Origin: a virus
Taxonomy: Duplodnaviria > Caudoviricetes
IMG/VR virus record: IMGVR_UViG_3300019373_000007
Coordinates: 1 to 64,000 of that record
Strand: one strand, 5' to 3'
DNA: 64,000 bases
Part shown: positions 1-64,000 of the stretch, in pieces
How positions within the stretch are numbered: position 1 is the stretch's first letter
How the letters are laid out: each line of letters opens with the position of its first letter
Program-made: the position numbers and the translations under genes
Notes under the pieces: model-generated
What the model was told of the DNA's origin: nothing
The model's input: the letters and a program-made list of their open reading frames with translations, nothing else
Databases searched by the model: none

Positions 1-30
1 AGTAAATTAAAGTAATCTTTATACAATTAA
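1..30 (+). repeat. Recombination-like site B (ATTAAA-GTAATC-TTTATA) in a 30-bp repeat
   Basis: nt 1-30 match 57213-57243 except one extra G there; same core and arms at 24739-24751 and 25433-25450. Confidence 0.75.
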
Positions 31-138
31 CGGGAGTGAAAAATTCATAGAGGGGACAGACTCATAAAACCTGTCCGAGAGGTTGTAGCTGACGACCATA
101 ACAACAGCTATCTGAAGCTTATAAGGAGGACACCATAG

Positions 139-465
139 ATGAGACTATCGCCTTCAGATGTATCAATGGCTCTAGGACTACTACTGTCAGGCCTCAACTT
201 GATTGTAATCACATTCACGCTTAGAGATAGGTTCAATGCTCCAGAAGAAGAGCAGAACAAGCGTCTTGACAAGTTAGAGGATGACATGAAAGATATCAAA
301 GCGCGTCACGACGAAGACAAAGTTAGAATTACTCAGCTTGAAGATGCGCAACGCGTCAGTCTAAAGGGCCTAAGTGCTCTTCTAGCCCATGGCATCAATG
401 GTAACAATGTAGACCAGATGCGAACAGCGCTAGATGAGTTGAATTCATTCTTGATATCTAAGTAA
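139..465 (+). CDS. Holin-like / membrane-anchored coiled-coil protein
   Basis: N-terminal hydrophobic helix then coiled coil; AGGAGG RBS. Confidence 0.5.
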   Translation: MRLSPSDVSMALGLLLSGLNLIVITFTLRDRFNAPEEEQNKRLDKLEDDMKDIKARHDEDKVRITQLEDAQRVSLKGLSALLAHGINGNNVDQMRTALDELNSFLISK

Positions 466-473
466 CAACAATT

Positions 474-505
474 GCCGGAGAGCCTGTTTAGGCCTCCGGT
501 ATTTT
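474..505 (+). terminator. Intrinsic terminator
   Basis: GCCGGAG...CTCCGGT stem followed by T-run. Confidence 0.6.
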
Positions 506-525
506 ACTTCATAGGAGGACATCTC

Positions 526-711
526 ATGTTTGATTGTAAGTTATTTGTACCAGGAAACATACAGTGCTCATTGAAATCTTTTGAGCAATGCTCAAAAGAT
601 GAGTGTAGGAAATACAACAAGTGCAAACATTGCAAGCATTCTGATAAGTGTGTAACGCAACATCCATGTGCAACGTGCAACAATCTATATCAGAAGATGC
701 CTGATCGTTAA
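526..711 (+). CDS. Small Cys-rich protein
   Basis: AGGAGG RBS before ATG 526; several CxxC motifs. Confidence 0.55.
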   Translation: MFDCKLFVPGNIQCSLKSFEQCSKDECRKYNKCKHCKHSDKCVTQHPCATCNNLYQKMPDR

Positions 712-732
712 GTTGAAAGAGAGGTTTATGTT

Positions 733-1206
733 ATGGCAGATTTGACGCAATTAGGAAAGAAAGCAGAGGACAAGATCAAGGAATGGCTCGATAGGCCAGA
801 AGATGGATACTGCTTCGACAGAATACCAGATCAGATGACAGGATTCTGGGGAAGCGACAACATATGTGACTTCACTCTATTCAAGTACCCAAACATGTAT
901 TACATTGAGAGCAAAGCTACTTATGAAGATAGATTCCCGTGGTCGATGCTTACTCCTACTCAGTATGACGGGCTCCTACAGAAGTCTGCAATAGATCACG
1001 TATTCGGATATGTGATTGTACTGTTCGCTACATATCAGCGTGCATTCTTACTCGATATCCGAGACATAGATGCAATGAATAAGGCAGGAAAGAAATCCAT
1101 CAACATCAAGAAGATAGATAAGTGGGAGATTCCTTACAAGGAGATCAAAACAATCCCTAGCAGAAAAGCTCTTTTAGACTATGCTAAAGAAGATAATGTT
1201 CTTTGA
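733..1206 (+). CDS. recU: RecU-like Holliday junction resolvase
   Basis: PD-(D/E)xK motif CDF...IESKAT, Q helix and GKKSINI tail typical of RecU. Confidence 0.8.
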   Translation: MADLTQLGKKAEDKIKEWLDRPEDGYCFDRIPDQMTGFWGSDNICDFTLFKYPNMYYIESKATYEDRFPWSMLTPTQYDGLLQKSAIDHVFGYVIVLFATYQRAFLLDIRDIDAMNKAGKKSINIKKIDKWEIPYKEIKTIPSRKALLDYAKEDNVL

Positions 1207-1262
1207 TCGTTATGTTAGTGCAAACTTATCGACACGCAACAAATGTTAGGAGATATAACTGT

Positions 1263-1964
1263 ATGGAACAATTAGATGATTTGTATGTGAAGAATTTGAT
1301 GATCATCGGTCATGATTGCATGACTAAGAAAGTAGATTTGACTCTGCCAGCAGAAGAGCTTATCAGGGAGTACGATACTCGCCTTGTTGCAGCTGCTGTC
1401 GGAGGAGAGCGAGATGGCAACACTACCAGACCACTAGCAATGCTAAAGTGGTTACATAGCACAGATTTTTACACTGCCCCAGCGTCGTCTCGATATCATG
1501 AGTCATTTCAGCACGGGCTACTTATTCACTCATTGCGAGTATTTAACGCAACTGTCGGTATGCTATGGACTGTTCCTTCATTCTCTGGTAAGGTAGTTCC
1601 GTCAGAAGCAGTATTGTGTGCACTTGTGCATGATTGGTGCAAGATCGGCTACTATGAGTCATATGAAAAGAATGTTAAGAATGAAGCGACAGGTCAGTGG
1701 GAGAAGCAAACGGCTTACAGAACGAATCAGCGAAACATCGCATTAGGCCACGGAGTAACTTCCATGTTCCTTGTTTCGAGATTCTTAGTGCTCAGCCCTG
1801 ACTGCGCATTAGCGATTCGCTGGCACATGGGTGAATATAATGTAGCAGACAACGAAGTAAATGAGCTTCAGAAAGCTAACCAAGAAGTTCCGCTAGTTTA
1901 TCTTCTTCAGTTTGCAGACCGCCTAGCATGCACCGATTATTTCAACTCTGATTACCTTGTATAG
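1263..1964 (+). CDS. HD-domain phosphohydrolase
   Basis: APAS..YH, HSL, HDWCK, WHMG, FAD motifs. Confidence 0.85.
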   Translation: MEQLDDLYVKNLMIIGHDCMTKKVDLTLPAEELIREYDTRLVAAAVGGERDGNTTRPLAMLKWLHSTDFYTAPASSRYHESFQHGLLIHSLRVFNATVGMLWTVPSFSGKVVPSEAVLCALVHDWCKIGYYESYEKNVKNEATGQWEKQTAYRTNQRNIALGHGVTSMFLVSRFLVLSPDCALAIRWHMGEYNVADNEVNELQKANQEVPLVYLLQFADRLACTDYFNSDYLV

Positions 1965-2013
1965 TTGAGAAGCGAAGAAACTTCCACATACTATATTAAA
2001 GTGAGGTAATAAT

Positions 2014-2361
2014 ATGCGTAGAAAGACAATTGTCAAGCCGTCTCACAAGAAAGTGATGTCTGCTACATACGTAAAAGCAGAAGATGACATGGAAGGTGAG
2101 ATTTCCGAAGTCATTGACGACGTCGCTGATAACGTAGAGGATCTACAAGATACAATCGACGACATGCACGAAGACGACCCTGATATCGAAGTAAATAACA
2201 ACATCGTAAACCACTACATAGCAGAATGCGACCATTGCCAGAATGTATTCATCTCTGCTGTTACTGAGTCATCAGAGGACATTGAGTTTGTAAAAGGTAT
2301 TTGCCCTATCTGCAAAGAAGAGTCCGAGCATCGACTCAAGTGGATCATCAGGGAGGTATAG
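2014..2361 (+). CDS. Acidic protein with C-terminal Zn ribbon, probably virion-associated
   Basis: CDHC...CPIC; basic N-terminus ending VKAED; preceded by ACCTT motif. Confidence 0.55.
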   Translation: MRRKTIVKPSHKKVMSATYVKAEDDMEGEISEVIDDVADNVEDLQDTIDDMHEDDPDIEVNNNIVNHYIAECDHCQNVFISAVTESSEDIEFVKGICPICKEESEHRLKWIIREV

Positions 2362-2365
2362 TCGC

Positions 2366-3157
2366 ATGAAGATCATCGCAAGTAAGCGAGAAGGAGCTGT
2401 TCCTTCTCCGTACAACAAGTACTACAACGCAGTGGATCCATCAACAGTAGTTGAAGAAGCCGGCATCACACTCGATCAGCTAGCTAGTGCAGAGTCATTA
2501 GACGGATATGATTTCACTCATGTAAACTGGCTGCAACCCAAGGACGAATACAGAGAGAAGCTAGAGTTAGCTGCCCTCGATACTTTGGAGCAAGTGAAAG
2601 ACGCTGACGGTGCTACTTACATCGGATTCGCATTGGGCGAGAAGTTCCTTCCAGTAAGCGTAGAAGAGATTGAAGATACCATCGGAGGCGATGAGGAGAG
2701 CGGATGGGAAGAGCTCGCTAGCAAGTCTGTATATGATTCAGATGGCTTCACTACCGATTACACATTATGGAAGTGGTTAGGTGACCCAGACGAGATGCCA
2801 GACCGAGAGATCTACGTGTGCATGTTCGGTGACAAAGAGCTGTATGGCCCGAATCAGGACTATTGCGATTACGCTACAGACAATGAAGAAGATGCTCGTG
2901 AGTGGTTCGATAACTACTCAACAGATGAGGATGGAAACATATTAGAGTCCACTTGTGTTGATGCATCTGTCGATACTGGGTCAAATTACTGGTATATGAC
3001 AAAACACGGCCTTGGCCCTGGAATGATGCCTAACGATGTTAAAATTGTCGATCTCGTGGAAGATGGATGGGATACTTACCTGCTGCTTGACCGGATGCTT
3101 ACAACAGAAGAGCTGAAGCTGTACGATATGAAAGAACAAGCACCAGCAGGTCGCTAG
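2366..3157 (+). CDS. Acidic multidomain protein with DarA C-terminal-like domain
   Basis: C-terminal WYMTKHGLGPGMMP...DRMLTTEELKLYDM resembles DarA_C of polyvalent proteins; MKIIAS start. Confidence 0.5.
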   Translation: MKIIASKREGAVPSPYNKYYNAVDPSTVVEEAGITLDQLASAESLDGYDFTHVNWLQPKDEYREKLELAALDTLEQVKDADGATYIGFALGEKFLPVSVEEIEDTIGGDEESGWEELASKSVYDSDGFTTDYTLWKWLGDPDEMPDREIYVCMFGDKELYGPNQDYCDYATDNEEDAREWFDNYSTDEDGNILESTCVDASVDTGSNYWYMTKHGLGPGMMPNDVKIVDLVEDGWDTYLLLDRMLTTEELKLYDMKEQAPAGR

Positions 3158-3175
3158 ATAGGGGGTACGTATCAC

Positions 3176-3589
3176 ATGTATAGAGTAATACGAACAGAAG
3201 AGAGCTATCCAGTGTCAACTGATTTTGAATTCCGTACCAAGATTGAAGTTGCAGACGATTCCTGGGAGTATTTAGATGAGTCTGACGAATGGTTAAGCAT
3301 CTACTTAGATAAGAAGGGTGACTACTATGTTGACGAAAACGGAGTCCGCCTCGGAACTGTATCTGATTTTGTAGAGGATCTCGATAATCTCCTCGTAGAT
3401 ATGCTGCCAACAGAAGACGGAACATACCTCATCTCAGGCTCAGGAACATTCAACTTCGCTGTAGCTGGAGTAGATGTAACAAGACGCGGATCCTCAGAAG
3501 ACGATGAAGTAGAAGATCGTTATATTGATGACGCAGATGTAACATATACTAGCGGAGAGCTCGATGAGCTCGACGTCACTCGCGTATAG
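3176..3589 (+). CDS. Hypothetical acidic protein
   Basis: ORF with RBS in operon. Confidence 0.6.
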   Translation: MYRVIRTEESYPVSTDFEFRTKIEVADDSWEYLDESDEWLSIYLDKKGDYYVDENGVRLGTVSDFVEDLDNLLVDMLPTEDGTYLISGSGTFNFAVAGVDVTRRGSSEDDEVEDRYIDDADVTYTSGELDELDVTRV

Positions 3590-3599
3590 GAGAGCTATT

Positions 3600-3878
3600 A
3601 TGAAACGAGTAATTTCATCAAGTACATTAGGTCCGCTTAAAGATATCCAAGATAACCTGTACGGCATTTTCACTGCACTTGATAGCAATGAAACCGTATT
3701 AGGTCACTTCGCAGATATCAACAGAAAAGCAGCACTCAAGCATTTAGCTGAATCAGGCAACGACGTTATCGCAAAGGTTGTAAGCACACGTGATATCGCA
3801 TCTGAATTGAGCGATAGCGAGTGGGCCTTACCAGTTTGGCCTAGTTTAAAAAGACTAGCAGCTAGCCTATCTAAGTAG
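3600..3878 (+). CDS. Hypothetical protein with MKRVISSS start
   Basis: AGGAG RBS before ATG 3600. Confidence 0.6.
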   Translation: MKRVISSSTLGPLKDIQDNLYGIFTALDSNETVLGHFADINRKAALKHLAESGNDVIAKVVSTRDIASELSDSEWALPVWPSLKRLAASLSK

Positions 3879-3893
3879 CAGAAAGAACACAAC

Positions 3894-3925
3894 AAAGCGG
3901 AGCCGAAAGGTTCCGCTTTTATTTT
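3894..3925. terminator. Bidirectional terminator
   Basis: AAAGCGGAGCC-GAAA-GGTTCCGCTTTT between convergent genes. Confidence 0.8.
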
Positions 3926-4707
3926 GTGTAGATAAGCTGACCTCTACGAGTGGACCCACTGAATTTCATGCATAGACGCGAGAATAGTATTTGCTCTACT
4001 GAGTCCGGATAGCAGTATCCGACGATATTAGCTAGCCCGAAATATTCTATTGCCCACTTGAATAGAACCTGTGGCCCATCTAATACAACGTAGTAGGGGC
4101 TATCCTTAGCACCTAGAAGCTCAACAGCAAACTGCGGATTGTCTGACGGACCGAACGTCATCATACTAGCAAGCCTTCCTTTGTATACTAGCCCTAGCGA
4201 AAGGAGCCCTCTGTCGGCTACATCGTCCATGTGATTGTCTCTCCAAAACTTAGCAGCAGCGTGTTGACTCATCTTGTACTTCACACATCTAGCTGCAGAT
4301 ATCTCTTTGATCTCCTTGGGATGCGCATCTACAAATACAGGCCACTTAACTCCGTAGCGCATTTCTGTAGTCTCACTCATTTTAACCCTAAGATCACTTG
4401 ACTGCATAGGATAGTCAACTCCATAATGGATCCGTACAGAATCGGCATGACGCATTTGCACTTCCTTCGACTGCATCGGGTGCAGAGTCCCGTACTTACT
4501 AAATGACGTCCTCCGTCTCTGCTCGCTAGAGCATTCTTTACAACACGGTCTAATCTTCTTTGTTGTGTTCCATACTACATCTTTTCCGCATATAGGGCAC
4601 TTAGCATAGTGAGTCTTGTTACAGATAGTGTTAGCAGGATGCTTCGGTATAAACAACTCGCCGCATATAGCGCATCTCTTTGACTTCTGAGGTACTCCAG
4701 TAGGCAT
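3919..4707 (-). CDS. Homing endonuclease-like protein (Zn fingers, KYG repeats)
   Basis: CAICG/CPICG fingers, KYG..HPMQS repeats, GLVYKGRLASMMTFG similar to 6223-7479; no clear nuclease motif. Confidence 0.6.
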   Translation of the reverse strand: MPTGVPQKSKRCAICGELFIPKHPANTICNKTHYAKCPICGKDVVWNTTKKIRPCCKECSSEQRRRTSFSKYGTLHPMQSKEVQMRHADSVRIHYGVDYPMQSSDLRVKMSETTEMRYGVKWPVFVDAHPKEIKEISAARCVKYKMSQHAAAKFWRDNHMDDVADRGLLSLGLVYKGRLASMMTFGPSDNPQFAVELLGAKDSPYYVVLDGPQVLFKWAIEYFGLANIVGYCYPDSVEQILFSRLCMKFSGSTRRGQLIYTK

Positions 4708-4816
4708 AGATATCTCCTCTCTTGATAGAAACATATTTATATAAGATTCCTAACAGACGGTGTCCTTATATATGACTGTAGCTATATCAAACAATAACCA
4801 GAGGAGGTATGATAAT

Positions 4817-4843
4817 ATGTCATTCAGTCCATTATCAATGGGT
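4817..4843 (+). CDS. Exon 1 of putative tail tube gene (MSFSPLSMG)
   Basis: GAGGAGG RBS, ATG 4817, stop at 4847 unless spliced; joins in frame to ACT AAT CAC ATG at 5244. Confidence 0.7.
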
Positions 4844-5243
4844 GAGTAGTGCCCCGCATATCCTGTGAAGGGTGTGTTGCCCTGCGTTAACTGCTTTGAA
4901 CCCCTAAAGCTGCAGATGCTACAACGTAAGTAGAAATGCTAGGCGTGAATGCAAGGAAACTAGAAAGAAACTCTGCAGATGGCACATGGTGAAATAAAAG
5001 GAGCTACGGCTCTCCTAAATGCCTAGTTAAATGGGTCTTTAGCATCGACTTCCCTAAACAACTCAGTTTGCAAGGGAAACGTTCATCGACTATCTCCTGG
5101 AGGGAGAGTAAAGCCGCAAGCAAATGGCGGAAGAAAAATGCAGCTCTCAGCTATGCTGAGATGGACAACTAGTCAGGCCTTTATCGAAAGATAATTCTAC
5201 ATATGTAGAGCTAAGTGTTGCGAACTTAGTAGGAAATGAAAGT
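4844..5243 (+). ncRNA. ORF-less group I intron, about 400 nt
   Basis: P1 GGGU/GCCC with U.G pair; P-like AACUGCUUUGAA; P7 UCGACUA/UAGUCA; P9 UUAUC-GAAA-GAUAA; IGS UAGU pairs exon 2 ACUA; 3' boundary uncertain by 1 nt. Confidence 0.8.
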
Positions 5244-5762
5244 ACTAATCACATGTTTGGTCAGGACAACTACGTTCCGCTAACTGTCCAGAATTTCGAG
5301 ATCCGTGTATACAACATGGATGGAAGCTCACCAACAGAAAACGCAGATCTGTTGACTCTGTCTACAAACGACATCGGAGAGATCTCAGAGGAACAAGATA
5401 CCATCACTGTACACTACGGAAATGGTGTCATCAAGTTCCCGTCTAAGACAACATTCAACGATGTTGATTGGACACTCAACTGCTATTGTGCACCTAACGT
5501 TTTAGGAGAGCTGCGCAAGTGGCGTGAGAAGGTTTATGATTCTAAAACGGAGAAGATGGGCTTGCCTAGCGAATACATGCGGACCGTCTATTTTATTCGT
5601 TATGATGGCCAGGGAAATCAACGTGACGTCATCAAGTGTCCAGGTGTTTGGATCAAAAACTTGACTAACGGAGCTATGAACCAGGAAGGCGGCCAGATCG
5701 TCCAGACGAAGGTAACTCTCGTTATCTCAAAGTGCATCTACTTGACGGATCAAGACCTGTAA
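5244..5762 (+). CDS. Exon 2 of putative tail tube protein (T4 gp19-like)
   Basis: KFPSKTTFNDV, LRKWREKVYD..MGLPSEY, PGVWIK pattern of contractile tail tube proteins. Confidence 0.7.
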   Translation, partial: TNHMFGQDNYVPLTVQNFEIRVYNMDGSSPTENADLLTLSTNDIGEISEEQDTITVHYGNGVIKFPSKTTFNDVDWTLNCYCAPNVLGELRKWREKVYDSKTEKMGLPSEYMRTVYFIRYDGQGNQRDVIKCPGVWIKNLTNGAMNQEGGQIVQTKVTLVISKCIYLTDQDL

Positions 5763-5839
5763 GAATCAGAGGCTGCAGCTATGCGGCCTCTTTCTGTGTA
5801 AATCGTTATGTGATGAACTACTAACCGGAGGAATTTGCT

Positions 5840-7479
5840 ATGCCAGTATCTGATTTCACAGGAGTGTATTCACTTGACACATTCGACTACTCTAACATCA
5901 ATGAGAAGAAGAAGGCGAAGTGTGTAGCTTGTGGTAAACTTTATGAGCAAGTACGTCCGCATCAGAAATTCTGCAAGCGAGACCATTACTTGAAGTGCGT
6001 AGACTGCGGGGCTCCTGTTCTTCAGAAGTCAGATAGATTAGCATCTGAGTTACAGCTTAGATGCCATCACTGCATGGTCAAATACAGGTCGGATAGGACT
6101 AAGCAGGCCTTACTCGACAAATATGGAGTTGAGAATATTCTAGAGATTCCTGAATACAGACAGAAGGCAGTAGCTAGTATAAATGAAAACGAGATCTGAT
6201 TGCAGAGAAGACCAAGCAGACCATGAAGGAGCGATACGGCGGGTACGGAACTGCGTCTCCAGTATTGCGGCAGAAGATTGAGAGCACAATGCTCGAGCGG
6301 TATGGAGTTACGAATCCAGATGACTTACCGGAATTCAGAAAGAAGATTTCAGATAGGCTCAAGAGTGAGGAATGTCAGGACAAGTATCGACAGTGTAGCA
6401 TGGAGCACTACGGAGTTCCATATCCTGCACAATCAGATATCATTCAGCAACAGATGAGAAAGACAGCCTTCGAGCATTACGGAGTCGAGTATCCATCTTC
6501 GCTCCCTGAGGTGCAATCTAAGGTCAGAGCAACATGCATGCAGAAATTCGGAGTCCTTACAGCACTTATGCGGCCTGAATGTGTATCTCGAGCAAGAGAA
6601 GCTATCTTAGCTAAAACAGGACATCCTAAGATATCGTCTGTTAATCAGGCAGTTGCAGACGTGATTCATCAGATAACTGGATTAGATACAGAATTTGAAT
6701 TGATTCTAAACATGAAGTGGTATGATATTCATGTCAAGGGCACACAGTACCTAATTGAAGTGGATCCATCATATACTCATTCGGCAGTACCTAACCACTG
6801 GGGAGGATGTGTTGACGCTGATTATCATAGGATGAAATCCAGAGTAGCACAAGAAAATGGATACACTTGCATCCATCTCTTTGATTGGGACGACACAGAA
6901 AAGGTTGTACGGGCAATCTTGTATCCTAGGTTAAGAATATACGCTCGGCAATGCAAGGTCAAAGAGATTGAACGGACTACGTCGCATGCGTTCATTGAAG
7001 AGAATCACATTCAGAACGATGTTCGCAAGGATGATGTGCGCATCGGGCTGTATTACAATGGCCGCCTGGTGCAAGTCATGACATTCGGTGCACCTAGATA
7101 TACTAAGAAGTATCAATGGGAGCTTCTGCGTCTTTGCTCAGCTTCTGATGTTGCTGTCATCGGAGGAGCATCTAGACTATACTCGCATTTCATATCACAT
7201 TATTGTCCGGAATCAGTTATCAGTTACTGCGATAGAGCGAAGTTTACTGGATCTGTTTACTCAGCTATCGGAATGTCACTAGACCATACAACCGAGCCTG
7301 CTAAAGTATGGTCCAAGGGTACTGACAAGATCACTGACAACTTGCTCCGCCAGCGGGGGTATGATCAGTTATTCGGGACTGACTATGGAAAAGGAACTGA
7401 CAACGAGGAGCTCATGCTACAAAACCATTGGCTTCCTGTATATGATTGTGGGCAAGACGTCTACGTGTGGCACAGATGA
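5840..7479 (+). CDS. Free-standing homing endonuclease-like protein, split by a frameshift near 6190
   Basis: Zn fingers, many ERYGV repeats, YDI..LIEVD..H nuclease-like motif; adding one A in GAAAAC joins 5840-6199 to 6223-7479. Confidence 0.7.
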
Positions 7480-7523
7480 TATCGTTATGTGAGTAATCAA
7501 TCGAAAGGGATGAAGAAACAGAC

Positions 7524-7946
7524 ATGGATACTATTCGTATTGTGATTACATATAATGACGTTTCTGTTAGTAGAGAGATTGCTCTTCCTGAGAAGTTTTG
7601 TCCTGAGGATCTTTCTAACTGGCTTGAAAATGATGCTGGTAAGATTTCAGAGCTTGCTGGCTTGTCGTTTTATCCGGATACAACAGATGACGAGGGTATT
7701 CATTTTAACTTAGAGCTGACGTTCGAATGCGCGCCTATAGGTGTATCGCTAGTCGATGCTATGGAGAAGGTCAATCAAGAGGTTCGAGAAAGCACGTTCG
7801 ATGACGACATATATGAACTCAGAGCTTCTTTACGAGAATACAGCATGCACATGGCAGAGCTCGAAAAGAGAAACAATGAGCTACGTTTCATGCTTCCTGA
7901 AGTAAAGCGAGCAGTTGAAAGAGAGTGGTGCGCATCTAGAATATAG
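7524..7946 (+). CDS. Hypothetical protein
   Basis: ORF after ATCGTTAT motif. Confidence 0.55.
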   Translation: MDTIRIVITYNDVSVSREIALPEKFCPEDLSNWLENDAGKISELAGLSFYPDTTDDEGIHFNLELTFECAPIGVSLVDAMEKVNQEVRESTFDDDIYELRASLREYSMHMAELEKRNNELRFMLPEVKRAVEREWCASRI

Positions 7947-7968
7947 CGTACCAAGGAGGGGGAACACA

Positions 7969-8193
7969 ATGAGAGATGTGAAGCGAGTATTTTGCCCGCA
8001 GTGCTGTAGTCTTCATGAATTTCGCATAGAAGACACAGAGCGGAGTGGAGAGATAGACGGAAAAGAGTATACATACCTGTGGCAAGAAGCCTATTGTTGC
8101 CATTGTGGATCCAGTGTGCTAGTTCCTGGATTATCGTCAGATAACACAGACCGACTTGTCGAAGCTATGCGCAACGCAGGTGGGGATCTGTAA
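7969..8193 (+). CDS. Stand-alone YgiT/MqsA-type zinc finger protein
   Basis: CPQC...AYCCHCG pattern, no HTH; AGGAGG RBS. Confidence 0.6.
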   Translation: MRDVKRVFCPQCCSLHEFRIEDTERSGEIDGKEYTYLWQEAYCCHCGSSVLVPGLSSDNTDRLVEAMRNAGGDL

Positions 8194-8213
8194 TATAGAG
8201 AGGAAGAATAGAG

Positions 8214-8405
8214 ATGAATGACGAGATCAATAGAACAGATACTAATCTGTTAGCTACATACAACGGACATCCTGTCCCGAACAGATGCTTCAGCGACGAA
8301 GTACGAAGAGAAGGGAATAAACTTGTTGCAGTTTCAAAGCCATGCCCCAATCTGAAATCCGATGGAAAATGCAATCTACAGAAGTGCAACAAGATTATAG
8401 AATAA
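8214..8405 (+). CDS. Small hypothetical protein
   Basis: ORF with RBS, Cys-containing. Confidence 0.5.
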   Translation: MNDEINRTDTNLLATYNGHPVPNRCFSDEVRREGNKLVAVSKPCPNLKSDGKCNLQKCNKIIE

Positions 8406-8469
8406 GTACAATGTGAGCTCATATTGACATGTAACTTTATCGAATCAACTGCGATAGAGGAGGTGTTAT

Positions 8470-9504
8470 ATGAAGTCTACGGAAATTTTTATTCACAGCA
8501 TCTTATCTAGAATGACTGCGATACTATCGACGGATCAGCTCAGCTCACTTCGGGAGGCCCTATCAGATGAGTTACGTCGTGCAACAGTGACGTTTAGTGA
8601 CAACTTGCCTTCAGCTGAGATAGATCCATTCAATCAATTACTCAATTCATATCTTGCCCTTAGATCCATAGAAGGGCTGACAGAAGGCACGCTGATTCAA
8701 TACAGATCAGGCCTCAATCGATTTTCACAGTTCCTAAACAAATCAATCCTAGATACAACTAAAAATGACGTGCGGTGTTATGTTGCATTTCTGTCTCAGC
8801 AGATGAGCAAGACATCGGTATCTAATCAGCTCTGCTACATACGTCCTTTCTTGACGTGGCTTCATGATGAAGGATATCTTCCGACTAACCCAGGCAAGAA
8901 TGCAGTAACCATCAAGCCGGAGCCTAAGGAGATAGACTATCTCAGTCCTAGCGAGATAATTGACATACAAGATGCAGCTTCGTCTCTAGTTGAGCGAGCT
9001 ATCATCAATCTGCTGTTCTCTACTGGGCTTAGATGTGGAGAGGTTCATATGTTGAATCTCAGTAACTTAGATGTATCATCAGGCCAGATTACACTGATAA
9101 GTGAGAAAAGTAACAGAGCTCGTACTGTATTCTTAACTCCAAGAGCAGCGAAAGACGTAGCTGCTTACATTGCAAGCAGAACAGACTCACTCCCTTATCT
9201 ATTCATCTCGAAACGCAAGTCAAGAATGCCCGATGGATCCACGGAATACACTAGAATGAGTGTAACGACACTAGAGGATATAACTAAGTGTGTAGGAAAG
9301 CGTGCAGGAGTGTCACGGGTGCGCACAACAGTGCATATCTTCCGGAAGACGTTTGCAACGTCTTTACTGAATAACGGATGCCCTGTAGAAATCATACAGG
9401 CCCTTCTGGGGCATAGCAGTCCTGAAACTACATTAGGTTACTATGCTAAAATGACCTCACGGACCGTGAGGGAGGCTTTCGACAGGTACATTCAGATAGT
9501 CTAA
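8470..9504 (+). CDS. Tyrosine recombinase (XerD-like)
   Basis: TGLRCGE (R), HIFRK (HxxR), LGH, YYA; N-terminal core-binding domain. Confidence 0.93.
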   Translation: MKSTEIFIHSILSRMTAILSTDQLSSLREALSDELRRATVTFSDNLPSAEIDPFNQLLNSYLALRSIEGLTEGTLIQYRSGLNRFSQFLNKSILDTTKNDVRCYVAFLSQQMSKTSVSNQLCYIRPFLTWLHDEGYLPTNPGKNAVTIKPEPKEIDYLSPSEIIDIQDAASSLVERAIINLLFSTGLRCGEVHMLNLSNLDVSSGQITLISEKSNRARTVFLTPRAAKDVAAYIASRTDSLPYLFISKRKSRMPDGSTEYTRMSVTTLEDITKCVGKRAGVSRVRTTVHIFRKTFATSLLNNGCPVEIIQALLGHSSPETTLGYYAKMTSRTVREAFDRYIQIV

Positions 9505-9603
9505 CCCAACCTTTAATAAGATTGAGATAGAGTAGAGGGCCTGAGAAACCCGTAAGCTCACACGCAAGAATATGTAACATAAATACTATATGGAGGTATA
9601 GAT

Positions 9604-9942
9604 ATGCAGATTACAGTAACTTATACAGCTATTGCTGCTCCTGCAGGTCAGCCTGTAGCTGAGATCGCTGCCATGTTTGTTCCTACAAACGCTGCTGCTG
9701 ATCTTCCTGCATTCGATGGTACTTACTATGATACCAACGTAGCAGGCTTCGGCTCTACTGGTGCTGCTGAAGCATTCATTGCTAACAGTGTTGCTCATCC
9801 AGGTCTCGTACTTGCTCTTAAGCGCGCGCTTGAGAAGGGTACTTACACCTATGAGACTGATGACAAGGATGAAATCGCTTACCTTGAGGAAGTAGCTCCT
9901 GCAGTTGCTGATCAGGGATTCGCTATCACCATCGGCGAGTAG
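9604..9942 (+). CDS. Putative small virion structural protein
   Basis: Ala-rich, biased codons, own ACCTT motif and terminator. Confidence 0.5.
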   Translation: MQITVTYTAIAAPAGQPVAEIAAMFVPTNAAADLPAFDGTYYDTNVAGFGSTGAAEAFIANSVAHPGLVLALKRALEKGTYTYETDDKDEIAYLEEVAPAVADQGFAITIGE

Positions 9943-10054
9943 TATTATCAGTGCAATTTGAGACAGCGGTGCGCTGATTATCAGCACATCGCTGTTATCT
10001 TAAGTCGAAATTCGACAATGAAACATGATCTATCTTAGAAGGGAGGCAATTATC

Positions 10055-10765
10055 ATGACAATGAGCGAGATTGTAGATCAAGTTAGTTTCATGCTAGGTC
10101 TTCCTGCTAATGATAATGTAGAGAACTTGCAGATCGAGAAAGCTGTTACTATCGCGTTTCGCGAGCTTAAGCGATATATCAAGACGCCAGTAGAAAAGAC
10201 AGTTCCGTTCAGTAATCGTATCGACCTGAAAGAAGTAGGAATCGAAACCGTGAAGGTGTTGAATGTCCAAGCTGCTTATCCTAGAATAGGCCTAACAATG
10301 AGTTCAATCGACAGCGGTAACGTATTCCAAGTAGCTGCTTCAGTAAATACGTACAGCGCTATTGGCAACACGACATCCATCAACATTGATCCGATAATGA
10401 CGGAGATGGCGATGGCGCAAGTCCGCAACACGTTATCCACTGATTTCCAGTGGGATTATGATCAAGATAACCAAGTTATCTACTGTACACACAGAGATCC
10501 ACGGCCTGCAGCTGTTACTATCAGATATGTTCCAGATTATAAGGATGTATCTGAAATCAAGAGCAACACATGGATCGACTATCTTATCCGAATGAGCGAA
10601 GCTAACATGAAGAAAGCGTTAGGTAGAACCCGTTCCAAGTATAAGATTGCTAGCTCAAATGTAGAACTTGACGGAGATATCCTTCTCCAGGAAGCTAATA
10701 CAGAGCTTGAGGCTATTCGAGCAGAGCTAGAGGCCAAAAAGAACAAGTTAATTATTCTAAACTAA
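10055..10765 (+). CDS. Putative neck / head-tail adaptor (T4 gp13-like)
   Basis: WIDY...LGRTRSKY...VELDGDILLQEA..ELE C-terminus typical of neck proteins. Confidence 0.65.
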   Translation: MTMSEIVDQVSFMLGLPANDNVENLQIEKAVTIAFRELKRYIKTPVEKTVPFSNRIDLKEVGIETVKVLNVQAAYPRIGLTMSSIDSGNVFQVAASVNTYSAIGNTTSINIDPIMTEMAMAQVRNTLSTDFQWDYDQDNQVIYCTHRDPRPAAVTIRYVPDYKDVSEIKSNTWIDYLIRMSEANMKKALGRTRSKYKIASSNVELDGDILLQEANTELEAIRAELEAKKNKLIILN

Positions 10766-10778
10766 TTGGAGGTACGTT

Positions 10779-11144
10779 ATGTATATTCAGAAATCTTCTA
10801 AGAAGGTAAATACCCGTAGCCGCAAGATCAAGGCTGAGGATGAAGTAATTGTTGATGACGTTCAGGACGATGCAGGCGAGGTTGAGGTAGCTCCTGAAGC
10901 TACTGATCTGCTTTTCGAGGCTGAGGACGTTGCAGAGCTCATCGCTGAAGTTACCGGCGAGGATGTAGCTGTAGAAGTAGACGACGACAAGGTTACTTTC
11001 GAGGTAGCTGATGACACCTTCGAAGTAGTTCCTGAGGGAGATGAGGAGATCTTAGAGGCATCTCGCAAGGTACTCAAGGGCAAGAAGTCTGTTAAGGCAT
11101 CTCGCAAGGTTGTTTCTCGCCGCCCAATCCCGCGCCGTAAGTAA
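10779..11144 (+). CDS. Acidic scaffold/internal-protein-like
   Basis: Acidic core, basic ends, repeated IKAE/LEAS/VKAS motifs. Confidence 0.5.
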   Translation: MYIQKSSKKVNTRSRKIKAEDEVIVDDVQDDAGEVEVAPEATDLLFEAEDVAELIAEVTGEDVAVEVDDDKVTFEVADDTFEVVPEGDEEILEASRKVLKGKKSVKASRKVVSRRPIPRRK

Positions 11145-11253
11145 TTACCGCTATCAAAGCTAGCGGCTGCCGGTTTCCCCCGACCGCTGGTTTTGTGAAT
11201 ACAGTCGCCTGTGGGAATGACCCTGCAGGCGGCTTTTAAGTTATGGAGAAACA

Positions 11254-12570
11254 ATGAGTGATGTAGACAATAAGACAACTGTAGAAGCAGGAGTGCTTTC
11301 TAATTTAGTTGATCTATTCTTCAAAGGGATGGGGAAGATCTTAGATTACGCAGCAGAATATCAAGAGGAGATGGGTGTGCTCAAATCCATTACACGAATG
11401 CCTGTGGCAGACGCTGATGGAGAAGAATACACATTCGTAGTGAAACTATCTCCTGTACGTGATAAGGAGAATACATTCTATGTAGAGTCTGAGGTCCTTG
11501 ATAGAGAAGATAAGCCCGTATCTGGGTTCAATTTAGATGAAATAAATAAGAAAGCCCTTCTTATCAATCGTCAGAATCAGTCAGAATTCGACAAGCGAAT
11601 TGAGCAAGTCCTCAAGAAGAACAAACTTACAAGAATCGACAAAAATAGCGAAGCTGATGAATACGACATTGTAGCTGCTTACGCAGACGATGAAGAGCAT
11701 ACAGTTACTATTCATGTCACAGAAACCCCTGTCCAAGGTCAGAAGGACAAATTCGTCGTAGACGTGGATCCAGAAGAGCCGATTGTAACACCGAAATTCA
11801 ATTCTGATAAGGTGCGACGCTCTTCTGAAATTGATGATGCCATTGACAAATGGCTGGAAGATAATGGTATGTTTAGATTGACGGAGGATGAGATGATGGA
11901 GAATCCAGCAGAACAGGAAAACATTCCAGCAAGCAAATCCATTGACGTAACACTTCGCAAGATAACTGCATCTAACGAAGTGGAGCTAGTAGCATCTAAG
12001 ATAAGATGCAATGTAACAGCAGCAGCTGATATGCTCTCCGAAGTAAGCTACGCAGATGATTTCCTCGACCAGCTTACGGAAGAGCCTACTACATATCGCA
12101 TCACAGAGTACGATGATGACTATGATGTAGAGAAGTTAGATGAAGACATCGAGCAAGAAGATGTCTTGGGTGAGTTTGCATCTATGGTGAATGCATGTAA
12201 GACCAACATTGACTACGTGTTAGACGCGCTTTCATTAGCATCTCCTGACGATTCCCCATATGCAATCAGTAGCCCACGATACGCAGCAGAGAGCATGCTT
12301 GCAAACGTCAAGGAGTGGTACTTCGCAAAGAATAAGAAGTACTTGCCAAATCCTATTCCACCAACCGACGTAGTTGATCCTATACAGATTGATGCACCGA
12401 TAACACGTCCGGAAGATGCATATCCGTATATGCGCATAGCATACACGCAGTTCGAAGATGTACTCAATCTAATGTATCCGAACCTAGAGCATCAGCAGCA
12501 AGCTGCTATCGACGACGCTCTATTGACAGTAGATCGAGTACTAGCAAAAGTAGGACTTACAGTTGAATAA
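11254..12570 (+). CDS. Large acidic hypothetical virion protein
   Basis: 438-aa ORF with IPAS/ITAS/LVAS motifs. Confidence 0.55.
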   Translation: MSDVDNKTTVEAGVLSNLVDLFFKGMGKILDYAAEYQEEMGVLKSITRMPVADADGEEYTFVVKLSPVRDKENTFYVESEVLDREDKPVSGFNLDEINKKALLINRQNQSEFDKRIEQVLKKNKLTRIDKNSEADEYDIVAAYADDEEHTVTIHVTETPVQGQKDKFVVDVDPEEPIVTPKFNSDKVRRSSEIDDAIDKWLEDNGMFRLTEDEMMENPAEQENIPASKSIDVTLRKITASNEVELVASKIRCNVTAAADMLSEVSYADDFLDQLTEEPTTYRITEYDDDYDVEKLDEDIEQEDVLGEFASMVNACKTNIDYVLDALSLASPDDSPYAISSPRYAAESMLANVKEWYFAKNKKYLPNPIPPTDVVDPIQIDAPITRPEDAYPYMRIAYTQFEDVLNLMYPNLEHQQQAAIDDALLTVDRVLAKVGLTVE

Positions 12571-12688
12571 TCTTCCTTTCTATACATAATACTTTTCACC
12601 ATCGCAATCAGGAGTAGCGCAGAGATGTGCTGCTCCTGTTTTGCGTAGAAATCGTTATGTATCGACACTAAGAAGGGAGGCAAATAGT

Positions 12689-13180
12689 ATGCGTGTAGAA
12701 GATACAATTCGGCAAGAGTGTTGTGAATTCCATGAACCAGATGTGCTGAATACTTACATCCACGGAGGAGCTGCAGAAGTTGTCCTACTAGCACCTTCAG
12801 GAAAGTGTCATAAGTATGCTTTCTTACGGCCTACAGACCCCGGTGAATTTCCGGAATCATACATATTTGTATTCTCTGTAGGGAAGGACCACAAGAATTA
12901 CATCGGGCTGTTAGATGGCGATGAATTCCGTCTAACTAAGCGATCAAAGTTCAATGACCGTACAGAAGTAGTCAGAGGAATCAGATACCTAGTCCGCATG
13001 GCTACAGAAGAGGAATTGATCCATACGACTCCGATGGTTGCATATCATGAAGGAAGATGCGGTAGATGTGGCCGAAAGATAACACAAGAGCAATTCTGCA
13101 AACGCGGTTTCGGAAAAGGATGTTGGCGAGCTTTAATGAATAGCGAAGATGTGGGCACACAATCAGTACCTTTTCAATAA
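12689..13180 (+). CDS. DUF6011-like zinc-ribbon protein
   Basis: GRCGRCGRKIT...RGFGKGC C-terminus. Confidence 0.6.
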   Translation: MRVEDTIRQECCEFHEPDVLNTYIHGGAAEVVLLAPSGKCHKYAFLRPTDPGEFPESYIFVFSVGKDHKNYIGLLDGDEFRLTKRSKFNDRTEVVRGIRYLVRMATEEELIHTTPMVAYHEGRCGRCGRKITQEQFCKRGFGKGCWRALMNSEDVGTQSVPFQ

Positions 13181-13538
13181 ACTAGCAGACCAAGTAGGCA
13201 ATAGATACTTAGCTGTCAAGTTCCTAGCACGTGCATCTAGAAACTTAGCTCGCAACTATGATGTATGCGCACTTGAATCAGAACTGCTTACTTGGGCACT
13301 TACTGGAGACCTACCTGATTTGACTCAGCGGAAGTATCAGTCGCTTAGGAGCCAAGAAATATACAACCTCTACGATACGATGAGCTACGTACAGGACAAA
13401 GAAGTAGTAGATACAGTCGTAGAAGGATACAAACAATCAGTCAAAGCCCATCACCTTTTATATCACCAGAATCCTAGCCTAGATGAGTTCAGGCAAGGAA
13501 GGGCAAACATATTGCTCAGGATGGTCTGGGCAATGTAG
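13149..13538 (+). CDS. RNA polymerase omega subunit-like protein
   Basis: LADQVGNRYLAVKFLARASRNL resembles the RpoZ N-terminal motif. Confidence 0.5.
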   Translation: MWAHNQYLFNKLADQVGNRYLAVKFLARASRNLARNYDVCALESELLTWALTGDLPDLTQRKYQSLRSQEIYNLYDTMSYVQDKEVVDTVVEGYKQSVKAHHLLYHQNPSLDEFRQGRANILLRMVWAM

Positions 13539-13555
13539 ATTGGAGGATATATTTC

Positions 13556-14032
13556 ATGGCTGAAAAAGATACAGAAAAGAAAGCAGCTGAAGCTAAAAAG
13601 GAAGAGCCTAAGAAGGCAGAAGCAAAGAAAGCTGAAGAGAAGAAAGCTGAAGCTCCGAAGAAAGAAGAGCCGAAGAAAGCTGAGGATAAAAAGGCCGAGG
13701 AGAAGAAAGCTGAAGCTCCTAAGCAGGAAGCTAAGCCTGTAGAAGAGAAGAAGGCCGAGGAGCCAAAGAAGGAAGAGCCAAAGAAGGAAGAACCGGAAAA
13801 GAAAGAAGAAAAGAAAGAAGAGCCGAAGAAGGCTGAGGAAGAGAAGCCAGCTGAGGGCAAAATCGAATTTGTAAAGCGAATCCGCATTTACACTGCTCCG
13901 TCAGCTACACTCCCGCCAGTGATTTTCACAGGAAATGTAGTTGTTGGTGAGAAAGTCAATGACGAGATGACTCGTGTAGAGTATGTTAAGGCCGGATTCG
14001 GTAAAGTTGTTGGTTACACAGACCAGATTTAA
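13556..14032 (+). CDS. Low-complexity K/E/A/P repeat protein with small beta domain
   Basis: KKEEP/KKAE repeats then short SH3-like tail. Confidence 0.6.
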   Translation: MAEKDTEKKAAEAKKEEPKKAEAKKAEEKKAEAPKKEEPKKAEDKKAEEKKAEAPKQEAKPVEEKKAEEPKKEEPKKEEPEKKEEKKEEPKKAEEEKPAEGKIEFVKRIRIYTAPSATLPPVIFTGNVVVGEKVNDEMTRVEYVKAGFGKVVGYTDQI

Positions 14033-14144
14033 TCTCTGGCGTGTCTTGTTAACTCCTAACGTAGAAGAAGTAGCTGAACCTTTCATAAAGGTGGAGCTAC
14101 TTTTTCTATGTTTCATGGTATTTTGGGGAAGGAGGGAACACAAG

Positions 14145-14456
14145 ATGAAGTCAGGAAAAAGAGAAAAGCGACACAAGAGATGGACATTCTTCCGAGACAA
14201 CGCATCGCTGCTTATAGTTCTACTATCATTCACAATAGTTTTAGCATTCAGTGTTGTTGTCCTTGTGTTAGCTGGCAGGGGCCTTGAAGTCTCTGCAACA
14301 TTGATTGAGCAGTTTTTCCGATTCTTTGGATTCGAACTTCTTGCACTTTCTGGAATCAAGGTAAGCAAGAATGTACGTATGATCTTCAATCCAGAATCCG
14401 AACCTGATCAATTAGACGAATCAATGATTGATGAAAATTCTGAAATAGGAGGTTAA
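14145..14456 (+). CDS. Two-TM membrane protein of the lysis cassette
   Basis: Two hydrophobic segments; upstream of holin. Confidence 0.55.
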   Translation: MKSGKREKRHKRWTFFRDNASLLIVLLSFTIVLAFSVVVLVLAGRGLEVSATLIEQFFRFFGFELLALSGIKVSKNVRMIFNPESEPDQLDESMIDENSEIGG

Positions 14457-14461
14457 CTATT

Positions 14462-14761
14462 ATGACAATGGTATCTTTTCTTACAATGTTGTCTGCATTC
14501 GCAGTTATCTCTGGTCTAGTTGTAGAAGCAGCTAAGAAGATTGTTCCTACACTCACAGAGAAGAGCACTAATATTGTTGCACTTGTTGTAGCATTGATTA
14601 TCGGCACAATAGGCACTCTTGTTTACTATCAGCTCGGAGCGATTCCGTTTACTGTTAACAATATCATCTACGCTGTTCTGATGGGATTAGCAAGCGGTCT
14701 TGTTTCTATGGTAGGCTATGATAAAGTGAAACAGGCTATTGAGCAGTTAGGAGGTAAATAA
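14462..14761 (+). CDS. Holin
   Basis: Three TM helices, VEAAKK and GYDKVKQ motifs, directly before endolysin. Confidence 0.75.
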   Translation: MTMVSFLTMLSAFAVISGLVVEAAKKIVPTLTEKSTNIVALVVALIIGTIGTLVYYQLGAIPFTVNNIIYAVLMGLASGLVSMVGYDKVKQAIEQLGGK

Positions 14762-14762
14762 T

Positions 14763-15731
14763 ATGTCAACAATTATTGGAAGCGCTAGAATAGACGAGCG
14801 TGGAAAAATCAGCGGAGGAGCTGCTGGTGACTCTAAGCAGACTAGCACTCCTGACTACAGAGGCGAAGTATCCATGCAATCGTTTTATGTGCATAGACAG
14901 GGCTGGTACATTCTGCGCCCGAAGTCAGATTCTATTGCACAAGGCATTGCAAACGCAATGGTAACTGCATGCAATAACAAGAATCTCGGATATGATCAGA
15001 ATCAGAGATTAGGAGTAATCACACACGGCGTCGGCTCTACTGTCCGCACGGAATGTGACTGCTCTGCTCTTATTCGTGCTTGTATCATTGCAGCAGCTAA
15101 AGTAGATGTAGGTAACTTCACTACTGCAAATGAAGCATCTGTGCTCACTAAGTCCGGATTGTTCCAGCCTGCAGTCAAGTTTGTATCTGAGTCAAAGACT
15201 CCGTTGTACACAGGTGATGTCCTTGTAACTTGTACCAGAGGCCATACAGTAGTTGTAACATCTGGAAAATCCAGAATTCAGCCCGCACCCGCACCGGCTC
15301 CGTCGGCTAGCGGAAGCTACTATAGCAAATATACAGGGCCAAGCGGATCCATTACAGTTGCACTTGCTGCAGTAGGTGAAAAGGACACATCCATGACCAA
15401 CCGCAAGAAGATCGCAGCTGCTAATGGAATCAACAACTATTCCGGAACATCCGATCAGAATATCAAGATGCTCAACCTGCTTAAATCTGGAGCTCTTAAG
15501 AAAGCAACTGGATCATCTTCATCGGGTACTACATCTAACAAGTATCCTAAGTATACAGGTACATCTACAAGCATCGTAACTGCTCTTGCAGCGGTCGGTG
15601 AGAAAGATACATCTATGACTCACAGACGCAAGATTGCAGCAGCTAATGGATTCACCGCATATAGCGGCACACAATCCCAGAATACTAAGTTAGTCAACTT
15701 ACTCAAAGCAGGTAACCTCATGAGGGCTTAG
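14763..15731 (+). CDS. Endolysin (NlpC/P60-like peptidase with two DUF3597-like repeats)
   Basis: GYDQ..DCSA..GHT catalytic pattern; duplicated KYTG.S.SI..AL..VGEKDTS...IAAANG domain. Confidence 0.85.
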   Translation: MSTIIGSARIDERGKISGGAAGDSKQTSTPDYRGEVSMQSFYVHRQGWYILRPKSDSIAQGIANAMVTACNNKNLGYDQNQRLGVITHGVGSTVRTECDCSALIRACIIAAAKVDVGNFTTANEASVLTKSGLFQPAVKFVSESKTPLYTGDVLVTCTRGHTVVVTSGKSRIQPAPAPAPSASGSYYSKYTGPSGSITVALAAVGEKDTSMTNRKKIAAANGINNYSGTSDQNIKMLNLLKSGALKKATGSSSSGTTSNKYPKYTGTSTSIVTALAAVGEKDTSMTHRRKIAAANGFTAYSGTQSQNTKLVNLLKAGNLMRA

Positions 15732-15885
15732 GCCAAATCCTTCCCCTAGGCACTTGTTAAAACGAGGCCCTAGCTTTAGTTGAATAGATACAGCAAGCTA
15801 ACCCCAACGGCTTGCTGTATTTCTATGTTTGAAGAAAAATCGTTAAGTGATCGCAGAGTATATCACTACTATGAGGTCAACAAAG

Positions 15886-17490
15886 ATGAATTTCAATCCA
15901 GAACAGTTAGAAGCAATCAATGACGACAGCCTGCACATCCTATGTCTCGCGGGTGCTGGTGCGGGCAAGTCAACAACGATGGTATCTAGAGTAAAGAGAC
16001 AAGTCGATAGCGGAGTCCCTTACTACTCAATCCTAGTGCTAACTTTCACTAATGCAGCTGCATTTTCAATGAAAGAGAAATACAAGAAGCTTCCAGGAGT
16101 AGATCCAAAGCACATGCCCGAATTCAGAACATTCCACGCCTTCTGCTATTCACTGTTAGTGAAAGACAAAGAAGTTAGACGAAAGCTAGGCTACAAAGAA
16201 ATACCTGACATCTGTGACGAGAAGGATATCAAGAAACTCGAATCACTAGTACGGCAGAAGACACACTGCACTGTTCCAGAAGCTAGACTAGAAGCATCTA
16301 ACCTAACAGACAAAGAACAGTTTGAAGTAGATACATACAAGAAAGAGCTCAGACGACAGGTCAGAGAGCAGAATATTATCACATTCGATATGTTATGCTA
16401 TAATGTCTGCGCGTTATTCGAGAAGGATGAAGAGTGCATCAAACGATACAAAGAGCAGTATAAGTATATTGTTGTAGATGAGACTCAGGACATGGATCCG
16501 AAGCAGTTCAGATTTGTAGCGTCATTCCCGGAGACCTGCCATGTTTACCTAGTCGGCGACGTCTTGCAAAATATCTATCAATTTCGTAATTGCACAAATG
16601 AATTCATTAAGATGCTATCAATAGATCCGACATGGAAAGTATTGAAGCTTCATTCTAACTATCGATCTACTAGACAGATATGCGAATTTGCTAACAGATT
16701 CAGCAAGCGATACGCAGATCCATCATATAGAATCGAGATGGAAGGACAGCGAGACGGGGACAAGGTAGAAGTGATTTACGGGTCACATTGTAACTATAAG
16801 TCACCTGTCGATAAGAACCACCTCGATATGCTGGTTGATCGCCTCAAAGAGAATAACAAAGAGGAGTCCGCCATACTTTGTCGTACAAACAATGAAGTTA
16901 AGATGATCAGCCAGAGATTACGTGAAGAAGATATACAGTTCAATTCATCTACTAAGTTAAGCGATGTTCTTGAGCTTCTCAACTGTGCTCTCGACAATGG
17001 ATACATGATGGATTGGTTGTCAACATTCCTTACATCAGAGGAGTATGCTAATTACATTCGACTTAGCGAGATTGAAAAGAAGGTTGACATCCGATGGTTC
17101 CTTAAGAATTATGGATCCAAGGAGCCTATCAAAGGGCATAGCCAGAAGATCATTCAGATTAGAAAGTACCTCAACACAGGAGAAGATTCCGCAACTAAGT
17201 TTAACAATATCACCAAGCTGCTCAAGATTAAGACCAAATGTAAATTCGACAAGAAAGCCGAATACACTAATCGACAGTTGCTAGAATCCATTAGAGACCA
17301 GATAGAAGAACAAGAAGGCAGAAACATCTACGTAGGTACTATTCACTCAGCAAAGGGACTTGAGTGGTCTACTGTCTACGTCATGGGAGCAGATGACGGA
17401 ATGTTCCAGCTGAATTCAGAAGAGATGAAGAATCTATACTATGTAGCAATAACAAGAGCCAAGAATCACTTAGTAGTATTTAGAGCATAG
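15886..17490 (+). CDS. UvrD/Rep/PcrA-family helicase
   Basis: AGAGAGKS, TFTNAAA, VDETQD, NYRST, TIHSAKGLEW, YVAITRAK. Confidence 0.95.
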   Translation: MNFNPEQLEAINDDSLHILCLAGAGAGKSTTMVSRVKRQVDSGVPYYSILVLTFTNAAAFSMKEKYKKLPGVDPKHMPEFRTFHAFCYSLLVKDKEVRRKLGYKEIPDICDEKDIKKLESLVRQKTHCTVPEARLEASNLTDKEQFEVDTYKKELRRQVREQNIITFDMLCYNVCALFEKDEECIKRYKEQYKYIVVDETQDMDPKQFRFVASFPETCHVYLVGDVLQNIYQFRNCTNEFIKMLSIDPTWKVLKLHSNYRSTRQICEFANRFSKRYADPSYRIEMEGQRDGDKVEVIYGSHCNYKSPVDKNHLDMLVDRLKENNKEESAILCRTNNEVKMISQRLREEDIQFNSSTKLSDVLELLNCALDNGYMMDWLSTFLTSEEYANYIRLSEIEKKVDIRWFLKNYGSKEPIKGHSQKIIQIRKYLNTGEDSATKFNNITKLLKIKTKCKFDKKAEYTNRQLLESIRDQIEEQEGRNIYVGTIHSAKGLEWSTVYVMGADDGMFQLNSEEMKNLYYVAITRAKNHLVVFRA

Positions 17491-17508
17491 AGTTAGGAGG
17501 AATATTAC

Positions 17509-17823
17509 ATGAACTCAATTGATATTGTACCAGGAAGTATGACTGAAAAGCTTCTGACTAGTATATCTAGACGGCTTTCAGGAAGAGATGATTGCAAGGA
17601 CGAAGTATACATCGTCAAGATTGACTATCGAGGTGTAGTCATGAAGCCTGTGATTACTGTGTATCCGAATCGTTATCATCGACATGAACACGATAAGCTA
17701 GACATAGTGTCGTGGGTTCATCAAGAAGTGCTACCGAATATTAACTTATCACAGTTAGTCTTCGGAACATATAAGTACGAGAAACTAGGAAACAGCAAGA
17801 AAAGGAGTTGGCATAAGGTATGA
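17509..17823 (+). CDS. Hypothetical protein
   Basis: ORF with strong RBS, coupled to next gene. Confidence 0.6.
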   Translation: MNSIDIVPGSMTEKLLTSISRRLSGRDDCKDEVYIVKIDYRGVVMKPVITVYPNRYHRHEHDKLDIVSWVHQEVLPNINLSQLVFGTYKYEKLGNSKKRSWHKV

Positions 17824-19604
17824 AAATCAAATCAATCAGTTTCACAAACTTCCATCGAGGGGGCACATTTGTCTATCAGTTGAATGATGCAGCTACTTAC
17901 TTCGTAGGTCCGAATGGCGCAGGAAAGTCTACTATTCTTGAAGCAATCCAGTTAGCACTGCTCGGATACATTCCAGGATATGCAAAGACCAACGAAGGAA
18001 TCATGAAGCATTGCGTCAGCAACAACTTATCTGTTATCGTTGAGCTTGAAGGACGCGAGTCAGTATCCATCACACGTCAGTGGATTCGCTCAGGGTCATC
18101 AGTCAAGTCAACTGTAATAACTGATCCGGAGCAGTACAATGTGGAGGACATCCTCAACGAAGTAGAACTTCCTATTTACAATTTCAGTGAGTTCACTAAT
18201 CTGACAGCTAACAAGCTGAAGGAGTGGTTCATCAAATTCCTGCCTAATGAGGCTGGCGACATCGACTGGGATACAGAATTATCAGAATCTCTTTCCGATT
18301 CTGCTATCTGCTCCCCTACATTGCTTGAGTCAGTGAAGATCATCATTGACGAAGTAACAGAATCCGGAAAGGAAGGAATTGACTTAGTAGTCGGCGTTAA
18401 CGCTAAGCTTAAAGACGCTGTGTCATTCAACAAGGGTCAGTTGCAGCGTTTGCAGGGCACAATCAATTCACTTGTCCACTATGACGACACAGACAATGAC
18501 GACGAAGATGAGATCAATGAATCTATTGCTGCATTGACTAAGCTCAGAAGTGAAGTAGTCCAGTGGAATACACAGTATGAGCCGATTCGAGAGAGAATCG
18601 CTAACATGCTGCTGCCTGCGAGTCGTCCAGACGAGGACCAGGAGATTATTGAGCTAGCTACAACCGTAACTATATTAGAGAGGAAAGAGGCTGATTTAGG
18701 ACTTAAGATCGCCGAGCTACGCAAGGAATATAATGAGAAGTCTGCTGAGTATGCTCAGGTAACTGCTATTCGAGACTACACTTGTCCATACACAAAAGAA
18801 CAGTGCGATAGCATTAAGGCAATGTTCGAAGATAATCAAGCTAAGGCCAAGAAGATCTACGACGAAGTAGCTGCACTTACAGAATCCATCAATGCTCTTC
18901 AGCAGGAGAAGAATGCAATCTCACGTGAGTTGATGGCTGCTCAATCTAAGAAAGAGAACAAGGAGAGCCAGTATCGTACATTAGCTACTTATCAGAGTAT
19001 GCTTAAGGATGCGCCTCAGGCTGCTCCGTCCGACAGAACCGTAGAGGACATTGACGCAGAATTAGCTTCACTCAACGAGCGAGTAAAGAAGTTGGGTGCG
19101 AATCGCATGTTCAATGAACTCAGTGATAAGCTAACTAGCGAAAAGTTTGAGCTTGAGAATGATATCAAGTGCTTGAATGATTGGGTCAAGCTGACAGGCG
19201 CTAACGGATTGCAGAATCGCCTCATTGCAGCTCCATTCAGCCAGTTGAAAGATGACATGACAGACTACTTGACGAAGTTCTTCAAAGATGACGTAGCTGC
19301 TGCATTCAACGTAAGCGAGAAGAACAACTCATTCAGCTTCGGAATCACTCGAGACAGCAAGTATGTTGAATACGCATCCTTATCATCAGGAGAGAAGTGC
19401 TTATTCACTTTAGCAATGATGAATTGCTTGCTGAAGTGTTCTGGATGTGATCTCCAGGTAATCATTGTAGACGACTTATTGGATCACCTTGACGGAGATA
19501 ACGCTACTCAGTTATTTGATCTCATTTCATCACAGCATGGCGTACAGTACATCCTTGCCGGAGTACAGCCTTGCGCTACTGCTTCTATTATTCAGGAGGT
19601 GTAG
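17820..19604 (+). CDS. SbcC/Rad50-like SMC ATPase
   Basis: GPNGAGKST, coiled coil with CPY...C hook, LSSGEK signature, IIVDD Walker B. Confidence 0.9.
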   Translation: MKIKSISFTNFHRGGTFVYQLNDAATYFVGPNGAGKSTILEAIQLALLGYIPGYAKTNEGIMKHCVSNNLSVIVELEGRESVSITRQWIRSGSSVKSTVITDPEQYNVEDILNEVELPIYNFSEFTNLTANKLKEWFIKFLPNEAGDIDWDTELSESLSDSAICSPTLLESVKIIIDEVTESGKEGIDLVVGVNAKLKDAVSFNKGQLQRLQGTINSLVHYDDTDNDDEDEINESIAALTKLRSEVVQWNTQYEPIRERIANMLLPASRPDEDQEIIELATTVTILERKEADLGLKIAELRKEYNEKSAEYAQVTAIRDYTCPYTKEQCDSIKAMFEDNQAKAKKIYDEVAALTESINALQQEKNAISRELMAAQSKKENKESQYRTLATYQSMLKDAPQAAPSDRTVEDIDAELASLNERVKKLGANRMFNELSDKLTSEKFELENDIKCLNDWVKLTGANGLQNRLIAAPFSQLKDDMTDYLTKFFKDDVAAAFNVSEKNNSFSFGITRDSKYVEYASLSSGEKCLFTLAMMNCLLKCSGCDLQVIIVDDLLDHLDGDNATQLFDLISSQHGVQYILAGVQPCATASIIQEV

Positions 19605-19605
19605 G

Positions 19606-21504
19606 ATGAATTTCCTAGAGAAGGCTATCAAAGAAGCTTCGCAGGCCTATTATAGCGATGGAACATCGAACGTCTCCGATGAAGAATTCGACCGAATGTT
19701 AGATGCTCTCAAGGAGCAAGATCCAGACAACCCACTGCTAACTGCAGTGGGTCATGGTTATGATGTGAACAAGGATACAACCGCTGGCGAGAGAGTCCGC
19801 CATAAATACGCAGAAGCAGGATCACTCCCTAAGTGTCACAACTATAAAGAGTACAGCTCACTTGTGGATCCGTCTACAATCAAAATAGCATCGCTGAAGC
19901 TAGACGGAATGAGCGTAGTCCTCTATTATGAGAAAGGGAAGCTAGTCCGTGCTCTCACACGAGGTAATGGCATAACAGGAATTGACATCACAGATAAGGT
20001 CAAGATAATTGACCCATCACTGGAGAGTCTGCGAGATGATGAAGTATTCACAGGCTCTGTTAGAGGCGAAATTCTCATGAGCTATGATAGCTTCGCAGAC
20101 TTTCGGGAACTCCATCCAGACGCAGCTAACCCACGTAATTCGACTGCAGGATTGATGAATCCGAACCAGAAACCGGTAGATGACCTTCGATTCCTGTCGA
20201 TTGTGGTTTATACACAAACAGGCCAGGAATTTACGCCTGACTGCATTTTACCGTCACGATCACCTGATTACGACACCATACTCGGGTGGCTACAAGATAA
20301 CTTCAACAAAGTAGTACCGCATAAGATACTCAATCCATTGACCAACTCAACTCTCATTTCCTCTATGGAACATCTCAGAGAGATGTGGTACGGTGTGTAT
20401 CCAGCAGATGGAATTGTGTTAGCCGATATTCACACTAAGCGAGAAGGTACAGCTATAACATATGACGCAGCTGCTTATAAGTTCCCACCTGAAGAGAAGA
20501 CGACGACAGTCAAAGGAGTAGAATGGACTCTCAGCAAGACGAAGTACCTTATCCCTAGAATCAACTTCGAGTCTGTTGAGCTTGCAGGGACAGTAGTAAG
20601 CTGGTGCCACGGCGACAATGCTAAGAATATACTTGATAGGCAGGTAGGCACAGGCGCTGTTATCAAAGTAAGTAAGGCAGGTGAGATTATACCACATATG
20701 ACTCAGGTTCTACAAGTGGCTACTGATTTTTCACTTCCGCGAGTGTGCCCTGCATGCAGGACGGAACTTGTATGGAATGGTGTTCACCTAGCGTGCCCTA
20801 ACCCAGAGTGCTCTGACAGTAATATGCAGGACTTGCTTATCTGGTGCAAGTGCTTATCTCCGTATTTTGGGCTGAGCGATGTTCTGATGAAGAGATTCTT
20901 CTTGGATACATTAGGTAGCAATCCATCTGTTGAAGATATCTATTCACACGGAAGAATAAACGTTACAGTAGATGGCGGAGTACTCTACACTCGATTTGTA
21001 GAAATGTACAATGCGCTCTTCGATGGCCACTATTCACTGTATGATGCAATACTCGCACTTAACATTCCACGTCTCAGCACTGTGAATGCAGCGAAGCTAG
21101 CTAAGTATCCTGACTTAGTTAAGGATCTAGCACATGGATTCGACATACATGTAACAGACAGTATGAAGAAAGATATTGGAGTAGCTAACATGCAGTCAAT
21201 TGAGGACAATCGAAACAAGTTTAGTCGATTGCTTCTCATAGAGGATAAGATTGATTGGACTCCGATGGAAGCTTCATCTGACGACAAGAAGGTAGTCATC
21301 ACAGGTAAGCTCAGCATGAAGCGCGCTGACTTCGAGGCACTACTTGCTGCGCATGGATTCAAATGTGCGTCATCAGTAAGCAAAGACACACTCTGCTTAA
21401 TAACTGACGATCCGTCGTCCGGAAGCAGTAAGAATAAGCAAGCAGATAAGCTAGGCGTCCCTAAGATGACAGAAGCTGCATTCACTACACAGTACCTATC
21501 ATAA
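19606..21504 (+). CDS. ligA: NAD-dependent DNA ligase
   Basis: YY..SDEEFD, KLDG, TRGNG, VRGE, NPRN, DGIV, AYKF, Zn finger, BRCT. Confidence 0.95.
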   Translation: MNFLEKAIKEASQAYYSDGTSNVSDEEFDRMLDALKEQDPDNPLLTAVGHGYDVNKDTTAGERVRHKYAEAGSLPKCHNYKEYSSLVDPSTIKIASLKLDGMSVVLYYEKGKLVRALTRGNGITGIDITDKVKIIDPSLESLRDDEVFTGSVRGEILMSYDSFADFRELHPDAANPRNSTAGLMNPNQKPVDDLRFLSIVVYTQTGQEFTPDCILPSRSPDYDTILGWLQDNFNKVVPHKILNPLTNSTLISSMEHLREMWYGVYPADGIVLADIHTKREGTAITYDAAAYKFPPEEKTTTVKGVEWTLSKTKYLIPRINFESVELAGTVVSWCHGDNAKNILDRQVGTGAVIKVSKAGEIIPHMTQVLQVATDFSLPRVCPACRTELVWNGVHLACPNPECSDSNMQDLLIWCKCLSPYFGLSDVLMKRFFLDTLGSNPSVEDIYSHGRINVTVDGGVLYTRFVEMYNALFDGHYSLYDAILALNIPRLSTVNAAKLAKYPDLVKDLAHGFDIHVTDSMKKDIGVANMQSIEDNRNKFSRLLLIEDKIDWTPMEASSDDKKVVITGKLSMKRADFEALLAAHGFKCASSVSKDTLCLITDDPSSGSSKNKQADKLGVPKMTEAAFTTQYLS

Positions 21505-21513
21505 GGAGGGCAA

Positions 21514-21743
21514 ATGTTTACCGAGGTATTCTATTGGTGTGATCCATCAAAAGCGACAGGATGCAAGAAAACGACCTGCTCATATATGGGGGACAATGTG
21601 CACTTACTACATGCCCTGCATACGCATATAAACCAGTAAGAACAGACGAATGCTCATCTAGCTGGCTCACAGAGACATATCGACAGAAATTCCGGAAGAA
21701 GTATGAAGATGTAATGAATAGAAAGTATAAGCATCTGCAATAA
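21514..21743 (+). CDS. Small Cys-rich protein with frameshift in G-run near 21590
   Basis: RBS+ATG 21514 (MFTEVFYWCDP) joins the GGQCALTT frame if one G is added. Confidence 0.45.
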
Positions 21744-21825
21744 CCAGAGGAGGTACAGAAATGTACCTCCTTTTACTATGATCAACCTTGTACAAATACA
21801 TCAATATTACGAGAGAGGTAGAATT

Positions 21826-22029
21826 ATGTTACGATGTGCTATTTGTGGGAAAGTTATAGCTACTGAAGCCTACAACATGAAAGAATATGCTTACAAGAAG
21901 AGCGGAGTTTACGCTTGCTCTTGGACATGTTTCAACAAGATAACAGGAAAGACGCTGAAGGAGCTTAAGAAGCTCCGTGCACAGCAACAACAAGCACTGC
22001 GTGAGACTGTCGATCTTGTCGAAGAATAA
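21826..22029 (+). CDS. Small zinc-finger protein
   Basis: CAICGK...ACSWTC. Confidence 0.55.
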   Translation: MLRCAICGKVIATEAYNMKEYAYKKSGVYACSWTCFNKITGKTLKELKKLRAQQQQALRETVDLVEE

Positions 22030-22077
22030 AATCCAGGGCAGGACCTTGTATACTACCACGATAGGAGGTTTTACTGG

Positions 22078-23052
22078 ATGAGAAAGATATTTAATGAAGG
22101 AAGATCAGTAGGTCTTTCTGCATACGAAATATACGTACGTCAAGCTCTATCAAACGACGCACACCCGGACATCCTTACGGAGCGTGAGTGGATAGCTGCT
22201 ACTATGAAGAATGGAAGCTCAATGATATTGAAAGTAGCTGCAGGAACTCCTGCAGGTTACATCGACTTCCTTCTACCAGAAGAATCGTCATTATGCGCTT
22301 GCACAACTATTACAGCAAGCTTGTTCGATGGTGACATAATAACAGACGGAGGCCCGTGGGCTACGGAAGTGCTCAGCTACGGCCGCTTAATCAGCAACAC
22401 AGAGGAGCTTCATCCAGAGACACCAGGAGGTGTGAAGACTCCTACATATCCTCATCCAGAAGTTATTCCAGAAGATTATGCAGAGAAGTGCAGAAACTAC
22501 ATAAAGATTACTTCCGGCCTTGCATTGCAGCCCGGCCAATGGACACGTACCCGCCATGCAGATCTACTAGTTACAGAATACGGTGATTACATCGTAACTG
22601 AGAATAATCAGCAGATCTTAGTGGAATATGGATCCGCTACAGGAAAGCGGCCATACATGAAGGTGAAACCTATCTTGTCATCTGCAATTCATACAGATGA
22701 GTGGGTTACTGAGGGTATTGAAGGTGACTTGGATCGTCCTATTCAGCCAGTAACAACTGAGGACGGCGAAGAGATCTTAATCGACTGGCGATTCGATACA
22801 ACAGGAGCTATTCGACTTGCTATCACAGAAGAGATAACAACAGACGTGTTGATCTTGCTTTCAGGATTCTCAATCAAGGCAATGGTAGAAGGATCTGCTG
22901 GATTCTATCCGTCAGATACATCTTCTGCAGCCAATGGGGGATTCTTAGGACCAGAAGAGTACCCGTGGGGAACAAAGGTCATGCTCAATGTGACGACAGA
23001 CGTCATGTATGTATTGTATCATGACATAATGAATGCGATAGGAGGCCACTAA
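22078..23052 (+). CDS. Putative virion/tail-associated protein
   Basis: GLSAYEI..EREW motif and LVTExG repeats typical of tail proteins; ACCTT motif upstream. Confidence 0.5.
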   Translation: MRKIFNEGRSVGLSAYEIYVRQALSNDAHPDILTEREWIAATMKNGSSMILKVAAGTPAGYIDFLLPEESSLCACTTITASLFDGDIITDGGPWATEVLSYGRLISNTEELHPETPGGVKTPTYPHPEVIPEDYAEKCRNYIKITSGLALQPGQWTRTRHADLLVTEYGDYIVTENNQQILVEYGSATGKRPYMKVKPILSSAIHTDEWVTEGIEGDLDRPIQPVTTEDGEEILIDWRFDTTGAIRLAITEEITTDVLILLSGFSIKAMVEGSAGFYPSDTSSAANGGFLGPEEYPWGTKVMLNVTTDVMYVLYHDIMNAIGGH

Positions 23053-23055
23053 TAT

Positions 23056-23418
23056 ATGAATAAGATGAGTCCTGCGCAGACACTCAATCAAGTAGGTAGA
23101 TATCTCTACAAGCACATTGATGGTGCAACTAAGATTAAATTCAGCGCTAATCAATGTGACGTCTATCTCACTATATACTACCAGAAGCGATACAGAGCAG
23201 AAACATTTGAGTCGATGGACATTGATATCAACTTAACTACGTATTCTAACAAGCTAAGAGTCAACGTCATTGAGATGGATGAGTGGGAGAAGACCTTAGG
23301 TAGCTTCACAATCAAAGAAGAGGAACTCGATAACTTAGCGTTTCTGAATGACAAAATCTATCAAAACGTCTGCAAATACATTGTGAAGGAGTATAGCGAC
23401 TATGAATTTGTCTTCTAG
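23056..23418 (+). CDS. Hypothetical protein
   Basis: ORF with RBS. Confidence 0.6.
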   Translation: MNKMSPAQTLNQVGRYLYKHIDGATKIKFSANQCDVYLTIYYQKRYRAETFESMDIDINLTTYSNKLRVNVIEMDEWEKTLGSFTIKEEELDNLAFLNDKIYQNVCKYIVKEYSDYEFVF

Positions 23419-24139
23419 TAAGCATCAGCCTAATTTCACAATAGTCCCACATGACGATTTGTATTTCATCGTATCGGGAGCAGACCTAGTATGGCCAGGC
23501 GGATTCGCAGACCGGGAGCTAGCTGAGAAATTCATCTCAGATAGACTCACTGCTTCTGAATCTATCGAATACGCTCCCGATGACATTGAATTCATTGTAG
23601 ATAACTTCGGATTCCATTCATCTAGAGGTAGATGGATTGCATCTGCAGGAGATACAGAGCTTGTACTCGACTTAGGTGAAAACACAATAACACTCACTGC
23701 ACAGCAGGGCAAGAATTCAACAGTCGAAACATTCGATACAATTGACGACTTGATTGTCGCATTAGAAGATTACTTCGGCGATGATATATTTGCCTCTGCG
23801 GGGATATGCGATAAGAAGTATACACAAGCGATACTAGCTGCAAAACCAAGCTCAAGAGACATGTCGAAGAATCTCGTACGTGTCAAGTCATCTAATCTGT
23901 GGTCATACGGAATCACAATGAAGGACAAGAAGGTAGGAGACGTAGTTATTCAGTTTAAGGGGAAGAACGGAGGTCCTGGAGACGTATATCTCTATTACGA
24001 CGTTCCCGTAAAGGTATGGCAGGGCTTCCTTGGAGCTCCAAGTAAAGGTCACTACTTCTGGGTCAACATTCGCAATAACTACTGGTACAGAAAGCTTACA
24101 GGTGACAAGAAAGGCCGCCTGAAAAACGCAGTAAACTAA
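23402..24139 (+). CDS. KTSC-domain protein
   Basis: VKSSNL..Y.YYDVP..W..F..APSKGHYF..NIR. Confidence 0.8.
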   Translation: MNLSSSKHQPNFTIVPHDDLYFIVSGADLVWPGGFADRELAEKFISDRLTASESIEYAPDDIEFIVDNFGFHSSRGRWIASAGDTELVLDLGENTITLTAQQGKNSTVETFDTIDDLIVALEDYFGDDIFASAGICDKKYTQAILAAKPSSRDMSKNLVRVKSSNLWSYGITMKDKKVGDVVIQFKGKNGGPGDVYLYYDVPVKVWQGFLGAPSKGHYFWVNIRNNYWYRKLTGDKKGRLKNAVN

Positions 24140-24202
24140 CACCTTGTATTAACATAGATATCATTCACAGATTACAATAGTTATCTGAAAGGAGAATATA
24201 AC

Positions 24203-24745
24203 ATGTCAGTAAACATTTTCCAAAATAACGCGCTGAAGAAGATTGCGGGAAACTACGCAATTGACAGCAGCTTGAGTGCAACATCTGAAAACGCAGTAAT
24301 GAATAAAGTAGTGACAGCTGCTTTAGGGGCTGTTGGTGTCGGTGTAATCGGCACACAAGCAGAAATTGAAGGGAAGATTCAAAGGGGCGAAATCGCACCT
24401 GGATCCATCGTACAGATCACTGACGACGCTGCTGATACCATCACAGGCCTCCAAGTAACTACATCTGCTGTGCCTGGACAGACTACAGTGGAGGGTGCAT
24501 TATCCACGATAAATACACATTTATCGGGTTTGGATACAGAAGTTGATAGCAAGTTAGACGCAATCAAAGTTTTGTTCACTAATACAACACAAATCAATAT
24601 TGGTGGTGGTCCGGGTTACATCTTCTTTAATATACGTATTTCTCCTACCTATATCATGCAAGTTGAATTTAATTATCAACAAGGAATTTCGTTGAATGTA
24701 AGTACCGATAATGGTGCATCTTGGACTACTTATTGGAGAAAGTAA
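24203..24745 (+). CDS. Short fibre/receptor-binding-like protein 1 with variable C-terminus
   Basis: DSSLSATSENAVMNKVV fibre repeat; INTHLS encoded by site A; stop overlaps site B. Confidence 0.65.
   Translation: MSVNIFQNNALKKIAGNYAIDSSLSATSENAVMNKVVTAALGAVGVGVIGTQAEIEGKIQRGEIAPGSIVQITDDAADTITGLQVTTSAVPGQTTVEGALSTINTHLSGLDTEVDSKLDAIKVLFTNTTQINIGGGPGYIFFNIRISPTYIMQVEFNYQQGISLNVSTDNGASWTTYWRK
24507..24526 (+). repeat. Recombination-like site A (CGATAAA-TACACA-TTTATCG)
   Basis: 7-bp inverted arms, asymmetric 6-bp core; recurs at 25015, 56787 and inverted at 57183. Confidence 0.75.
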
Positions 24746-24751
24746 TCTTTA
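24739..24751 (+). repeat. Recombination-like site B (AAA-GTAATC-TTTA)
   Basis: Same as nt 9-21 and 25436-25448. Confidence 0.65.
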
Positions 24752-24883
24752 CATCGCAGAAGAACATACAATCAGATCAGAGAGTCAGCTGAGCATCGCA
24801 TCGCTCGGCGAGCTTGATCTGAATTTATCCAATTATATCTTTTATATATAATTTTTAAATTTTATCAATAGGAGGAAAAATTC

Positions 24884-25321
24884 ATGTCAACAAAATATTT
24901 CGATGACAATGAACAACTAGTAGATATTGCAGGAAAAGCTGCAATGGATGCACAGTTGAGCACAACATCTACCAACGGTGTGCAGAACAAAATCGTTACA
25001 TCAGCGATAAACGAGATAAATACACAATTAACGACTTCAAATGCAGATAATATTGATGGCAATAATCTTTTGGTTGGATACAAGAAAGGTGATATTAGAG
25101 AACTATTCTTTGCAGATTTATCTCTGTCCATAGGTGAACAGGCGTATGTTGGTAGTCAGTATACACCAAAGAGAACCCTCATGTTTCCTATCGTGTCACT
25201 TGGAATCGGTACAATTACTTGTAGACTTACGACAACTGGTGATATTGAATTGCTAGGTGCAGATGGTTCTATGTTATCCGGCACACATCGATTGTTCGGG
25301 CATGTAATGTATTTGCATTAA
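24884..25321 (+). CDS. Short fibre/receptor-binding-like protein 2 with variable C-terminus
   Basis: DAQLSTTSTNGVQNKIV repeat; INTQLT at site A. Confidence 0.65.
   Translation: MSTKYFDDNEQLVDIAGKAAMDAQLSTTSTNGVQNKIVTSAINEINTQLTTSNADNIDGNNLLVGYKKGDIRELFFADLSLSIGEQAYVGSQYTPKRTLMFPIVSLGIGTITCRLTTTGDIELLGADGSMLSGTHRLFGHVMYLH
25015..25032 (+). repeat. Recombination-like site A (GATAAA-TACACA-ATTAAC)
   Basis: Same left arm, core and codon phase as 24508. Confidence 0.7.
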
Positions 25322-25432
25322 AGTATGGGGTTATTTTATGAAGAAGAATAGAAAATCAAAGTCTTGTATCAACTGTCCTATTCCTAAGAAATCCGATTTA
25401 TGCAAGCAGTGTGTTAATAGGAATTGAAATGA

Positions 25433-25450
25433 ATTAAAGTAATCTTTACA
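25433..25450 (+). repeat. Recombination-like site B (ATTAAA-GTAATC-TTTACA)
   Basis: Matches nt 6-23 in 17 of 18 positions. Confidence 0.7.
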
Positions 25451-25454
25451 GCAT

Positions 25455-25672
25455 TATAGAACGTACCGCCGTAACCTTCTGGGCGGCGGTCTTAATAGAG
25501 AGGTCTTGCTACAGTAGACGATTAAAAATGAAGATTTGGTCGTAGGGCGCGACTAAGTAAAACAAAAGAAAGCCCACTGAGAAGGTCAAGTAGGATTGTG
25601 ACCACCTACCTAACAGAGTACAAAAAGAATCATATTCTTTGACGGGGCAGTGCTACAGCATTGCCCTATTTT
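25455..25672 (+). ncRNA. Putative structured non-coding RNA ending in a terminator
   Basis: ORF-free; several hairpins, possible GGGC/GCCC pseudoknot, final GGGCAGTGCT/AGCATTGCCC stem with T-run. Confidence 0.35.
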
Positions 25673-27695
25673 CTTTGTTACTAACTAAATTGAATCTCAA
25701 CTAAAATCGTTATAGAAGTATACAGACGAGAAGCTGTATGCTTCTTTTATTTTCACACTATTGTAGGAGGGTTGTGAAATGGATTCAAAGAAAGAATTGA
25801 TAGCATCGTGGAGAGCTATTGTACTTCAGTTACATACTTTAGGGTATGATACACTACTACAAGATGAAATCAACGTAGTAGCTACGCAACTGAGAAAAGA
25901 TCTTGGATTAGACCAGGAGGGGCAGAATGAAGCAGTCAGTAGATGATAACGCAAGAAAAGAAGAGCTAGTCAGAGAACTAGCAGAGAATCTATCTGTAGA
26001 GCAGCTAGGAATCGCACTCGCGTTTGGGCGGAACTTAGCGATATACGGAGTTGATGTAACTACAGCATGGAAGACTGCAACTGAACAATCTGCTGCATTA
26101 CAGGCAGCATATCATCGAGGAGTAAGCGACGGCACGTTATTCAGCAGCGAGACATCTGCTGCGAATGCACTGAGAAAAGTCAAACTCGCTAAAACGCGTA
26201 TGAAGGAACAATTTCACGATCCAGACAACGAATTTGATCGAGGTGTTAGGTTTTGCCTAGACATCCTCGACCCTATTATTGAAGGAGGACAGAGGAACTA
26301 TGACTAAACAGGAGTTAGAAGATGCTCTGAAGCATACTCGAGCACAGCACAAAGATGACATAGTAAGCACAGGTGATACTTGCATTTCACTTCTGTGCGA
26401 AGATACTCTACGTGTTCTCAATCGGTGTATTGAAATTCCAGATGACGCTACTTGCTGGCAGGCCATTCAGATCCTGTTTCCATACGTGAAGGTGTCAGAA
26501 ATACATGGAACATTTGACCATGACAAGGTATTAGGGTACCGCATGTGGATAGGTAATAGATTCCACGATTTCGACTTAGATTGGTGGAATTCACCATTTA
26601 GACTCAAGGAGGACAATTAGATATGACATTCGAAATAGGATTCTACGATCATTTATTCTTTCCGCTACCTACAATCTTAATTCAAGGATGGGGCGAGCCT
26701 AAGCAGATTACATTCGTGTGGTTCCATCTATATGTAGGGTTCGCAGAATAACAGATAGGAGATTAACATGGGAGTAATGTACGGAGGGGAGATTGATTGC
26801 ATCCTCGAAAACCTGACACTCAAATCGTTAGATCGCATACTAGATCTAATAGACGAATACATCGATTTAGTAGAGGACATCAAAAAGATGGAGGGCAATG
26901 AGCATGGAGGAGCAAACTAATTAGAATATACAGACTAGCATGGAAGACAAGATGCTAGAATGGGTCAAAGACAAGTGCAGAGAAGTACAGGAACTGTATG
27001 AATTTTACACACAGTATAGATACCAGCTACAGGAGCGTGTGGATAGACTCGACGAAAGCACATTCTTCAACGAAGCTATTCAAGACAGTGTGCAGACTAT
27101 GAATATCTACTATGCGAAGTTTTCACAAGGATACAGAGATGTGTCCCAGGTGTGTCATATCCTAGGAGGACAGTACCTAGAGGTATTTGATGCACATTTC
27201 GAGAAAGGAAAGTACCTATGATAAAGAAGACAATGTACTGTGACCGATGCGGCAAGAAATGCAAGAAGATCCGCAATAACAGAGGAAAACTTCTGTATAC
27301 AGCAGGTCATAATCCGCTTGACCTCTGTCAATCTTGTCATAATGAGCTGAATGCATGGTTCAAGCAAGGCAAGAACAAAGAAGCGACCGGATATGAAGAG
27401 CTGCTGAATGACATGGAAGACAAGATGAAAACATACATCAACGCTGACATAAGGGGAGGATTTCGCGCCGCATACACTATGGTGCAAGAATACATAATGG
27501 GTGCAGGTTCGGAGGAAGAATAGAATGGACTATAAGAAAGCAGAGAAAGTGCTTACTGCCTTAGTCCTTGAACTCGATAAGCAGAAGGACGGCAGTAACA
27601 GTGAGAAAGAGGAAGCGCTAGTGTTTGCTATCTCGCGTATGCGCGAATTGCAAGAGATAGAAAAGTTAGTAAAACGGCCATAGGAGGGCACTGAT

Positions 27696-28225
27696 ATGAG
27701 CAAATACATTATCGAAGTTGATGACAACGCTGTAGACGGCTTATTCAAGGCAAAGGGATTCAATGCTCTTGTATTTGACCAGAATGGTCTTGATAAGTTG
27801 CAGAAGTATGAAGAGCCTGAACCTGTCAGGGAGGAGCAGTCCTGGCCACAAAATGGTGATGATTATTATTTCATAGAATCTAGCGGTTCAATCAGCTGCT
27901 CCACATGGTGCAACGATTGCTGGGACAAGAGCCGCGCACGTACCGATAACTGTTTCCTTACAGAAGAGAAGGCCAAGTTTGCAGTTAATCGGCGGGAGGT
28001 ACTCGCAGAGATGAAAAGTTTGCAGAGCCGTTTGGCATAGAGTGGGACGGCTACGCGCTTCACTATTATATTTACTATAACATTTGCACCAAAGCTGCTG
28101 ACGTAGCTAACTACATATCAGTTCGACACAGTGAGCTTTACTTTAAATCAATGGAGAGAGCATACGATTGCATCAAAGCAGTCGGAGAGGACAGAATCAA
28201 GAAGTATTACTTAGGAGTTGAGTAG
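27696..28225 (+). CDS. Hypothetical phage protein with frameshift near 28015
   Basis: Adding one A in ATGAAAAG continues into KFAEPFGIEWDG...VGEDRIKKYYLGVE. Confidence 0.55.
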
Positions 28226-28391
28226 ATATGAAAAACCAAAAAGATAAAATTCCATATCCTTGTACAAGATGCAAACGTAATTGCCCTTTTGAGATTCGTA
28301 TATTGGTTATAAAGAAATCAGAATGCACAGGAACCCCAATAAATCCAAATGTGTGGTGTAAGTTATTTGAAAGAATGGATGGTAAGTAGAT

Positions 28392-28805
28392 ATGACCAGA
28401 GAAGAAGCAAAGGAAATAATTCGTGCGTTTCGACACATTGATTATTCTAAATTAGATGATGAAGAAAGGGAATTATATGATGGTGCTTTAGATATGGTTA
28501 TCGAAGTCACTAAGCAGGAGCCTTGCGAAGACGCAGTAAGTCGTATCGAAGTAGATAGGCTATGCAACATGTACTTAAGAGTTCCGACAGATCAGCATGT
28601 TGCATTCTATGAGCATTTCGTTGACTTGCCACCTGTAACACCTGCCCGTGAGACAGGAAAGTGGATTGAAGGATCCACAGAACAAGGCGCATTGGGAATA
28701 AGATATACAGAGAAAACTTGTAGTAAATGTGGCTGGTCACATAGTTTAATTATTCCACAGAACTATTGTCCGAAATGCGGAACAGAAATGAGAGGATCCA
28801 AGTAG
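28392..28805 (+). CDS. Modular small protein with C-terminal Zn ribbon
   Basis: [25 protein letters not shown]. Confidence 0.65.
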
Positions 28806-28807
28806 CC

Positions 28808-29335
28808 ATGACACGAGAAGAAGCAAATCAGATACTACACTGCCCAGATACCGTAGGTGGTGTATACAGTGAGAAGTATGGGCAAGCACTTGATATCGCA
28901 ATGAAAGCCTTAGAAGAAGAAACGGTATCAAGAGAGGTTTACGAGAGTGAATATCTTGCAAGAAAGCAAGCTGAATATGAGTTATGGAAGATTAAAGAGC
29001 AAGCGCCTTGTGAAGATGCAGTAAGCCGAAAAGAAGCTACTGAAAAAATGGAGGAGTGGGCTGATGGTTTCCGAGGCGGTGGATACTTCGATGGGGATGC
29101 TGTTGCAGATGTTATTTGTGCATGTGCTGACATAGTGAACGGATTGAAGTCTGTAACACCTACACGCAAGAAAGGGAAATGGATTCTTAATGAAAAACAA
29201 GGCGTGCGGGCGGTTGGATACGCTACTTATCATTGTTCAGAATGTAATCGTGAGATAACTAGTAAATATCACGGAAAAATAACTCTCTTGAAAGAATATC
29301 CATATTGTCATTGCGGAGCAGAAATGGAGTGGTGA
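28808..29335 (+). CDS. Paralogous modular protein with C-terminal Zn ribbon
   Basis: [26 protein letters not shown]. Confidence 0.65.
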
Positions 29336-29337
29336 AG

Positions 29338-29640
29338 ATGATAGCAAATAAAGCCATGGAGATGCCAAATGGCTGTATCTCAGTCACAACTCGTCCTCTT
29401 TATTCAGACGAAGTAGTCTACAATTATTGTCCTTTCTATAACACATGCGACCATGCACAGTTCAGTGAGAGTGACATTAGGCCTAGCGATTGTCCTCTAG
29501 TAGAAATCGTTACTTGTTCTGAATGCAATAATTGGGAGGGCAATAACTCCGGGACAGGTTATTGTTCAGTTAAGAAGAAATACAGACGAGCTTATGATTA
29601 CTGTTCAGACGCTAAGAGGAAAGTAGATGGTAGCAATTAA
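29338..29640 (+). CDS. Cys-rich small protein (CPLVEI family)
   Basis: Paralogue of 29627-29938 and 35673-35960. Confidence 0.6.
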   Translation: MIANKAMEMPNGCISVTTRPLYSDEVVYNYCPFYNTCDHAQFSESDIRPSDCPLVEIVTCSECNNWEGNNSGTGYCSVKKKYRRAYDYCSDAKRKVDGSN

Positions 29641-29938
29641 AGATGAAAAGATGCCTGACGGTTGTCAGCATTGCATGTACTTCCGAAAGTACCTATTTGG
29701 TAGCGGACTTGATTACAGTTATTCGTGTCCTCGTGGTGCAACACAGTTTCCGATGCCCTGGATCCGACAGATGGAAGAAAGAGCAAGTGATTGCCCATTA
29801 GTAGAAATCATCACATGTAAGAATTGCAACCATTGGAAGTTCAATGAGAATGCTTCTTTTATGTGCGGCTATTGTAATCATCTTGAAACTGAAACAGGCC
29901 AGTATTTCTACTGCGGAGACGCAGAGAGGAGACAATAA
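29627..29938 (+). CDS. Cys-rich small protein (CPLVEI family)
   Basis: MP..C..C...CPLVEI.TC..C..W..C..YC. Confidence 0.6.
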   Translation: MVAIKDEKMPDGCQHCMYFRKYLFGSGLDYSYSCPRGATQFPMPWIRQMEERASDCPLVEIITCKNCNHWKFNENASFMCGYCNHLETETGQYFYCGDAERRQ

Positions 29939-30665
29939 ATAATGCATCAAGAAGTAACTACAGTAGTAGAGGAAGCTAAAGTGACTCATAAATTCTTTTG
30001 TGACGAGTGCGGATGTTTTATTGACGAGTCTGAAGAATATGAAGATGGATGGTATCCGTGTGATTGTTGTCGTGAATGGAAAATCTTCATTGATGGACGA
30101 TGGTACTATAAGAAAGCAGAATTATGCGATGACTGCACTAATAAGGTAACAAATAATATTATCAATGCATTAGAAAAACTAGGTTTTACAGATGAGCTGG
30201 AGGACTGATTATGAACGTGTCTAAAAATATCTTACACGCACTTGTTGATTTGTGCGGATTATTGAATGAGCAAGATTCAGATGGTTGTACTTTAAACATC
30301 AGTGTACCTGACACTGATATAGAGCTAGAAGTTGAAGTATCGTACCGCTTTAACAAGAATGTAAAATCTTCTCGAGGTAAGGAGGACTAGACTGTGAAGC
30401 TAGTAATTGATATATCAGATGATGCATACGAAACCCTAAAGATTTTCGGAAAAGGAAATGTCGGATACTATCATGAAGTTATTCTAGATGGTAAGCCGCT
30501 TCCAACACTAACAGACTCAGAACAGCGATTATTTCTTTCCGCAATGAGCCGAGAAAAAGATGTATGTAAAAACATCGATGAAGATAAGGTACCTGATAAT
30601 GATGTAAAGATGTTAGTCCCTTTGTGTCAAAACATTGAAAGAAAGGTGAAGGAGGTGTTGTTCTA

Positions 30666-30953
30666 ATGCAGATTGTAATTAACATACCGCAAGGAAGATA
30701 TGAGGATATATTAAGTGGAAAAGAGTTTAGAGTATATCAATGTGATATTAGAGACGTATTGAAACACGGCTCACCACTTCCGAAAGGGCACGGAAGGCTG
30801 ATTGATGCGGATAAATTAGTACCTGATTGCCAAGAAGATTTCGTCTACTATGATGACGATGAGCATAATGAATTTACTGCTGTAGGAATTGCACAAATAG
30901 AATGTGCAGACACAGTCGTAGAAGCAGATAAGGAGGGTGAGGAATGCAGATAG
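30666..30953 (+). CDS. Small protein (LPKGHGRLIDAD family)
   Basis: Tandem paralogue of 30944-31222. Confidence 0.65.
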   Translation: MQIVINIPQGRYEDILSGKEFRVYQCDIRDVLKHGSPLPKGHGRLIDADKLVPDCQEDFVYYDDDEHNEFTAVGIAQIECADTVVEADKEGEECR

Positions 30954-31222
30954 TAATTGAGTTAGATGAATATGTATTAGAACATTGCAAAAGACATGTT
31001 AGAGAACGTTATGCAAATAACATAGAAGAAGCAATAGCGAAAGGCACAGTACTTCCTAAAGGACATGGTAGATTGATCGATGCCGATTCGCTAAGAGCAG
31101 GATACAATATTGACCTTGAAGGCAACTTAGTAGGCTACAGGTATATAACAAAACGTGATATAGACAACGCACCAACAATCCTAGAGGCAGATAAGGAGAG
31201 ACGGCGAGATGAAGCAAATTAA
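30944..31222 (+). CDS. Small protein (LPKGHGRLIDAD family)
   Basis: MQIVI..LPKGHGRLIDAD..EADKE. Confidence 0.65.
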   Translation: MQIVIELDEYVLEHCKRHVRERYANNIEEAIAKGTVLPKGHGRLIDADSLRAGYNIDLEGNLVGYRYITKRDIDNAPTILEADKERRRDEAN

Positions 31223-33602
31223 AGTTAATCCATCAAATAGACGTTACTATTCTGTGGACTTTATGACGGGATTTGAATGTGGAACAAAAGCGCAACTTGA
31301 AGCTAACAAGAACGTGATTGACCAGATCAAAAAGGCTAGAAATGAAGTTGCCAATTATTCAGATTTTCACAGAGAGCATCTCTACAAGACAAATCCTAAT
31401 TATGATGTGGAGCAAGGGCAGTATTCAGCGTACAAGAAGTGTTTGCAGATTATTGACGATTTGATTGCACAAGTGGGGGAGTAAACATGGCAGGGTACAC
31501 CGATAGAAAACGGTACATGAAAGATAAATACAATTGTGATCTGATGATGATTGAAGGTGTTGAGCTCGTTCCGCTGTATCAGATAATAGATAGACTAGAG
31601 AAATCAGTTTCACTAGACTCAATTAAACAAGCTAGAGAGGAAGTAGCCAAAGGATGGTACACTCGCCCCGCAAACAGATATGAAGAGGGCAAGAAAAATA
31701 GGTCATTGGAATGTATGCACATTCTTGATTGGATCATTGCAGAGCTGGAGGGATAACATGGTAGAGTATAGAGATAAATCTGACGTAGACAGATCATTGC
31801 AGCTAGGATGGGGAGACTCTAACAGTCTTGTAATTGCAAATCATAGCATATCACCCATCGCGCCTGATGTTCTAGTTCCGCTAAGCAGAATCAAGTCCTT
31901 GCGTGAAGATGCTGTAAAATACAGAGACGATGAGTCGAATGATTTTATCGATGTCGAGGTGGGCGCAATAAATGGAGTTATTGCTATGATTGACAATCTA
32001 ATTGCAGAGGTAGAAGAGGTCTATGACAAGCAGAGCAAAGAAGAGAAAATGTAAGAATACTGCATACGATAGAGGCGGCGAGAAGGGAAGGATCCACTAT
32101 CTCAAAGGATACGCAATGTATCACAAGAAGGACAGAGTAGCAATGAGAAAAGAAGCTAAGATTGCAGAGACGGAGGGGTAACATGGCGGAATATATAGAT
32201 AGAACGCAAATACCTTATGCAAAAATAACTTGTTTTGATAAGGGTTCATTAACTACAAGGGAGATGGTTGAAAGTGTGTCTATCGCAGATGTAATCGAAC
32301 GTGCGGAGGTACTAGACCAAATCAAGGAGATCAGGGAGAGCATGGAGGGATTTAGTAATAGCTTTAAAAGCATAGACAACTATTAGTTAGTGAGGGTTGT
32401 TGGTTACTGTATATCGCTTATAGACAAGCTGATTGTAGAAGTGCAGGGACAGGATGAAAGTAGAAATTGAAATAACGGAGCATGAATGGAATTATCTCAA
32501 TAAGCTTGTCGAGAATGGTGACATATTAGGACATTATAAGAGGCTGATACTCAACGGAACACCAATGAGTAATAAAGGCCCGTGCATTCATGGTGATCTA
32601 TGCAGAGAGTATTGGAACAAATTTCATGTAATATACTCAACCCAATGCCCTAAATGCGATAGATATGAACCTAAGTTACAGAAAGTGAGGGGACACGATG
32701 AAAGTGTTGATTGAGATACCAGAAGACCACAAGAGAGTAATAGATAATCTTGTAAATGACGGCAAGGGATATTTGTTACCACAAGAAGTAGAAACAAGAT
32801 TAGCAAAAGCAGTGAAAATCGGCACTGTTATCCCTGACAATGCTACTGATGGGGATGTGGTTGAAAAACTTTTCGGCAAAGATGTTTATTGTACTTTAAT
32901 CCGTATGATGTATTCATCTTGTTGTGAGAAACTAAAGAAATGGTAGAACGCACCATATAGAAGAGAGGGAGAGTAGATGAATTTTATCTCAATACACAAC
33001 GTAGCCGACAATGATTGGGTCTTGATAAATATTGACCAAATAGCAGTGATTTGCGAAAGAACGATTTCTATTAAGATGAGCGATGGTTCAGTAATTCGTA
33101 CGGATCCTTATAGCCTAAAGAAGATATCGGAACGAATTCGCGTAGGACTCATCTATGAGGATTAGGGAGGAACAATGACACTGATTGAATACATCGACTA
33201 CCAGAAGGCAATTCTAGATGAGGAATTAACAAAAGTTACAGAGCAAGACGTTATCATCATGATCAACGCTCAGCTTTACTTACTAGAGAAGATCAAGGAA
33301 GCCGTTGAGTCTGATGTAATTGAAACAATAGATTAGACGTTAGGAAGGAAGGGACAATGGTCAATGAGAATTTCCTTACGCTACGTGTAGGGTCAAAAGT
33401 ATTCGTGTATGGAGCCGGTGCATTAGAGGAACACACAATTACAGCGTTCCATATAGCGAATTCTAACGGAGAGTTGAAATGCTACGTAGAATCAGAAGTA
33501 GGTCCGAAGAAGTGGTCTAGATCGTGCTCCCTCGATACATTCATTCACGGAATAGAGGTTGCACAAGATATGAGGATATCTGATATCAGGAGGTAAGGTA
33601 TC

Positions 33603-33824
33603 ATGATGAAAGCAATTTGTCCAGAATGTAATAACAGGTCAGGGAATTGGATCTATAAGAATACAGAGCGACGCTACTCTGGAGACGGTTACGATTTCAC
33701 CGTCAACGTCAATTTGCCTTACTGTGAGAAGTGCGGTAGCTTAGTATATGATAGCGAGGTAGAAGATAAAATTCGCGAGGATGTGCATGCTATGATCGAG
33801 GAGAAGAAGGGAGAAGAGCATTAG
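33603..33824 (+). CDS. Stand-alone YgiT/MqsA-type zinc finger protein
   Basis: CPEC...PYCEKCGSLVYD; similar to 7969-8193. Confidence 0.55.
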   Translation: MMKAICPECNNRSGNWIYKNTERRYSGDGYDFTVNVNLPYCEKCGSLVYDSEVEDKIREDVHAMIEEKKGEEH

Positions 33825-34378
33825 ATGGGAGCAAGATTACGTCATTTCAAAACAATATGCAAACACAAAGCGATTGTATTTCGTGAATGCAGAGCATGCG
33901 GAATCGCATGGCAGGGATTGATTCACGACTTGTCTAAATTCAGTATAACTGAATTTTCTGCAAGTGCTAAGTATTTTCAAGGAAACAGAAGCCCTATTGA
34001 AGCAGAGAAGGAAGATACGGATACTCTGTCGCATGGCTGCATCATAAGGGACACAACAAGCATCATTGGGAGTGGTGGACTGACTTCGATGATAACGGAA
34101 ACGTAGTAGCATATAAGATACCGTCACAGTATGTTATTGAGATGGTCTGCGATTGGATAGGCGCAGGGATGGCTTACAGCCCAGATAAGTGGACACAGGA
34201 AGAGCCTCTGAATTACTACAACAAGGTACGCAAGGGCAGACATTTTCATCCAGAAACAGAAAAGCTGCTTGTATTCCTACTTGAGACAATCGCTGCAAAG
34301 GGATTAGATGAGTTTCATCGCATCTGTAGGCAAGGGTATCCAACCATAACTGACTATGACGGATTGTATATTCCGTAA
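33825..34378 (+). CDS. DUF5662-like HD-type protein with frameshift near 34015
   Basis: HK..HDLSK then, in shifted frame, AWLHHKGHNKHHWEWW..EMVCDW. Confidence 0.7.
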
Positions 34379-34400
34379 GGACTGAAGGAGGTAGATAGAT

Positions 34401-35033
34401 ATGTCTAATGAAGACAAGCTAGCGTATGAGCGAGAGCAATTCAAAGATCACATCGCAACGTTTACAGATTACGGCAAGGTGAAGGTGCTTGATTTCAAGA
34501 ATCCAGCTACATCTAACTACGCAATTCGTTTCCTGTTTCAAGAAGACTGCTATACTTTGTGCATATCAGGAGACCTAGGGCATCTTGTTGCACATAACTA
34601 TAATAATATGTGTTACGCCAAATTCAATGATTTCACAGAGAACATAGGGTACTTTGCGAGCAAGGTTGTATGTCATGATCGCCCGTTTTACGAGTACAGC
34701 CCTTATAAGGCTCGAAGAGATCTTGTTGTGTATCTAGCTGAATATGATCTGAAATCCGAATATAGCTGGATGACAGATTCAGAGTTCCGGGAAGATATAA
34801 TAGAGACTGTCCTTGACGACCTGAATACAGATACTGGATTCGGGTCAAAAGCATATGAAATCCTCAGTGGAATTGATCCAGATGCGTGGATGTACATTTC
34901 CGATTTTGGGAAGGAGCCTACAACTATTCTAGAAACATACATGCTTGCATTCAAGCTAGCACAGGAGCAGCTGGCTCAGCATAAGGGACCATGCTCCGAT
35001 GGAGATCTACTTGTCCATACACTAACCAAGTAA
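34401..35033 (+). CDS. Conserved-looking hypothetical phage protein
   Basis: 210-aa ORF with LCISGDLG motif and RBS. Confidence 0.6.
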   Translation: MSNEDKLAYEREQFKDHIATFTDYGKVKVLDFKNPATSNYAIRFLFQEDCYTLCISGDLGHLVAHNYNNMCYAKFNDFTENIGYFASKVVCHDRPFYEYSPYKARRDLVVYLAEYDLKSEYSWMTDSEFREDIIETVLDDLNTDTGFGSKAYEILSGIDPDAWMYISDFGKEPTTILETYMLAFKLAQEQLAQHKGPCSDGDLLVHTLTK

Positions 35034-36739
35034 GCATCTGCGCCATAGATAAAGTGTTCTGAGATATTGCTGAATCAGGTAGTACCTCAGATTCGTTATG
35101 TTGTCCAACCTGGATCCAATTCCAGTACGAAGCCAACACACGAAAGGAGAAACATTATGGCTACAACATTTAACGGAAAAGAGATCTCATTTGATCCACA
35201 TGATTGGAAAGGAATTGCTGAACTGTGCAAGCGTCACAAAGAGTTTCCGATGCCTTGGGCAGGAAAGAACGAAGACGGTGAGAACATTTCAATCAGCGTC
35301 AACAAGGACAACATCACACTTGTGACATATCAGTCTAACAAGTGGATCCGCACAAACGTCTACTACCCGGAGGATTGCTCAACAGAGGAATTATTCAGCC
35401 ACTAATCAGTTTCAGTCAAGCTTAGCGCTGAGCATTGAATTGACTTCGGTGTTCAGCGCCGCTTGCGCACAGGAAGGGACTAGCTCAATGACAGTAAAAG
35501 ATCTTAAAATGATGCTCGAGTGGCTAGACGATGACATGGAAGTGTTCCTTGAAATCACAGACGCAGCTTATAATGTGCATCGTTATGAGATATCAGGATA
35601 CAACTCATATGACGGAGATAGCTTAAAACTAGAGGCTGAGGAACCACAGGACTTACAGGAGGTAGACTAATCATGATAATGAGCGATGAATCAATGCCGA
35701 AGAGCTGTCACTATTGCAGAAAGAAGACTGTGTGCAAGGCTTATGGATCTGCTTTCTCAGCTTGCGCCGAAGATATAGACGTCCTCTTCGCTGCTACAAG
35801 GGACATGCGGCTTCCGAACTGCCCTTTGAAAGAGCTAATTACTTGCAGTGAGTGCTACCGATGGTCAACGACAGACCTATCAGGCCAATCTCACATGTGC
35901 AACAATTGGGGCTGCTATACGGATCCTGAATTCTATTGTAGAGATGCTTTCAAGCGATAGCGTCTGGCCAATTTGACAGAAAGGAAACAAGATATGGATT
36001 TGAATTTAGACCCTTACATGTCTGTAAAAGAAGCATTTGACCTAGTTGAGAGACAAGTTAAGAATAAGAAGGAAGCAGTAGATCAAGCAGAAGTAGAACT
36101 GGATCTGCTCAAGCAGCGTGCTTATATGACATACAAGCAGAAGTGTGACTACATCCTTTTCTACATACTCGATTTCAACGGAGCGCAGAGGTGGCTTAAC
36201 ATGATCATGCAGGGATGTGATACTGAAGGGCGAAAGCTTGACAGAAGAAGGAAGTACCCAGAAGAATCATCATTTCAAATGGTTCAATCTAAGCTTCGTC
36301 AGCTACTCAATCAGCCTACCTTAGAGGTAGTTTGCCTAGTAGCACATAACTTCACAACCGGCGGTTGGTCTATCAATTTCACACTTGATGATCACAAGTA
36401 TTCAATTCACATCCCTTTGCCGAATAAGATAACGTACGAAACCTATAAGGAACGAGGCAGAAGCGCGTTTGAATTGACAATCTTCAATGCGGATACATCA
36501 AACGTCCGCACATGGGCAGGCAGCACACTATTCGTAGACGAGCTGCCACAGGTGATGGAACAAGCTATCAGCCGTGCATCCGAAACACAAGAATAAGAGA
36601 ACTAGTCAGCAAGCAGCTAAATACAGCTGCTTGTTTTAATTTGATTCTTATTCTTCACTAGAATCGTTATGTGAGTAGCAACAATAAATCTACAATCAAA
36701 TAAGCTAGACATCAACGCAAATCAAGGAGGAATGAACTC

Positions 36740-37666
36740 ATGGCAGCTAACGTAGAAACATTATTTGTAACAAGAAAACCTGCATGGCACGGACAGGGAA
36801 TCGTCTTAGACGCTCCGCCTACTGCCGAAGACGCTATTGTAGCAGCAGGACTTGATTGGAAAGTAGAAGGTAGACCTATCTTCGATGGATCAGGGAATCA
36901 GATTACAGGATTCCAGGCTAACACACGAGACAAGGATGATAAAATCTTAGGAGTTGTATCTGATAGATATCAGATCATTCAGAACGAAGAAGCATTCGCA
37001 TTCGTAGACGGCCTTGTAGAAGAAGGATTGACATTTGAAACAGCAGGGTCGCTTAGAGGCGGAAAGCAGATTTGGGTGCTAGGCAATATGCCGGAACGGC
37101 TCGTACTCGGTGAGCAGTTTGCTCCGTACATCTGTTTCACAAATACACATGACGGTACAGGAGCTGTTCGAGTTTGCTTAACTCCTACCCGAGTTGTCTG
37201 TCAGAATACATTGAACTTAGCTCTTTCACATGCATCTAGATCATGGTCAACTAGACACATGGGAAGTATCGCATCTAGAATGACAGAAGCACAAGCAGCA
37301 TTAGGCATGATTGATTCATACTACGAATCATTGAATGAAGAAGCAGAGCTACTAGCTTCTATCAAAGTAACTGACAAGCAGATTGAGGACATGCTTGATA
37401 TGATGTATCAAGTCAAAGACGATGACTCCGAAGGCCGGAAAAGACGAATCGCACTCCTGAAGGAAAACTTCTTCATGTGCATGAATGCACCTGACCTAGC
37501 TAACTTCAAGGGTACAGCTTACGCAGTAGTAAATGCAGCTGCTGACTTTGCAGATCACGCAGAACCGTTACGGAGAACAGCTAACTTCGATGAAAACAGA
37601 TGGGGTCAGATTATTGTCGGACATCCATTTGTAGATCAGATTCACAAGCGAGTGTTAGCTGCATAA
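36740..37666 (+). CDS. DUF932-family phage/plasmid protein
   Basis: PAWHG.G, AGLDW, Y..IQN.EAF, ETAGSL.GG, HDGTG, RVVCQNTL. Confidence 0.88.
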   Translation: MAANVETLFVTRKPAWHGQGIVLDAPPTAEDAIVAAGLDWKVEGRPIFDGSGNQITGFQANTRDKDDKILGVVSDRYQIIQNEEAFAFVDGLVEEGLTFETAGSLRGGKQIWVLGNMPERLVLGEQFAPYICFTNTHDGTGAVRVCLTPTRVVCQNTLNLALSHASRSWSTRHMGSIASRMTEAQAALGMIDSYYESLNEEAELLASIKVTDKQIEDMLDMMYQVKDDDSEGRKRRIALLKENFFMCMNAPDLANFKGTAYAVVNAAADFADHAEPLRRTANFDENRWGQIIVGHPFVDQIHKRVLAA

Positions 37667-37677
37667 GGAGGAACGTC

Positions 37678-38661
37678 ATGGTATCAAAAATCGGAAAAGT
37701 AATCGAGCGAATGCTCAATCATCATGAATGGTCAATGGAGGATATTTCAACTAAATGCGGAATAGCATCTGATCGACTTATACAATTATGCACAAGTGAG
37801 TGCGAGATGACTGAAGATGAGATTCAAGCTATTGCTAGCGGATTGCATCTTTCTAGAGGAGAAATTCTAGGCCGGAAGGTAGCTGGATTGAAAAGTACAC
37901 TCCCAGAGATCATCTCAGATTCATACACAGATCTTTCACTTGAAGACAAGAAGCGAGTTACAGTATCCTTGTGGCGCTACTTAGAAACAAAAGGACAGCC
38001 ACGCGAGCTTGAGGTTGCTGCTGATTTATATAGCGGACAGTCTGTTGGATGGAGAACAGGGAAAACCGCAATGAACATCAATTCAATAGCAGCTATTCAG
38101 TATTCATTTGAGGGCCTTGGAGTAACTAATCAGATGTTCCTGAATGAACTTGAAAAGACGATTACTAGCTGCTACGCTATGAATAAGATAGCGAAGTGGA
38201 AAGAAGAAGCAGGAGTATCCAACAGCCAGCTTGCTCAGATCTGTAACATCAATCAAGTAACACTTAGCCAATTATTCGGTCTAAGAGGTTTACATGTGTC
38301 AAAGAAGTACGCGACAAAGCTTTCGCTAGGTACAGGAATTGATTTGAGTGAGCTTGAATTGTGGCCAGGCCAGTTTGAAAGCGACGCTGCACTGAAGGAA
38401 CCGGCAGACAATACTGAGCCGGAAGCTTGTCCTGTAAGCGAGACTCAGCTACCTGAAGTAGACGATGACGGAGCCGAAGAACTCAAAGCAGCCCTTAAGG
38501 AGCCAGATCCATCTGTAGACTGTTCATCACTTGTATCACATATGATCCGTTCCGGTGAAGAAAAGCGAGCAAAGATGCTCAAGATGATTCCAAAACTGTC
38601 ACCTGCGCACATCGTAGAGTTATACACCAAAGTAGAAGAATATTTCTGGGAGGATATCTGA
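37678..38661 (+). CDS. XRE-type HTH regulator with two HTH domains
   Basis: WSMEDISTKCGI and VSNSQLAQICNINQVTLS patterns. Confidence 0.6.
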   Translation: MVSKIGKVIERMLNHHEWSMEDISTKCGIASDRLIQLCTSECEMTEDEIQAIASGLHLSRGEILGRKVAGLKSTLPEIISDSYTDLSLEDKKRVTVSLWRYLETKGQPRELEVAADLYSGQSVGWRTGKTAMNINSIAAIQYSFEGLGVTNQMFLNELEKTITSCYAMNKIAKWKEEAGVSNSQLAQICNINQVTLSQLFGLRGLHVSKKYATKLSLGTGIDLSELELWPGQFESDAALKEPADNTEPEACPVSETQLPEVDDDGAEELKAALKEPDPSVDCSSLVSHMIRSGEEKRAKMLKMIPKLSPAHIVELYTKVEEYFWEDI

Positions 38662-38662
38662 T

Positions 38663-39337
38663 ATGATCAATACCGTATTAGTTACCGGATCATGCTCAGG
38701 AATGGGCAAGGCAATTACATTAGAATTTCTTAACCATGGTCATCTTGTAGTCGGAATTGACCGGCTAGGATGTCCTAAGGACCTAGAGGAATACACTAAC
38801 TACAATCACTTTGTAGCAGATGTAGCGGATCCATCGTCGCTCCCGTCCATCGAGCGAGTTGAGATCTTGATCAACAATGCAGGAGTCCAAGGAACAGATA
38901 GCGACATCGATGTCAACCTTCGAGGTGTAATGAATTGCACTGAGAAGTATGCATTGAACAATCCATACATCACTGCTGTCCTCAATCAAGCATCAGCAGC
39001 TGCACATCTAGGAAACGACTTCCCACAGTATGTTGCATCTAAGGGCGGAGTAATTGCATACACCAAATGGACAGCAAAGGAGATAGCCAAGTACGGAGCT
39101 ACATGCAACAGCATTTCACTTGGGGGTGTAGTTACTCTTTCTAATGGGCCAGTAATCTACAGCGAAGAGCTGTGGCAGCAGGTCATGGACCTTACACCGT
39201 TGCATAAGTGGTGCTCTGAAGACGAAGTAGCCAAGTGGGTCTATTTCCTTACAACAGTAAACAAAAGTGCATCTGGCCAGGATTTCGTCATTGACAACCT
39301 AGAGAGCCTGAATGGCAGATTCGTGTGGAATGACTAA
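38663..39337 (+). CDS. Short-chain dehydrogenase/reductase
   Basis: TGSCSGMG, NNAG, YVASK. Confidence 0.92.
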   Translation: MINTVLVTGSCSGMGKAITLEFLNHGHLVVGIDRLGCPKDLEEYTNYNHFVADVADPSSLPSIERVEILINNAGVQGTDSDIDVNLRGVMNCTEKYALNNPYITAVLNQASAAAHLGNDFPQYVASKGGVIAYTKWTAKEIAKYGATCNSISLGGVVTLSNGPVIYSEELWQQVMDLTPLHKWCSEDEVAKWVYFLTTVNKSASGQDFVIDNLESLNGRFVWND

Positions 39338-39375
39338 CCTTCTTTATCATAGAACAATCCATTAGGAGGCTTACT

Positions 39376-40494
39376 ATGAAGAGGATATCATCTGCGGATC
39401 TTATACAATACAATGCGAATAACAGGGGAACTCACACAGGAGATTGTGTTCGACGTTCCCTTTCTTTAGCTCTAGGAATGAGCTATCATGACCTAGCTAC
39501 TCAACTAGACGCCTTCACCAAAGAGAACTTTCTCGGATGGAAATATAACAACAGACGTGTCTACATGAAATGGCTCCAAGACAACTTCGGTCTTACTCGA
39601 GAGCCCGTCCCTGAAGAATATAAGACACTGAGTGACTTCGTTGACGCTAAGTGCACGAAAGGCACATGGCTAGTAGAAACAGGGAATCCTAAGAAGACCG
39701 GAGTGGATCACATTGTCTGTGTCAAGGACGGAAATGTATTTGATAGCTGGAACTCACTCGATGAATCTCCTAAATATTTCATCGCTGTTCCTGACAATCT
39801 ATCTAAGCCAGTGAATACTGAAGTATCCTTAGGGCAATTTCGAGATCAATACTCTTCGTGGATTGAAGCTCAAATAGACAAGCTCAGCGCCAAATACGGA
39901 TGGGCAGAGGATATGGGATACAAATGGAAGGTCTCATTCAAGACACAGTTCAATGCTCGTATCTCTATCACATTCGAGCTACCTCCGTGTGAATATGTTC
40001 CGCGTGAACGAAAGTATGCATACAACTTCGGGATAACAATCTCGCCTCAGATTGATCCAAACACTCTCGAGAAGAAAGTGCATGAAACACTCAACACTCG
40101 AATCTACGATAGAATGTATTCAGTCAATCAAGCAGAGATGAAGCTTGTAGAAGCAGACACAGTGAGACGTGCATCTGGACAAGAAGAATATACAGACTTC
40201 GCAGAGGACAACTGGATATCCGAATTCGAGAGACGATCCATCAATCAGCTTCCAGGATGGGTTCGACCGCTCATCAAATTTGTTGACTTCCAGGATCCAG
40301 GTAAGTATCATGATAGCTACACTCTACGAATAGCACCGCTTCCAGGAAGTAAGGCTTATGGAGACAAAGAAAACTTCCCTAACGGAATTCGTTTCGAGGC
40401 ATACACAGCTGATCAGCTCAAAGACATGCTGAGGAGATACAAGAGCAAAGACGAAATCCCTGACATAGATTACATCGTAGAAGAGGATTACTAA
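39376..40494 (+). CDS. Protein with putative papain-like Cys-His-Asp domain
   Basis: GDCVRRSL...HIVCV.DG..FDSW; MKRISS start; ACCTT motif upstream. Confidence 0.5.
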   Translation: MKRISSADLIQYNANNRGTHTGDCVRRSLSLALGMSYHDLATQLDAFTKENFLGWKYNNRRVYMKWLQDNFGLTREPVPEEYKTLSDFVDAKCTKGTWLVETGNPKKTGVDHIVCVKDGNVFDSWNSLDESPKYFIAVPDNLSKPVNTEVSLGQFRDQYSSWIEAQIDKLSAKYGWAEDMGYKWKVSFKTQFNARISITFELPPCEYVPRERKYAYNFGITISPQIDPNTLEKKVHETLNTRIYDRMYSVNQAEMKLVEADTVRRASGQEEYTDFAEDNWISEFERRSINQLPGWVRPLIKFVDFQDPGKYHDSYTLRIAPLPGSKAYGDKENFPNGIRFEAYTADQLKDMLRRYKSKDEIPDIDYIVEEDY

Positions 40495-40521
40495 AAGTCA
40501 TTACATATGACTTTCAAATTA

Positions 40522-40596
40522 AGGCGAGATGAAATTTTAGATATGTCCAGGTAGAATTTTACGTCAACATATCTAGAATTTCATCTCGCCTATTTT
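40522..40596. terminator. Long hairpin terminator between convergent genes
   Basis: AGGCGAGATGAAATTTTAGATATG pairs CATATCTAGAATTTCATCTCGCCT. Confidence 0.75.
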
Positions 40597-40625
40597 GCAT
40601 TAGTGAGATTATAGTCGATCAGCTG

Positions 40626-41432
40626 TTATGAAAAGCAATCATGCACTTCTACTCGATAGAGAAGTTCTTGGTGCAACTTCTCTTTCGCTTCCGGCAGGAG
40701 CTTCTTGAGGTGCTCAAACGGAATATCCATCAAGGTCGCAATGTCGAGCAAATCCTTGTCTGAAAGATCAGATTCTCTGATAATCATCTCATGAATCAGC
40801 ATATCTGTCACAGTATCATAGTTGTCAGTAGCTGCTTTCATCTCCCCTAGCTCAACACGACTGTCCTCAATGAAGAGGGCATGTGTTTCTAAATCAGCAA
40901 CATACATGGATCCAAAAATGGCCTGAAGTGCTTGCATATCCTCTGGCGGCAAGTTAACTAGTTTCAAATCATCATAAGTTACCTTAGCCCAGTGCTTACC
41001 GAGCTGGTCTCCTGCTTTCATGCACATTGTGCGTCGCAAGCTATACTTGACCTGATCTAGCTCTCGCTCCATACATTCAGTTATACGTGGTTTGAAAAAT
41101 ACTCCGAAAGAAAGATCGCATCGATACTTCGGAGCGTACTTGAACTTCGTCCACATCTCGCAGAAGTGAAGAAGTGCAGATTGGAACTTATCCTCATAAG
41201 AAACAGAAGGATTGTTAATGAACTTGTGGCTCGCTATGTAGCCAAAAAATGTGTAGTTGAGCTCAACTACTGCGTCGCGTATATCCGTGTAAGTCGCACG
41301 CTCTTCGAGAGTGGTCTGTGGCAGGTAACTATACAATTCGATAGTGCGCTGCTTTCTGTACTCAGCTTCGGTCATCTCGTCTTTGTTCAACTTACTTGGA
41401 TACTTAGCGTCGATCTTTTTCCAGTCGACCAT
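40626..41432 (-). CDS. Phage sigma70-like factor
   Basis: RDAVVELNY....IA, YEDKFQSA, SFGVFFKPRI (region 2-like); C-terminal DIATLMDI HTH. Confidence 0.75.
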   Translation of the reverse strand: MVDWKKIDAKYPSKLNKDEMTEAEYRKQRTIELYSYLPQTTLEERATYTDIRDAVVELNYTFFGYIASHKFINNPSVSYEDKFQSALLHFCEMWTKFKYAPKYRCDLSFGVFFKPRITECMERELDQVKYSLRRTMCMKAGDQLGKHWAKVTYDDLKLVNLPPEDMQALQAIFGSMYVADLETHALFIEDSRVELGEMKAATDNYDTVTDMLIHEMIIRESDLSDKDLLDIATLMDIPFEHLKKLLPEAKEKLHQELLYRVEVHDCFS

Positions 41433-41519
41433 TGCTAGTGATCCCCCTCATTAAAAATAGTTAGTACCGATGATGTGAGAACCCTCTATAGTTATCAAAT
41501 TTTAGCCCTTCTAGGACAT

Positions 41520-41548
41520 ATTATAAGAACATATGCATCAAAAATCAA
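41520..41548 (-). promoter_or_regulatory. sigmaA-type promoter for sigma gene
   Basis: Minus strand TTGATT-17 nt-TATAAT. Confidence 0.65.
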
Positions 41549-41598
41549 CTCCCACCAAAATTCTGCAAATGCACGTCTATGTAGTCCTGCGAAAGTTT

Positions 41599-41896
41599 CA
41601 GTGAAATTTACACTGAAAATAATTTTTGCAAAAATTTATCGTCAAATCACACTGAGATCACATCAACAACTTGATGTCCAATGGCTACATCTAGTCACCC
41701 ATCAGACAAGATCTCGTGGTTCAACACCCTAAAATTTTCAGTGTAAATTACACTGTTTTATGAATTTCAGTGTAAATTACACTGTGGAAATCCGGTTCAA
41801 ACCTCCATGAGTTTATCACTTTAAAGTGAAATTGGACTAAAGTGAACAGTGTAAAACACACTGAAAAATTTTTCAGTTTCAGTGAAATTTACACTG
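41599..41896. repeat. Five CAGTG-N7-CACTG palindromes, candidate origin or operator array
   Basis: Copies at 41599, 41739, 41768, 41847, 41880 in AT-rich intergenic DNA upstream of the replication operon. Confidence 0.75.
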
Positions 41897-42381
41897 AAAT
41901 CCCCCGAAAAGTGCTCGCGTACGCGCGCAGTGAGTATACTCACAGTATACTTGTAGAATACTCGTCGATAGACGCTTCGCGATTATAACATTACCACAAT
42001 TAAGTTTTTAAAGAAATTAAATTAAGCGCGCGCACGCGCAAGCCTCTTCCTCTCCTCTTTTTGAAAATTCGTGAAACTGACTCTGAGAGTGTTCTGCTCT
42101 GATGCTATCGCATGATTGAACACATGCCGAAAATTGATGATGCCGAAAACGGGAGTTGATAGCTTCGCAAGAATTTCTGAAAAGACCCCTAGGGGGAAGT
42201 TTTTGAAAAATCGCTCAAGCATGCTTGTGCTATGCGTACGCATGTGTATGCAGCCGAATTCGCACATGTGTAGGGCATATGTGAAACAATGCGAAAGGCG
42301 TCGATAGCGTATTCAAAACATAGGCATTGATATGTTTTATGGGGTATCATCGTCTAGTTGAAAAATTTCTTAAAACGGGTC

Positions 42382-42410
42382 TTGATTTCTGACCTGAGGT
42401 ATATTATCAT
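42382..42410 (+). promoter_or_regulatory. sigmaA-type promoter
   Basis: TTGATT-17 nt-TATCAT upstream of replication operon. Confidence 0.5.
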
Positions 42411-42557
42411 TGTCTATACACCCTTCTTCAAACACGTCAAATTTTAGCTAAAACTTATCTATCATCAGGCCGAGACGAGCCTGTCAAGACGAAATCGTTA
42501 AGTCCATTGTCCGTTGGGGAAATGTTTCGGACAGACTCTAAAAGGGAGGAACTAGAG

Positions 42558-43412
42558 ATGGCATACGAGAACAATGACAAACTGTCTACTGTTGAATCTA
42601 GCGCCGCTAGATGTTTACGTCTCCTTGAATCCATTCAGGAATCTGGTCATGGGTTACAGGCCAAGAACCGTCATAAGTGTCGCATGCTTGCTAGTCAATT
42701 CGAGGCCATGAGTAGAATGCTCTACGAGATAGCGTCTTATGAGCCTAAGAAGAAGATGTCTACTGCACATTCAGGTGACGAAGTAGATGTTCTCGATGAC
42801 CTTGACGACATTGTCGATTCGTCTGAAGAAAGCAATTCCGAGTACTCAGCAAAGATGATCTTGCATTCATTCGCAGTTCGCTTGAAGCTGTGTGCACAGG
42901 TCGGACTTGATACCGTAGAGATGAATAGATTCGCAGACGTAGTTTCGTTGTGGTACCACACAAGATACTTACCAGAGTGTCCTAATCCTAACTTCAGATA
43001 CCGAGCTGATCGGATATGTGAATGGATAGACGCTCTGATTTTGTGTTATGGCGCGTACATGCAGTCAGGCAAATGTACGGAATTCTTGTCTAAGATGCGA
43101 GATTGGGTCGTTGTCGTAAGTAGGGATGACGGTGAGTTGTGGCAGCTTCCTTACTTTGTTTCATCTTTCATCACATCACAGAATGTCGAAGACTTCACAT
43201 GTGAGGCAATCCTTGTAGAGAGGATATTCAAGAAAGCGATATACGACGATTCGTTTTATCCAATGCGGATGCATACAGTTGAGGACAAAGTCTTGACCTA
43301 CTATCCGGAACTAGCTGGTAAGAGTGTTGAGGAGCTACTTAGCCTTATTCATCATCCGCTGGCAACTACGTCGTCCTTTGACGCATCTAAATATCAGGAG
43401 GTGGCTCCGTAA
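42558..43412 (+). CDS. Hypothetical protein, first gene of replication operon
   Basis: GGAGG RBS before ATG 42558. Confidence 0.65.
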   Translation: MAYENNDKLSTVESSAARCLRLLESIQESGHGLQAKNRHKCRMLASQFEAMSRMLYEIASYEPKKKMSTAHSGDEVDVLDDLDDIVDSSEESNSEYSAKMILHSFAVRLKLCAQVGLDTVEMNRFADVVSLWYHTRYLPECPNPNFRYRADRICEWIDALILCYGAYMQSGKCTEFLSKMRDWVVVVSRDDGELWQLPYFVSSFITSQNVEDFTCEAILVERIFKKAIYDDSFYPMRMHTVEDKVLTYYPELAGKSVEELLSLIHHPLATTSSFDASKYQEVAP

Positions 43413-44650
43413 TGGCGTTGATCTACACAAGTTCAAACAAAATCAATTTCAATGACATATCGACTCGCTACGAAGTGCCTAAGGCATACAGAGCAAAACT
43501 CGGCAACATCCACAGCGATCTGATCATTTACGTCAATACACACTTCAGAAATACTATCAAGTATAAGCAGCGTGTGGTTGATGCATTGAATTTATTGACC
43601 TACTGTGTGCTCAACAACGAAGTGCCTCCGTTCGACTGGACTATTGATAATCCGCTAGGGTCAGTTCCGTCTGAGTATGATCGGGATGAAGTACTTCGGG
43701 CTTTAGGTGACTTCGCGTTGTCTGTTGACTCTATTGAGTGGGATTTAGCAGAGAGCGGCTATGACATAGCGATGGAACCATATCCAGAGCACAAAGAAGA
43801 GAAGGCAGTGCCCAAGATCAGTAAGCCTGCAACGAAGCCGGCTGAACCTGTAGTGACACCGTCTAGCTCATTGAGATCAATCAATCCGGAAGCACCTAGC
43901 ACGAAAAAGCTGACTATTGATACACCTAAAGAGGATCTGTACTTAGCTCCTCCGACTTATCCGAGATTCGATGCAACTAAGCCATGGCTTTCAATGGAGT
44001 ACGAAGGAGAGCAGTTTGCTATCTATACTACACTCCCTGAGATACCGACACGCCAGCGAGAGATTTCAGTAACGACTGATGTGAACCGCATGACAGACTC
44101 AGAGCTACTTGCATTGTTCCCTACTCGAACCATCGAGACCAGACCGGCAGTGATGTATGAAGGGATTCCAGGATTCGACTATCAGGATGAAGAGGACTTA
44201 GGTATCATCTATCCTATCCACGGATTCACAAGAGAGGAAGTCATCGACAACATCATCCGATATCCTCATCTTCACAAGAAGCTTAAGCGAAGAAATGAGA
44301 AGGGTGAATTGCGTCCAATATGGGTAGACGTAGAAATCGACGGCAAGCTAGTTCCTATTGATGACGTTTGGGAGCAGTTACCTGACTCTAAGCTAGTTCC
44401 CCGACACCGAGATATTGTTCGTGAATACATGACACGAAAGTACTTGCTAGAGCGTGACCATGGAATCCAGCATAAGTATCCTATGTATGGTACATTAGAA
44501 GAATTCTTAACACTTTTCATGCCAGCTTCGTTTTATATAGAGAGGGGTTACGAAGATGTTGTAGGAATCGCTCGCCAATGTGTCAAGAGCCGAGTTTCAT
44601 TCTTACAGTCTCGAAACCCTATGCTAAGGAGGTTACATTTGTATGAATAA
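43412..44650 (+). CDS. Hypothetical replication-operon protein
   Basis: 412-aa ORF, two domains with Pro-rich linker, coupled to neighbours. Confidence 0.6.
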   Translation: MALIYTSSNKINFNDISTRYEVPKAYRAKLGNIHSDLIIYVNTHFRNTIKYKQRVVDALNLLTYCVLNNEVPPFDWTIDNPLGSVPSEYDRDEVLRALGDFALSVDSIEWDLAESGYDIAMEPYPEHKEEKAVPKISKPATKPAEPVVTPSSSLRSINPEAPSTKKLTIDTPKEDLYLAPPTYPRFDATKPWLSMEYEGEQFAIYTTLPEIPTRQREISVTTDVNRMTDSELLALFPTRTIETRPAVMYEGIPGFDYQDEEDLGIIYPIHGFTREEVIDNIIRYPHLHKKLKRRNEKGELRPIWVDVEIDGKLVPIDDVWEQLPDSKLVPRHRDIVREYMTRKYLLERDHGIQHKYPMYGTLEEFLTLFMPASFYIERGYEDVVGIARQCVKSRVSFLQSRNPMLRRLHLYE

Positions 44651-45254
44651 CTGCATCTTTGCTGCTAATTGCATAGACAGAGAGTCATGTGACGGGTCAT
44701 GCCCTGTATTAGCTCAGAATTCATACCTCCTAGAGAGAAATGAAATCTCAGTAACTAACTCCGCAGTGTTCCGAATGGATGAGCATGAGGTACAGAAGTA
44801 CAGTGCTTATGTGGAAAGCCGACAGCACGATTTAGCACATCCAATCAACACATATTCAACTACATCATCTACTTCTAGCGTAGCTGACAAGATTACATAT
44901 TGTGCAGTATGCCAGATGTGGAAAGGCAGTGGCCTTCATTGTGTAGTATATAATCTGAAATTCAATCAGTATCTAGAGACCGTCCAGAAGAGCTGGTCAT
45001 ATGGTGCTGATACATCGGAATCCGATTACATTAAGATATGGGCAACCAATGCTCAATTCCTAGTGATATCAGGATTAGATTATGTCAATTTCAAAGACTT
45101 TCCGAGCCAGACCTTATTGTCGTTGCTTCAAGAAAGGGACAAGCCGCAGTTGACTACTGTGCTTGTCACTCCTGCGTTGTCGGGATTAGTAGGGGAAGGT
45201 CCGTTCTTTGCGAAACTGACGCAATTACTATCAAAGAATAACAGGGCGGTATAA
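44643..45254 (+). CDS. Degenerate DnaC/DnaI-like helicase loader
   Basis: Cys-rich N-terminus, FLVISGLD at Walker B-like position, ER..TTVLVT; directly before helicase. Confidence 0.45.
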   Translation: MNNCIFAANCIDRESCDGSCPVLAQNSYLLERNEISVTNSAVFRMDEHEVQKYSAYVESRQHDLAHPINTYSTTSSTSSVADKITYCAVCQMWKGSGLHCVVYNLKFNQYLETVQKSWSYGADTSESDYIKIWATNAQFLVISGLDYVNFKDFPSQTLLSLLQERDKPQLTTVLVTPALSGLVGEGPFFAKLTQLLSKNNRAV

Positions 45255-45262
45255 GGGGAAAC

Positions 45263-46621
45263 ATGATCCAAGGAATTGAAGTTCAAGTAATATCAAAGCT
45301 CCTGACTACAGATCAGCAGAGCGACATAGATGCCCTTCTCAGTTATGACCAATCTTACTTCATGTCCTATGCTAAGGAGATGGCATACATACGAAATCAC
45401 TGGATCAAGTATCGCAGAATTCCTAGCATATTTGATTTTCAGCTAGAGTTTGCTGATTTTGTGCCCGTACAAGTTCCTGAGCCTGTAGAATACCTCAAAG
45501 AGAAGTTAAGGGACTACCGTCAGTACCTTCTTCTGATGGAGACATTCAACAAGATAAAGGACCTAGGCGAAGGAGACGTAGCCGATGCATGGAAGTACCT
45601 ATCCATGCAATGTATGGTTGCTGGATCATTCGGCAATTCCGAGCCGCTAGACATCATCAAAGATGCTCAGAAACGTGCAGATCAGGTAGCTGAATATGCT
45701 AGGCAGACTCGAATACCAACAGGATTCCCTGAGATAGACAAAGTGATGTATGGCGGACTCAGCACAGTTGAGGAGCTGCTAGTAATCATTGCAAGATCCA
45801 ATGCAGGAAAGTCATGGGTCTGCACAAAGATGATGGAATCTGCTCAGAAGAATGGATTTCCTGTAGCATATTACTCTCCAGAAATGCAAGCAGCCTATCT
45901 AGGTACTCGATTCGATACTTGGAGAGGAAAGTTCAGCAACAGTGACCTGTTCCAAGCTAAGTATTCAGTCGACTACATTAAATACATCAAGAGTCTCCCA
46001 GAAGATGAGACATCCGCTTACATTATCGAGGACAAAGATTTTCCGGACGGGGTGTCAGTCGGAGTCTTGGATCCATTCGTAAGCATGCACGGAATCAAGC
46101 TCCTAATCATTGATGGTTTGTCATATATGGTAGATGACCGAAAGGGAATCAATACACAAGAGAGATACAAGAACATTGCTGCTGGATTGTTCCAGCTGAG
46201 TAAGAAATACGGCTGTGCGGTTGTAGTAGCAATGCAGTCTAACCGAGAGGTCAAGAACAAAGACGATAAAGGCGAGTCAATTCCAGACCTTTACAATGCA
46301 GAAGGATCTGACCACCCAGGCCGAATTGCAACACAGGCCTTCGGTATTCGTCAGATATTTGAGAAGAGTGTCTTGGATATCAAGCTTCTGAAAGCAAGAA
46401 ATGCAAAGAATCAGAATCCCGTATTCTCTTATTCATGGGATATCAATACAGGAAAGATGGATTTCATTCCAAGTGATGACTCAGCTAGCCCCGCTGTTGT
46501 AGCACCTACAATAAGCGCGCCTAGCGTATCGGCACCTAAGTTTAATTCAGCACCTATCATATCATCTCCGCTATCACTGTTAGATGATTCGATGGATGAC
46601 GGAGATACAGTAGAATTCTAG
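45263..46621 (+). CDS. dnaB: DnaB-like replicative helicase
   Basis: IPTGF..D, ARSNAGKS, SPEM, LLIIDG, QSNR, KARN. Confidence 0.92.
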   Translation: MIQGIEVQVISKLLTTDQQSDIDALLSYDQSYFMSYAKEMAYIRNHWIKYRRIPSIFDFQLEFADFVPVQVPEPVEYLKEKLRDYRQYLLLMETFNKIKDLGEGDVADAWKYLSMQCMVAGSFGNSEPLDIIKDAQKRADQVAEYARQTRIPTGFPEIDKVMYGGLSTVEELLVIIARSNAGKSWVCTKMMESAQKNGFPVAYYSPEMQAAYLGTRFDTWRGKFSNSDLFQAKYSVDYIKYIKSLPEDETSAYIIEDKDFPDGVSVGVLDPFVSMHGIKLLIIDGLSYMVDDRKGINTQERYKNIAAGLFQLSKKYGCAVVVAMQSNREVKNKDDKGESIPDLYNAEGSDHPGRIATQAFGIRQIFEKSVLDIKLLKARNAKNQNPVFSYSWDINTGKMDFIPSDDSASPAVVAPTISAPSVSAPKFNSAPIISSPLSLLDDSMDDGDTVEF

Positions 46622-46632
46622 GAGGAAATGAA

Positions 46633-47040
46633 GTGGAAACAATTCATGTAGTAGCAGCAATCATTTTCAAATTGACAGACGAAGGCACACTAGTGTTAGC
46701 TAGTCAACGAGGTAAAGGTAAATTCATAGGTAAGTGGGAGTTCCCTGGTGGTAAGGTGGAACCCGGCGAATCCTTGGATCAAGCAGTAAGACGCGAGATT
46801 GACGAGGAGCTAGGCGTGCAGCTAGTTAACGTCCAGCCAGCATACAGTATAGATACCGAAATCAGTGATAATTCCGTATGCATGCACTTCTTCTGGGCAC
46901 AGGCTGAGAACGAAGAATTCAAGCAGACTATTGAGTCACGCGCAACTCAGTGGGTAGCCGAATGTAGTTTATATGATTTAGATTGGATGGAAGCAGACAG
47001 AGAGGTTCTTCCTATGATAGCGAAGGACATCGCAGACTAA
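46633..47040 (+). CDS. MutT/Nudix hydrolase
   Basis: Nudix box GGKVEPGESLDQAVRREIDEELG. Confidence 0.92.
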   Translation: METIHVVAAIIFKLTDEGTLVLASQRGKGKFIGKWEFPGGKVEPGESLDQAVRREIDEELGVQLVNVQPAYSIDTEISDNSVCMHFFWAQAENEEFKQTIESRATQWVAECSLYDLDWMEADREVLPMIAKDIAD

Positions 47041-47113
47041 AGTTAGAATCGTTATGTAATCTGTAGTTACATCTCTTACATTCGGGGTGACGCAGAAACG
47101 CGTTGCCTCTTGT

Positions 47114-47200
47114 GAATCCATAGCTCAAGCAGAGCAGCCGAGGTCTTTTTCTAGTTCCTCAACTCCCGGCAAGACGGAGGTTCAAGTCCTCCTGGATTCA
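47114..47200 (+). tRNA. tRNA-like element with enlarged anticodon arm
   Basis: Acceptor GAATCCA/TGGATTC, D arm GCTC/GAGC, T arm GGAGG-TTCAAGT-CCTCC; about 24 nt in place of a 7-nt loop. Confidence 0.65.
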
Positions 47201-47255
47201 ATTGGGCACTGCTGACATAGGGTGTCCTCCAGAAAATAACACAACAAACTTCAGA

Positions 47256-47340
47256 TCGCTGCTGATGGTAGAACGAATTGGTACATCTTCTATAGATCAG
47301 AGAACATGGTTCTAGCTGGGCGCAATTTCCAGTGCAGCGA
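47256..47340 (+). tRNA. Degenerate class II-like tRNA-like element
   Basis: TCGCTGC/GCAGCGA stem, AGAAC/GTTCT arm, CTGGG-CGCAATT-TCCAG T-like arm. Confidence 0.35.
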
Positions 47341-47434
47341 GTTGCTCCTCAATTGTGAGCAGGTCACGGCCGCAGACGATAAAGCGGCACTCATGCTTTC
47401 TGCAGGCATTGAATATCTCAGTGCCTGCTGTTCT

Positions 47435-47483
47435 GGACCCTTAGCTCAGTTGGTTAGAGCAACGTCACTATAGTGACGTTGCT
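47435..47483 (+). pseudogene. tRNA 5' half running into a 26-bp perfect palindrome
   Basis: GGACCCTTAGCTCAGTTGGTTAGAGCA then AGCAACGTCACTATAGTGACGTTGCT; no T arm or 3' acceptor found. Confidence 0.6.
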
Positions 47484-47529
47484 GTGTGGTCCTCATCACT
47501 TAGTAGTTTCTTAGTTGCGATAAGGATAA

Positions 47530-48115
47530 TTGAGCTCCGAAAAGAAAAGGGACAATCATAGAATACGAATGCTGTACATATCTTCTCAAGCTGGGGCTTA
47601 ATGTTTCTGCTCCTGTAGGGGATCTAGCCCCTTACGATCTTGTTGTAGACATTGATCATCGATTATATAGATTGCAATGCAAGAAATGCCACAATGCGAC
47701 TAAAGGCGCTTACGCGATGGAATGTACTACTAATATCAATACTCGCACTAAGCTTGAAACTTGCACTTATTCTCCGGATGATGTGGATTTTTCGCTACTT
47801 CATTAGATGGCAGAACTTACCTTATTCCATTCAGTGAAGTTGGTGAAAAAGCCGAATTTCGACTCAGATTTGAGGAGCCAGCAAATCATAATGTGAAAAA
47901 TATAAATTTCGGACCTTATTATTTAGCAGATCGTGTTGTTGCTTGTTTGCAGTCTGGGTGTGAGCTAACTTTTCCTCCTCCACCTTGGGCCAAGCAGAGT
48001 GCTGTGGACCAAGTGTATTATTGGATAAATGACGGATTCACTACTCGTAAATTTTTTTGGCCCTGAGTCAGCTATACCTTCGGGATGGGTTCGAGGCAGA
48101 AGGGATATTAAATAA
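47530..48115 (+). pseudogene. PD-(D/E)xK homing endonuclease (I-Ssp6803I-like), frameshifted
   Basis: KG..IE..VS.PVGD.APYDLVVD..LQCK, YSPDDVDF, YLIP, tail WINDG..IPSGWVRGR; shifts near the start and in T-runs. Confidence 0.7.
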
Positions 48116-48152
48116 TTTACATACTTATTATAGTATTACAAAGGGAGACAAC

Positions 48153-48431
48153 ATGACATTACGAGAAGTACTTACTCAAGAGAATAAAGATACTATTGGC
48201 TATATTGAAGAACGCCTTCGACTAGATCCGGCTGTCTTCGGAGTGGACAGTATCTTTTCAGGTATGTTTGCAGTCAAAGATGGATCCATTGTATCTATTG
48301 ATGGTGACGTATACTCTCTTAATTCTGAAATTGACGGCTATCAATTCTGGGAAGCTACAGAAAATACAGAATTCTTCCACAAAGGAGATCTGTGCATGAC
48401 TGTCTTTCAAACATGTAGAATCACGAAGTAG
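48153..48431 (+). CDS. Hypothetical protein
   Basis: GGAG RBS before ATG 48153. Confidence 0.55.
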   Translation: MTLREVLTQENKDTIGYIEERLRLDPAVFGVDSIFSGMFAVKDGSIVSIDGDVYSLNSEIDGYQFWEATENTEFFHKGDLCMTVFQTCRITK

Positions 48432-48442
48432 GAGCATAGATA

Positions 48443-48769
48443 ATGAAATCAGATTGCACGTTTCTTGTTATCGGCGAAATTGAAAATGTACTCGCAGACC
48501 TAGCTGAGTCATCTGAAGTAGCCAGTCCACATGTACAGGCCTCTGCTATTCTTGACTACTTAGTAGCTCATGATCTAGCTATTGTCAAACAAAGCGAATG
48601 CAAGCAAGAGATTCAAGAGGCTTATGAAGAAGTAGAGCGAGCTCGCAACGAAGCTGAGACATGGAAGCGTGTATCTTATCAATCCGAACGCAGAGCTAGG
48701 CAGAAAGAATGCGACGCTATTATCAAGAAATTGCAGGACGTGGATGAGTACAGAAAACATCGGAGATAG
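48443..48769 (+). CDS. Hypothetical protein
   Basis: ORF with RBS. Confidence 0.55.
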   Translation: MKSDCTFLVIGEIENVLADLAESSEVASPHVQASAILDYLVAHDLAIVKQSECKQEIQEAYEEVERARNEAETWKRVSYQSERRARQKECDAIIKKLQDVDEYRKHRR

Positions 48770-48778
48770 GAGGTCATC

Positions 48779-49294
48779 ATGTCTGATCTAAACATGATAA
48801 AAATCATCGGAAGATGGACAATTACAATTGAATTAGAATACTCAGACAATGATGCTCCAGTAGCTGCTTCTGAATCTCTTATCAAGCCGCTCATGCTACC
48901 TGACGGAACATATGATCAGATTGCTCTAGACGAGTATGAAGATTTTGTAGTGAACGTCCTGGGAGTATTCGACAGATGCGGTTTTGAAGTCATTGAAGAG
49001 AGACAGAGCCCTCAATCTAAATCTTACTATTTTGACTTAGTTAAGTCTGAGCAAGAAAATAAAAAGGACTATAAGTACATTCTTTACATTCGATTATCTG
49101 ATCATCCACTATCTAAATTATCTGCAAGGAGACAAGATGAGTGGTTCGCTTCCCACGCAGAGGAGCAGAAGCAGCCTGCTACAAAGTCCAAACAGAAGTG
49201 GAAGGTGAAACGAATAACAGTAAACAAGGATACATATTATAGTTATGATGATGCACTAGAAGATATTGAAGCAAGATTGTCTTCTCTGGCGTAG
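48779..49294 (+). CDS. Hypothetical protein with SKSYY...IRLSDH motif, possible nuclease-like domain
   Basis: S.S.Y...RxSDH motif seen in phage polyvalent-protein domains; VAAS motif. Confidence 0.4.
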   Translation: MSDLNMIKIIGRWTITIELEYSDNDAPVAASESLIKPLMLPDGTYDQIALDEYEDFVVNVLGVFDRCGFEVIEERQSPQSKSYYFDLVKSEQENKKDYKYILYIRLSDHPLSKLSARRQDEWFASHAEEQKQPATKSKQKWKVKRITVNKDTYYSYDDALEDIEARLSSLA

Positions 49295-49299
49295 CATAG

Positions 49300-49328
49300 T
49301 TGACAAACTCAGGTTTCTGTCATACGAT
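49300..49328 (+). promoter_or_regulatory. sigmaA-type promoter
   Basis: TTGACA-17 nt-TACGAT. Confidence 0.7.
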
Positions 49329-49333
49329 ATAGA

Positions 49334-49468
49334 TGTGAAGAAATCCCAAATCAACTATAACTGAATGAAATGGGTCGCAACTCCTTATGGAGTCTGACTA
49401 TAGATCAAAGCGCTGCAGTTGATTTAGGATTTCTTCACAACTTTTCTTAGATCAAGCGGCGCTTTTCT
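49334..49468 (+). ncRNA. Structured leader RNA A (interleaved stems plus terminator)
   Basis: 49334-49356 pairs 49417-49439; 49407-49416 pairs 49456-49465; T-run follows. Confidence 0.65.
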
Positions 49469-49484
49469 ATTTGGAGAAACAGTA

Positions 49485-50141
49485 ATGAAAAGATACGTCA
49501 AATCGACAAATAGGACAATATCGCTAGCTGATATATTATCAAAGATCGATTACTTTGTATTAGTTGATAGTTGTGATAACTTGAACTTGTCTGTTATAAA
49601 CGCACCAGATGAAGTTGATGATGATTCGGAATACTATGCTACTCTTCCTGACAGCCGCCTTGCTGAGCTCAGTGATAATGAGCTCCATTCAATCAATGAC
49701 CCTGAGATACTTGATCGTCTTGTACACTTGTGCAAGGAGCGACTTTCGTCTGATCAGCTTGCGATCTATAGGGAAGAAGCTAAAAAGAAAGTTCCACTAG
49801 ACGATGCAGCTAAAGTTGATCTGCTTCGCATGTTTAGTCAATGCAACAAAGTTTTCATAGAAAATCGTCGTAAAAATAATGATTTTAGGGCTACTTATGA
49901 ACTGACTGATGACGACATATTGGCTATCTTACATAATCTGAAGAAAAGCGACTTCGATTCCAGAACAAAAAGCATCAACTACGGGCACTTAGGTAATAAC
50001 TTAGTAATCATGCATCCGAACATTCTTATCCCACAGAAGGACATCATAGTAGGAGCTAACTTGTATATCAAAATTGATATTGATGAATCTACACATTCCG
50101 GTGTAGCGTTCATCTCAATACACCCTAGACAATTCGACTAG
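49485..50141 (+). CDS. MqsR/RelE-fold RNase toxin-like domain with N-terminal extension
   Basis: RRKN..F...ILHNLKKSDF...LYIKI...ISIH pattern; MKRYVKS start. Confidence 0.6.
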   Translation: MKRYVKSTNRTISLADILSKIDYFVLVDSCDNLNLSVINAPDEVDDDSEYYATLPDSRLAELSDNELHSINDPEILDRLVHLCKERLSSDQLAIYREEAKKKVPLDDAAKVDLLRMFSQCNKVFIENRRKNNDFRATYELTDDDILAILHNLKKSDFDSRTKSINYGHLGNNLVIMHPNILIPQKDIIVGANLYIKIDIDESTHSGVAFISIHPRQFD

Positions 50142-50209
50142 ACGTTACAACCTAAAATAACAACAGAAGAAGACTCATGCAGATGAAATGCCAGAATGAA
50201 GTCTTCACA

Positions 50210-50359
50210 CCGCAGTTCGTATTTTACAAGCCTTCACGAAATCCTGCGGTATATAAATCAAACACTATTGATCTTAAGGCCTTCATATGTAACAAAATCG
50301 AGTAAGATCTTGCTAGTGTGAAGGGACGCACAGTTTCTAAGCATTAGCAAGGTCTTTTT
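50210..50359 (+). promoter_or_regulatory. preQ1-I-like aptamer with transcription terminator
   Basis: CCGCAG-UUCG...AUC-CUGCGG, A-rich tail, loop GCCUU pairs AAGGC; terminator 50304-50359; upstream of queF. Confidence 0.65.
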
Positions 50360-50374
50360 ATATTGCGGTAATTC

Positions 50375-50442
50375 CCGGTGTTCGTATTCATTCCTTGACG
50401 AAATCCACCGGCTTTACAAAATAAAACTATATTTCAAGGAGG
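50375..50442 (+). promoter_or_regulatory. Second preQ1-I-like aptamer sequestering the queF RBS
   Basis: CCGGUG-UUCG...AUC-CACCGG, A-rich tail; loop UCCUUGA pairs UCAAGGA overlapping AGGAGG. Confidence 0.7.
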
Positions 50443-50451
50443 TTCACAAAC

Positions 50452-50961
50452 ATGAGTGAACAAAGAGAACAGGATTTATCCGAAGTAACATTATTAGGTA
50501 ATCAGAACACTAAGTACAAGTATGATTACGACCCATCTATCTTAGAGAAATTCGAGCGCAAGTTTGATGGGTCTGTTAAGGATGAGCAGATTGTCAGCTT
50601 GGATTGCTTTGAGTTTGCATCTAGATGTCCGAAGACCGGGCAGCCGGATTTCGCAACCATCCATATTTCTTACATTCCGAATAAATATATGGTAGAATCT
50701 AAGTCATTGAAGCTCTATCTCTTTAGTTTCCAACAGCATGGAGACTTTCATGAATCTTGCGTTCATATGATCATGCAGGATTTAATAGATCTGCTGGATC
50801 CATGCTATCTGGAAGTTTATGGTGACTTCAATAGCCGCGGCGGTATCTCAATCTTGCCATTCAGTGTATACGCTGATGAGGATCACATGGACATCAAGAA
50901 TGCTCGTCAGCTTACTATGATGCAGTATAGTGTAGAGCATAGACCGAGAACAGGCAGATAA
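50452..50961 (+). CDS. queF: preQ0 reductase QueF (type I)
   Basis: [28 protein letters not shown]. Confidence 0.95.
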
Positions 50962-50976
50962 TGAGGAAAGCTTCGC

Positions 50977-51030
50977 ATGCAAGAAGAATGGGGATCCGTT
51001 GTCGGATATGATGGAATGTACGAGAACTGA
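50977..51030 (+). pseudogene. NUMOD4 remnant of a deleted HNH endonuclease
   Basis: MQEEWGSVVGYDGMYEN* matches the EEW..V.GY.G.YE NUMOD4 start. Confidence 0.55.
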
Positions 51031-51062
51031 GATATCGTTATAGTATTCAAGGAGGACTAATC

Positions 51063-51560
51063 ATGAAAATTTATGTAAGAGCAATGTCCTTGCCGAAAGC
51101 AGAAGCAATCAAGCGTGCGGGATACTATGCTGACGATATAATGGAGCATGTGATCAAGATAGTTGTTTATCATGACATTCGACATAAACAGATAGATCAC
51201 TGGATCGGAGAAATTTCAGGATGGCTGAAGTTTGTTGATGGATTGACTGTGAAGCCGTCTAATAGGCATCTCAAGCCTGCGATGATTCGTGATACTACTT
51301 TCGGTCCTATGGGAGATCACTTACAAGACTATGTAGGTTCGTTAGAGATGTTCCAAACAGCTAATAAGCGCGGGAAGTTCAACTACGAAGATAAGGAATC
51401 TTACCCATACAGAGAACCTGACGCACAGACCGCAAGCGATCTCATGAACATATGTTCTCATCTGATTGGAGTAGCCATTCCGATGCTCTGCGAAAAGAAA
51501 GACTACACAAGAGAAGATTATGTGCAAGTACTACAAGATGTATTCAGAGCATACATCTAA
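51063..51560 (+). CDS. DUF29-like helical protein
   Basis: IMEHVIKI...HWIGEI motif; MKIYVRA start. Confidence 0.45.
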   Translation: MKIYVRAMSLPKAEAIKRAGYYADDIMEHVIKIVVYHDIRHKQIDHWIGEISGWLKFVDGLTVKPSNRHLKPAMIRDTTFGPMGDHLQDYVGSLEMFQTANKRGKFNYEDKESYPYREPDAQTASDLMNICSHLIGVAIPMLCEKKDYTREDYVQVLQDVFRAYI

Positions 51561-51648
51561 TAACATTTGACACTACGATAGAATTAGAAACATGACTACA
51601 AGCCTGTTTCTATGCAGGCTTGTTTTATTTGTAAAGGAGGAAAATGCC

Positions 51649-52413
51649 ATGAAAAAGGCATTGATTTTAAATTCAGGCGGCATGGATTCTACAACTTTAG
51701 TAGGCATGGCTGTAGATAAGTACGGAGCAGAAAATATCATCACCGCCTCACTGTATTACGGACAGAAGCATGATAAGGAATTGAAGTGTGCACAGGCAGT
51801 AGCTGAGTACTACGGAGTTCGTCACATTGAAGAAGATATTTCATCTGTTATGAAGTATGCAGGAGAGGTTTGCTCACTTGTAAAGGGGTCGAAGGATGAG
51901 ATCATCGACAAGAGCTACGCAGACCAGATTGCAGAGAATGGAGAAGGCCGAGTAAGCACATATGTTCCATTCCGTAACGGGTTGTTCTTATCTATTGCAG
52001 CTGCTTATGCAGATAGCTTGTTCCCAGGACAGGAATGTGAAATCTGGTATGGAGCTCATGCAGATGATGCTGCAGGCCAGGCTTATGCAGATTGCTCTGA
52101 GGAATTCGCCTCAGCTATGGATCAGGCTATCAATATCGGGACATATGGAAACATTCATGTAGTGAGACCTCTCATCAGCATGAATAAGTCCGAAGTATGT
52201 GCCGAAGGCATCAAGTTAGGCGTTCCATATGAACTTACATGGAGCTGCTATCGCGGAGGAGACAAAGCGTGCGGAACGCGATGTGCAACTTGTTTAGACA
52301 GAATTGAAGCATTTCGAGCTAACGGTGTAATTGATCCTATTGAATACGATGCTGAAATAGATTGGTCCGGATGTAAGGAGATAAATTATAGGAAAGGAAT
52401 TTATCATGATTAA
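51649..52413 (+). CDS. queC: 7-cyano-7-deazaguanine synthase
   Basis: SGGMDS, YGQKH..E, TYVPFRN, TWSCY, CG..CATC..R. Confidence 0.96.
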   Translation: MKKALILNSGGMDSTTLVGMAVDKYGAENIITASLYYGQKHDKELKCAQAVAEYYGVRHIEEDISSVMKYAGEVCSLVKGSKDEIIDKSYADQIAENGEGRVSTYVPFRNGLFLSIAAAYADSLFPGQECEIWYGAHADDAAGQAYADCSEEFASAMDQAINIGTYGNIHVVRPLISMNKSEVCAEGIKLGVPYELTWSCYRGGDKACGTRCATCLDRIEAFRANGVIDPIEYDAEIDWSGCKEINYRKGIYHD

Positions 52414-53482
52414 TTCTGAGCTATCTGCCATCTCAGCTGAAGGAGAGCAATGGAGACAGATTGAAGATTTCTCTAGATACTGGATATCTGATTTAGGACG
52501 AGTTTATGACATTAAGTTGCATAAGATAGCTCGGACAGAAGTTGAATATGATGGATACATCTTAGTTAGTATGAGGAATGATAAGAACGAACCTAAAACT
52601 AAGAGAATTCATCGTCTTGTTGCCGAAGCATTTCTGCCTGATTGGAATCCTAACTGGCCCTGGACAGTTAATCACATAAATGGAAAGAAAGACGATAATA
52701 GTCTTGGCAATCTAGAGATGCTTACTACCAGCGACAACAGTAGGCACTACCAAACTGCAGAATGCTTTGCGGAATCTAGAAAATCTGTGCGTGCTGCTAC
52801 ATCTAAGAAGATGAAAGAAAAATGTAGCGACCCTAACTACGTTGCTGAGATGTCAAAGAGAATGAAAGCAGTATGGAGCGACCCAGCGAATCGAGAGATG
52901 TATGTACAGTGCCTCTATCAACGGCATTCTGACCTAAATGAGAGGAAACAGATTTCAGAGAGGATGAAAGAAGTGTGCTCAGATCCGAACTATCGAAAAG
53001 GAATGTCAGATCGTCAAAAGGAAAATTGGAATCGACCTGAGTATCGACAGGCAATAACATCTAAAAATCAAGACCGCATGTGGGTTCATGGCAGTCAGTC
53101 AGAGCGATGGATACATTCTCATGAGTTGGCTTCGTATTTGGAACAAGGCTACTTAGAAGGGAGATTGCCGAACACCATGAAACCGACTACAGCAGGCAAG
53201 ATAAGGATATCAAGGGGCAATGAGGGTAAGTTCGTCAATCCTTCTGAATTGGACAACTATCTCAGTTCTGGATGGAGATTGGGAAAATCAAAGAGACAGA
53301 TGGTACAATGTGTAGAGACGGGAGAGGTGTTCTCTAGCGTTGAAGAGTGTGTTTCTGCATTTGGTGCTACAGTAGATCTCATTCGAGCTCGATGCAAAGG
53401 GACAGCTACTACTTTCAGAAAGCTCAAGGAATTTACTTTCCGTTTCTATGAAGGCGAAGATCCATTCGCTGATATGCGATAA
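52406..53482 (+). CDS. NUMOD4-HNH homing endonuclease
   Basis: EQWRQI..YWISDLGRV, IHRLVA..F, VNHINGKKDDN..NLE, repeated helical motifs. Confidence 0.9.
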   Translation: MINSELSAISAEGEQWRQIEDFSRYWISDLGRVYDIKLHKIARTEVEYDGYILVSMRNDKNEPKTKRIHRLVAEAFLPDWNPNWPWTVNHINGKKDDNSLGNLEMLTTSDNSRHYQTAECFAESRKSVRAATSKKMKEKCSDPNYVAEMSKRMKAVWSDPANREMYVQCLYQRHSDLNERKQISERMKEVCSDPNYRKGMSDRQKENWNRPEYRQAITSKNQDRMWVHGSQSERWIHSHELASYLEQGYLEGRLPNTMKPTTAGKIRISRGNEGKFVNPSELDNYLSSGWRLGKSKRQMVQCVETGEVFSSVEECVSAFGATVDLIRARCKGTATTFRKLKEFTFRFYEGEDPFADMR

Positions 53483-53545
53483 TAATTAACTAATAACCGG
53501 GCGAGCAGGTTCATGCTCGCCTGTACACTATAAGGAGGTAGAAAT

Positions 53546-53983
53546 ATGTATACAGTGCAAACACGCGTCACATTTGAAGCAGCGCACCGCCTGTATGACG
53601 TAGATACGTATTCAAAAGAGTGCTCTGACTCTGTTCACGGGCATTCTTACGCAGTTACCATCGTTGTGGGTCGTGAGGATCTCAACGATGCAGGAATGGT
53701 GATTGACTTCAAGTTACTGAAGAAGGTAATCAAAGAAGTGATTGAAGACCAGTACGATCATTCACTCATCTTGCGAACATGCGATCCGCTACTAGCTGCA
53801 TTTGCTAAGTTAGCTCCAGAGCAGAAGATGAATGTTACTACTGAAAGCCCAACAGCAGAGTGGATGGCTGAGTCATTTGCAAGCTTATTGAGCTGTCGAT
53901 TCGCTTTGGAGGATGACGAGTTGCGTGTGCAGTCAGTTTCCGTTCAGGAAACGGAGAACAACATCGCCACATGGCGAGCATAA
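53546..53983 (+). CDS. queD: 6-carboxytetrahydropterin synthase
   Basis: FEAAHRL, C..VHGHSY, GMVIDF, DH, PTAE, ET. Confidence 0.93.
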   Translation: MYTVQTRVTFEAAHRLYDVDTYSKECSDSVHGHSYAVTIVVGREDLNDAGMVIDFKLLKKVIKEVIEDQYDHSLILRTCDPLLAAFAKLAPEQKMNVTTESPTAEWMAESFASLLSCRFALEDDELRVQSVSVQETENNIATWRA

Positions 53984-54001
53984 TTGAAAGGTGTATGTAG
54001 T

Positions 54002-54475
54002 ATGGTAAGCAAGAATGAAATCATGAAATTAGGTGTAGATCGCGCATTCGAGACGATGTCTCAGGGAATCGGAGGGCCATTCGGTGCAGTCATTGTGAAG
54101 GACGGAGAGGTCATCTCTGTAGCTTCTAATTCTGTGCTAGGTGATCATGACCCGACAGCTCACGCAGAGGTCAACGCTATTAGAGAAGCATGCAAGAAAT
54201 TAGGTACACATGACCTGACAGGATGTGAGATCTTTGCCTCAGGAGCCCCGTGTCCGATGTGTCAATCAGCCATCATCTGGGCAAACATCAAAAAGGTGTA
54301 TACTTCCGGAACAGTAACAGACGCTGCTGCTATCGGGTTCCGAGATGATTACATCTACAAGTTCATTGAAGGAGGATGCTTAGATTCTTCTGTATTAGAG
54401 ACGGAGCAGCTGGATCGGACACCTGCAGTGGAGTTATACACTGCTTATCATGAAATGAATAAAGAAATGTATTAA
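54002..54475 (+). CDS. Guanine/nucleoside deaminase (GuaD-like, CDA fold)
   Basis: GGPFGA, DPTAHAE, PCPMC, AIIWA, GFRD. Confidence 0.88.
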   Translation: MVSKNEIMKLGVDRAFETMSQGIGGPFGAVIVKDGEVISVASNSVLGDHDPTAHAEVNAIREACKKLGTHDLTGCEIFASGAPCPMCQSAIIWANIKKVYTSGTVTDAAAIGFRDDYIYKFIEGGCLDSSVLETEQLDRTPAVELYTAYHEMNKEMY

Positions 54476-54495
54476 GGAAGGAGAAGCAACATCGT

Positions 54496-54879
54496 ATGAA
54501 AGAATATGTTACGTGGGATGAAGTCAGAGATTTCATCTACGGAAAAGTAGCTCCGATGCATCTAGACGAGGCATTTACTGGAGTTTACGGCTTGCCTAGA
54601 GGAGGTTTGTGCTTAGCAGTAATGATATCTCATGCGCTTAACATTCCGATGCTAGCTGCACCAGCTCCGGGATGCTTGATTGTAGACGACATATGTGATT
54701 CCGGAGAATCTCTTGTGCACTATTACAAGAATTCTTCAGGTGAGCGTCAGAATTACCGTATCGCTACTCTTTACTACAAGGAGAACGCGCTTGGAGTAGT
54801 CCCTGACCTGTATGATTTCGTCAAACGTGATAACTGGGTTGTTTTTCCGTGGGAATGCGATCCAATTTCACTAATTTAA
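54496..54879 (+). CDS. Type I phosphoribosyltransferase (Gpt-like)
   Basis: PRGG, LIVDDICDSGES PRPP motif, WVVFPWE. Confidence 0.88.
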   Translation: MKEYVTWDEVRDFIYGKVAPMHLDEAFTGVYGLPRGGLCLAVMISHALNIPMLAAPAPGCLIVDDICDSGESLVHYYKNSSGERQNYRIATLYYKENALGVVPDLYDFVKRDNWVVFPWECDPISLI

Positions 54880-54889
54880 GGAGGATTCT

Positions 54890-55558
54890 ATGAAAATCAA
54901 CGAGATTTTTTGCTCGCTCAACGGAGAAAGCGCCAGAACAGGGAAGAGAACCGTCTTCGTTCGTACATTCGGATGTAATCTGCGCTGTAGCTACTGTGAT
55001 ACAATGTATGCAGTTGAGGGCAACGACTATACTGACATGACTATCGAGGAGATCAAGGAGAAAGTCGACAGTTTTCACTGTAATCGTGTTACCCTCACAG
55101 GAGGAGAGCCTATGATCCAGAAGGATATGATGGATCTCATCTACCTACTCGACGGGGATTGCTGCAGGCTCTACGACATAGAGATAGAAACTAACGGCGC
55201 AGTTGATTTGACTGAGCTTGTTAAAGCTAGAAGGGATAGGGAGATCAGCGATTCACTCCTCATCACTATGGACTGGAAATGCCCTACAAGCGGAATGTTA
55301 GATGAGATGGTTGAGAATAACTTGTCTCTGCTATCTGACACAGACGTAGTGAAATATGTTGTTGGATCCATAGCTGACTTAGACGAAGCAATGCGAGTGC
55401 ATTCACTTACTCGAGCTCAACTCTACTTGAGCCCTGTATTCGGCAAGATTGAGCCAAAAGAAATCGCAGAGTACTTAGTAAAGGGTGAAATCAACGACGT
55501 TACACTACAAATCCAGCAGCATAAGGTGATTTATCCGCCAGACATGAGAGGGGTATAA
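54890..55558 (+). CDS. queE: 7-carboxy-7-deazaguanine synthase (radical SAM)
   Basis: [32 protein letters not shown]. Confidence 0.95.
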
Positions 55559-55563
55559 GAACT

Positions 55564-56148
55564 ATGGGATACAAGAAAATAGATACAGATAAGATTGAAC
55601 AGTTGACACGCGAATTCCTGATTGCGTTAGGGGATGACCCGGATAGAGAAGGATTGAAGAAAACTCCTCACCGCGTTGCGAAGATGTGCAATGAGATCTT
55701 TGAGGGAATGACTTATACAAACGCAGAAATTGGCACTATGTTCAATACTTGCTTCGAAGATGTAGAGACTGGCGACCTAGTAGTAGAGAGCAACATTCCG
55801 ATACATTCATTTTGTGAACATCATCTCATGCTCATGTACGATATGTCTGTAGCTATCGGATACCTGCCTAAGGGACGTGTAATCGGTCTCAGCAAGCTAG
55901 CTAGGATTGCTGATATGGTAGGCAAGCGCCTTCAACTACAGGAACGCATTGGATCCGACATTGCTGATATCTTACAAGACGTCCTAGGCACTGATGACAT
56001 CATTGTAGTTATCGAAGGCAAACATGGATGCATGACAGCACGTGGAATCAAAGCTAGAGAAGCAGTTACTAGAACAGCTACTTTGCGTGGCAAGTTCAAG
56101 TATGATTCTGACCTTCGTTCTGAATTCTACTCACTGATTGAGAATTAG
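55564..56148 (+). CDS. folE: GTP cyclohydrolase I
   Basis: TPHRVA, SFCEHH, GLSKLAR, LQLQER, HGCM..RG. Confidence 0.96.
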
Positions 56149-56202
56149 CATCGCACCTTACATAACGTCAAGTGAAAACAAGCAACCCTGAGGAGGTTTA
56201 TT

Positions 56203-56496
56203 ATGAAGCGATACGTAAGAAGCTCATTCTTAGATGATGACGATGAATTTGATGATATCGACACATGGGACTACAGCAGAGAAGAAGTCGTTCCTGCAAT
56301 AATGAAAGCACTTGTAGTGAAGAAACCAATCGCAGATATCATCTACGAGTGGTATGATGCAGAAGATGCATGGGAAGACCATGAATCACTTGAGGATTTC
56401 ATTTCTTATCTTAAAGATGACATCTACGACATGGCTGATGCATGCGATGATGAAGCACTTCGTGATAAGGTACTTGTAGCCCTTGCAGGAAAGTAA
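56203..56496 (+). CDS. Small acidic protein with MKRYVRSS start
   Basis: Own ACCTT motif, RBS and terminator. Confidence 0.6.
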   Translation: MKRYVRSSFLDDDDEFDDIDTWDYSREEVVPAIMKALVVKKPIADIIYEWYDAEDAWEDHESLEDFISYLKDDIYDMADACDDEALRDKVLVALAGK

Positions 56497-56667
56497 ATCG
56501 TCATCGGAGCAACTAGCTTGACTACACACAAGTCTAATCCATCAAGGCCGCTGAATTTAGCGGCCTTTCTCTATGATCTACAACACCTTATATTTATTCA
56601 GAGATACCTAGCGAGCTAGTTTGCTAGGATGTAATAAATCAGACAGTAAAGAAAAGGAGAATAGATA

Positions 56668-57129
56668 ATGGGAAAACTTATTTATGACGGAGTCGTTTAC
56701 GCAGGCGGCGTTGTAGTAGATTCAGCACTCAGCACAACAAGTACCAACCCGGTGCAGAATAAAGTAGTAGCAGAAGCAGTTAATACGATAAATACACATT
56801 TATCTAATAAAGCGGATAAGGTTTGGACGATTGCAGGCGGTACCGGAACCGTTGGCGGAGCCGTAACTGTGCCGACAACTGGAGTTAGCGAACTTCTGAT
56901 TGCTGGTGCACTTAACATTAACGGACAGGCGGAAATAAGCGGTTCGGTAATCATTCCTATGCATTTTCTAGCACAAGATAGAAATTTCCGCATACAGCTT
57001 GGTTACCATTCGGAAATTGGACAAATGCAGGTTTCTTATATTAAGAACAATGGCGCATTCTATATCACTGATGAGTATTATTCCATCGGCACTATTGCCG
57101 CACGTGCTATGGTTGTGTACTATCGTTAA
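56668..57129 (+). CDS. Short fibre/receptor-binding-like protein 3 with variable C-terminus
   Basis: DSALSTTSTNPVQNKVV repeat; INTHLS at site A. Confidence 0.65.
   Translation: MGKLIYDGVVYAGGVVVDSALSTTSTNPVQNKVVAEAVNTINTHLSNKADKVWTIAGGTGTVGGAVTVPTTGVSELLIAGALNINGQAEISGSVIIPMHFLAQDRNFRIQLGYHSEIGQMQVSYIKNNGAFYITDEYYSIGTIAARAMVVYYR
56787..56804 (+). repeat. Recombination-like site A (GATAAA-TACACA-TTTATC)
   Basis: Identical 18 bp to 24508-24525. Confidence 0.78.
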
Positions 57130-57182
57130 TCAGTTAATCGCCCATATAGATAGAGATTTCCACGCCAGTTTGTACCGTATCA

Positions 57183-57200
57183 TCTAATTGTGTATTTTAC
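57183..57200 (-). repeat. Inverted site A (GTAAAA-TACACA-ATTAGA on minus strand)
   Basis: Same core; opens minus-strand frame NTQLDDTVQTGVEISIYMGD*. Confidence 0.6.
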
Positions 57201-57212
57201 CGACAGGCAGAA

Positions 57213-57252
57213 AGTAAATTAAAGGTAATCTTTATACAATTAAGTAATCTTG
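57213..57252 (+). repeat. Site B plus partial second copy
   Basis: Near-identical to nt 1-30; second GTAATC core at 57244. Confidence 0.72.
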
Positions 57253-57399
57253 CCTACAGGGCATCATTATTACATCTTTATCTTATATAGCTTTTCAATT
57301 AGATTAGGGGTGAGTGGCATCATTGAACCGCCCGCCCCTCTCTTTTAAATTATAGAGCTCCGAGCTGTCGTAGCTCTTGCATCGAATAGGAGAAACAGA

Positions 57400-58101
57400 A
57401 TGGAAGGATGGCAAGCTGCCCTTACAATACTAGGATCACTTCTCGGGTCAGGAGCGGCATTTGGATTCGCTCAATTTTGGATCACTCGAAAAGATGAGAA
57501 AGAAAAAGAAGCAAAGATAAATCGCGAAGAGGAGATCAAACAAGAGATGCGCGACCATCTCACAGAAGTCAATGCTCAATGGAAAGAGGACTACTGTGAT
57601 AAGAATAGAGAATCTATTGCAGCTCTTCACGACGCGGTAGTGAAGGGTCTGCAAGATCGTGAAGATGTAGGTCGGCAGCGATATGAGGAGCATCATCTCG
57701 CTATTGAGAAAATGGCTTTAGATCATCAGAAGGAATTCCTAGAGCTCAAGAAGGCAATTGATAAGCTTACTTCCAACGAATCTGCAATAACCGAAAGCAT
57801 CGCAGCGTTGACAGAGACACAGACAGCAATAGGTGCAAGTTTGGTCGGACAAGCACATGATCGTATCATGTATCTTTCAGATAGAATTTCAGAGCGTGGC
57901 GGCATAACTAACAAGGAAAAAGCAACCATCAAATCAATGTATGTTCCGTATCGTAAGTTAGGCGGCAACGGAGAAGTGCAGGAAGCAGTTGAGTACATCC
58001 TGACCTTAGAAACAATATCTGAGGATGAAGCACGTAATCGCGATCGAGAAATCAAGAGCAAAGAGCTTGTTGAAATACAGAAGCTCACCCAACCTAAATA
58101 G
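57400..58101 (+). CDS. Membrane-anchored coiled-coil holin-like protein
   Basis: N-terminal TM; HDRI...Y.PY..LGGNG motif. Confidence 0.6.
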   Translation: MEGWQAALTILGSLLGSGAAFGFAQFWITRKDEKEKEAKINREEEIKQEMRDHLTEVNAQWKEDYCDKNRESIAALHDAVVKGLQDREDVGRQRYEEHHLAIEKMALDHQKEFLELKKAIDKLTSNESAITESIAALTETQTAIGASLVGQAHDRIMYLSDRISERGGITNKEKATIKSMYVPYRKLGGNGEVQEAVEYILTLETISEDEARNRDREIKSKELVEIQKLTQPK

Positions 58102-58186
58102 AACAACTAGAAGAGATCGCAAACAGCGGTCTCATTACTATGTTCAAATCGTTATGTGATCATTCAGTTGTTGGGGAAGTAAACAA

Positions 58187-58243
58187 CCGCAGTTCGGTAA
58201 CCAACCCATTCCTGCGGATTATAAATCAAATACCAAAAGGAGG
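58187..58243 (+). promoter_or_regulatory. preQ1-I-like riboswitch
   Basis: CCGCAG-UUCG-GUAACC...UC-CUGCGG, A-rich tail, GGUA/UACC pairing next to RBS of the VUT transporter. Confidence 0.7.
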
Positions 58244-58253
58244 AAATCTAGAG

Positions 58254-58976
58254 ATGATTTCAAAGACCAAGAGTCTTGTAGCGGACTATAAACTGCTGCT
58301 TGATAGCGTTCCAGCGCTGGTTACTACTATTTTTTGTATTGGCTCATGCTGGATGAATATTGCAGCCGGCAAAGTTATATTCAATGCATTCAACGTTGCA
58401 ATTACTGGGGGATTTTTAGCCTCTTTCTTGCCGTTCTTGTGCTTAGACATGGTGTCAAAGCGATTCGGTGCACGAGCTGCTATTCTGCTAAACTTGTTAT
58501 CTGCTGCATGTAATACAGTATTCGTTTTAGGCCTTAGCCTTGTTGCAGCTATTCCTACCGAACAAGATTACACTTCGTTCAATACTGTTTTAGGCGGCGT
58601 TTGGTTCATTACATTGTCTAGCATTGTAGCATTTGTTCTTTCCGGTGTAGCTAATTCTCTTCTTAACTCAGCGATCGGAAAGCTCTTTAACAATAAAACA
58701 AGTGCCATTGAATTTGCTACTCGAAGTTTTGTTTCTACATTCGTAGGACAAGCATTGGATAATTTCATCTTCATTGCAGGTGTATATGTTATCTTCGCTC
58801 CTATCTTCTGGGGAATGGATCCATTGCCAATCAAGACTTGCTTAGGAACTGCTATTGTCGGCGGATTCTTCGAACTGCTTTGCGAAGTTGTCACCGCTCC
58901 GATTGGTTATCGAGTAGTTAAGAATTGGGAACGGGATGGAATAGGAAGAGATTACATAGAGAAGCATAAAGCATAG
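58254..58976 (+). CDS. Queuosine precursor transporter (VUT/YhhQ family)
   Basis: Multi-TM; N..A.K, D.VSKRFG..AA, RSFVST.VGQ..DN..F. Confidence 0.88.
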   Translation: MISKTKSLVADYKLLLDSVPALVTTIFCIGSCWMNIAAGKVIFNAFNVAITGGFLASFLPFLCLDMVSKRFGARAAILLNLLSAACNTVFVLGLSLVAAIPTEQDYTSFNTVLGGVWFITLSSIVAFVLSGVANSLLNSAIGKLFNNKTSAIEFATRSFVSTFVGQALDNFIFIAGVYVIFAPIFWGMDPLPIKTCLGTAIVGGFFELLCEVVTAPIGYRVVKNWERDGIGRDYIEKHKA

Positions 58977-59144
58977 CGTTAAAACAGCGGCCATGTTTTT
59001 GTCTATGCTAAGGACGCTCCGGAGGATACTGTAGAGTATGTTTACACATGCTACAAGCATTCTGGTAGATATAGAGAACTCGAGGCTAAATGGCTAGATA
59101 AGTTTAATTCTGCTCACAAGGATGACAGATTCTAAAGAAAGGGC

Positions 59145-59173
59145 TTGACGAATTCGCATCCACATCTTATAAT
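59145..59173 (+). promoter_or_regulatory. sigmaA-type promoter
   Basis: TTGACG-17 nt-TATAAT. Confidence 0.75.
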
Positions 59174-59178
59174 ATAGA

Positions 59179-59297
59179 TGCGAAGTCAACTTACAATTGA
59201 ATTAAGAATACTAGCACACTAGTGCTTGTAGATAGTAAAACTGCTGATCTTTCATAGGTTGACTTCGCAAAAGAAACCAGATCGGCAGTTTTATTTT
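59179..59297 (+). ncRNA. Structured leader RNA B (same architecture as leader A)
   Basis: 59179-59193 pairs 59255-59269; 59237-59250 pairs 59279-59292; T-rich tail. Confidence 0.65.
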
Positions 59298-59311
59298 ATA
59301 TGAAATTACAT

Positions 59312-60696
59312 CAGAAAACCAAGAAACTTTAGTTTCTTGGATGAATGATGCAGATTTAAGAAAGGAGGTGAAATAGAAAGATGGCTACATACTGTGTACA
59401 AAGCAATGTGATTCGAGGTCTTACAAAAGAACAATACTCCCTGCTTCGAGAAATGTGTCAATATTCAAACAACTTGTATAATGTTGCTCTCTATAATATT
59501 CGACAACATTACTTTAACACAAAGCAGTTTTTGACCTATGAAAGTAATTATCACGAATGTAAGACTAATGAAAACTATGCTTTGTTGCAGGCAGGAGTAT
59601 CTCAACAGATAATGAAAGTTGTAGACAGAAGTTTCAAATCTTTCTTTAATCTGATTAAGAAGTGCAAACTCGGAGATTATAGATACCACGATGTCAACAT
59701 TCCGCATTATCGAAAGAAAGGTGGATTGTTTGGACTAATTCTTTCTACTAATTCAATTGCTATCCGCAACGGCAAGTTTATGATTCCAATGAGCCGTACT
59801 TTTCGTGCTTTACACCCTGATATCAAAGACTTTGAAGTTACGTTTCCAGGACGATTAAAGAACAAGACTATTAAAGAAGTTAGGATTCTTCCGTACAACG
59901 ACGGAAGGTACTTTAAGATTCAATATGTGTATGAAGTAGAACAGGAATCTACAAATCTTGATAGAAATAACATGCTATCAATAGACCTCGGCATAGATAA
60001 TTTAGCAACTTGTGTTTCAACTATCGGGACACCGTTCATAATAGACGGACGTAAACTTAAATCAATCAACCACCGATGGAATAAAGAAATCGCAAGACTT
60101 CGTTCAATATCTATGAAACAAGGTCTTAAGACTACTGCTTGTATTCAAAGAATTACAACAAAAAGAAATAATCAAGTCAACGACTCTATCAAGAAGTCAG
60201 CAAGATATGTCGTTAACTATTGCATCAATAACAACATTGGAACTTTGATTGTTGGATACAATGCAGATTTCAAGAGGAACTCCAATCTTGGTAAAACAAA
60301 TAATCAGAATTTTGTTCAGATACCTTTAGGTGATTTGCGCCAACAGTTAGAGTTCTTGTGCTGGAAATATTCTGTTGAGTACATTGAACAAGAAGAAGCA
60401 TACACATCAAAAAGCAGTTTTCTTGACAACGATGAACTTCCCGAATACAAAGCGGAACAGCCTTACCAAGGGACATTCAGCGGAAAGCGCATAAAGAGAG
60501 GACTATATCAATCAAAAAATGGCACAATCCTCAATGCAGATGTAAATGGTGCTGCAAACATACTAAGAAAATGTAAGCAGAATGTCGATTTCGACAAACT
60601 GTGTAAGGGACTTTTGGCGAGTCCAGTAAGAATAAGGATATCTTAGATATCAAACTTCTTACGAATCCCATTGGCTTTAGCCGATGGGTACGTCAA
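59312..60696 (+). mobile_element. IS200/IS605-family element, TnpB only
   Basis: Left hairpin CCAAGAAACT/AGTTTCTTGG, right hairpin CCCATTGGCT/AGCCGATGGG ending TCAA; no tnpA; left boundary approximate. Confidence 0.85.
59381..60646 (+). CDS. tnpB: RNA-guided endonuclease TnpB
   Basis: NLYN..LY, SIDLG.DNLA (RuvC I), EEAYTSK, NADVNGAANI (RuvC III). Confidence 0.92.
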   Translation: MATYCVQSNVIRGLTKEQYSLLREMCQYSNNLYNVALYNIRQHYFNTKQFLTYESNYHECKTNENYALLQAGVSQQIMKVVDRSFKSFFNLIKKCKLGDYRYHDVNIPHYRKKGGLFGLILSTNSIAIRNGKFMIPMSRTFRALHPDIKDFEVTFPGRLKNKTIKEVRILPYNDGRYFKIQYVYEVEQESTNLDRNNMLSIDLGIDNLATCVSTIGTPFIIDGRKLKSINHRWNKEIARLRSISMKQGLKTTACIQRITTKRNNQVNDSIKKSARYVVNYCINNNIGTLIVGYNADFKRNSNLGKTNNQNFVQIPLGDLRQQLEFLCWKYSVEYIEQEEAYTSKSSFLDNDELPEYKAEQPYQGTFSGKRIKRGLYQSKNGTILNADVNGAANILRKCKQNVDFDKLCKGLLASPVRIRIS

Positions 60697-60708
60697 TGGG
60701 AGGTAGCA

Positions 60709-61074
60709 ATGAAACGAGTAATCAATCAAGATGCTATTTTAGGAATGGCTAACTTGAATCCACGTAGAACTAACTTGCCTGTAATCATATGGGCAGATCA
60801 TAATGGAGTAGATCGTTCAGTATCGCATAGAAACAGCCCTCGAATCAAAATAAGTAAAGATGAGCATAGCGTCTCTGTTTCTATTGAAGAGCATCCTAGA
60901 ATCCTAGCTAGAACAAACGACATCCCTCAGAATGTCATGACGATGATTCAAGAAGGCATCGACTACGTTGCACGAAATTATGATATCTTTTTGAAGCATT
61001 ACTTAGACAATGATTTCTCTTTCGACGATGACGATCTGAAAGAGGCACTTCGTGAACGTGGCGACTACAAGTAA
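60709..61074 (+). CDS. DUF4160-like small protein
   Basis: MANL....T.LP..IW..H..PRIK motif; MKRVI extension. Confidence 0.45.
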   Translation: MKRVINQDAILGMANLNPRRTNLPVIIWADHNGVDRSVSHRNSPRIKISKDEHSVSVSIEEHPRILARTNDIPQNVMTMIQEGIDYVARNYDIFLKHYLDNDFSFDDDDLKEALRERGDYK

Positions 61075-61087
61075 GGGAGGACAACAT

Positions 61088-61252
61088 ATGATTGAAATAC
61101 AAGGACAATACAACACAGCAAGAGTATTCACAGATAGTGCAGATGAAGCTCCTCAGGCCTACAGGCCGATTGATGAAATCATAGCTAACATCGAGCCTAC
61201 ATGTGATATTATCAACACAATCAAGCCGATCTACAACTTCAAGGCATCATAA
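61088..61252 (+). pseudogene. rtcB: Internally deleted RtcB RNA ligase (termini fused in frame)
   Basis: MIEIQGQYNTARVFTD (RtcB-like start) joined to DEAPQAYRP...IKPIYNFKAS (RtcB-like end). Confidence 0.8.
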
Positions 61253-61330
61253 ATGATAGCGCAGTCAAACAAAGCTGCGCTATTTCTATGTAAGAATCGT
61301 TATATTCTGTAAGAGAAGGAGGTAGACGCA

Positions 61331-62836
61331 ATGTCATTAGAATTAGAGAATTTATCTGCTCTTTCCATTGGGCAGCTAGTTAATTTTAAGGAAGTAAAGC
61401 CTACAGAGGTAGTAGACTACTTTGCGGATCGCATCGAAAAGAGAAATCCTTCTATCAACGCATTTGTTTACACTAAGATAGACGAAGCGATGGAAGTAGC
61501 TAAGGAGCAAGAGAAGAAAATCATGTCCGGAATGTCTCCGGGAGTATTCGCTGGAGTTCCGGTTTGCTTGAAGGACTTTTTGCCTTCTAAGGAGGGATGG
61601 ACAAACAGTCATGGCGGTGTGCGAGCACTTATCCAGAGAGACCCAGAGGACTCCGAATTCACTAAGGCAGCAGAAGCAATGGGTGCTATTCCTATTGGAA
61701 AGGCCAACGCACCTGCTTTCGCTTTCAGAGGAATCACAGACAATCAGATGTATGGTCCTACTAGCACACCATTCAAGCCAGGATACAATTCGGGTGGATC
61801 GTCAGGAGGAACTGCTGCTGCAGTCGGCGACGGATTGGTTCCGTTAGGAGAAGGGTCAGACGGAGGCGGATCCATTAGAATACCATCCGCATGGTGCGGT
61901 TGCTTTGGATTCAAGCCGTCTGTCGGAGCTGTTCCTAGCGTATGCAGACCTGATGCTTGGACTGCAACACATCCATTCTGCTTCAATGGTGCAATTACGC
62001 GTACGGTAGAAGACAGTTTAGCTATATTCCGGATGATGTGTCACTACGACCTACATGATCCATTTAGTGTGCCTAGCTCAGTTATCTTCAACAAGAATAG
62101 TTCCTTTGTAGCTAACCAGACAATCCGCATTGGCCTTGTCAGAGACTTCGGAGTATTTCCAGTAGAAGATGAACTCTGGGAAGTAATCAAGAGAGCTGCT
62201 AAGATGGCTGAATCTTCTTTATCTGCTAACATCATTGTAGAAGAAGTGGATCCAGATAGCTTGTCACTTGCTCCATTCACCGCAGAGGACTTAGCTGAGA
62301 TGTGGTGCAGGATGATCTCTATCGATACATCCATTGACATGAACCTGTGGGCAAGATCCGGTAAGGTAGATATGCGTGACCCTGCTCTAGAGTATCAGCT
62401 CACTCCTGAATTCATTCATTGGGATAAGGTTGCGTCTACTCAGACAGGAATCATGGACTATCGCACATTCAACGAAATGCGAACTGCTGTCCTTGATATG
62501 CACATTGACTTATTCAGGAAGTACGATTTCATCATCAGCCCAGTTACATGTTGCAACCCTGTCCCTAATGATACATCTGAGAAGGTAACAGCAGGTCCTG
62601 CTACAATCAACGGACGGAAAGTAGATCAAGCAATCGGCTTCTGCGAAACATTCTTACAGAATTTCATCGGATATCCTGCAGCTTCTATCCCAGCAGGATT
62701 GTCTGCCGACGGCTTGCCTATCGGAATGCAGATTGTAGGAAAGAAGTATTCAGACCACAAGCTGTTCCAGCTGTCTCGAATCTACGAGAACGTCAACCCA
62801 TGGAGCTACTCTATCCCATTCAATAGAGCAATCTAG
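61331..62836 (+). CDS. Amidase signature family enzyme
   Basis: GVPVCLKD, GGSSGG, GSDGGGSIRIPS, GLPIGMQ. Confidence 0.95.
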   Translation: MSLELENLSALSIGQLVNFKEVKPTEVVDYFADRIEKRNPSINAFVYTKIDEAMEVAKEQEKKIMSGMSPGVFAGVPVCLKDFLPSKEGWTNSHGGVRALIQRDPEDSEFTKAAEAMGAIPIGKANAPAFAFRGITDNQMYGPTSTPFKPGYNSGGSSGGTAAAVGDGLVPLGEGSDGGGSIRIPSAWCGCFGFKPSVGAVPSVCRPDAWTATHPFCFNGAITRTVEDSLAIFRMMCHYDLHDPFSVPSSVIFNKNSSFVANQTIRIGLVRDFGVFPVEDELWEVIKRAAKMAESSLSANIIVEEVDPDSLSLAPFTAEDLAEMWCRMISIDTSIDMNLWARSGKVDMRDPALEYQLTPEFIHWDKVASTQTGIMDYRTFNEMRTAVLDMHIDLFRKYDFIISPVTCCNPVPNDTSEKVTAGPATINGRKVDQAIGFCETFLQNFIGYPAASIPAGLSADGLPIGMQIVGKKYSDHKLFQLSRIYENVNPWSYSIPFNRAI

Positions 62837-62854
62837 TTAAAGGAGAGTATACAT

Positions 62855-63082
62855 ATGGATCCAAAAGAGTTCAAATCAGTAGCTAGCTTAGCTAAGGAGA
62901 AAGGTGCATCTAAGGTGTGGTTGTGCCCTAGATTAGTCACTAACACGTCATTCAACAGACCTCCATACCTAGCTGGCATTGAGTGCTCAGTGAACAGCAT
63001 TCCTGCAGAGATTAAGGAAAGACGAGTTACTCGCTACTTTTGTGAAAATAACACTCTCTGCATCATTTGGGAGAACAATTAG
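62855..63082 (+). CDS. Hypothetical protein
   Basis: ORF with AGGAG RBS. Confidence 0.55.
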   Translation: MDPKEFKSVASLAKEKGASKVWLCPRLVTNTSFNRPPYLAGIECSVNSIPAEIKERRVTRYFCENNTLCIIWENN

Positions 63083-63255
63083 CTGCTAATATCGTGGTAA
63101 GATGTCAGGTTTAAATATTTTTATATAATTTTTGATTTTTCTCTTTATTTTCTGCACAATGTATCTTATAATATGTTTGTAGGTAATAAACGGGGGATAA
63201 ACATTATCAATTTTCGTCAATGCTTATCAACAATCCAAAAGGAGGACAATTAAAT

Positions 63256-63984
63256 ATGAACCTGACATCTTTCTATGAAACTAGAGACCTTTTCTTAGAG
63301 TACACTCAGTACTCCGCACCACTTAGCTTCGATGAGTGGGCAAAACTTCCAGAAGACGAAAACAACAAAGACTATTATCAGTCATCTGAATGCAAGAAGA
63401 CAGCTGTATTGTATCTTCAGTTCTTTCCGGAGATCATCGCTGCTTGGCAGATGGCTAATTCATATGATTTCATTCCTGCCGAAGACGGAGTTACCATCGT
63501 TCTTCAGTACCTCAGAAAGAACGCTCCTAAGATCGAGCAGGATAGTAAGAGATTTACAGCCTCTTATATCTATAGAGTAGCTTACAACTGCATGTATTGC
63601 ATCTGCCACGACCGCATCTGCGACAAGGAGAGATGGGCAAATGAGACACCTAACATCGTCGGATATGGCGATGACCAGGTCGACTTGTTTGATTTAGTAT
63701 CTACTGACGGACAGGACCCAGTACTTGACAAGCTGGAAAGAGAGACAATCGAGGCCCTCTTCTGGCACGAAATCAAGCAAGCAGGCCCTAAGGCAGAGAA
63801 GTTAGCTTACTATCTTCTTAATCAGGACAACGAATACAAGAAGGCAATCAGACCAAGCTCCAAGAAGTACATCGACGAGCTCAGCGCTATCAATCTCATT
63901 GATGAAGAGATCGAGCCATTGATGGAACAGCTTCGCAGCTGTCTTGCTAAGTTCGCTCCTTACTTCAACGTACTTACTGCATGA
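63256..63984 (+). CDS. Second divergent sigma-factor-like protein
   Basis: AEDGV.IVLQYL..FTASYIYRVAYN (ECF region 2-like); TATAAT at 63167 in AT-rich upstream DNA. Confidence 0.5.
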   Translation: MNLTSFYETRDLFLEYTQYSAPLSFDEWAKLPEDENNKDYYQSSECKKTAVLYLQFFPEIIAAWQMANSYDFIPAEDGVTIVLQYLRKNAPKIEQDSKRFTASYIYRVAYNCMYCICHDRICDKERWANETPNIVGYGDDQVDLFDLVSTDGQDPVLDKLERETIEALFWHEIKQAGPKAEKLAYYLLNQDNEYKKAIRPSSKKYIDELSAINLIDEEIEPLMEQLRSCLAKFAPYFNVLTA

Positions 63985-64000
63985 ATCGTTATGTAGCATA

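Follow-up and report, generated by a model that had tools for sequence, protein, structure and literature searches.

The invertases Gin (Mu), Cin (phage P1) and Min (p15B) are serine recombinases that use 26-bp sites and have an adjacent invertase gene. The plasmid-borne R64 shufflon, in which the tyrosine recombinase Rci varies the C-terminus of the pilus adhesin PilV, forms a cluster beside the rci gene, and its sites are conserved on only one arm and in the spacer. Engineered RMCE places the cassette to be exchanged between two heterospecific lox or FRT sites, which resemble each other in their arms and differ in their cores. The Rin shufflon of Bifidobacterium prophages (Mavrich et al. 2018, PMC6109161) relies on a tyrosine invertase of the Xer type, and an asymmetric 11-bp site stands ahead of each variable tip gene; the same publication includes a simpler inverted locus where the site is 8 bp and no recombinase is adjacent. 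Fibre-tip inversion switches are already known, and what is unusual in the phage analyzed here is that one site is found in genes scattered around the genome.

The window is a stretch of 64,000 nucleotides from a 134,514-bp contig (G000) of a phage whose source is gut metagenome samples. Fibre-like genes carrying a short sequence, site A, are dispersed over a single phage genome, about 150 kb in size (Table 1). We propose that site A is probably the crossover site of a Rin- or shufflon-like DNA inversion system shared by these genes. Inversion at A would let a constant N-terminal fibre module acquire one or another promoterless C-terminal tip cassette. The site is in frame and encodes NT(H/Q)L in at least four different small fibre-like genes: P1, P2, P3 and the gene for a 265-aa protein in the related fragment G001. 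Because site A is common to dispersed genes, the tips would form a common pool that moves between genes over evolutionary time.

With Rin, the likeness extends to a gut setting (metagenome samples here), a constant N-terminal receptor-binding-protein module with several variable C-terminal cassettes, a short asymmetric site ahead of each cassette (11 bp in Rin, 13 bp here) and a candidate enzyme that is a Xer-like tyrosine recombinase without an arm-binding domain. However, Rin is one clustered locus with rin adjacent, whereas here at least four genes lie tens of kb apart, the sole recombinase is 8 to 47 kb away, and tips are common to different N-terminal genes. A second element found here, the conserved outer site B, has no counterpart in the Rin description, and inversion activity in the phage is putative. 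The Gin, Cin and Min systems are similar: the part of a tail fibre that determines host range, its C-terminus, is switched by inversion at inverted sites, and silent cassettes are promoterless and convergent (PMC6109161). Their invertases are serine recombinases; searches for a serine recombinase (Resolvase, PF00239) gave 0 matches in G000 and G001, both incomplete records (89% and 16% complete). With R64 the phage would share a tyrosine recombinase acting on short sites and C-terminal variation of an adhesin, yet the R64 site is unrelated in sequence to site A. In T4-type shuffling, variable modules are bordered by PeSLs or by conserved motifs, short sequences that coincide with the breakpoints of exchanges between related phages, and site B acts like such a boundary element; the sequences described there are promoters/terminators or protein motifs used by homologous recombination (PMC2839356, PMC4122927, PMC3157838), whereas A is codon-invariant and also found in inverted silent copies, and B resembles neither a promoter nor a terminator. 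As in engineered RMCE, A and B have similar arms and different cores around a cassette, but the arms here are only 3–4 bp and B is a putative site.

Table 1. Coordinates of the recombinase, fibre-like genes, sites and cassettes in the window
Feature	Position	Strand	Remarks
Xer-like tyrosine recombinase, 344 aa	8470..9504	+	PF00589 E 7.9e-29, PF02899 E 3.6e-8, both above Pfam cut-offs
P1 fibre-like gene, 180 aa	24203..24745	+	ORF; N-terminal module, site A and tip cassette C1
P2 fibre-like gene, 145 aa	24884..25321	+	ORF; N-terminal module, site A and tip cassette C2
P3 fibre-like gene, 153 aa	56668..57129	+	ORF; N-terminal module, site A and tip cassette C3
Site A copy 1 (AAATACACATTTA)	24511..24523	+	In-frame reading NTHL
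Site A copy 2 (AAATACACAATTA)	25018..25030	+	In-frame reading NTQL
Site A copy 3	56790..56802	+	Left end of invertible segment at P3
Site A copy 4, inverted (AAATACACAATTA on -)	57185..57197	-	Right end of invertible segment
Segment between inverted site A copies	56790..57197		Orientation opposite in G001 relative to B flank
Silent cassette, truncated, NTQLDDTVQTGVEISIYMGD*	57134..57196	-	20 codons; TAA stop closes upstream side
Site B copy B1, with flank	1..30 (core 9-21)	+	G001 24209-24331 matches window 1-123 at 100%
Site B copy B2	24739..24751	+	Overlaps P1 stop codon
Site B copy B3	25436..25448	+	115 nt past P2 stop
Outer flank, conserved, with site B copy B4 (AAAGGTAATCTTTA, 57221-57234)	57198..57251	+	

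Site A and the mosaic proteins

Site A is the 13-mer AAATACACAWTTA, present in four copies in the whole contig: three on the plus strand, in frame in P1, P2 and P3, and one on the minus strand at 57185–57197. The minus-strand copy had been overlooked in the initial annotation. Searching GATAAATACACAWTTA with up to 2 mismatches gave 4 matches against 0.05 expected, a number reached in 0 of 100 shuffles, and the 20-mer ACGATAAATACACATTTATC is the same at 24506 and 56785 (repeat family D9). P1, P2 and P3 all contain D..LS.TS.N.V.NK.V followed by INT(H/Q)L, confirming the earlier description of three fibre-like genes with a common N-terminal repeat and site A in one codon phase. The N-terminal motif is repeated and very common in phage fibres, with 461 of 583 pattern matches in IMG/VR encoding a relative, often in multiple copies per ORF. 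We infer that P1 to P3 are virion fibres whose tips may bind receptors; PHROGs and Pfam searches with the three proteins gave no match, and a fold search with the tip (predicted model, pLDDT 59.6) gave no PDB match at E <= 0.001.

The junction was present in 25 of the 31 proteins examined from the phage, G001 and metagenomes. No two of these 25 have the same pairing: 9 N-types are combined with 17 C-types, and the join is at (I/L)(N/D)T(H/Q/R/T)L in every one. Four C-types sit on 2 to 6 N-types each, tip C3 being found on 6 N-terminal types, and identical tips occur on different N-termini in P0019 and P0026 and in P0007 and P0029. The P1 N-terminus is joined to 6 other tips in relatives, while the P1 tip is also found on an unrelated 259-aa protein. 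The P2 N-terminus (first third 94–96% identical) bears 2 other tips in P0018 and P0019, and the P3 N-terminus is identical through INT (residues 1–43) in P0007–P0009, which have 3 other tips. Left breakpoints fall at A in 25 of 25 mosaics and in the comparison of G001 with G000. The fourth junction residue goes with the type of tip, whatever the N-terminus, locating the crossover within AAATACACA.

Across six aligned A sites 12 positions are invariant and one is W, the stretch that is untranslated in silent copies being included. Codons for the same residue are identical inside A in 27 of 27 pairwise comparisons, versus 28 of 64 in the adjacent LS.TS.N.V.NK.V motif of the same genes. Together with the 25 mosaics and the conservation at untranslated silent heads, this bears out the earlier view of A as a true DNA-level junction of tip exchange between different fibre-like genes.

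Tips could also be swapped without a dedicated enzyme, if A were a structurally required linker and general or phage-encoded homologous recombination acted at short conserved stretches, as is proposed for T-even adhesin motifs and PeSL regulatory cassettes (PMC2839356, PMC4122927, PMC3157838). The very wide distribution of the N-terminal motif in phage fibres, the frequency of domain-border mosaicism in fibres and the fact that no recombinase is tied to A or B are all in keeping with such an origin. However, we regard it as unlikely, because the neighbouring motif, equally conserved, does not share the codon invariance of A; A is kept in silent copies, including the stretch ahead of the translated part, after the stop codon; and A copies form inverted pairs around convergent cassettes. 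Homologous exchange over 13 bp would also be very short. The strictly conserved 13 bp of A, with 3–4 bp arms, are short for a tyrosine-recombinase site as well.

Inverted copies of site A at the P3 locus

Only 3 HSPs were obtained when G001 was compared with G000 by blastn. G001 23793–24193 matches 57190–56790 reversed, giving 84.7% over 405 nt for the segment between the A copies, and G001 24181–24238 matches 57185–57243 directly, at 88% for the flank from A(-) to B. The reversed and direct HSPs overlap exactly on the A site. The segment thus runs in opposite directions in the two records, and the breakpoint falls on A. Within G001 the inverted A copies at 23477 (+) and 24181 (-) surround two convergent tips, one of them silent. 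This silent tip is a complete C3 cassette of 113 residues, promoterless and in frame behind a TAA-blocked A (TAA-NTHL). The 265-aa fibre gene in G001 adjoins the tail sheath. In the window, inverted A copy 4 heads a stop-blocked silent remnant directly past P3, which is the tail of the tip of this G001 265-aa protein (tblastn: 100% over 18 residues to the protein end). Tip exchange had been set apart from a clustered inversion shufflon in the initial annotation, but the sole rearrangement seen is inversion between inverted A copies.

The segment is no more than 85% identical between G000 and G001, so the flip may be an old one. Among the Logan contigs (contigs, not raw reads) no single sample showed both orientations, and no contig had the flipped P3 state. 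At the P1 and P2 loci the inverted partner site is absent, and P1 and P2 are fixed fusions; the system is largely decayed in the window, with an inverted partner kept at the P3 locus only. Because the silent cassette at P3 is cut to 20 codons, the P3 switch appears, judging from its sequence, to be either decayed or limited to ON and truncated states.

Three of the four A copies in the window are direct, and the sole inverted pair encloses the 20-codon stub. These features would be expected if the sites were merely left over from an ancestral duplication of a fibre gene with its 3' flank and had no present function, as would a copy number of B no higher than the repeats of this genome give. 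We consider a purely fossil origin very unlikely in view of the 25 different N- and C-terminal pairs among near-identical modules in many samples, the same tips on different N-termini (P0019/P0026; P0007/P0029) and graph branches at the sites in three samples. These branches were found in Logan contigs from the probable source sample and two others. A 36-nt unitig corresponding to 57189–57224, which starts at the core, is a shared hub that 3 different left sequences enter; one of the three can be read as a further cassette headed by NTHL.

Site B, possible cassette exchange and the candidate recombinase

Exact copies of site B, AAAGTAATCTTTA, lie at 9, 24739 and 25436. None was found in 64–134 kb of the contig, and B follows the variable end of P1, P2 and P3. 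Like A, it is a 13-mer of the form AAA-N6-TTTA. At up to 2 mismatches 5 matches were obtained against 2.6 expected, and 5 were reached in 11 of 100 shuffles; the copy number by itself is not significant. Canonical 13-mers with at least 3 copies in the genome number 27, compared with about 1 in Markov simulations. It is the position of B after the cassette stops, and not its copy number, that makes it non-random: B lies 0 to 115 nt past each stop, always on the plus strand, with similarity extending into the flanks (repeat families D6, D14). On its outer (3') side the cassette region is bounded by the conserved B, which is at most a candidate crossover site. The fourth B, annotated initially at nt 1–30, is a real copy; comparison with G001, where this sequence borders the inversion locus of the 265-aa fibre gene on the outside, assigns it to another fibre locus that the contig lacks. 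A second GTAATCTT is located at 57244–57251 in the outer flank past P3.

In the initial annotation A and B were proposed as heterospecific sites of one tyrosine recombinase, and a double crossover, AxA plus BxB, would move tips between dispersed loci or co-infecting genomes. The shared AAA...TTTA arms with different 6-bp cores are consistent with this, as are the A and B sites flanking every cassette (24511/24739 in P1, 25018/25436 in P2, 56790/57221 in P3), the at least 7 B contexts with different right flanks, and B2 and B3, which form a direct repeat around the whole P2 module (31 nt, 77% identical; family D14). The P3 locus has block 56790–57243 in common with the 265-aa locus of G001; on the left the similarity stops at A, and on the right it continues to 9 nt past B. 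In agreement with the earlier suggestion, this one DNA-level case places a complete A-to-B block behind two N-termini and in two right-hand contexts, in G000 and G001. However, the moved block holds an inverted A and two cassettes, so it amounts to an entire inversion module, more than a single tip. Among contigs of run X3, one joins the 18 nt preceding P2 site A to sequence matching P3 site A, and another passes from B4 into the B3 right flank, although the contig ends may partly be the P2 locus itself. Neither a BxB product nor a B-bounded circle was seen. B4 carries one extra G within the proposed core (AAAGGTAATCTTTA), the B core not being constant in length among copies, and if the core is the strand-exchange spacer this base would block exchange with the other copies. 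Right flanks diverge after TAATCTT, TAATCTTTA or TATACAATTAA depending on context, up to 11 nt past TAATCTT, with no fixed core position, and no recombinase is tied to A or B. Two-site cassette exchange is partly supported as an evolutionary pattern but is improbable as a mechanism; the absence of inverted B pairs, the B4 core insertion and the shifting point of divergence argue against B as a second recombination core.

For inversion at A, the exchange would be catalyzed by a recombinase, most likely of the tyrosine type such as the product of 8470–9504, and inversion presumably still happens today. This gene is the only recombinase in the contig, at a distance of 8.4 kb to B1 and 47 kb to P3, and no invertase gene adjoins the locus in G000. 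Its best NCBIfam matches are XerA, XerD and XerC, all far below equivalog cut-offs. It is the only candidate invertase, is unlinked to the sites, and could equally be an integrase or dimer resolvase. The earlier suggestion that this enzyme may do the swapping is so far unsupported: nothing ties it to A or B, and no such sites were found near its two viral relatives (35% identity).

A further contig, G002, has the conserved outer flank and site B at its end; site A was not found in its 39.9 kb (31% complete). The 19-mer match in G002 could be partly chance, because the second match of the same scan (L291) clearly is. At 110 nt past the B flank G002 encodes a 328-aa tyrosine recombinase, only 28% identical to that at 8470–9504, and then a 1269-aa fibre-like ORF with the motif.

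Tip exchange at the junction of the fibre-like genes

The three fibre-like genes described in the initial annotation (P1, P2 and P3) exist as claimed, each carrying the common motif D..LS.TS.N.V.NK.V followed by the junction INT(H/Q)L. The N-terminal motif is very common in phage fibre proteins, where it is often repeated (461 of 583 IMG/VR pattern matches code for a relative, and the ORF often has several copies), and the label 'fibre-like' is therefore fair. P1, P2 and P3 received no name from Pfam or PHROGs. A metagenome scan with the whole of P3 gave at least 80 loci, all matching the widespread N-terminal motif alone, with no close relative among the matches listed, and the P3 structure model was weak and had no significant PDB neighbour. 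The G+C content of P1 falls from 0.471 in the N-terminal part to 0.347 in the C-terminal tip, while no such step separates the two parts of P2 or P3.

Site A, the junction element at which N-terminal module and tip meet, is non-random, with 4 matches against 0.05 expected and identity over 20 bp between P1 and P3. Its strictly conserved unit is the 13-mer AAATACACAWTTA. The fourth copy, overlooked initially, lies on the minus strand 56 nt past the P3 stop; the minus strand reads TAA-NTQLDDTVQTGVEISIYMGD-stop from it, and this copy heads a silent, stop-blocked, truncated cassette. Alignment of six A sites gave 12 invariant positions and one W, including AAA(A)T, which is untranslated in the silent copies. 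In the four genes whose DNA was read, same-residue codons were identical in 27/27 pairwise comparisons inside A versus 28/64 in a protein motif of equal conservation lying a few codons 5' of it, so synonymous positions within the junction do not vary freely.

Table. Features of the window and of the parent record G000, with blastn matches (HSPs) to the related phage fragment G001
Feature	Position	Strand or orientation	Remark
Paralogue, 5' end ATGAAACGAGTAATCAAAGC	3600; 60709		also at 83-91 kb, outside the window
Recombinase gene	8470-9504		344 aa
Tandem repeat	13595-13855		15-nt period, 14 copies, AAG/GAA codon-rich
Upstream neighbour gene	22078-23052
P1	24203-24745
P2	24884-25321
P3	56668-57129
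Site A	24511; 25018; 56790	+
Site A, silent	57185-57197	-
B1	9		exact
B2	24739		exact
B3	25436		exact
B4	57221-57234		extra G
29-codon ORF	25339-25428	+	two CxxC pairs; read by eye
6A RNA (RF02925)	25532-25582	+	63.4 bits, gathering score 41.2
Terminator-like hairpins	25644-25667; 25714-25745		3' of 6A RNA
CAGTGAAATTTACACTGAAA cluster	41594-41913	direct and inverted	also at about 105009, outside the window
tRNA gene (Rfam)	47114-47200	+	46.4 bits
HSP 1, inter-A segment	57190-56790	reversed	G001 23793-24193; 84.7%
HSP 2, A(-)-to-B flank	57185-57243	direct	G001 24181-24238; 88%
HSP 3	1-123		last 123 nt of G001; 100%
Polymerase-like ORF	64867-66876		outside the window

Homologue searches with P1, P2, P3 and the 265-aa fibre-like protein of G001, a related IMG/VR phage fragment, provided 31 proteins for comparison. 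The junction (I/L)(N/D)T(H/Q/R/T)L is present in 25 of them; of the remaining six, P0006 is a fragment, and P0013 to P0016 and P0020 have the N-terminal motif alone in common. Under a clustering threshold of our own choice, the 25 junction proteins comprise 9 N-terminal and 17 C-terminal types in 25 different pairs, with seven tips found on the P1-type N-terminus, four on the P2-type, six on the P3-type and three on the type of the 265-aa protein. The P3 tip was found on six N-types. Identical tips are shared by P0019 (P2 N-terminus) and P0026 (P1-type N-terminus), and by P0007 (P3 N-terminus) and P0029 (N-terminus of the 265-aa protein). The fourth residue of the junction tracks the tip type and not the N-terminus, which places the exchange point inside AAATACACA. 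Together with the mosaics, this gives good support, as an evolutionary pattern, to the initial proposal that distant fibre genes exchange tips at A.

Short-sequence searches of IMG/VR were also carried out. The single match to the 18-mer GATAAATACACATTTATC (L081) is due to chance, being inside an unrelated gene and in another frame, and the 15-mer TTAAAGTAATCTTTA, with at least 117 single matches, is uninformative. A 19-mer of the silent head matched five loci, among which G001 alone is real.

Opposite orientations of the segment between A sites

A search with the P3 tip alone returned G001 as the one IMG/VR relative, with the match at the end of this 24,331-nt contig. G001 contains the complete 265-aa fibre-like gene, located after portal, tail-sheath and virion-structural genes and carrying A in frame (INTHL). 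Convergent to this gene is a full P3-type tip without an N-terminal part, preceded in frame by a second A, which is inverted, and likewise blocked by TAA. The silent remnant in the window is equivalent to the C-terminal 18 residues of the 265-aa protein. Alignment of G001 with G000 (blastn) gave three HSPs only, and HSPs 1 and 2 overlap exactly on the A site; thus the inter-A segment is oppositely oriented in the two phages relative to their common outer flank. Judged from sequence, this arrangement would be the signature of a fibre switch of the Gin/Cin/Min/Rin type. Inversion-based switching of fibre tips is textbook knowledge for Mu and P1, and has been predicted for one tyrosine-recombinase system (Rin).

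The initial annotation had set clustered inversion aside in favour of exchange between two kinds of site. Inversion at A is, however, the only rearrangement actually seen, and two-site exchange was not seen; of the overall interpretation, the part that stands is exchange at A. We consider it unlikely that A and B are heterospecific sites of the phage's Xer-like recombinase, forming a natural counterpart of recombinase-mediated cassette exchange in which whole A-B tip modules would be excised and inserted from one dispersed fibre gene to another and between co-infecting genomes, with inverted A pairs also flipping tips within a locus. The flipped state of P3 had no contig among the Logan contigs, which drop rare variants, and this carries no weight either way. 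The system in the window is mostly fixed or decayed.

Assembly graphs were drawn from Logan contigs only, from which expression, rare variants and exact frequencies are not readable. In X1, the probable source run, a 36-nt unitig corresponding to 57189-57224 (depth 119) starts at the core TGTGTA. Three different left sequences lead into it and two right flanks lead out; those on the left are the form found in G000, at depth 21.8, a contig of 10.9 kb at depth 72.7 and one of 674 nt at depth 22.4. The 674-nt contig, which also occurs in run X5, reads as another NTHL-headed cassette on its reverse strand. A 14,088-nt contig at the phage's own depth (31.2) runs on from 57190 as in G001, while a 77,320-nt contig from 57195 would reach precisely to 134,514. 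In run X3 the joint 56802 to 57185 is present. One X3 contig has the 18 nt preceding the A site of P2 and then sequence placed on the A site of P3, and another joins B4 to the right flank of B3. Both contigs hint that the P2 locus holds a P3-type module; their placed lengths are not given and we put no weight on them.

Site B, the recombinase and contig ends

Site B (AAAGTAATCTT...) had been proposed to close each variable segment. It is indeed placed after every cassette, with three exact copies, but its copy number alone is unremarkable and B4 carries an additional base; the other 70 kb of G000 contain no copy. The right flank of B differs among at least seven contexts, comprising four in G000, an alternative flank in X1 and X5, position 2-12 of G001, and the end of G002, a 39.9-kb contig. 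For the copies whose left flank is known, namely B4, the X1/X5 flank and, from G001, B1, the site is located approximately 24-27 nt outside an inverted A, and the terminus of G002 lies in the same flank as these copies. A role as a recombination or module-boundary site is consistent with B2 and B3 forming direct repeats around the whole P2 module, and with three contigs that have a terminus in B or its flank, although B is never inverted, the insertion in B4 falls within the proposed core, and the point of divergence after B shifts by as much as 11 nt from one context to another. Consensus scans of B identified no promoter or terminator. Around B3, the 29-codon ORF lies between the P2 stop and the site, and the 6A RNA is found in the 457-nt non-coding gap after it.

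The only recombinase in G000, which also encodes an NAD-ligase, is the tyrosine recombinase of the window; no serine recombinase was found in G000. The protein contains Phage_integrase and SAM-like domains and is Xer-like, yet falls below all NCBIfam equivalog cut-offs. In G002, 110 nt beyond the B flank, there is a 328-aa tyrosine recombinase gene and then a 1269-aa fibre-like ORF with the motif; the two recombinases are 28% identical over their full length. The two viral relatives of the G000 enzyme (35% identity) are on small elements with no A, B or fibre motif within 10 kb. The window's enzyme is the obvious candidate to act on the sites, with nothing tying it to A or B. Its role may be that of an integrase or resolvase, with the true invertase possibly encoded in missing sequence.

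Tail genes of G000 are outside the window, and no homologues of the G001 portal and sheath proteins were detected in G000 with family controls that were weak; the portion missing from the record of this genome type is therefore probably G001-like sequence. A fourth B had been noted at nt 1-30. The copy is there, and it would be the outer flank of the lost G001-like locus. G000 (at 134,503-134,514) and the 77,320-nt X1 contig have GGTAAGTACACA as their exact terminus, a sequence similar to the silent heads CGGTAAAATACACA. At its other end the G000 contig begins within B flank; G001 begins in B itself, and one terminus of G002 is in B flank. Assemblies of this phage group therefore seem to break at A-like and B elements, and care should be taken because such breaks cost fibre loci.

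Related systems and genome setting

The nearest described system is the Rin shufflon of bifidobacterial prophages, reported to combine a tyrosine invertase of the Xer-like type with an asymmetric 11-bp site that precedes each of the variable C-terminal genes (PMC6109161). The same report calls a second inversion, with an 8-bp site and no flanking recombinase, unprecedented in phages (PMC6109161). For predicted programmed inversions in bacteria, tail-fibre genes are listed among the enriched target annotations (PMC9881135). Unlike in Rin, the crossover site here is common, in frame, to several dispersed genes, the tip pool is common to them, and a B element is present. No description of a dispersed arrangement of this kind was found by full-text literature searches, which is weak evidence of absence. 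The arrangement is of interest in that one crossover site is written into the conserved NTHL linker of several separate fibre-like genes, and in that at least 9 N-termini across gut metagenomes draw on a common set of at least 17 tips. If exchange were enzyme-driven, this large gut phage would have a distributed system that diversifies its host range in trans, together with a compact natural pair of 13-bp site and recombinase with possible use as a tool.

G000, whose first 64 kb form the window, is a single record of 134,514 bp. It is recorded as linear in IMG/VR and is 89% complete by CheckV estimate, and 193 of 219 ORFs in a greedy ORF map are on the plus strand. The sequencing runs containing this DNA are faeces and gut metagenomes. 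The INPHARED phage collection gave no matches. Against genome contigs the P3 tip gave no matches, and GGTAAAATACACAWTTA gave at least 120 loci, among those listed none with a second A, B or fibre gene; consequently no host can be named. One GGTAAAATACACAWTTA locus, L383, was checked and is a chance match. The upstream neighbour gene has no relatives in IMG/VR.

Several other features were noted, including a tRNA gene (Table). The 15-nt tandem repeat coincides with a minus-strand ORF in the greedy map. A large paralogue family shares a common 5' gene end (MKRVIKAS...) and is the source of most repeated 13-mers in the genome. An ORF outside the window was judged by eye to resemble a family A DNA polymerase fragment with an intein-like insert. 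Copies of CAGTGAAATTTACACTGAAA cluster, iteron-like, in an ORF-poor region, which may be an origin or operator array.
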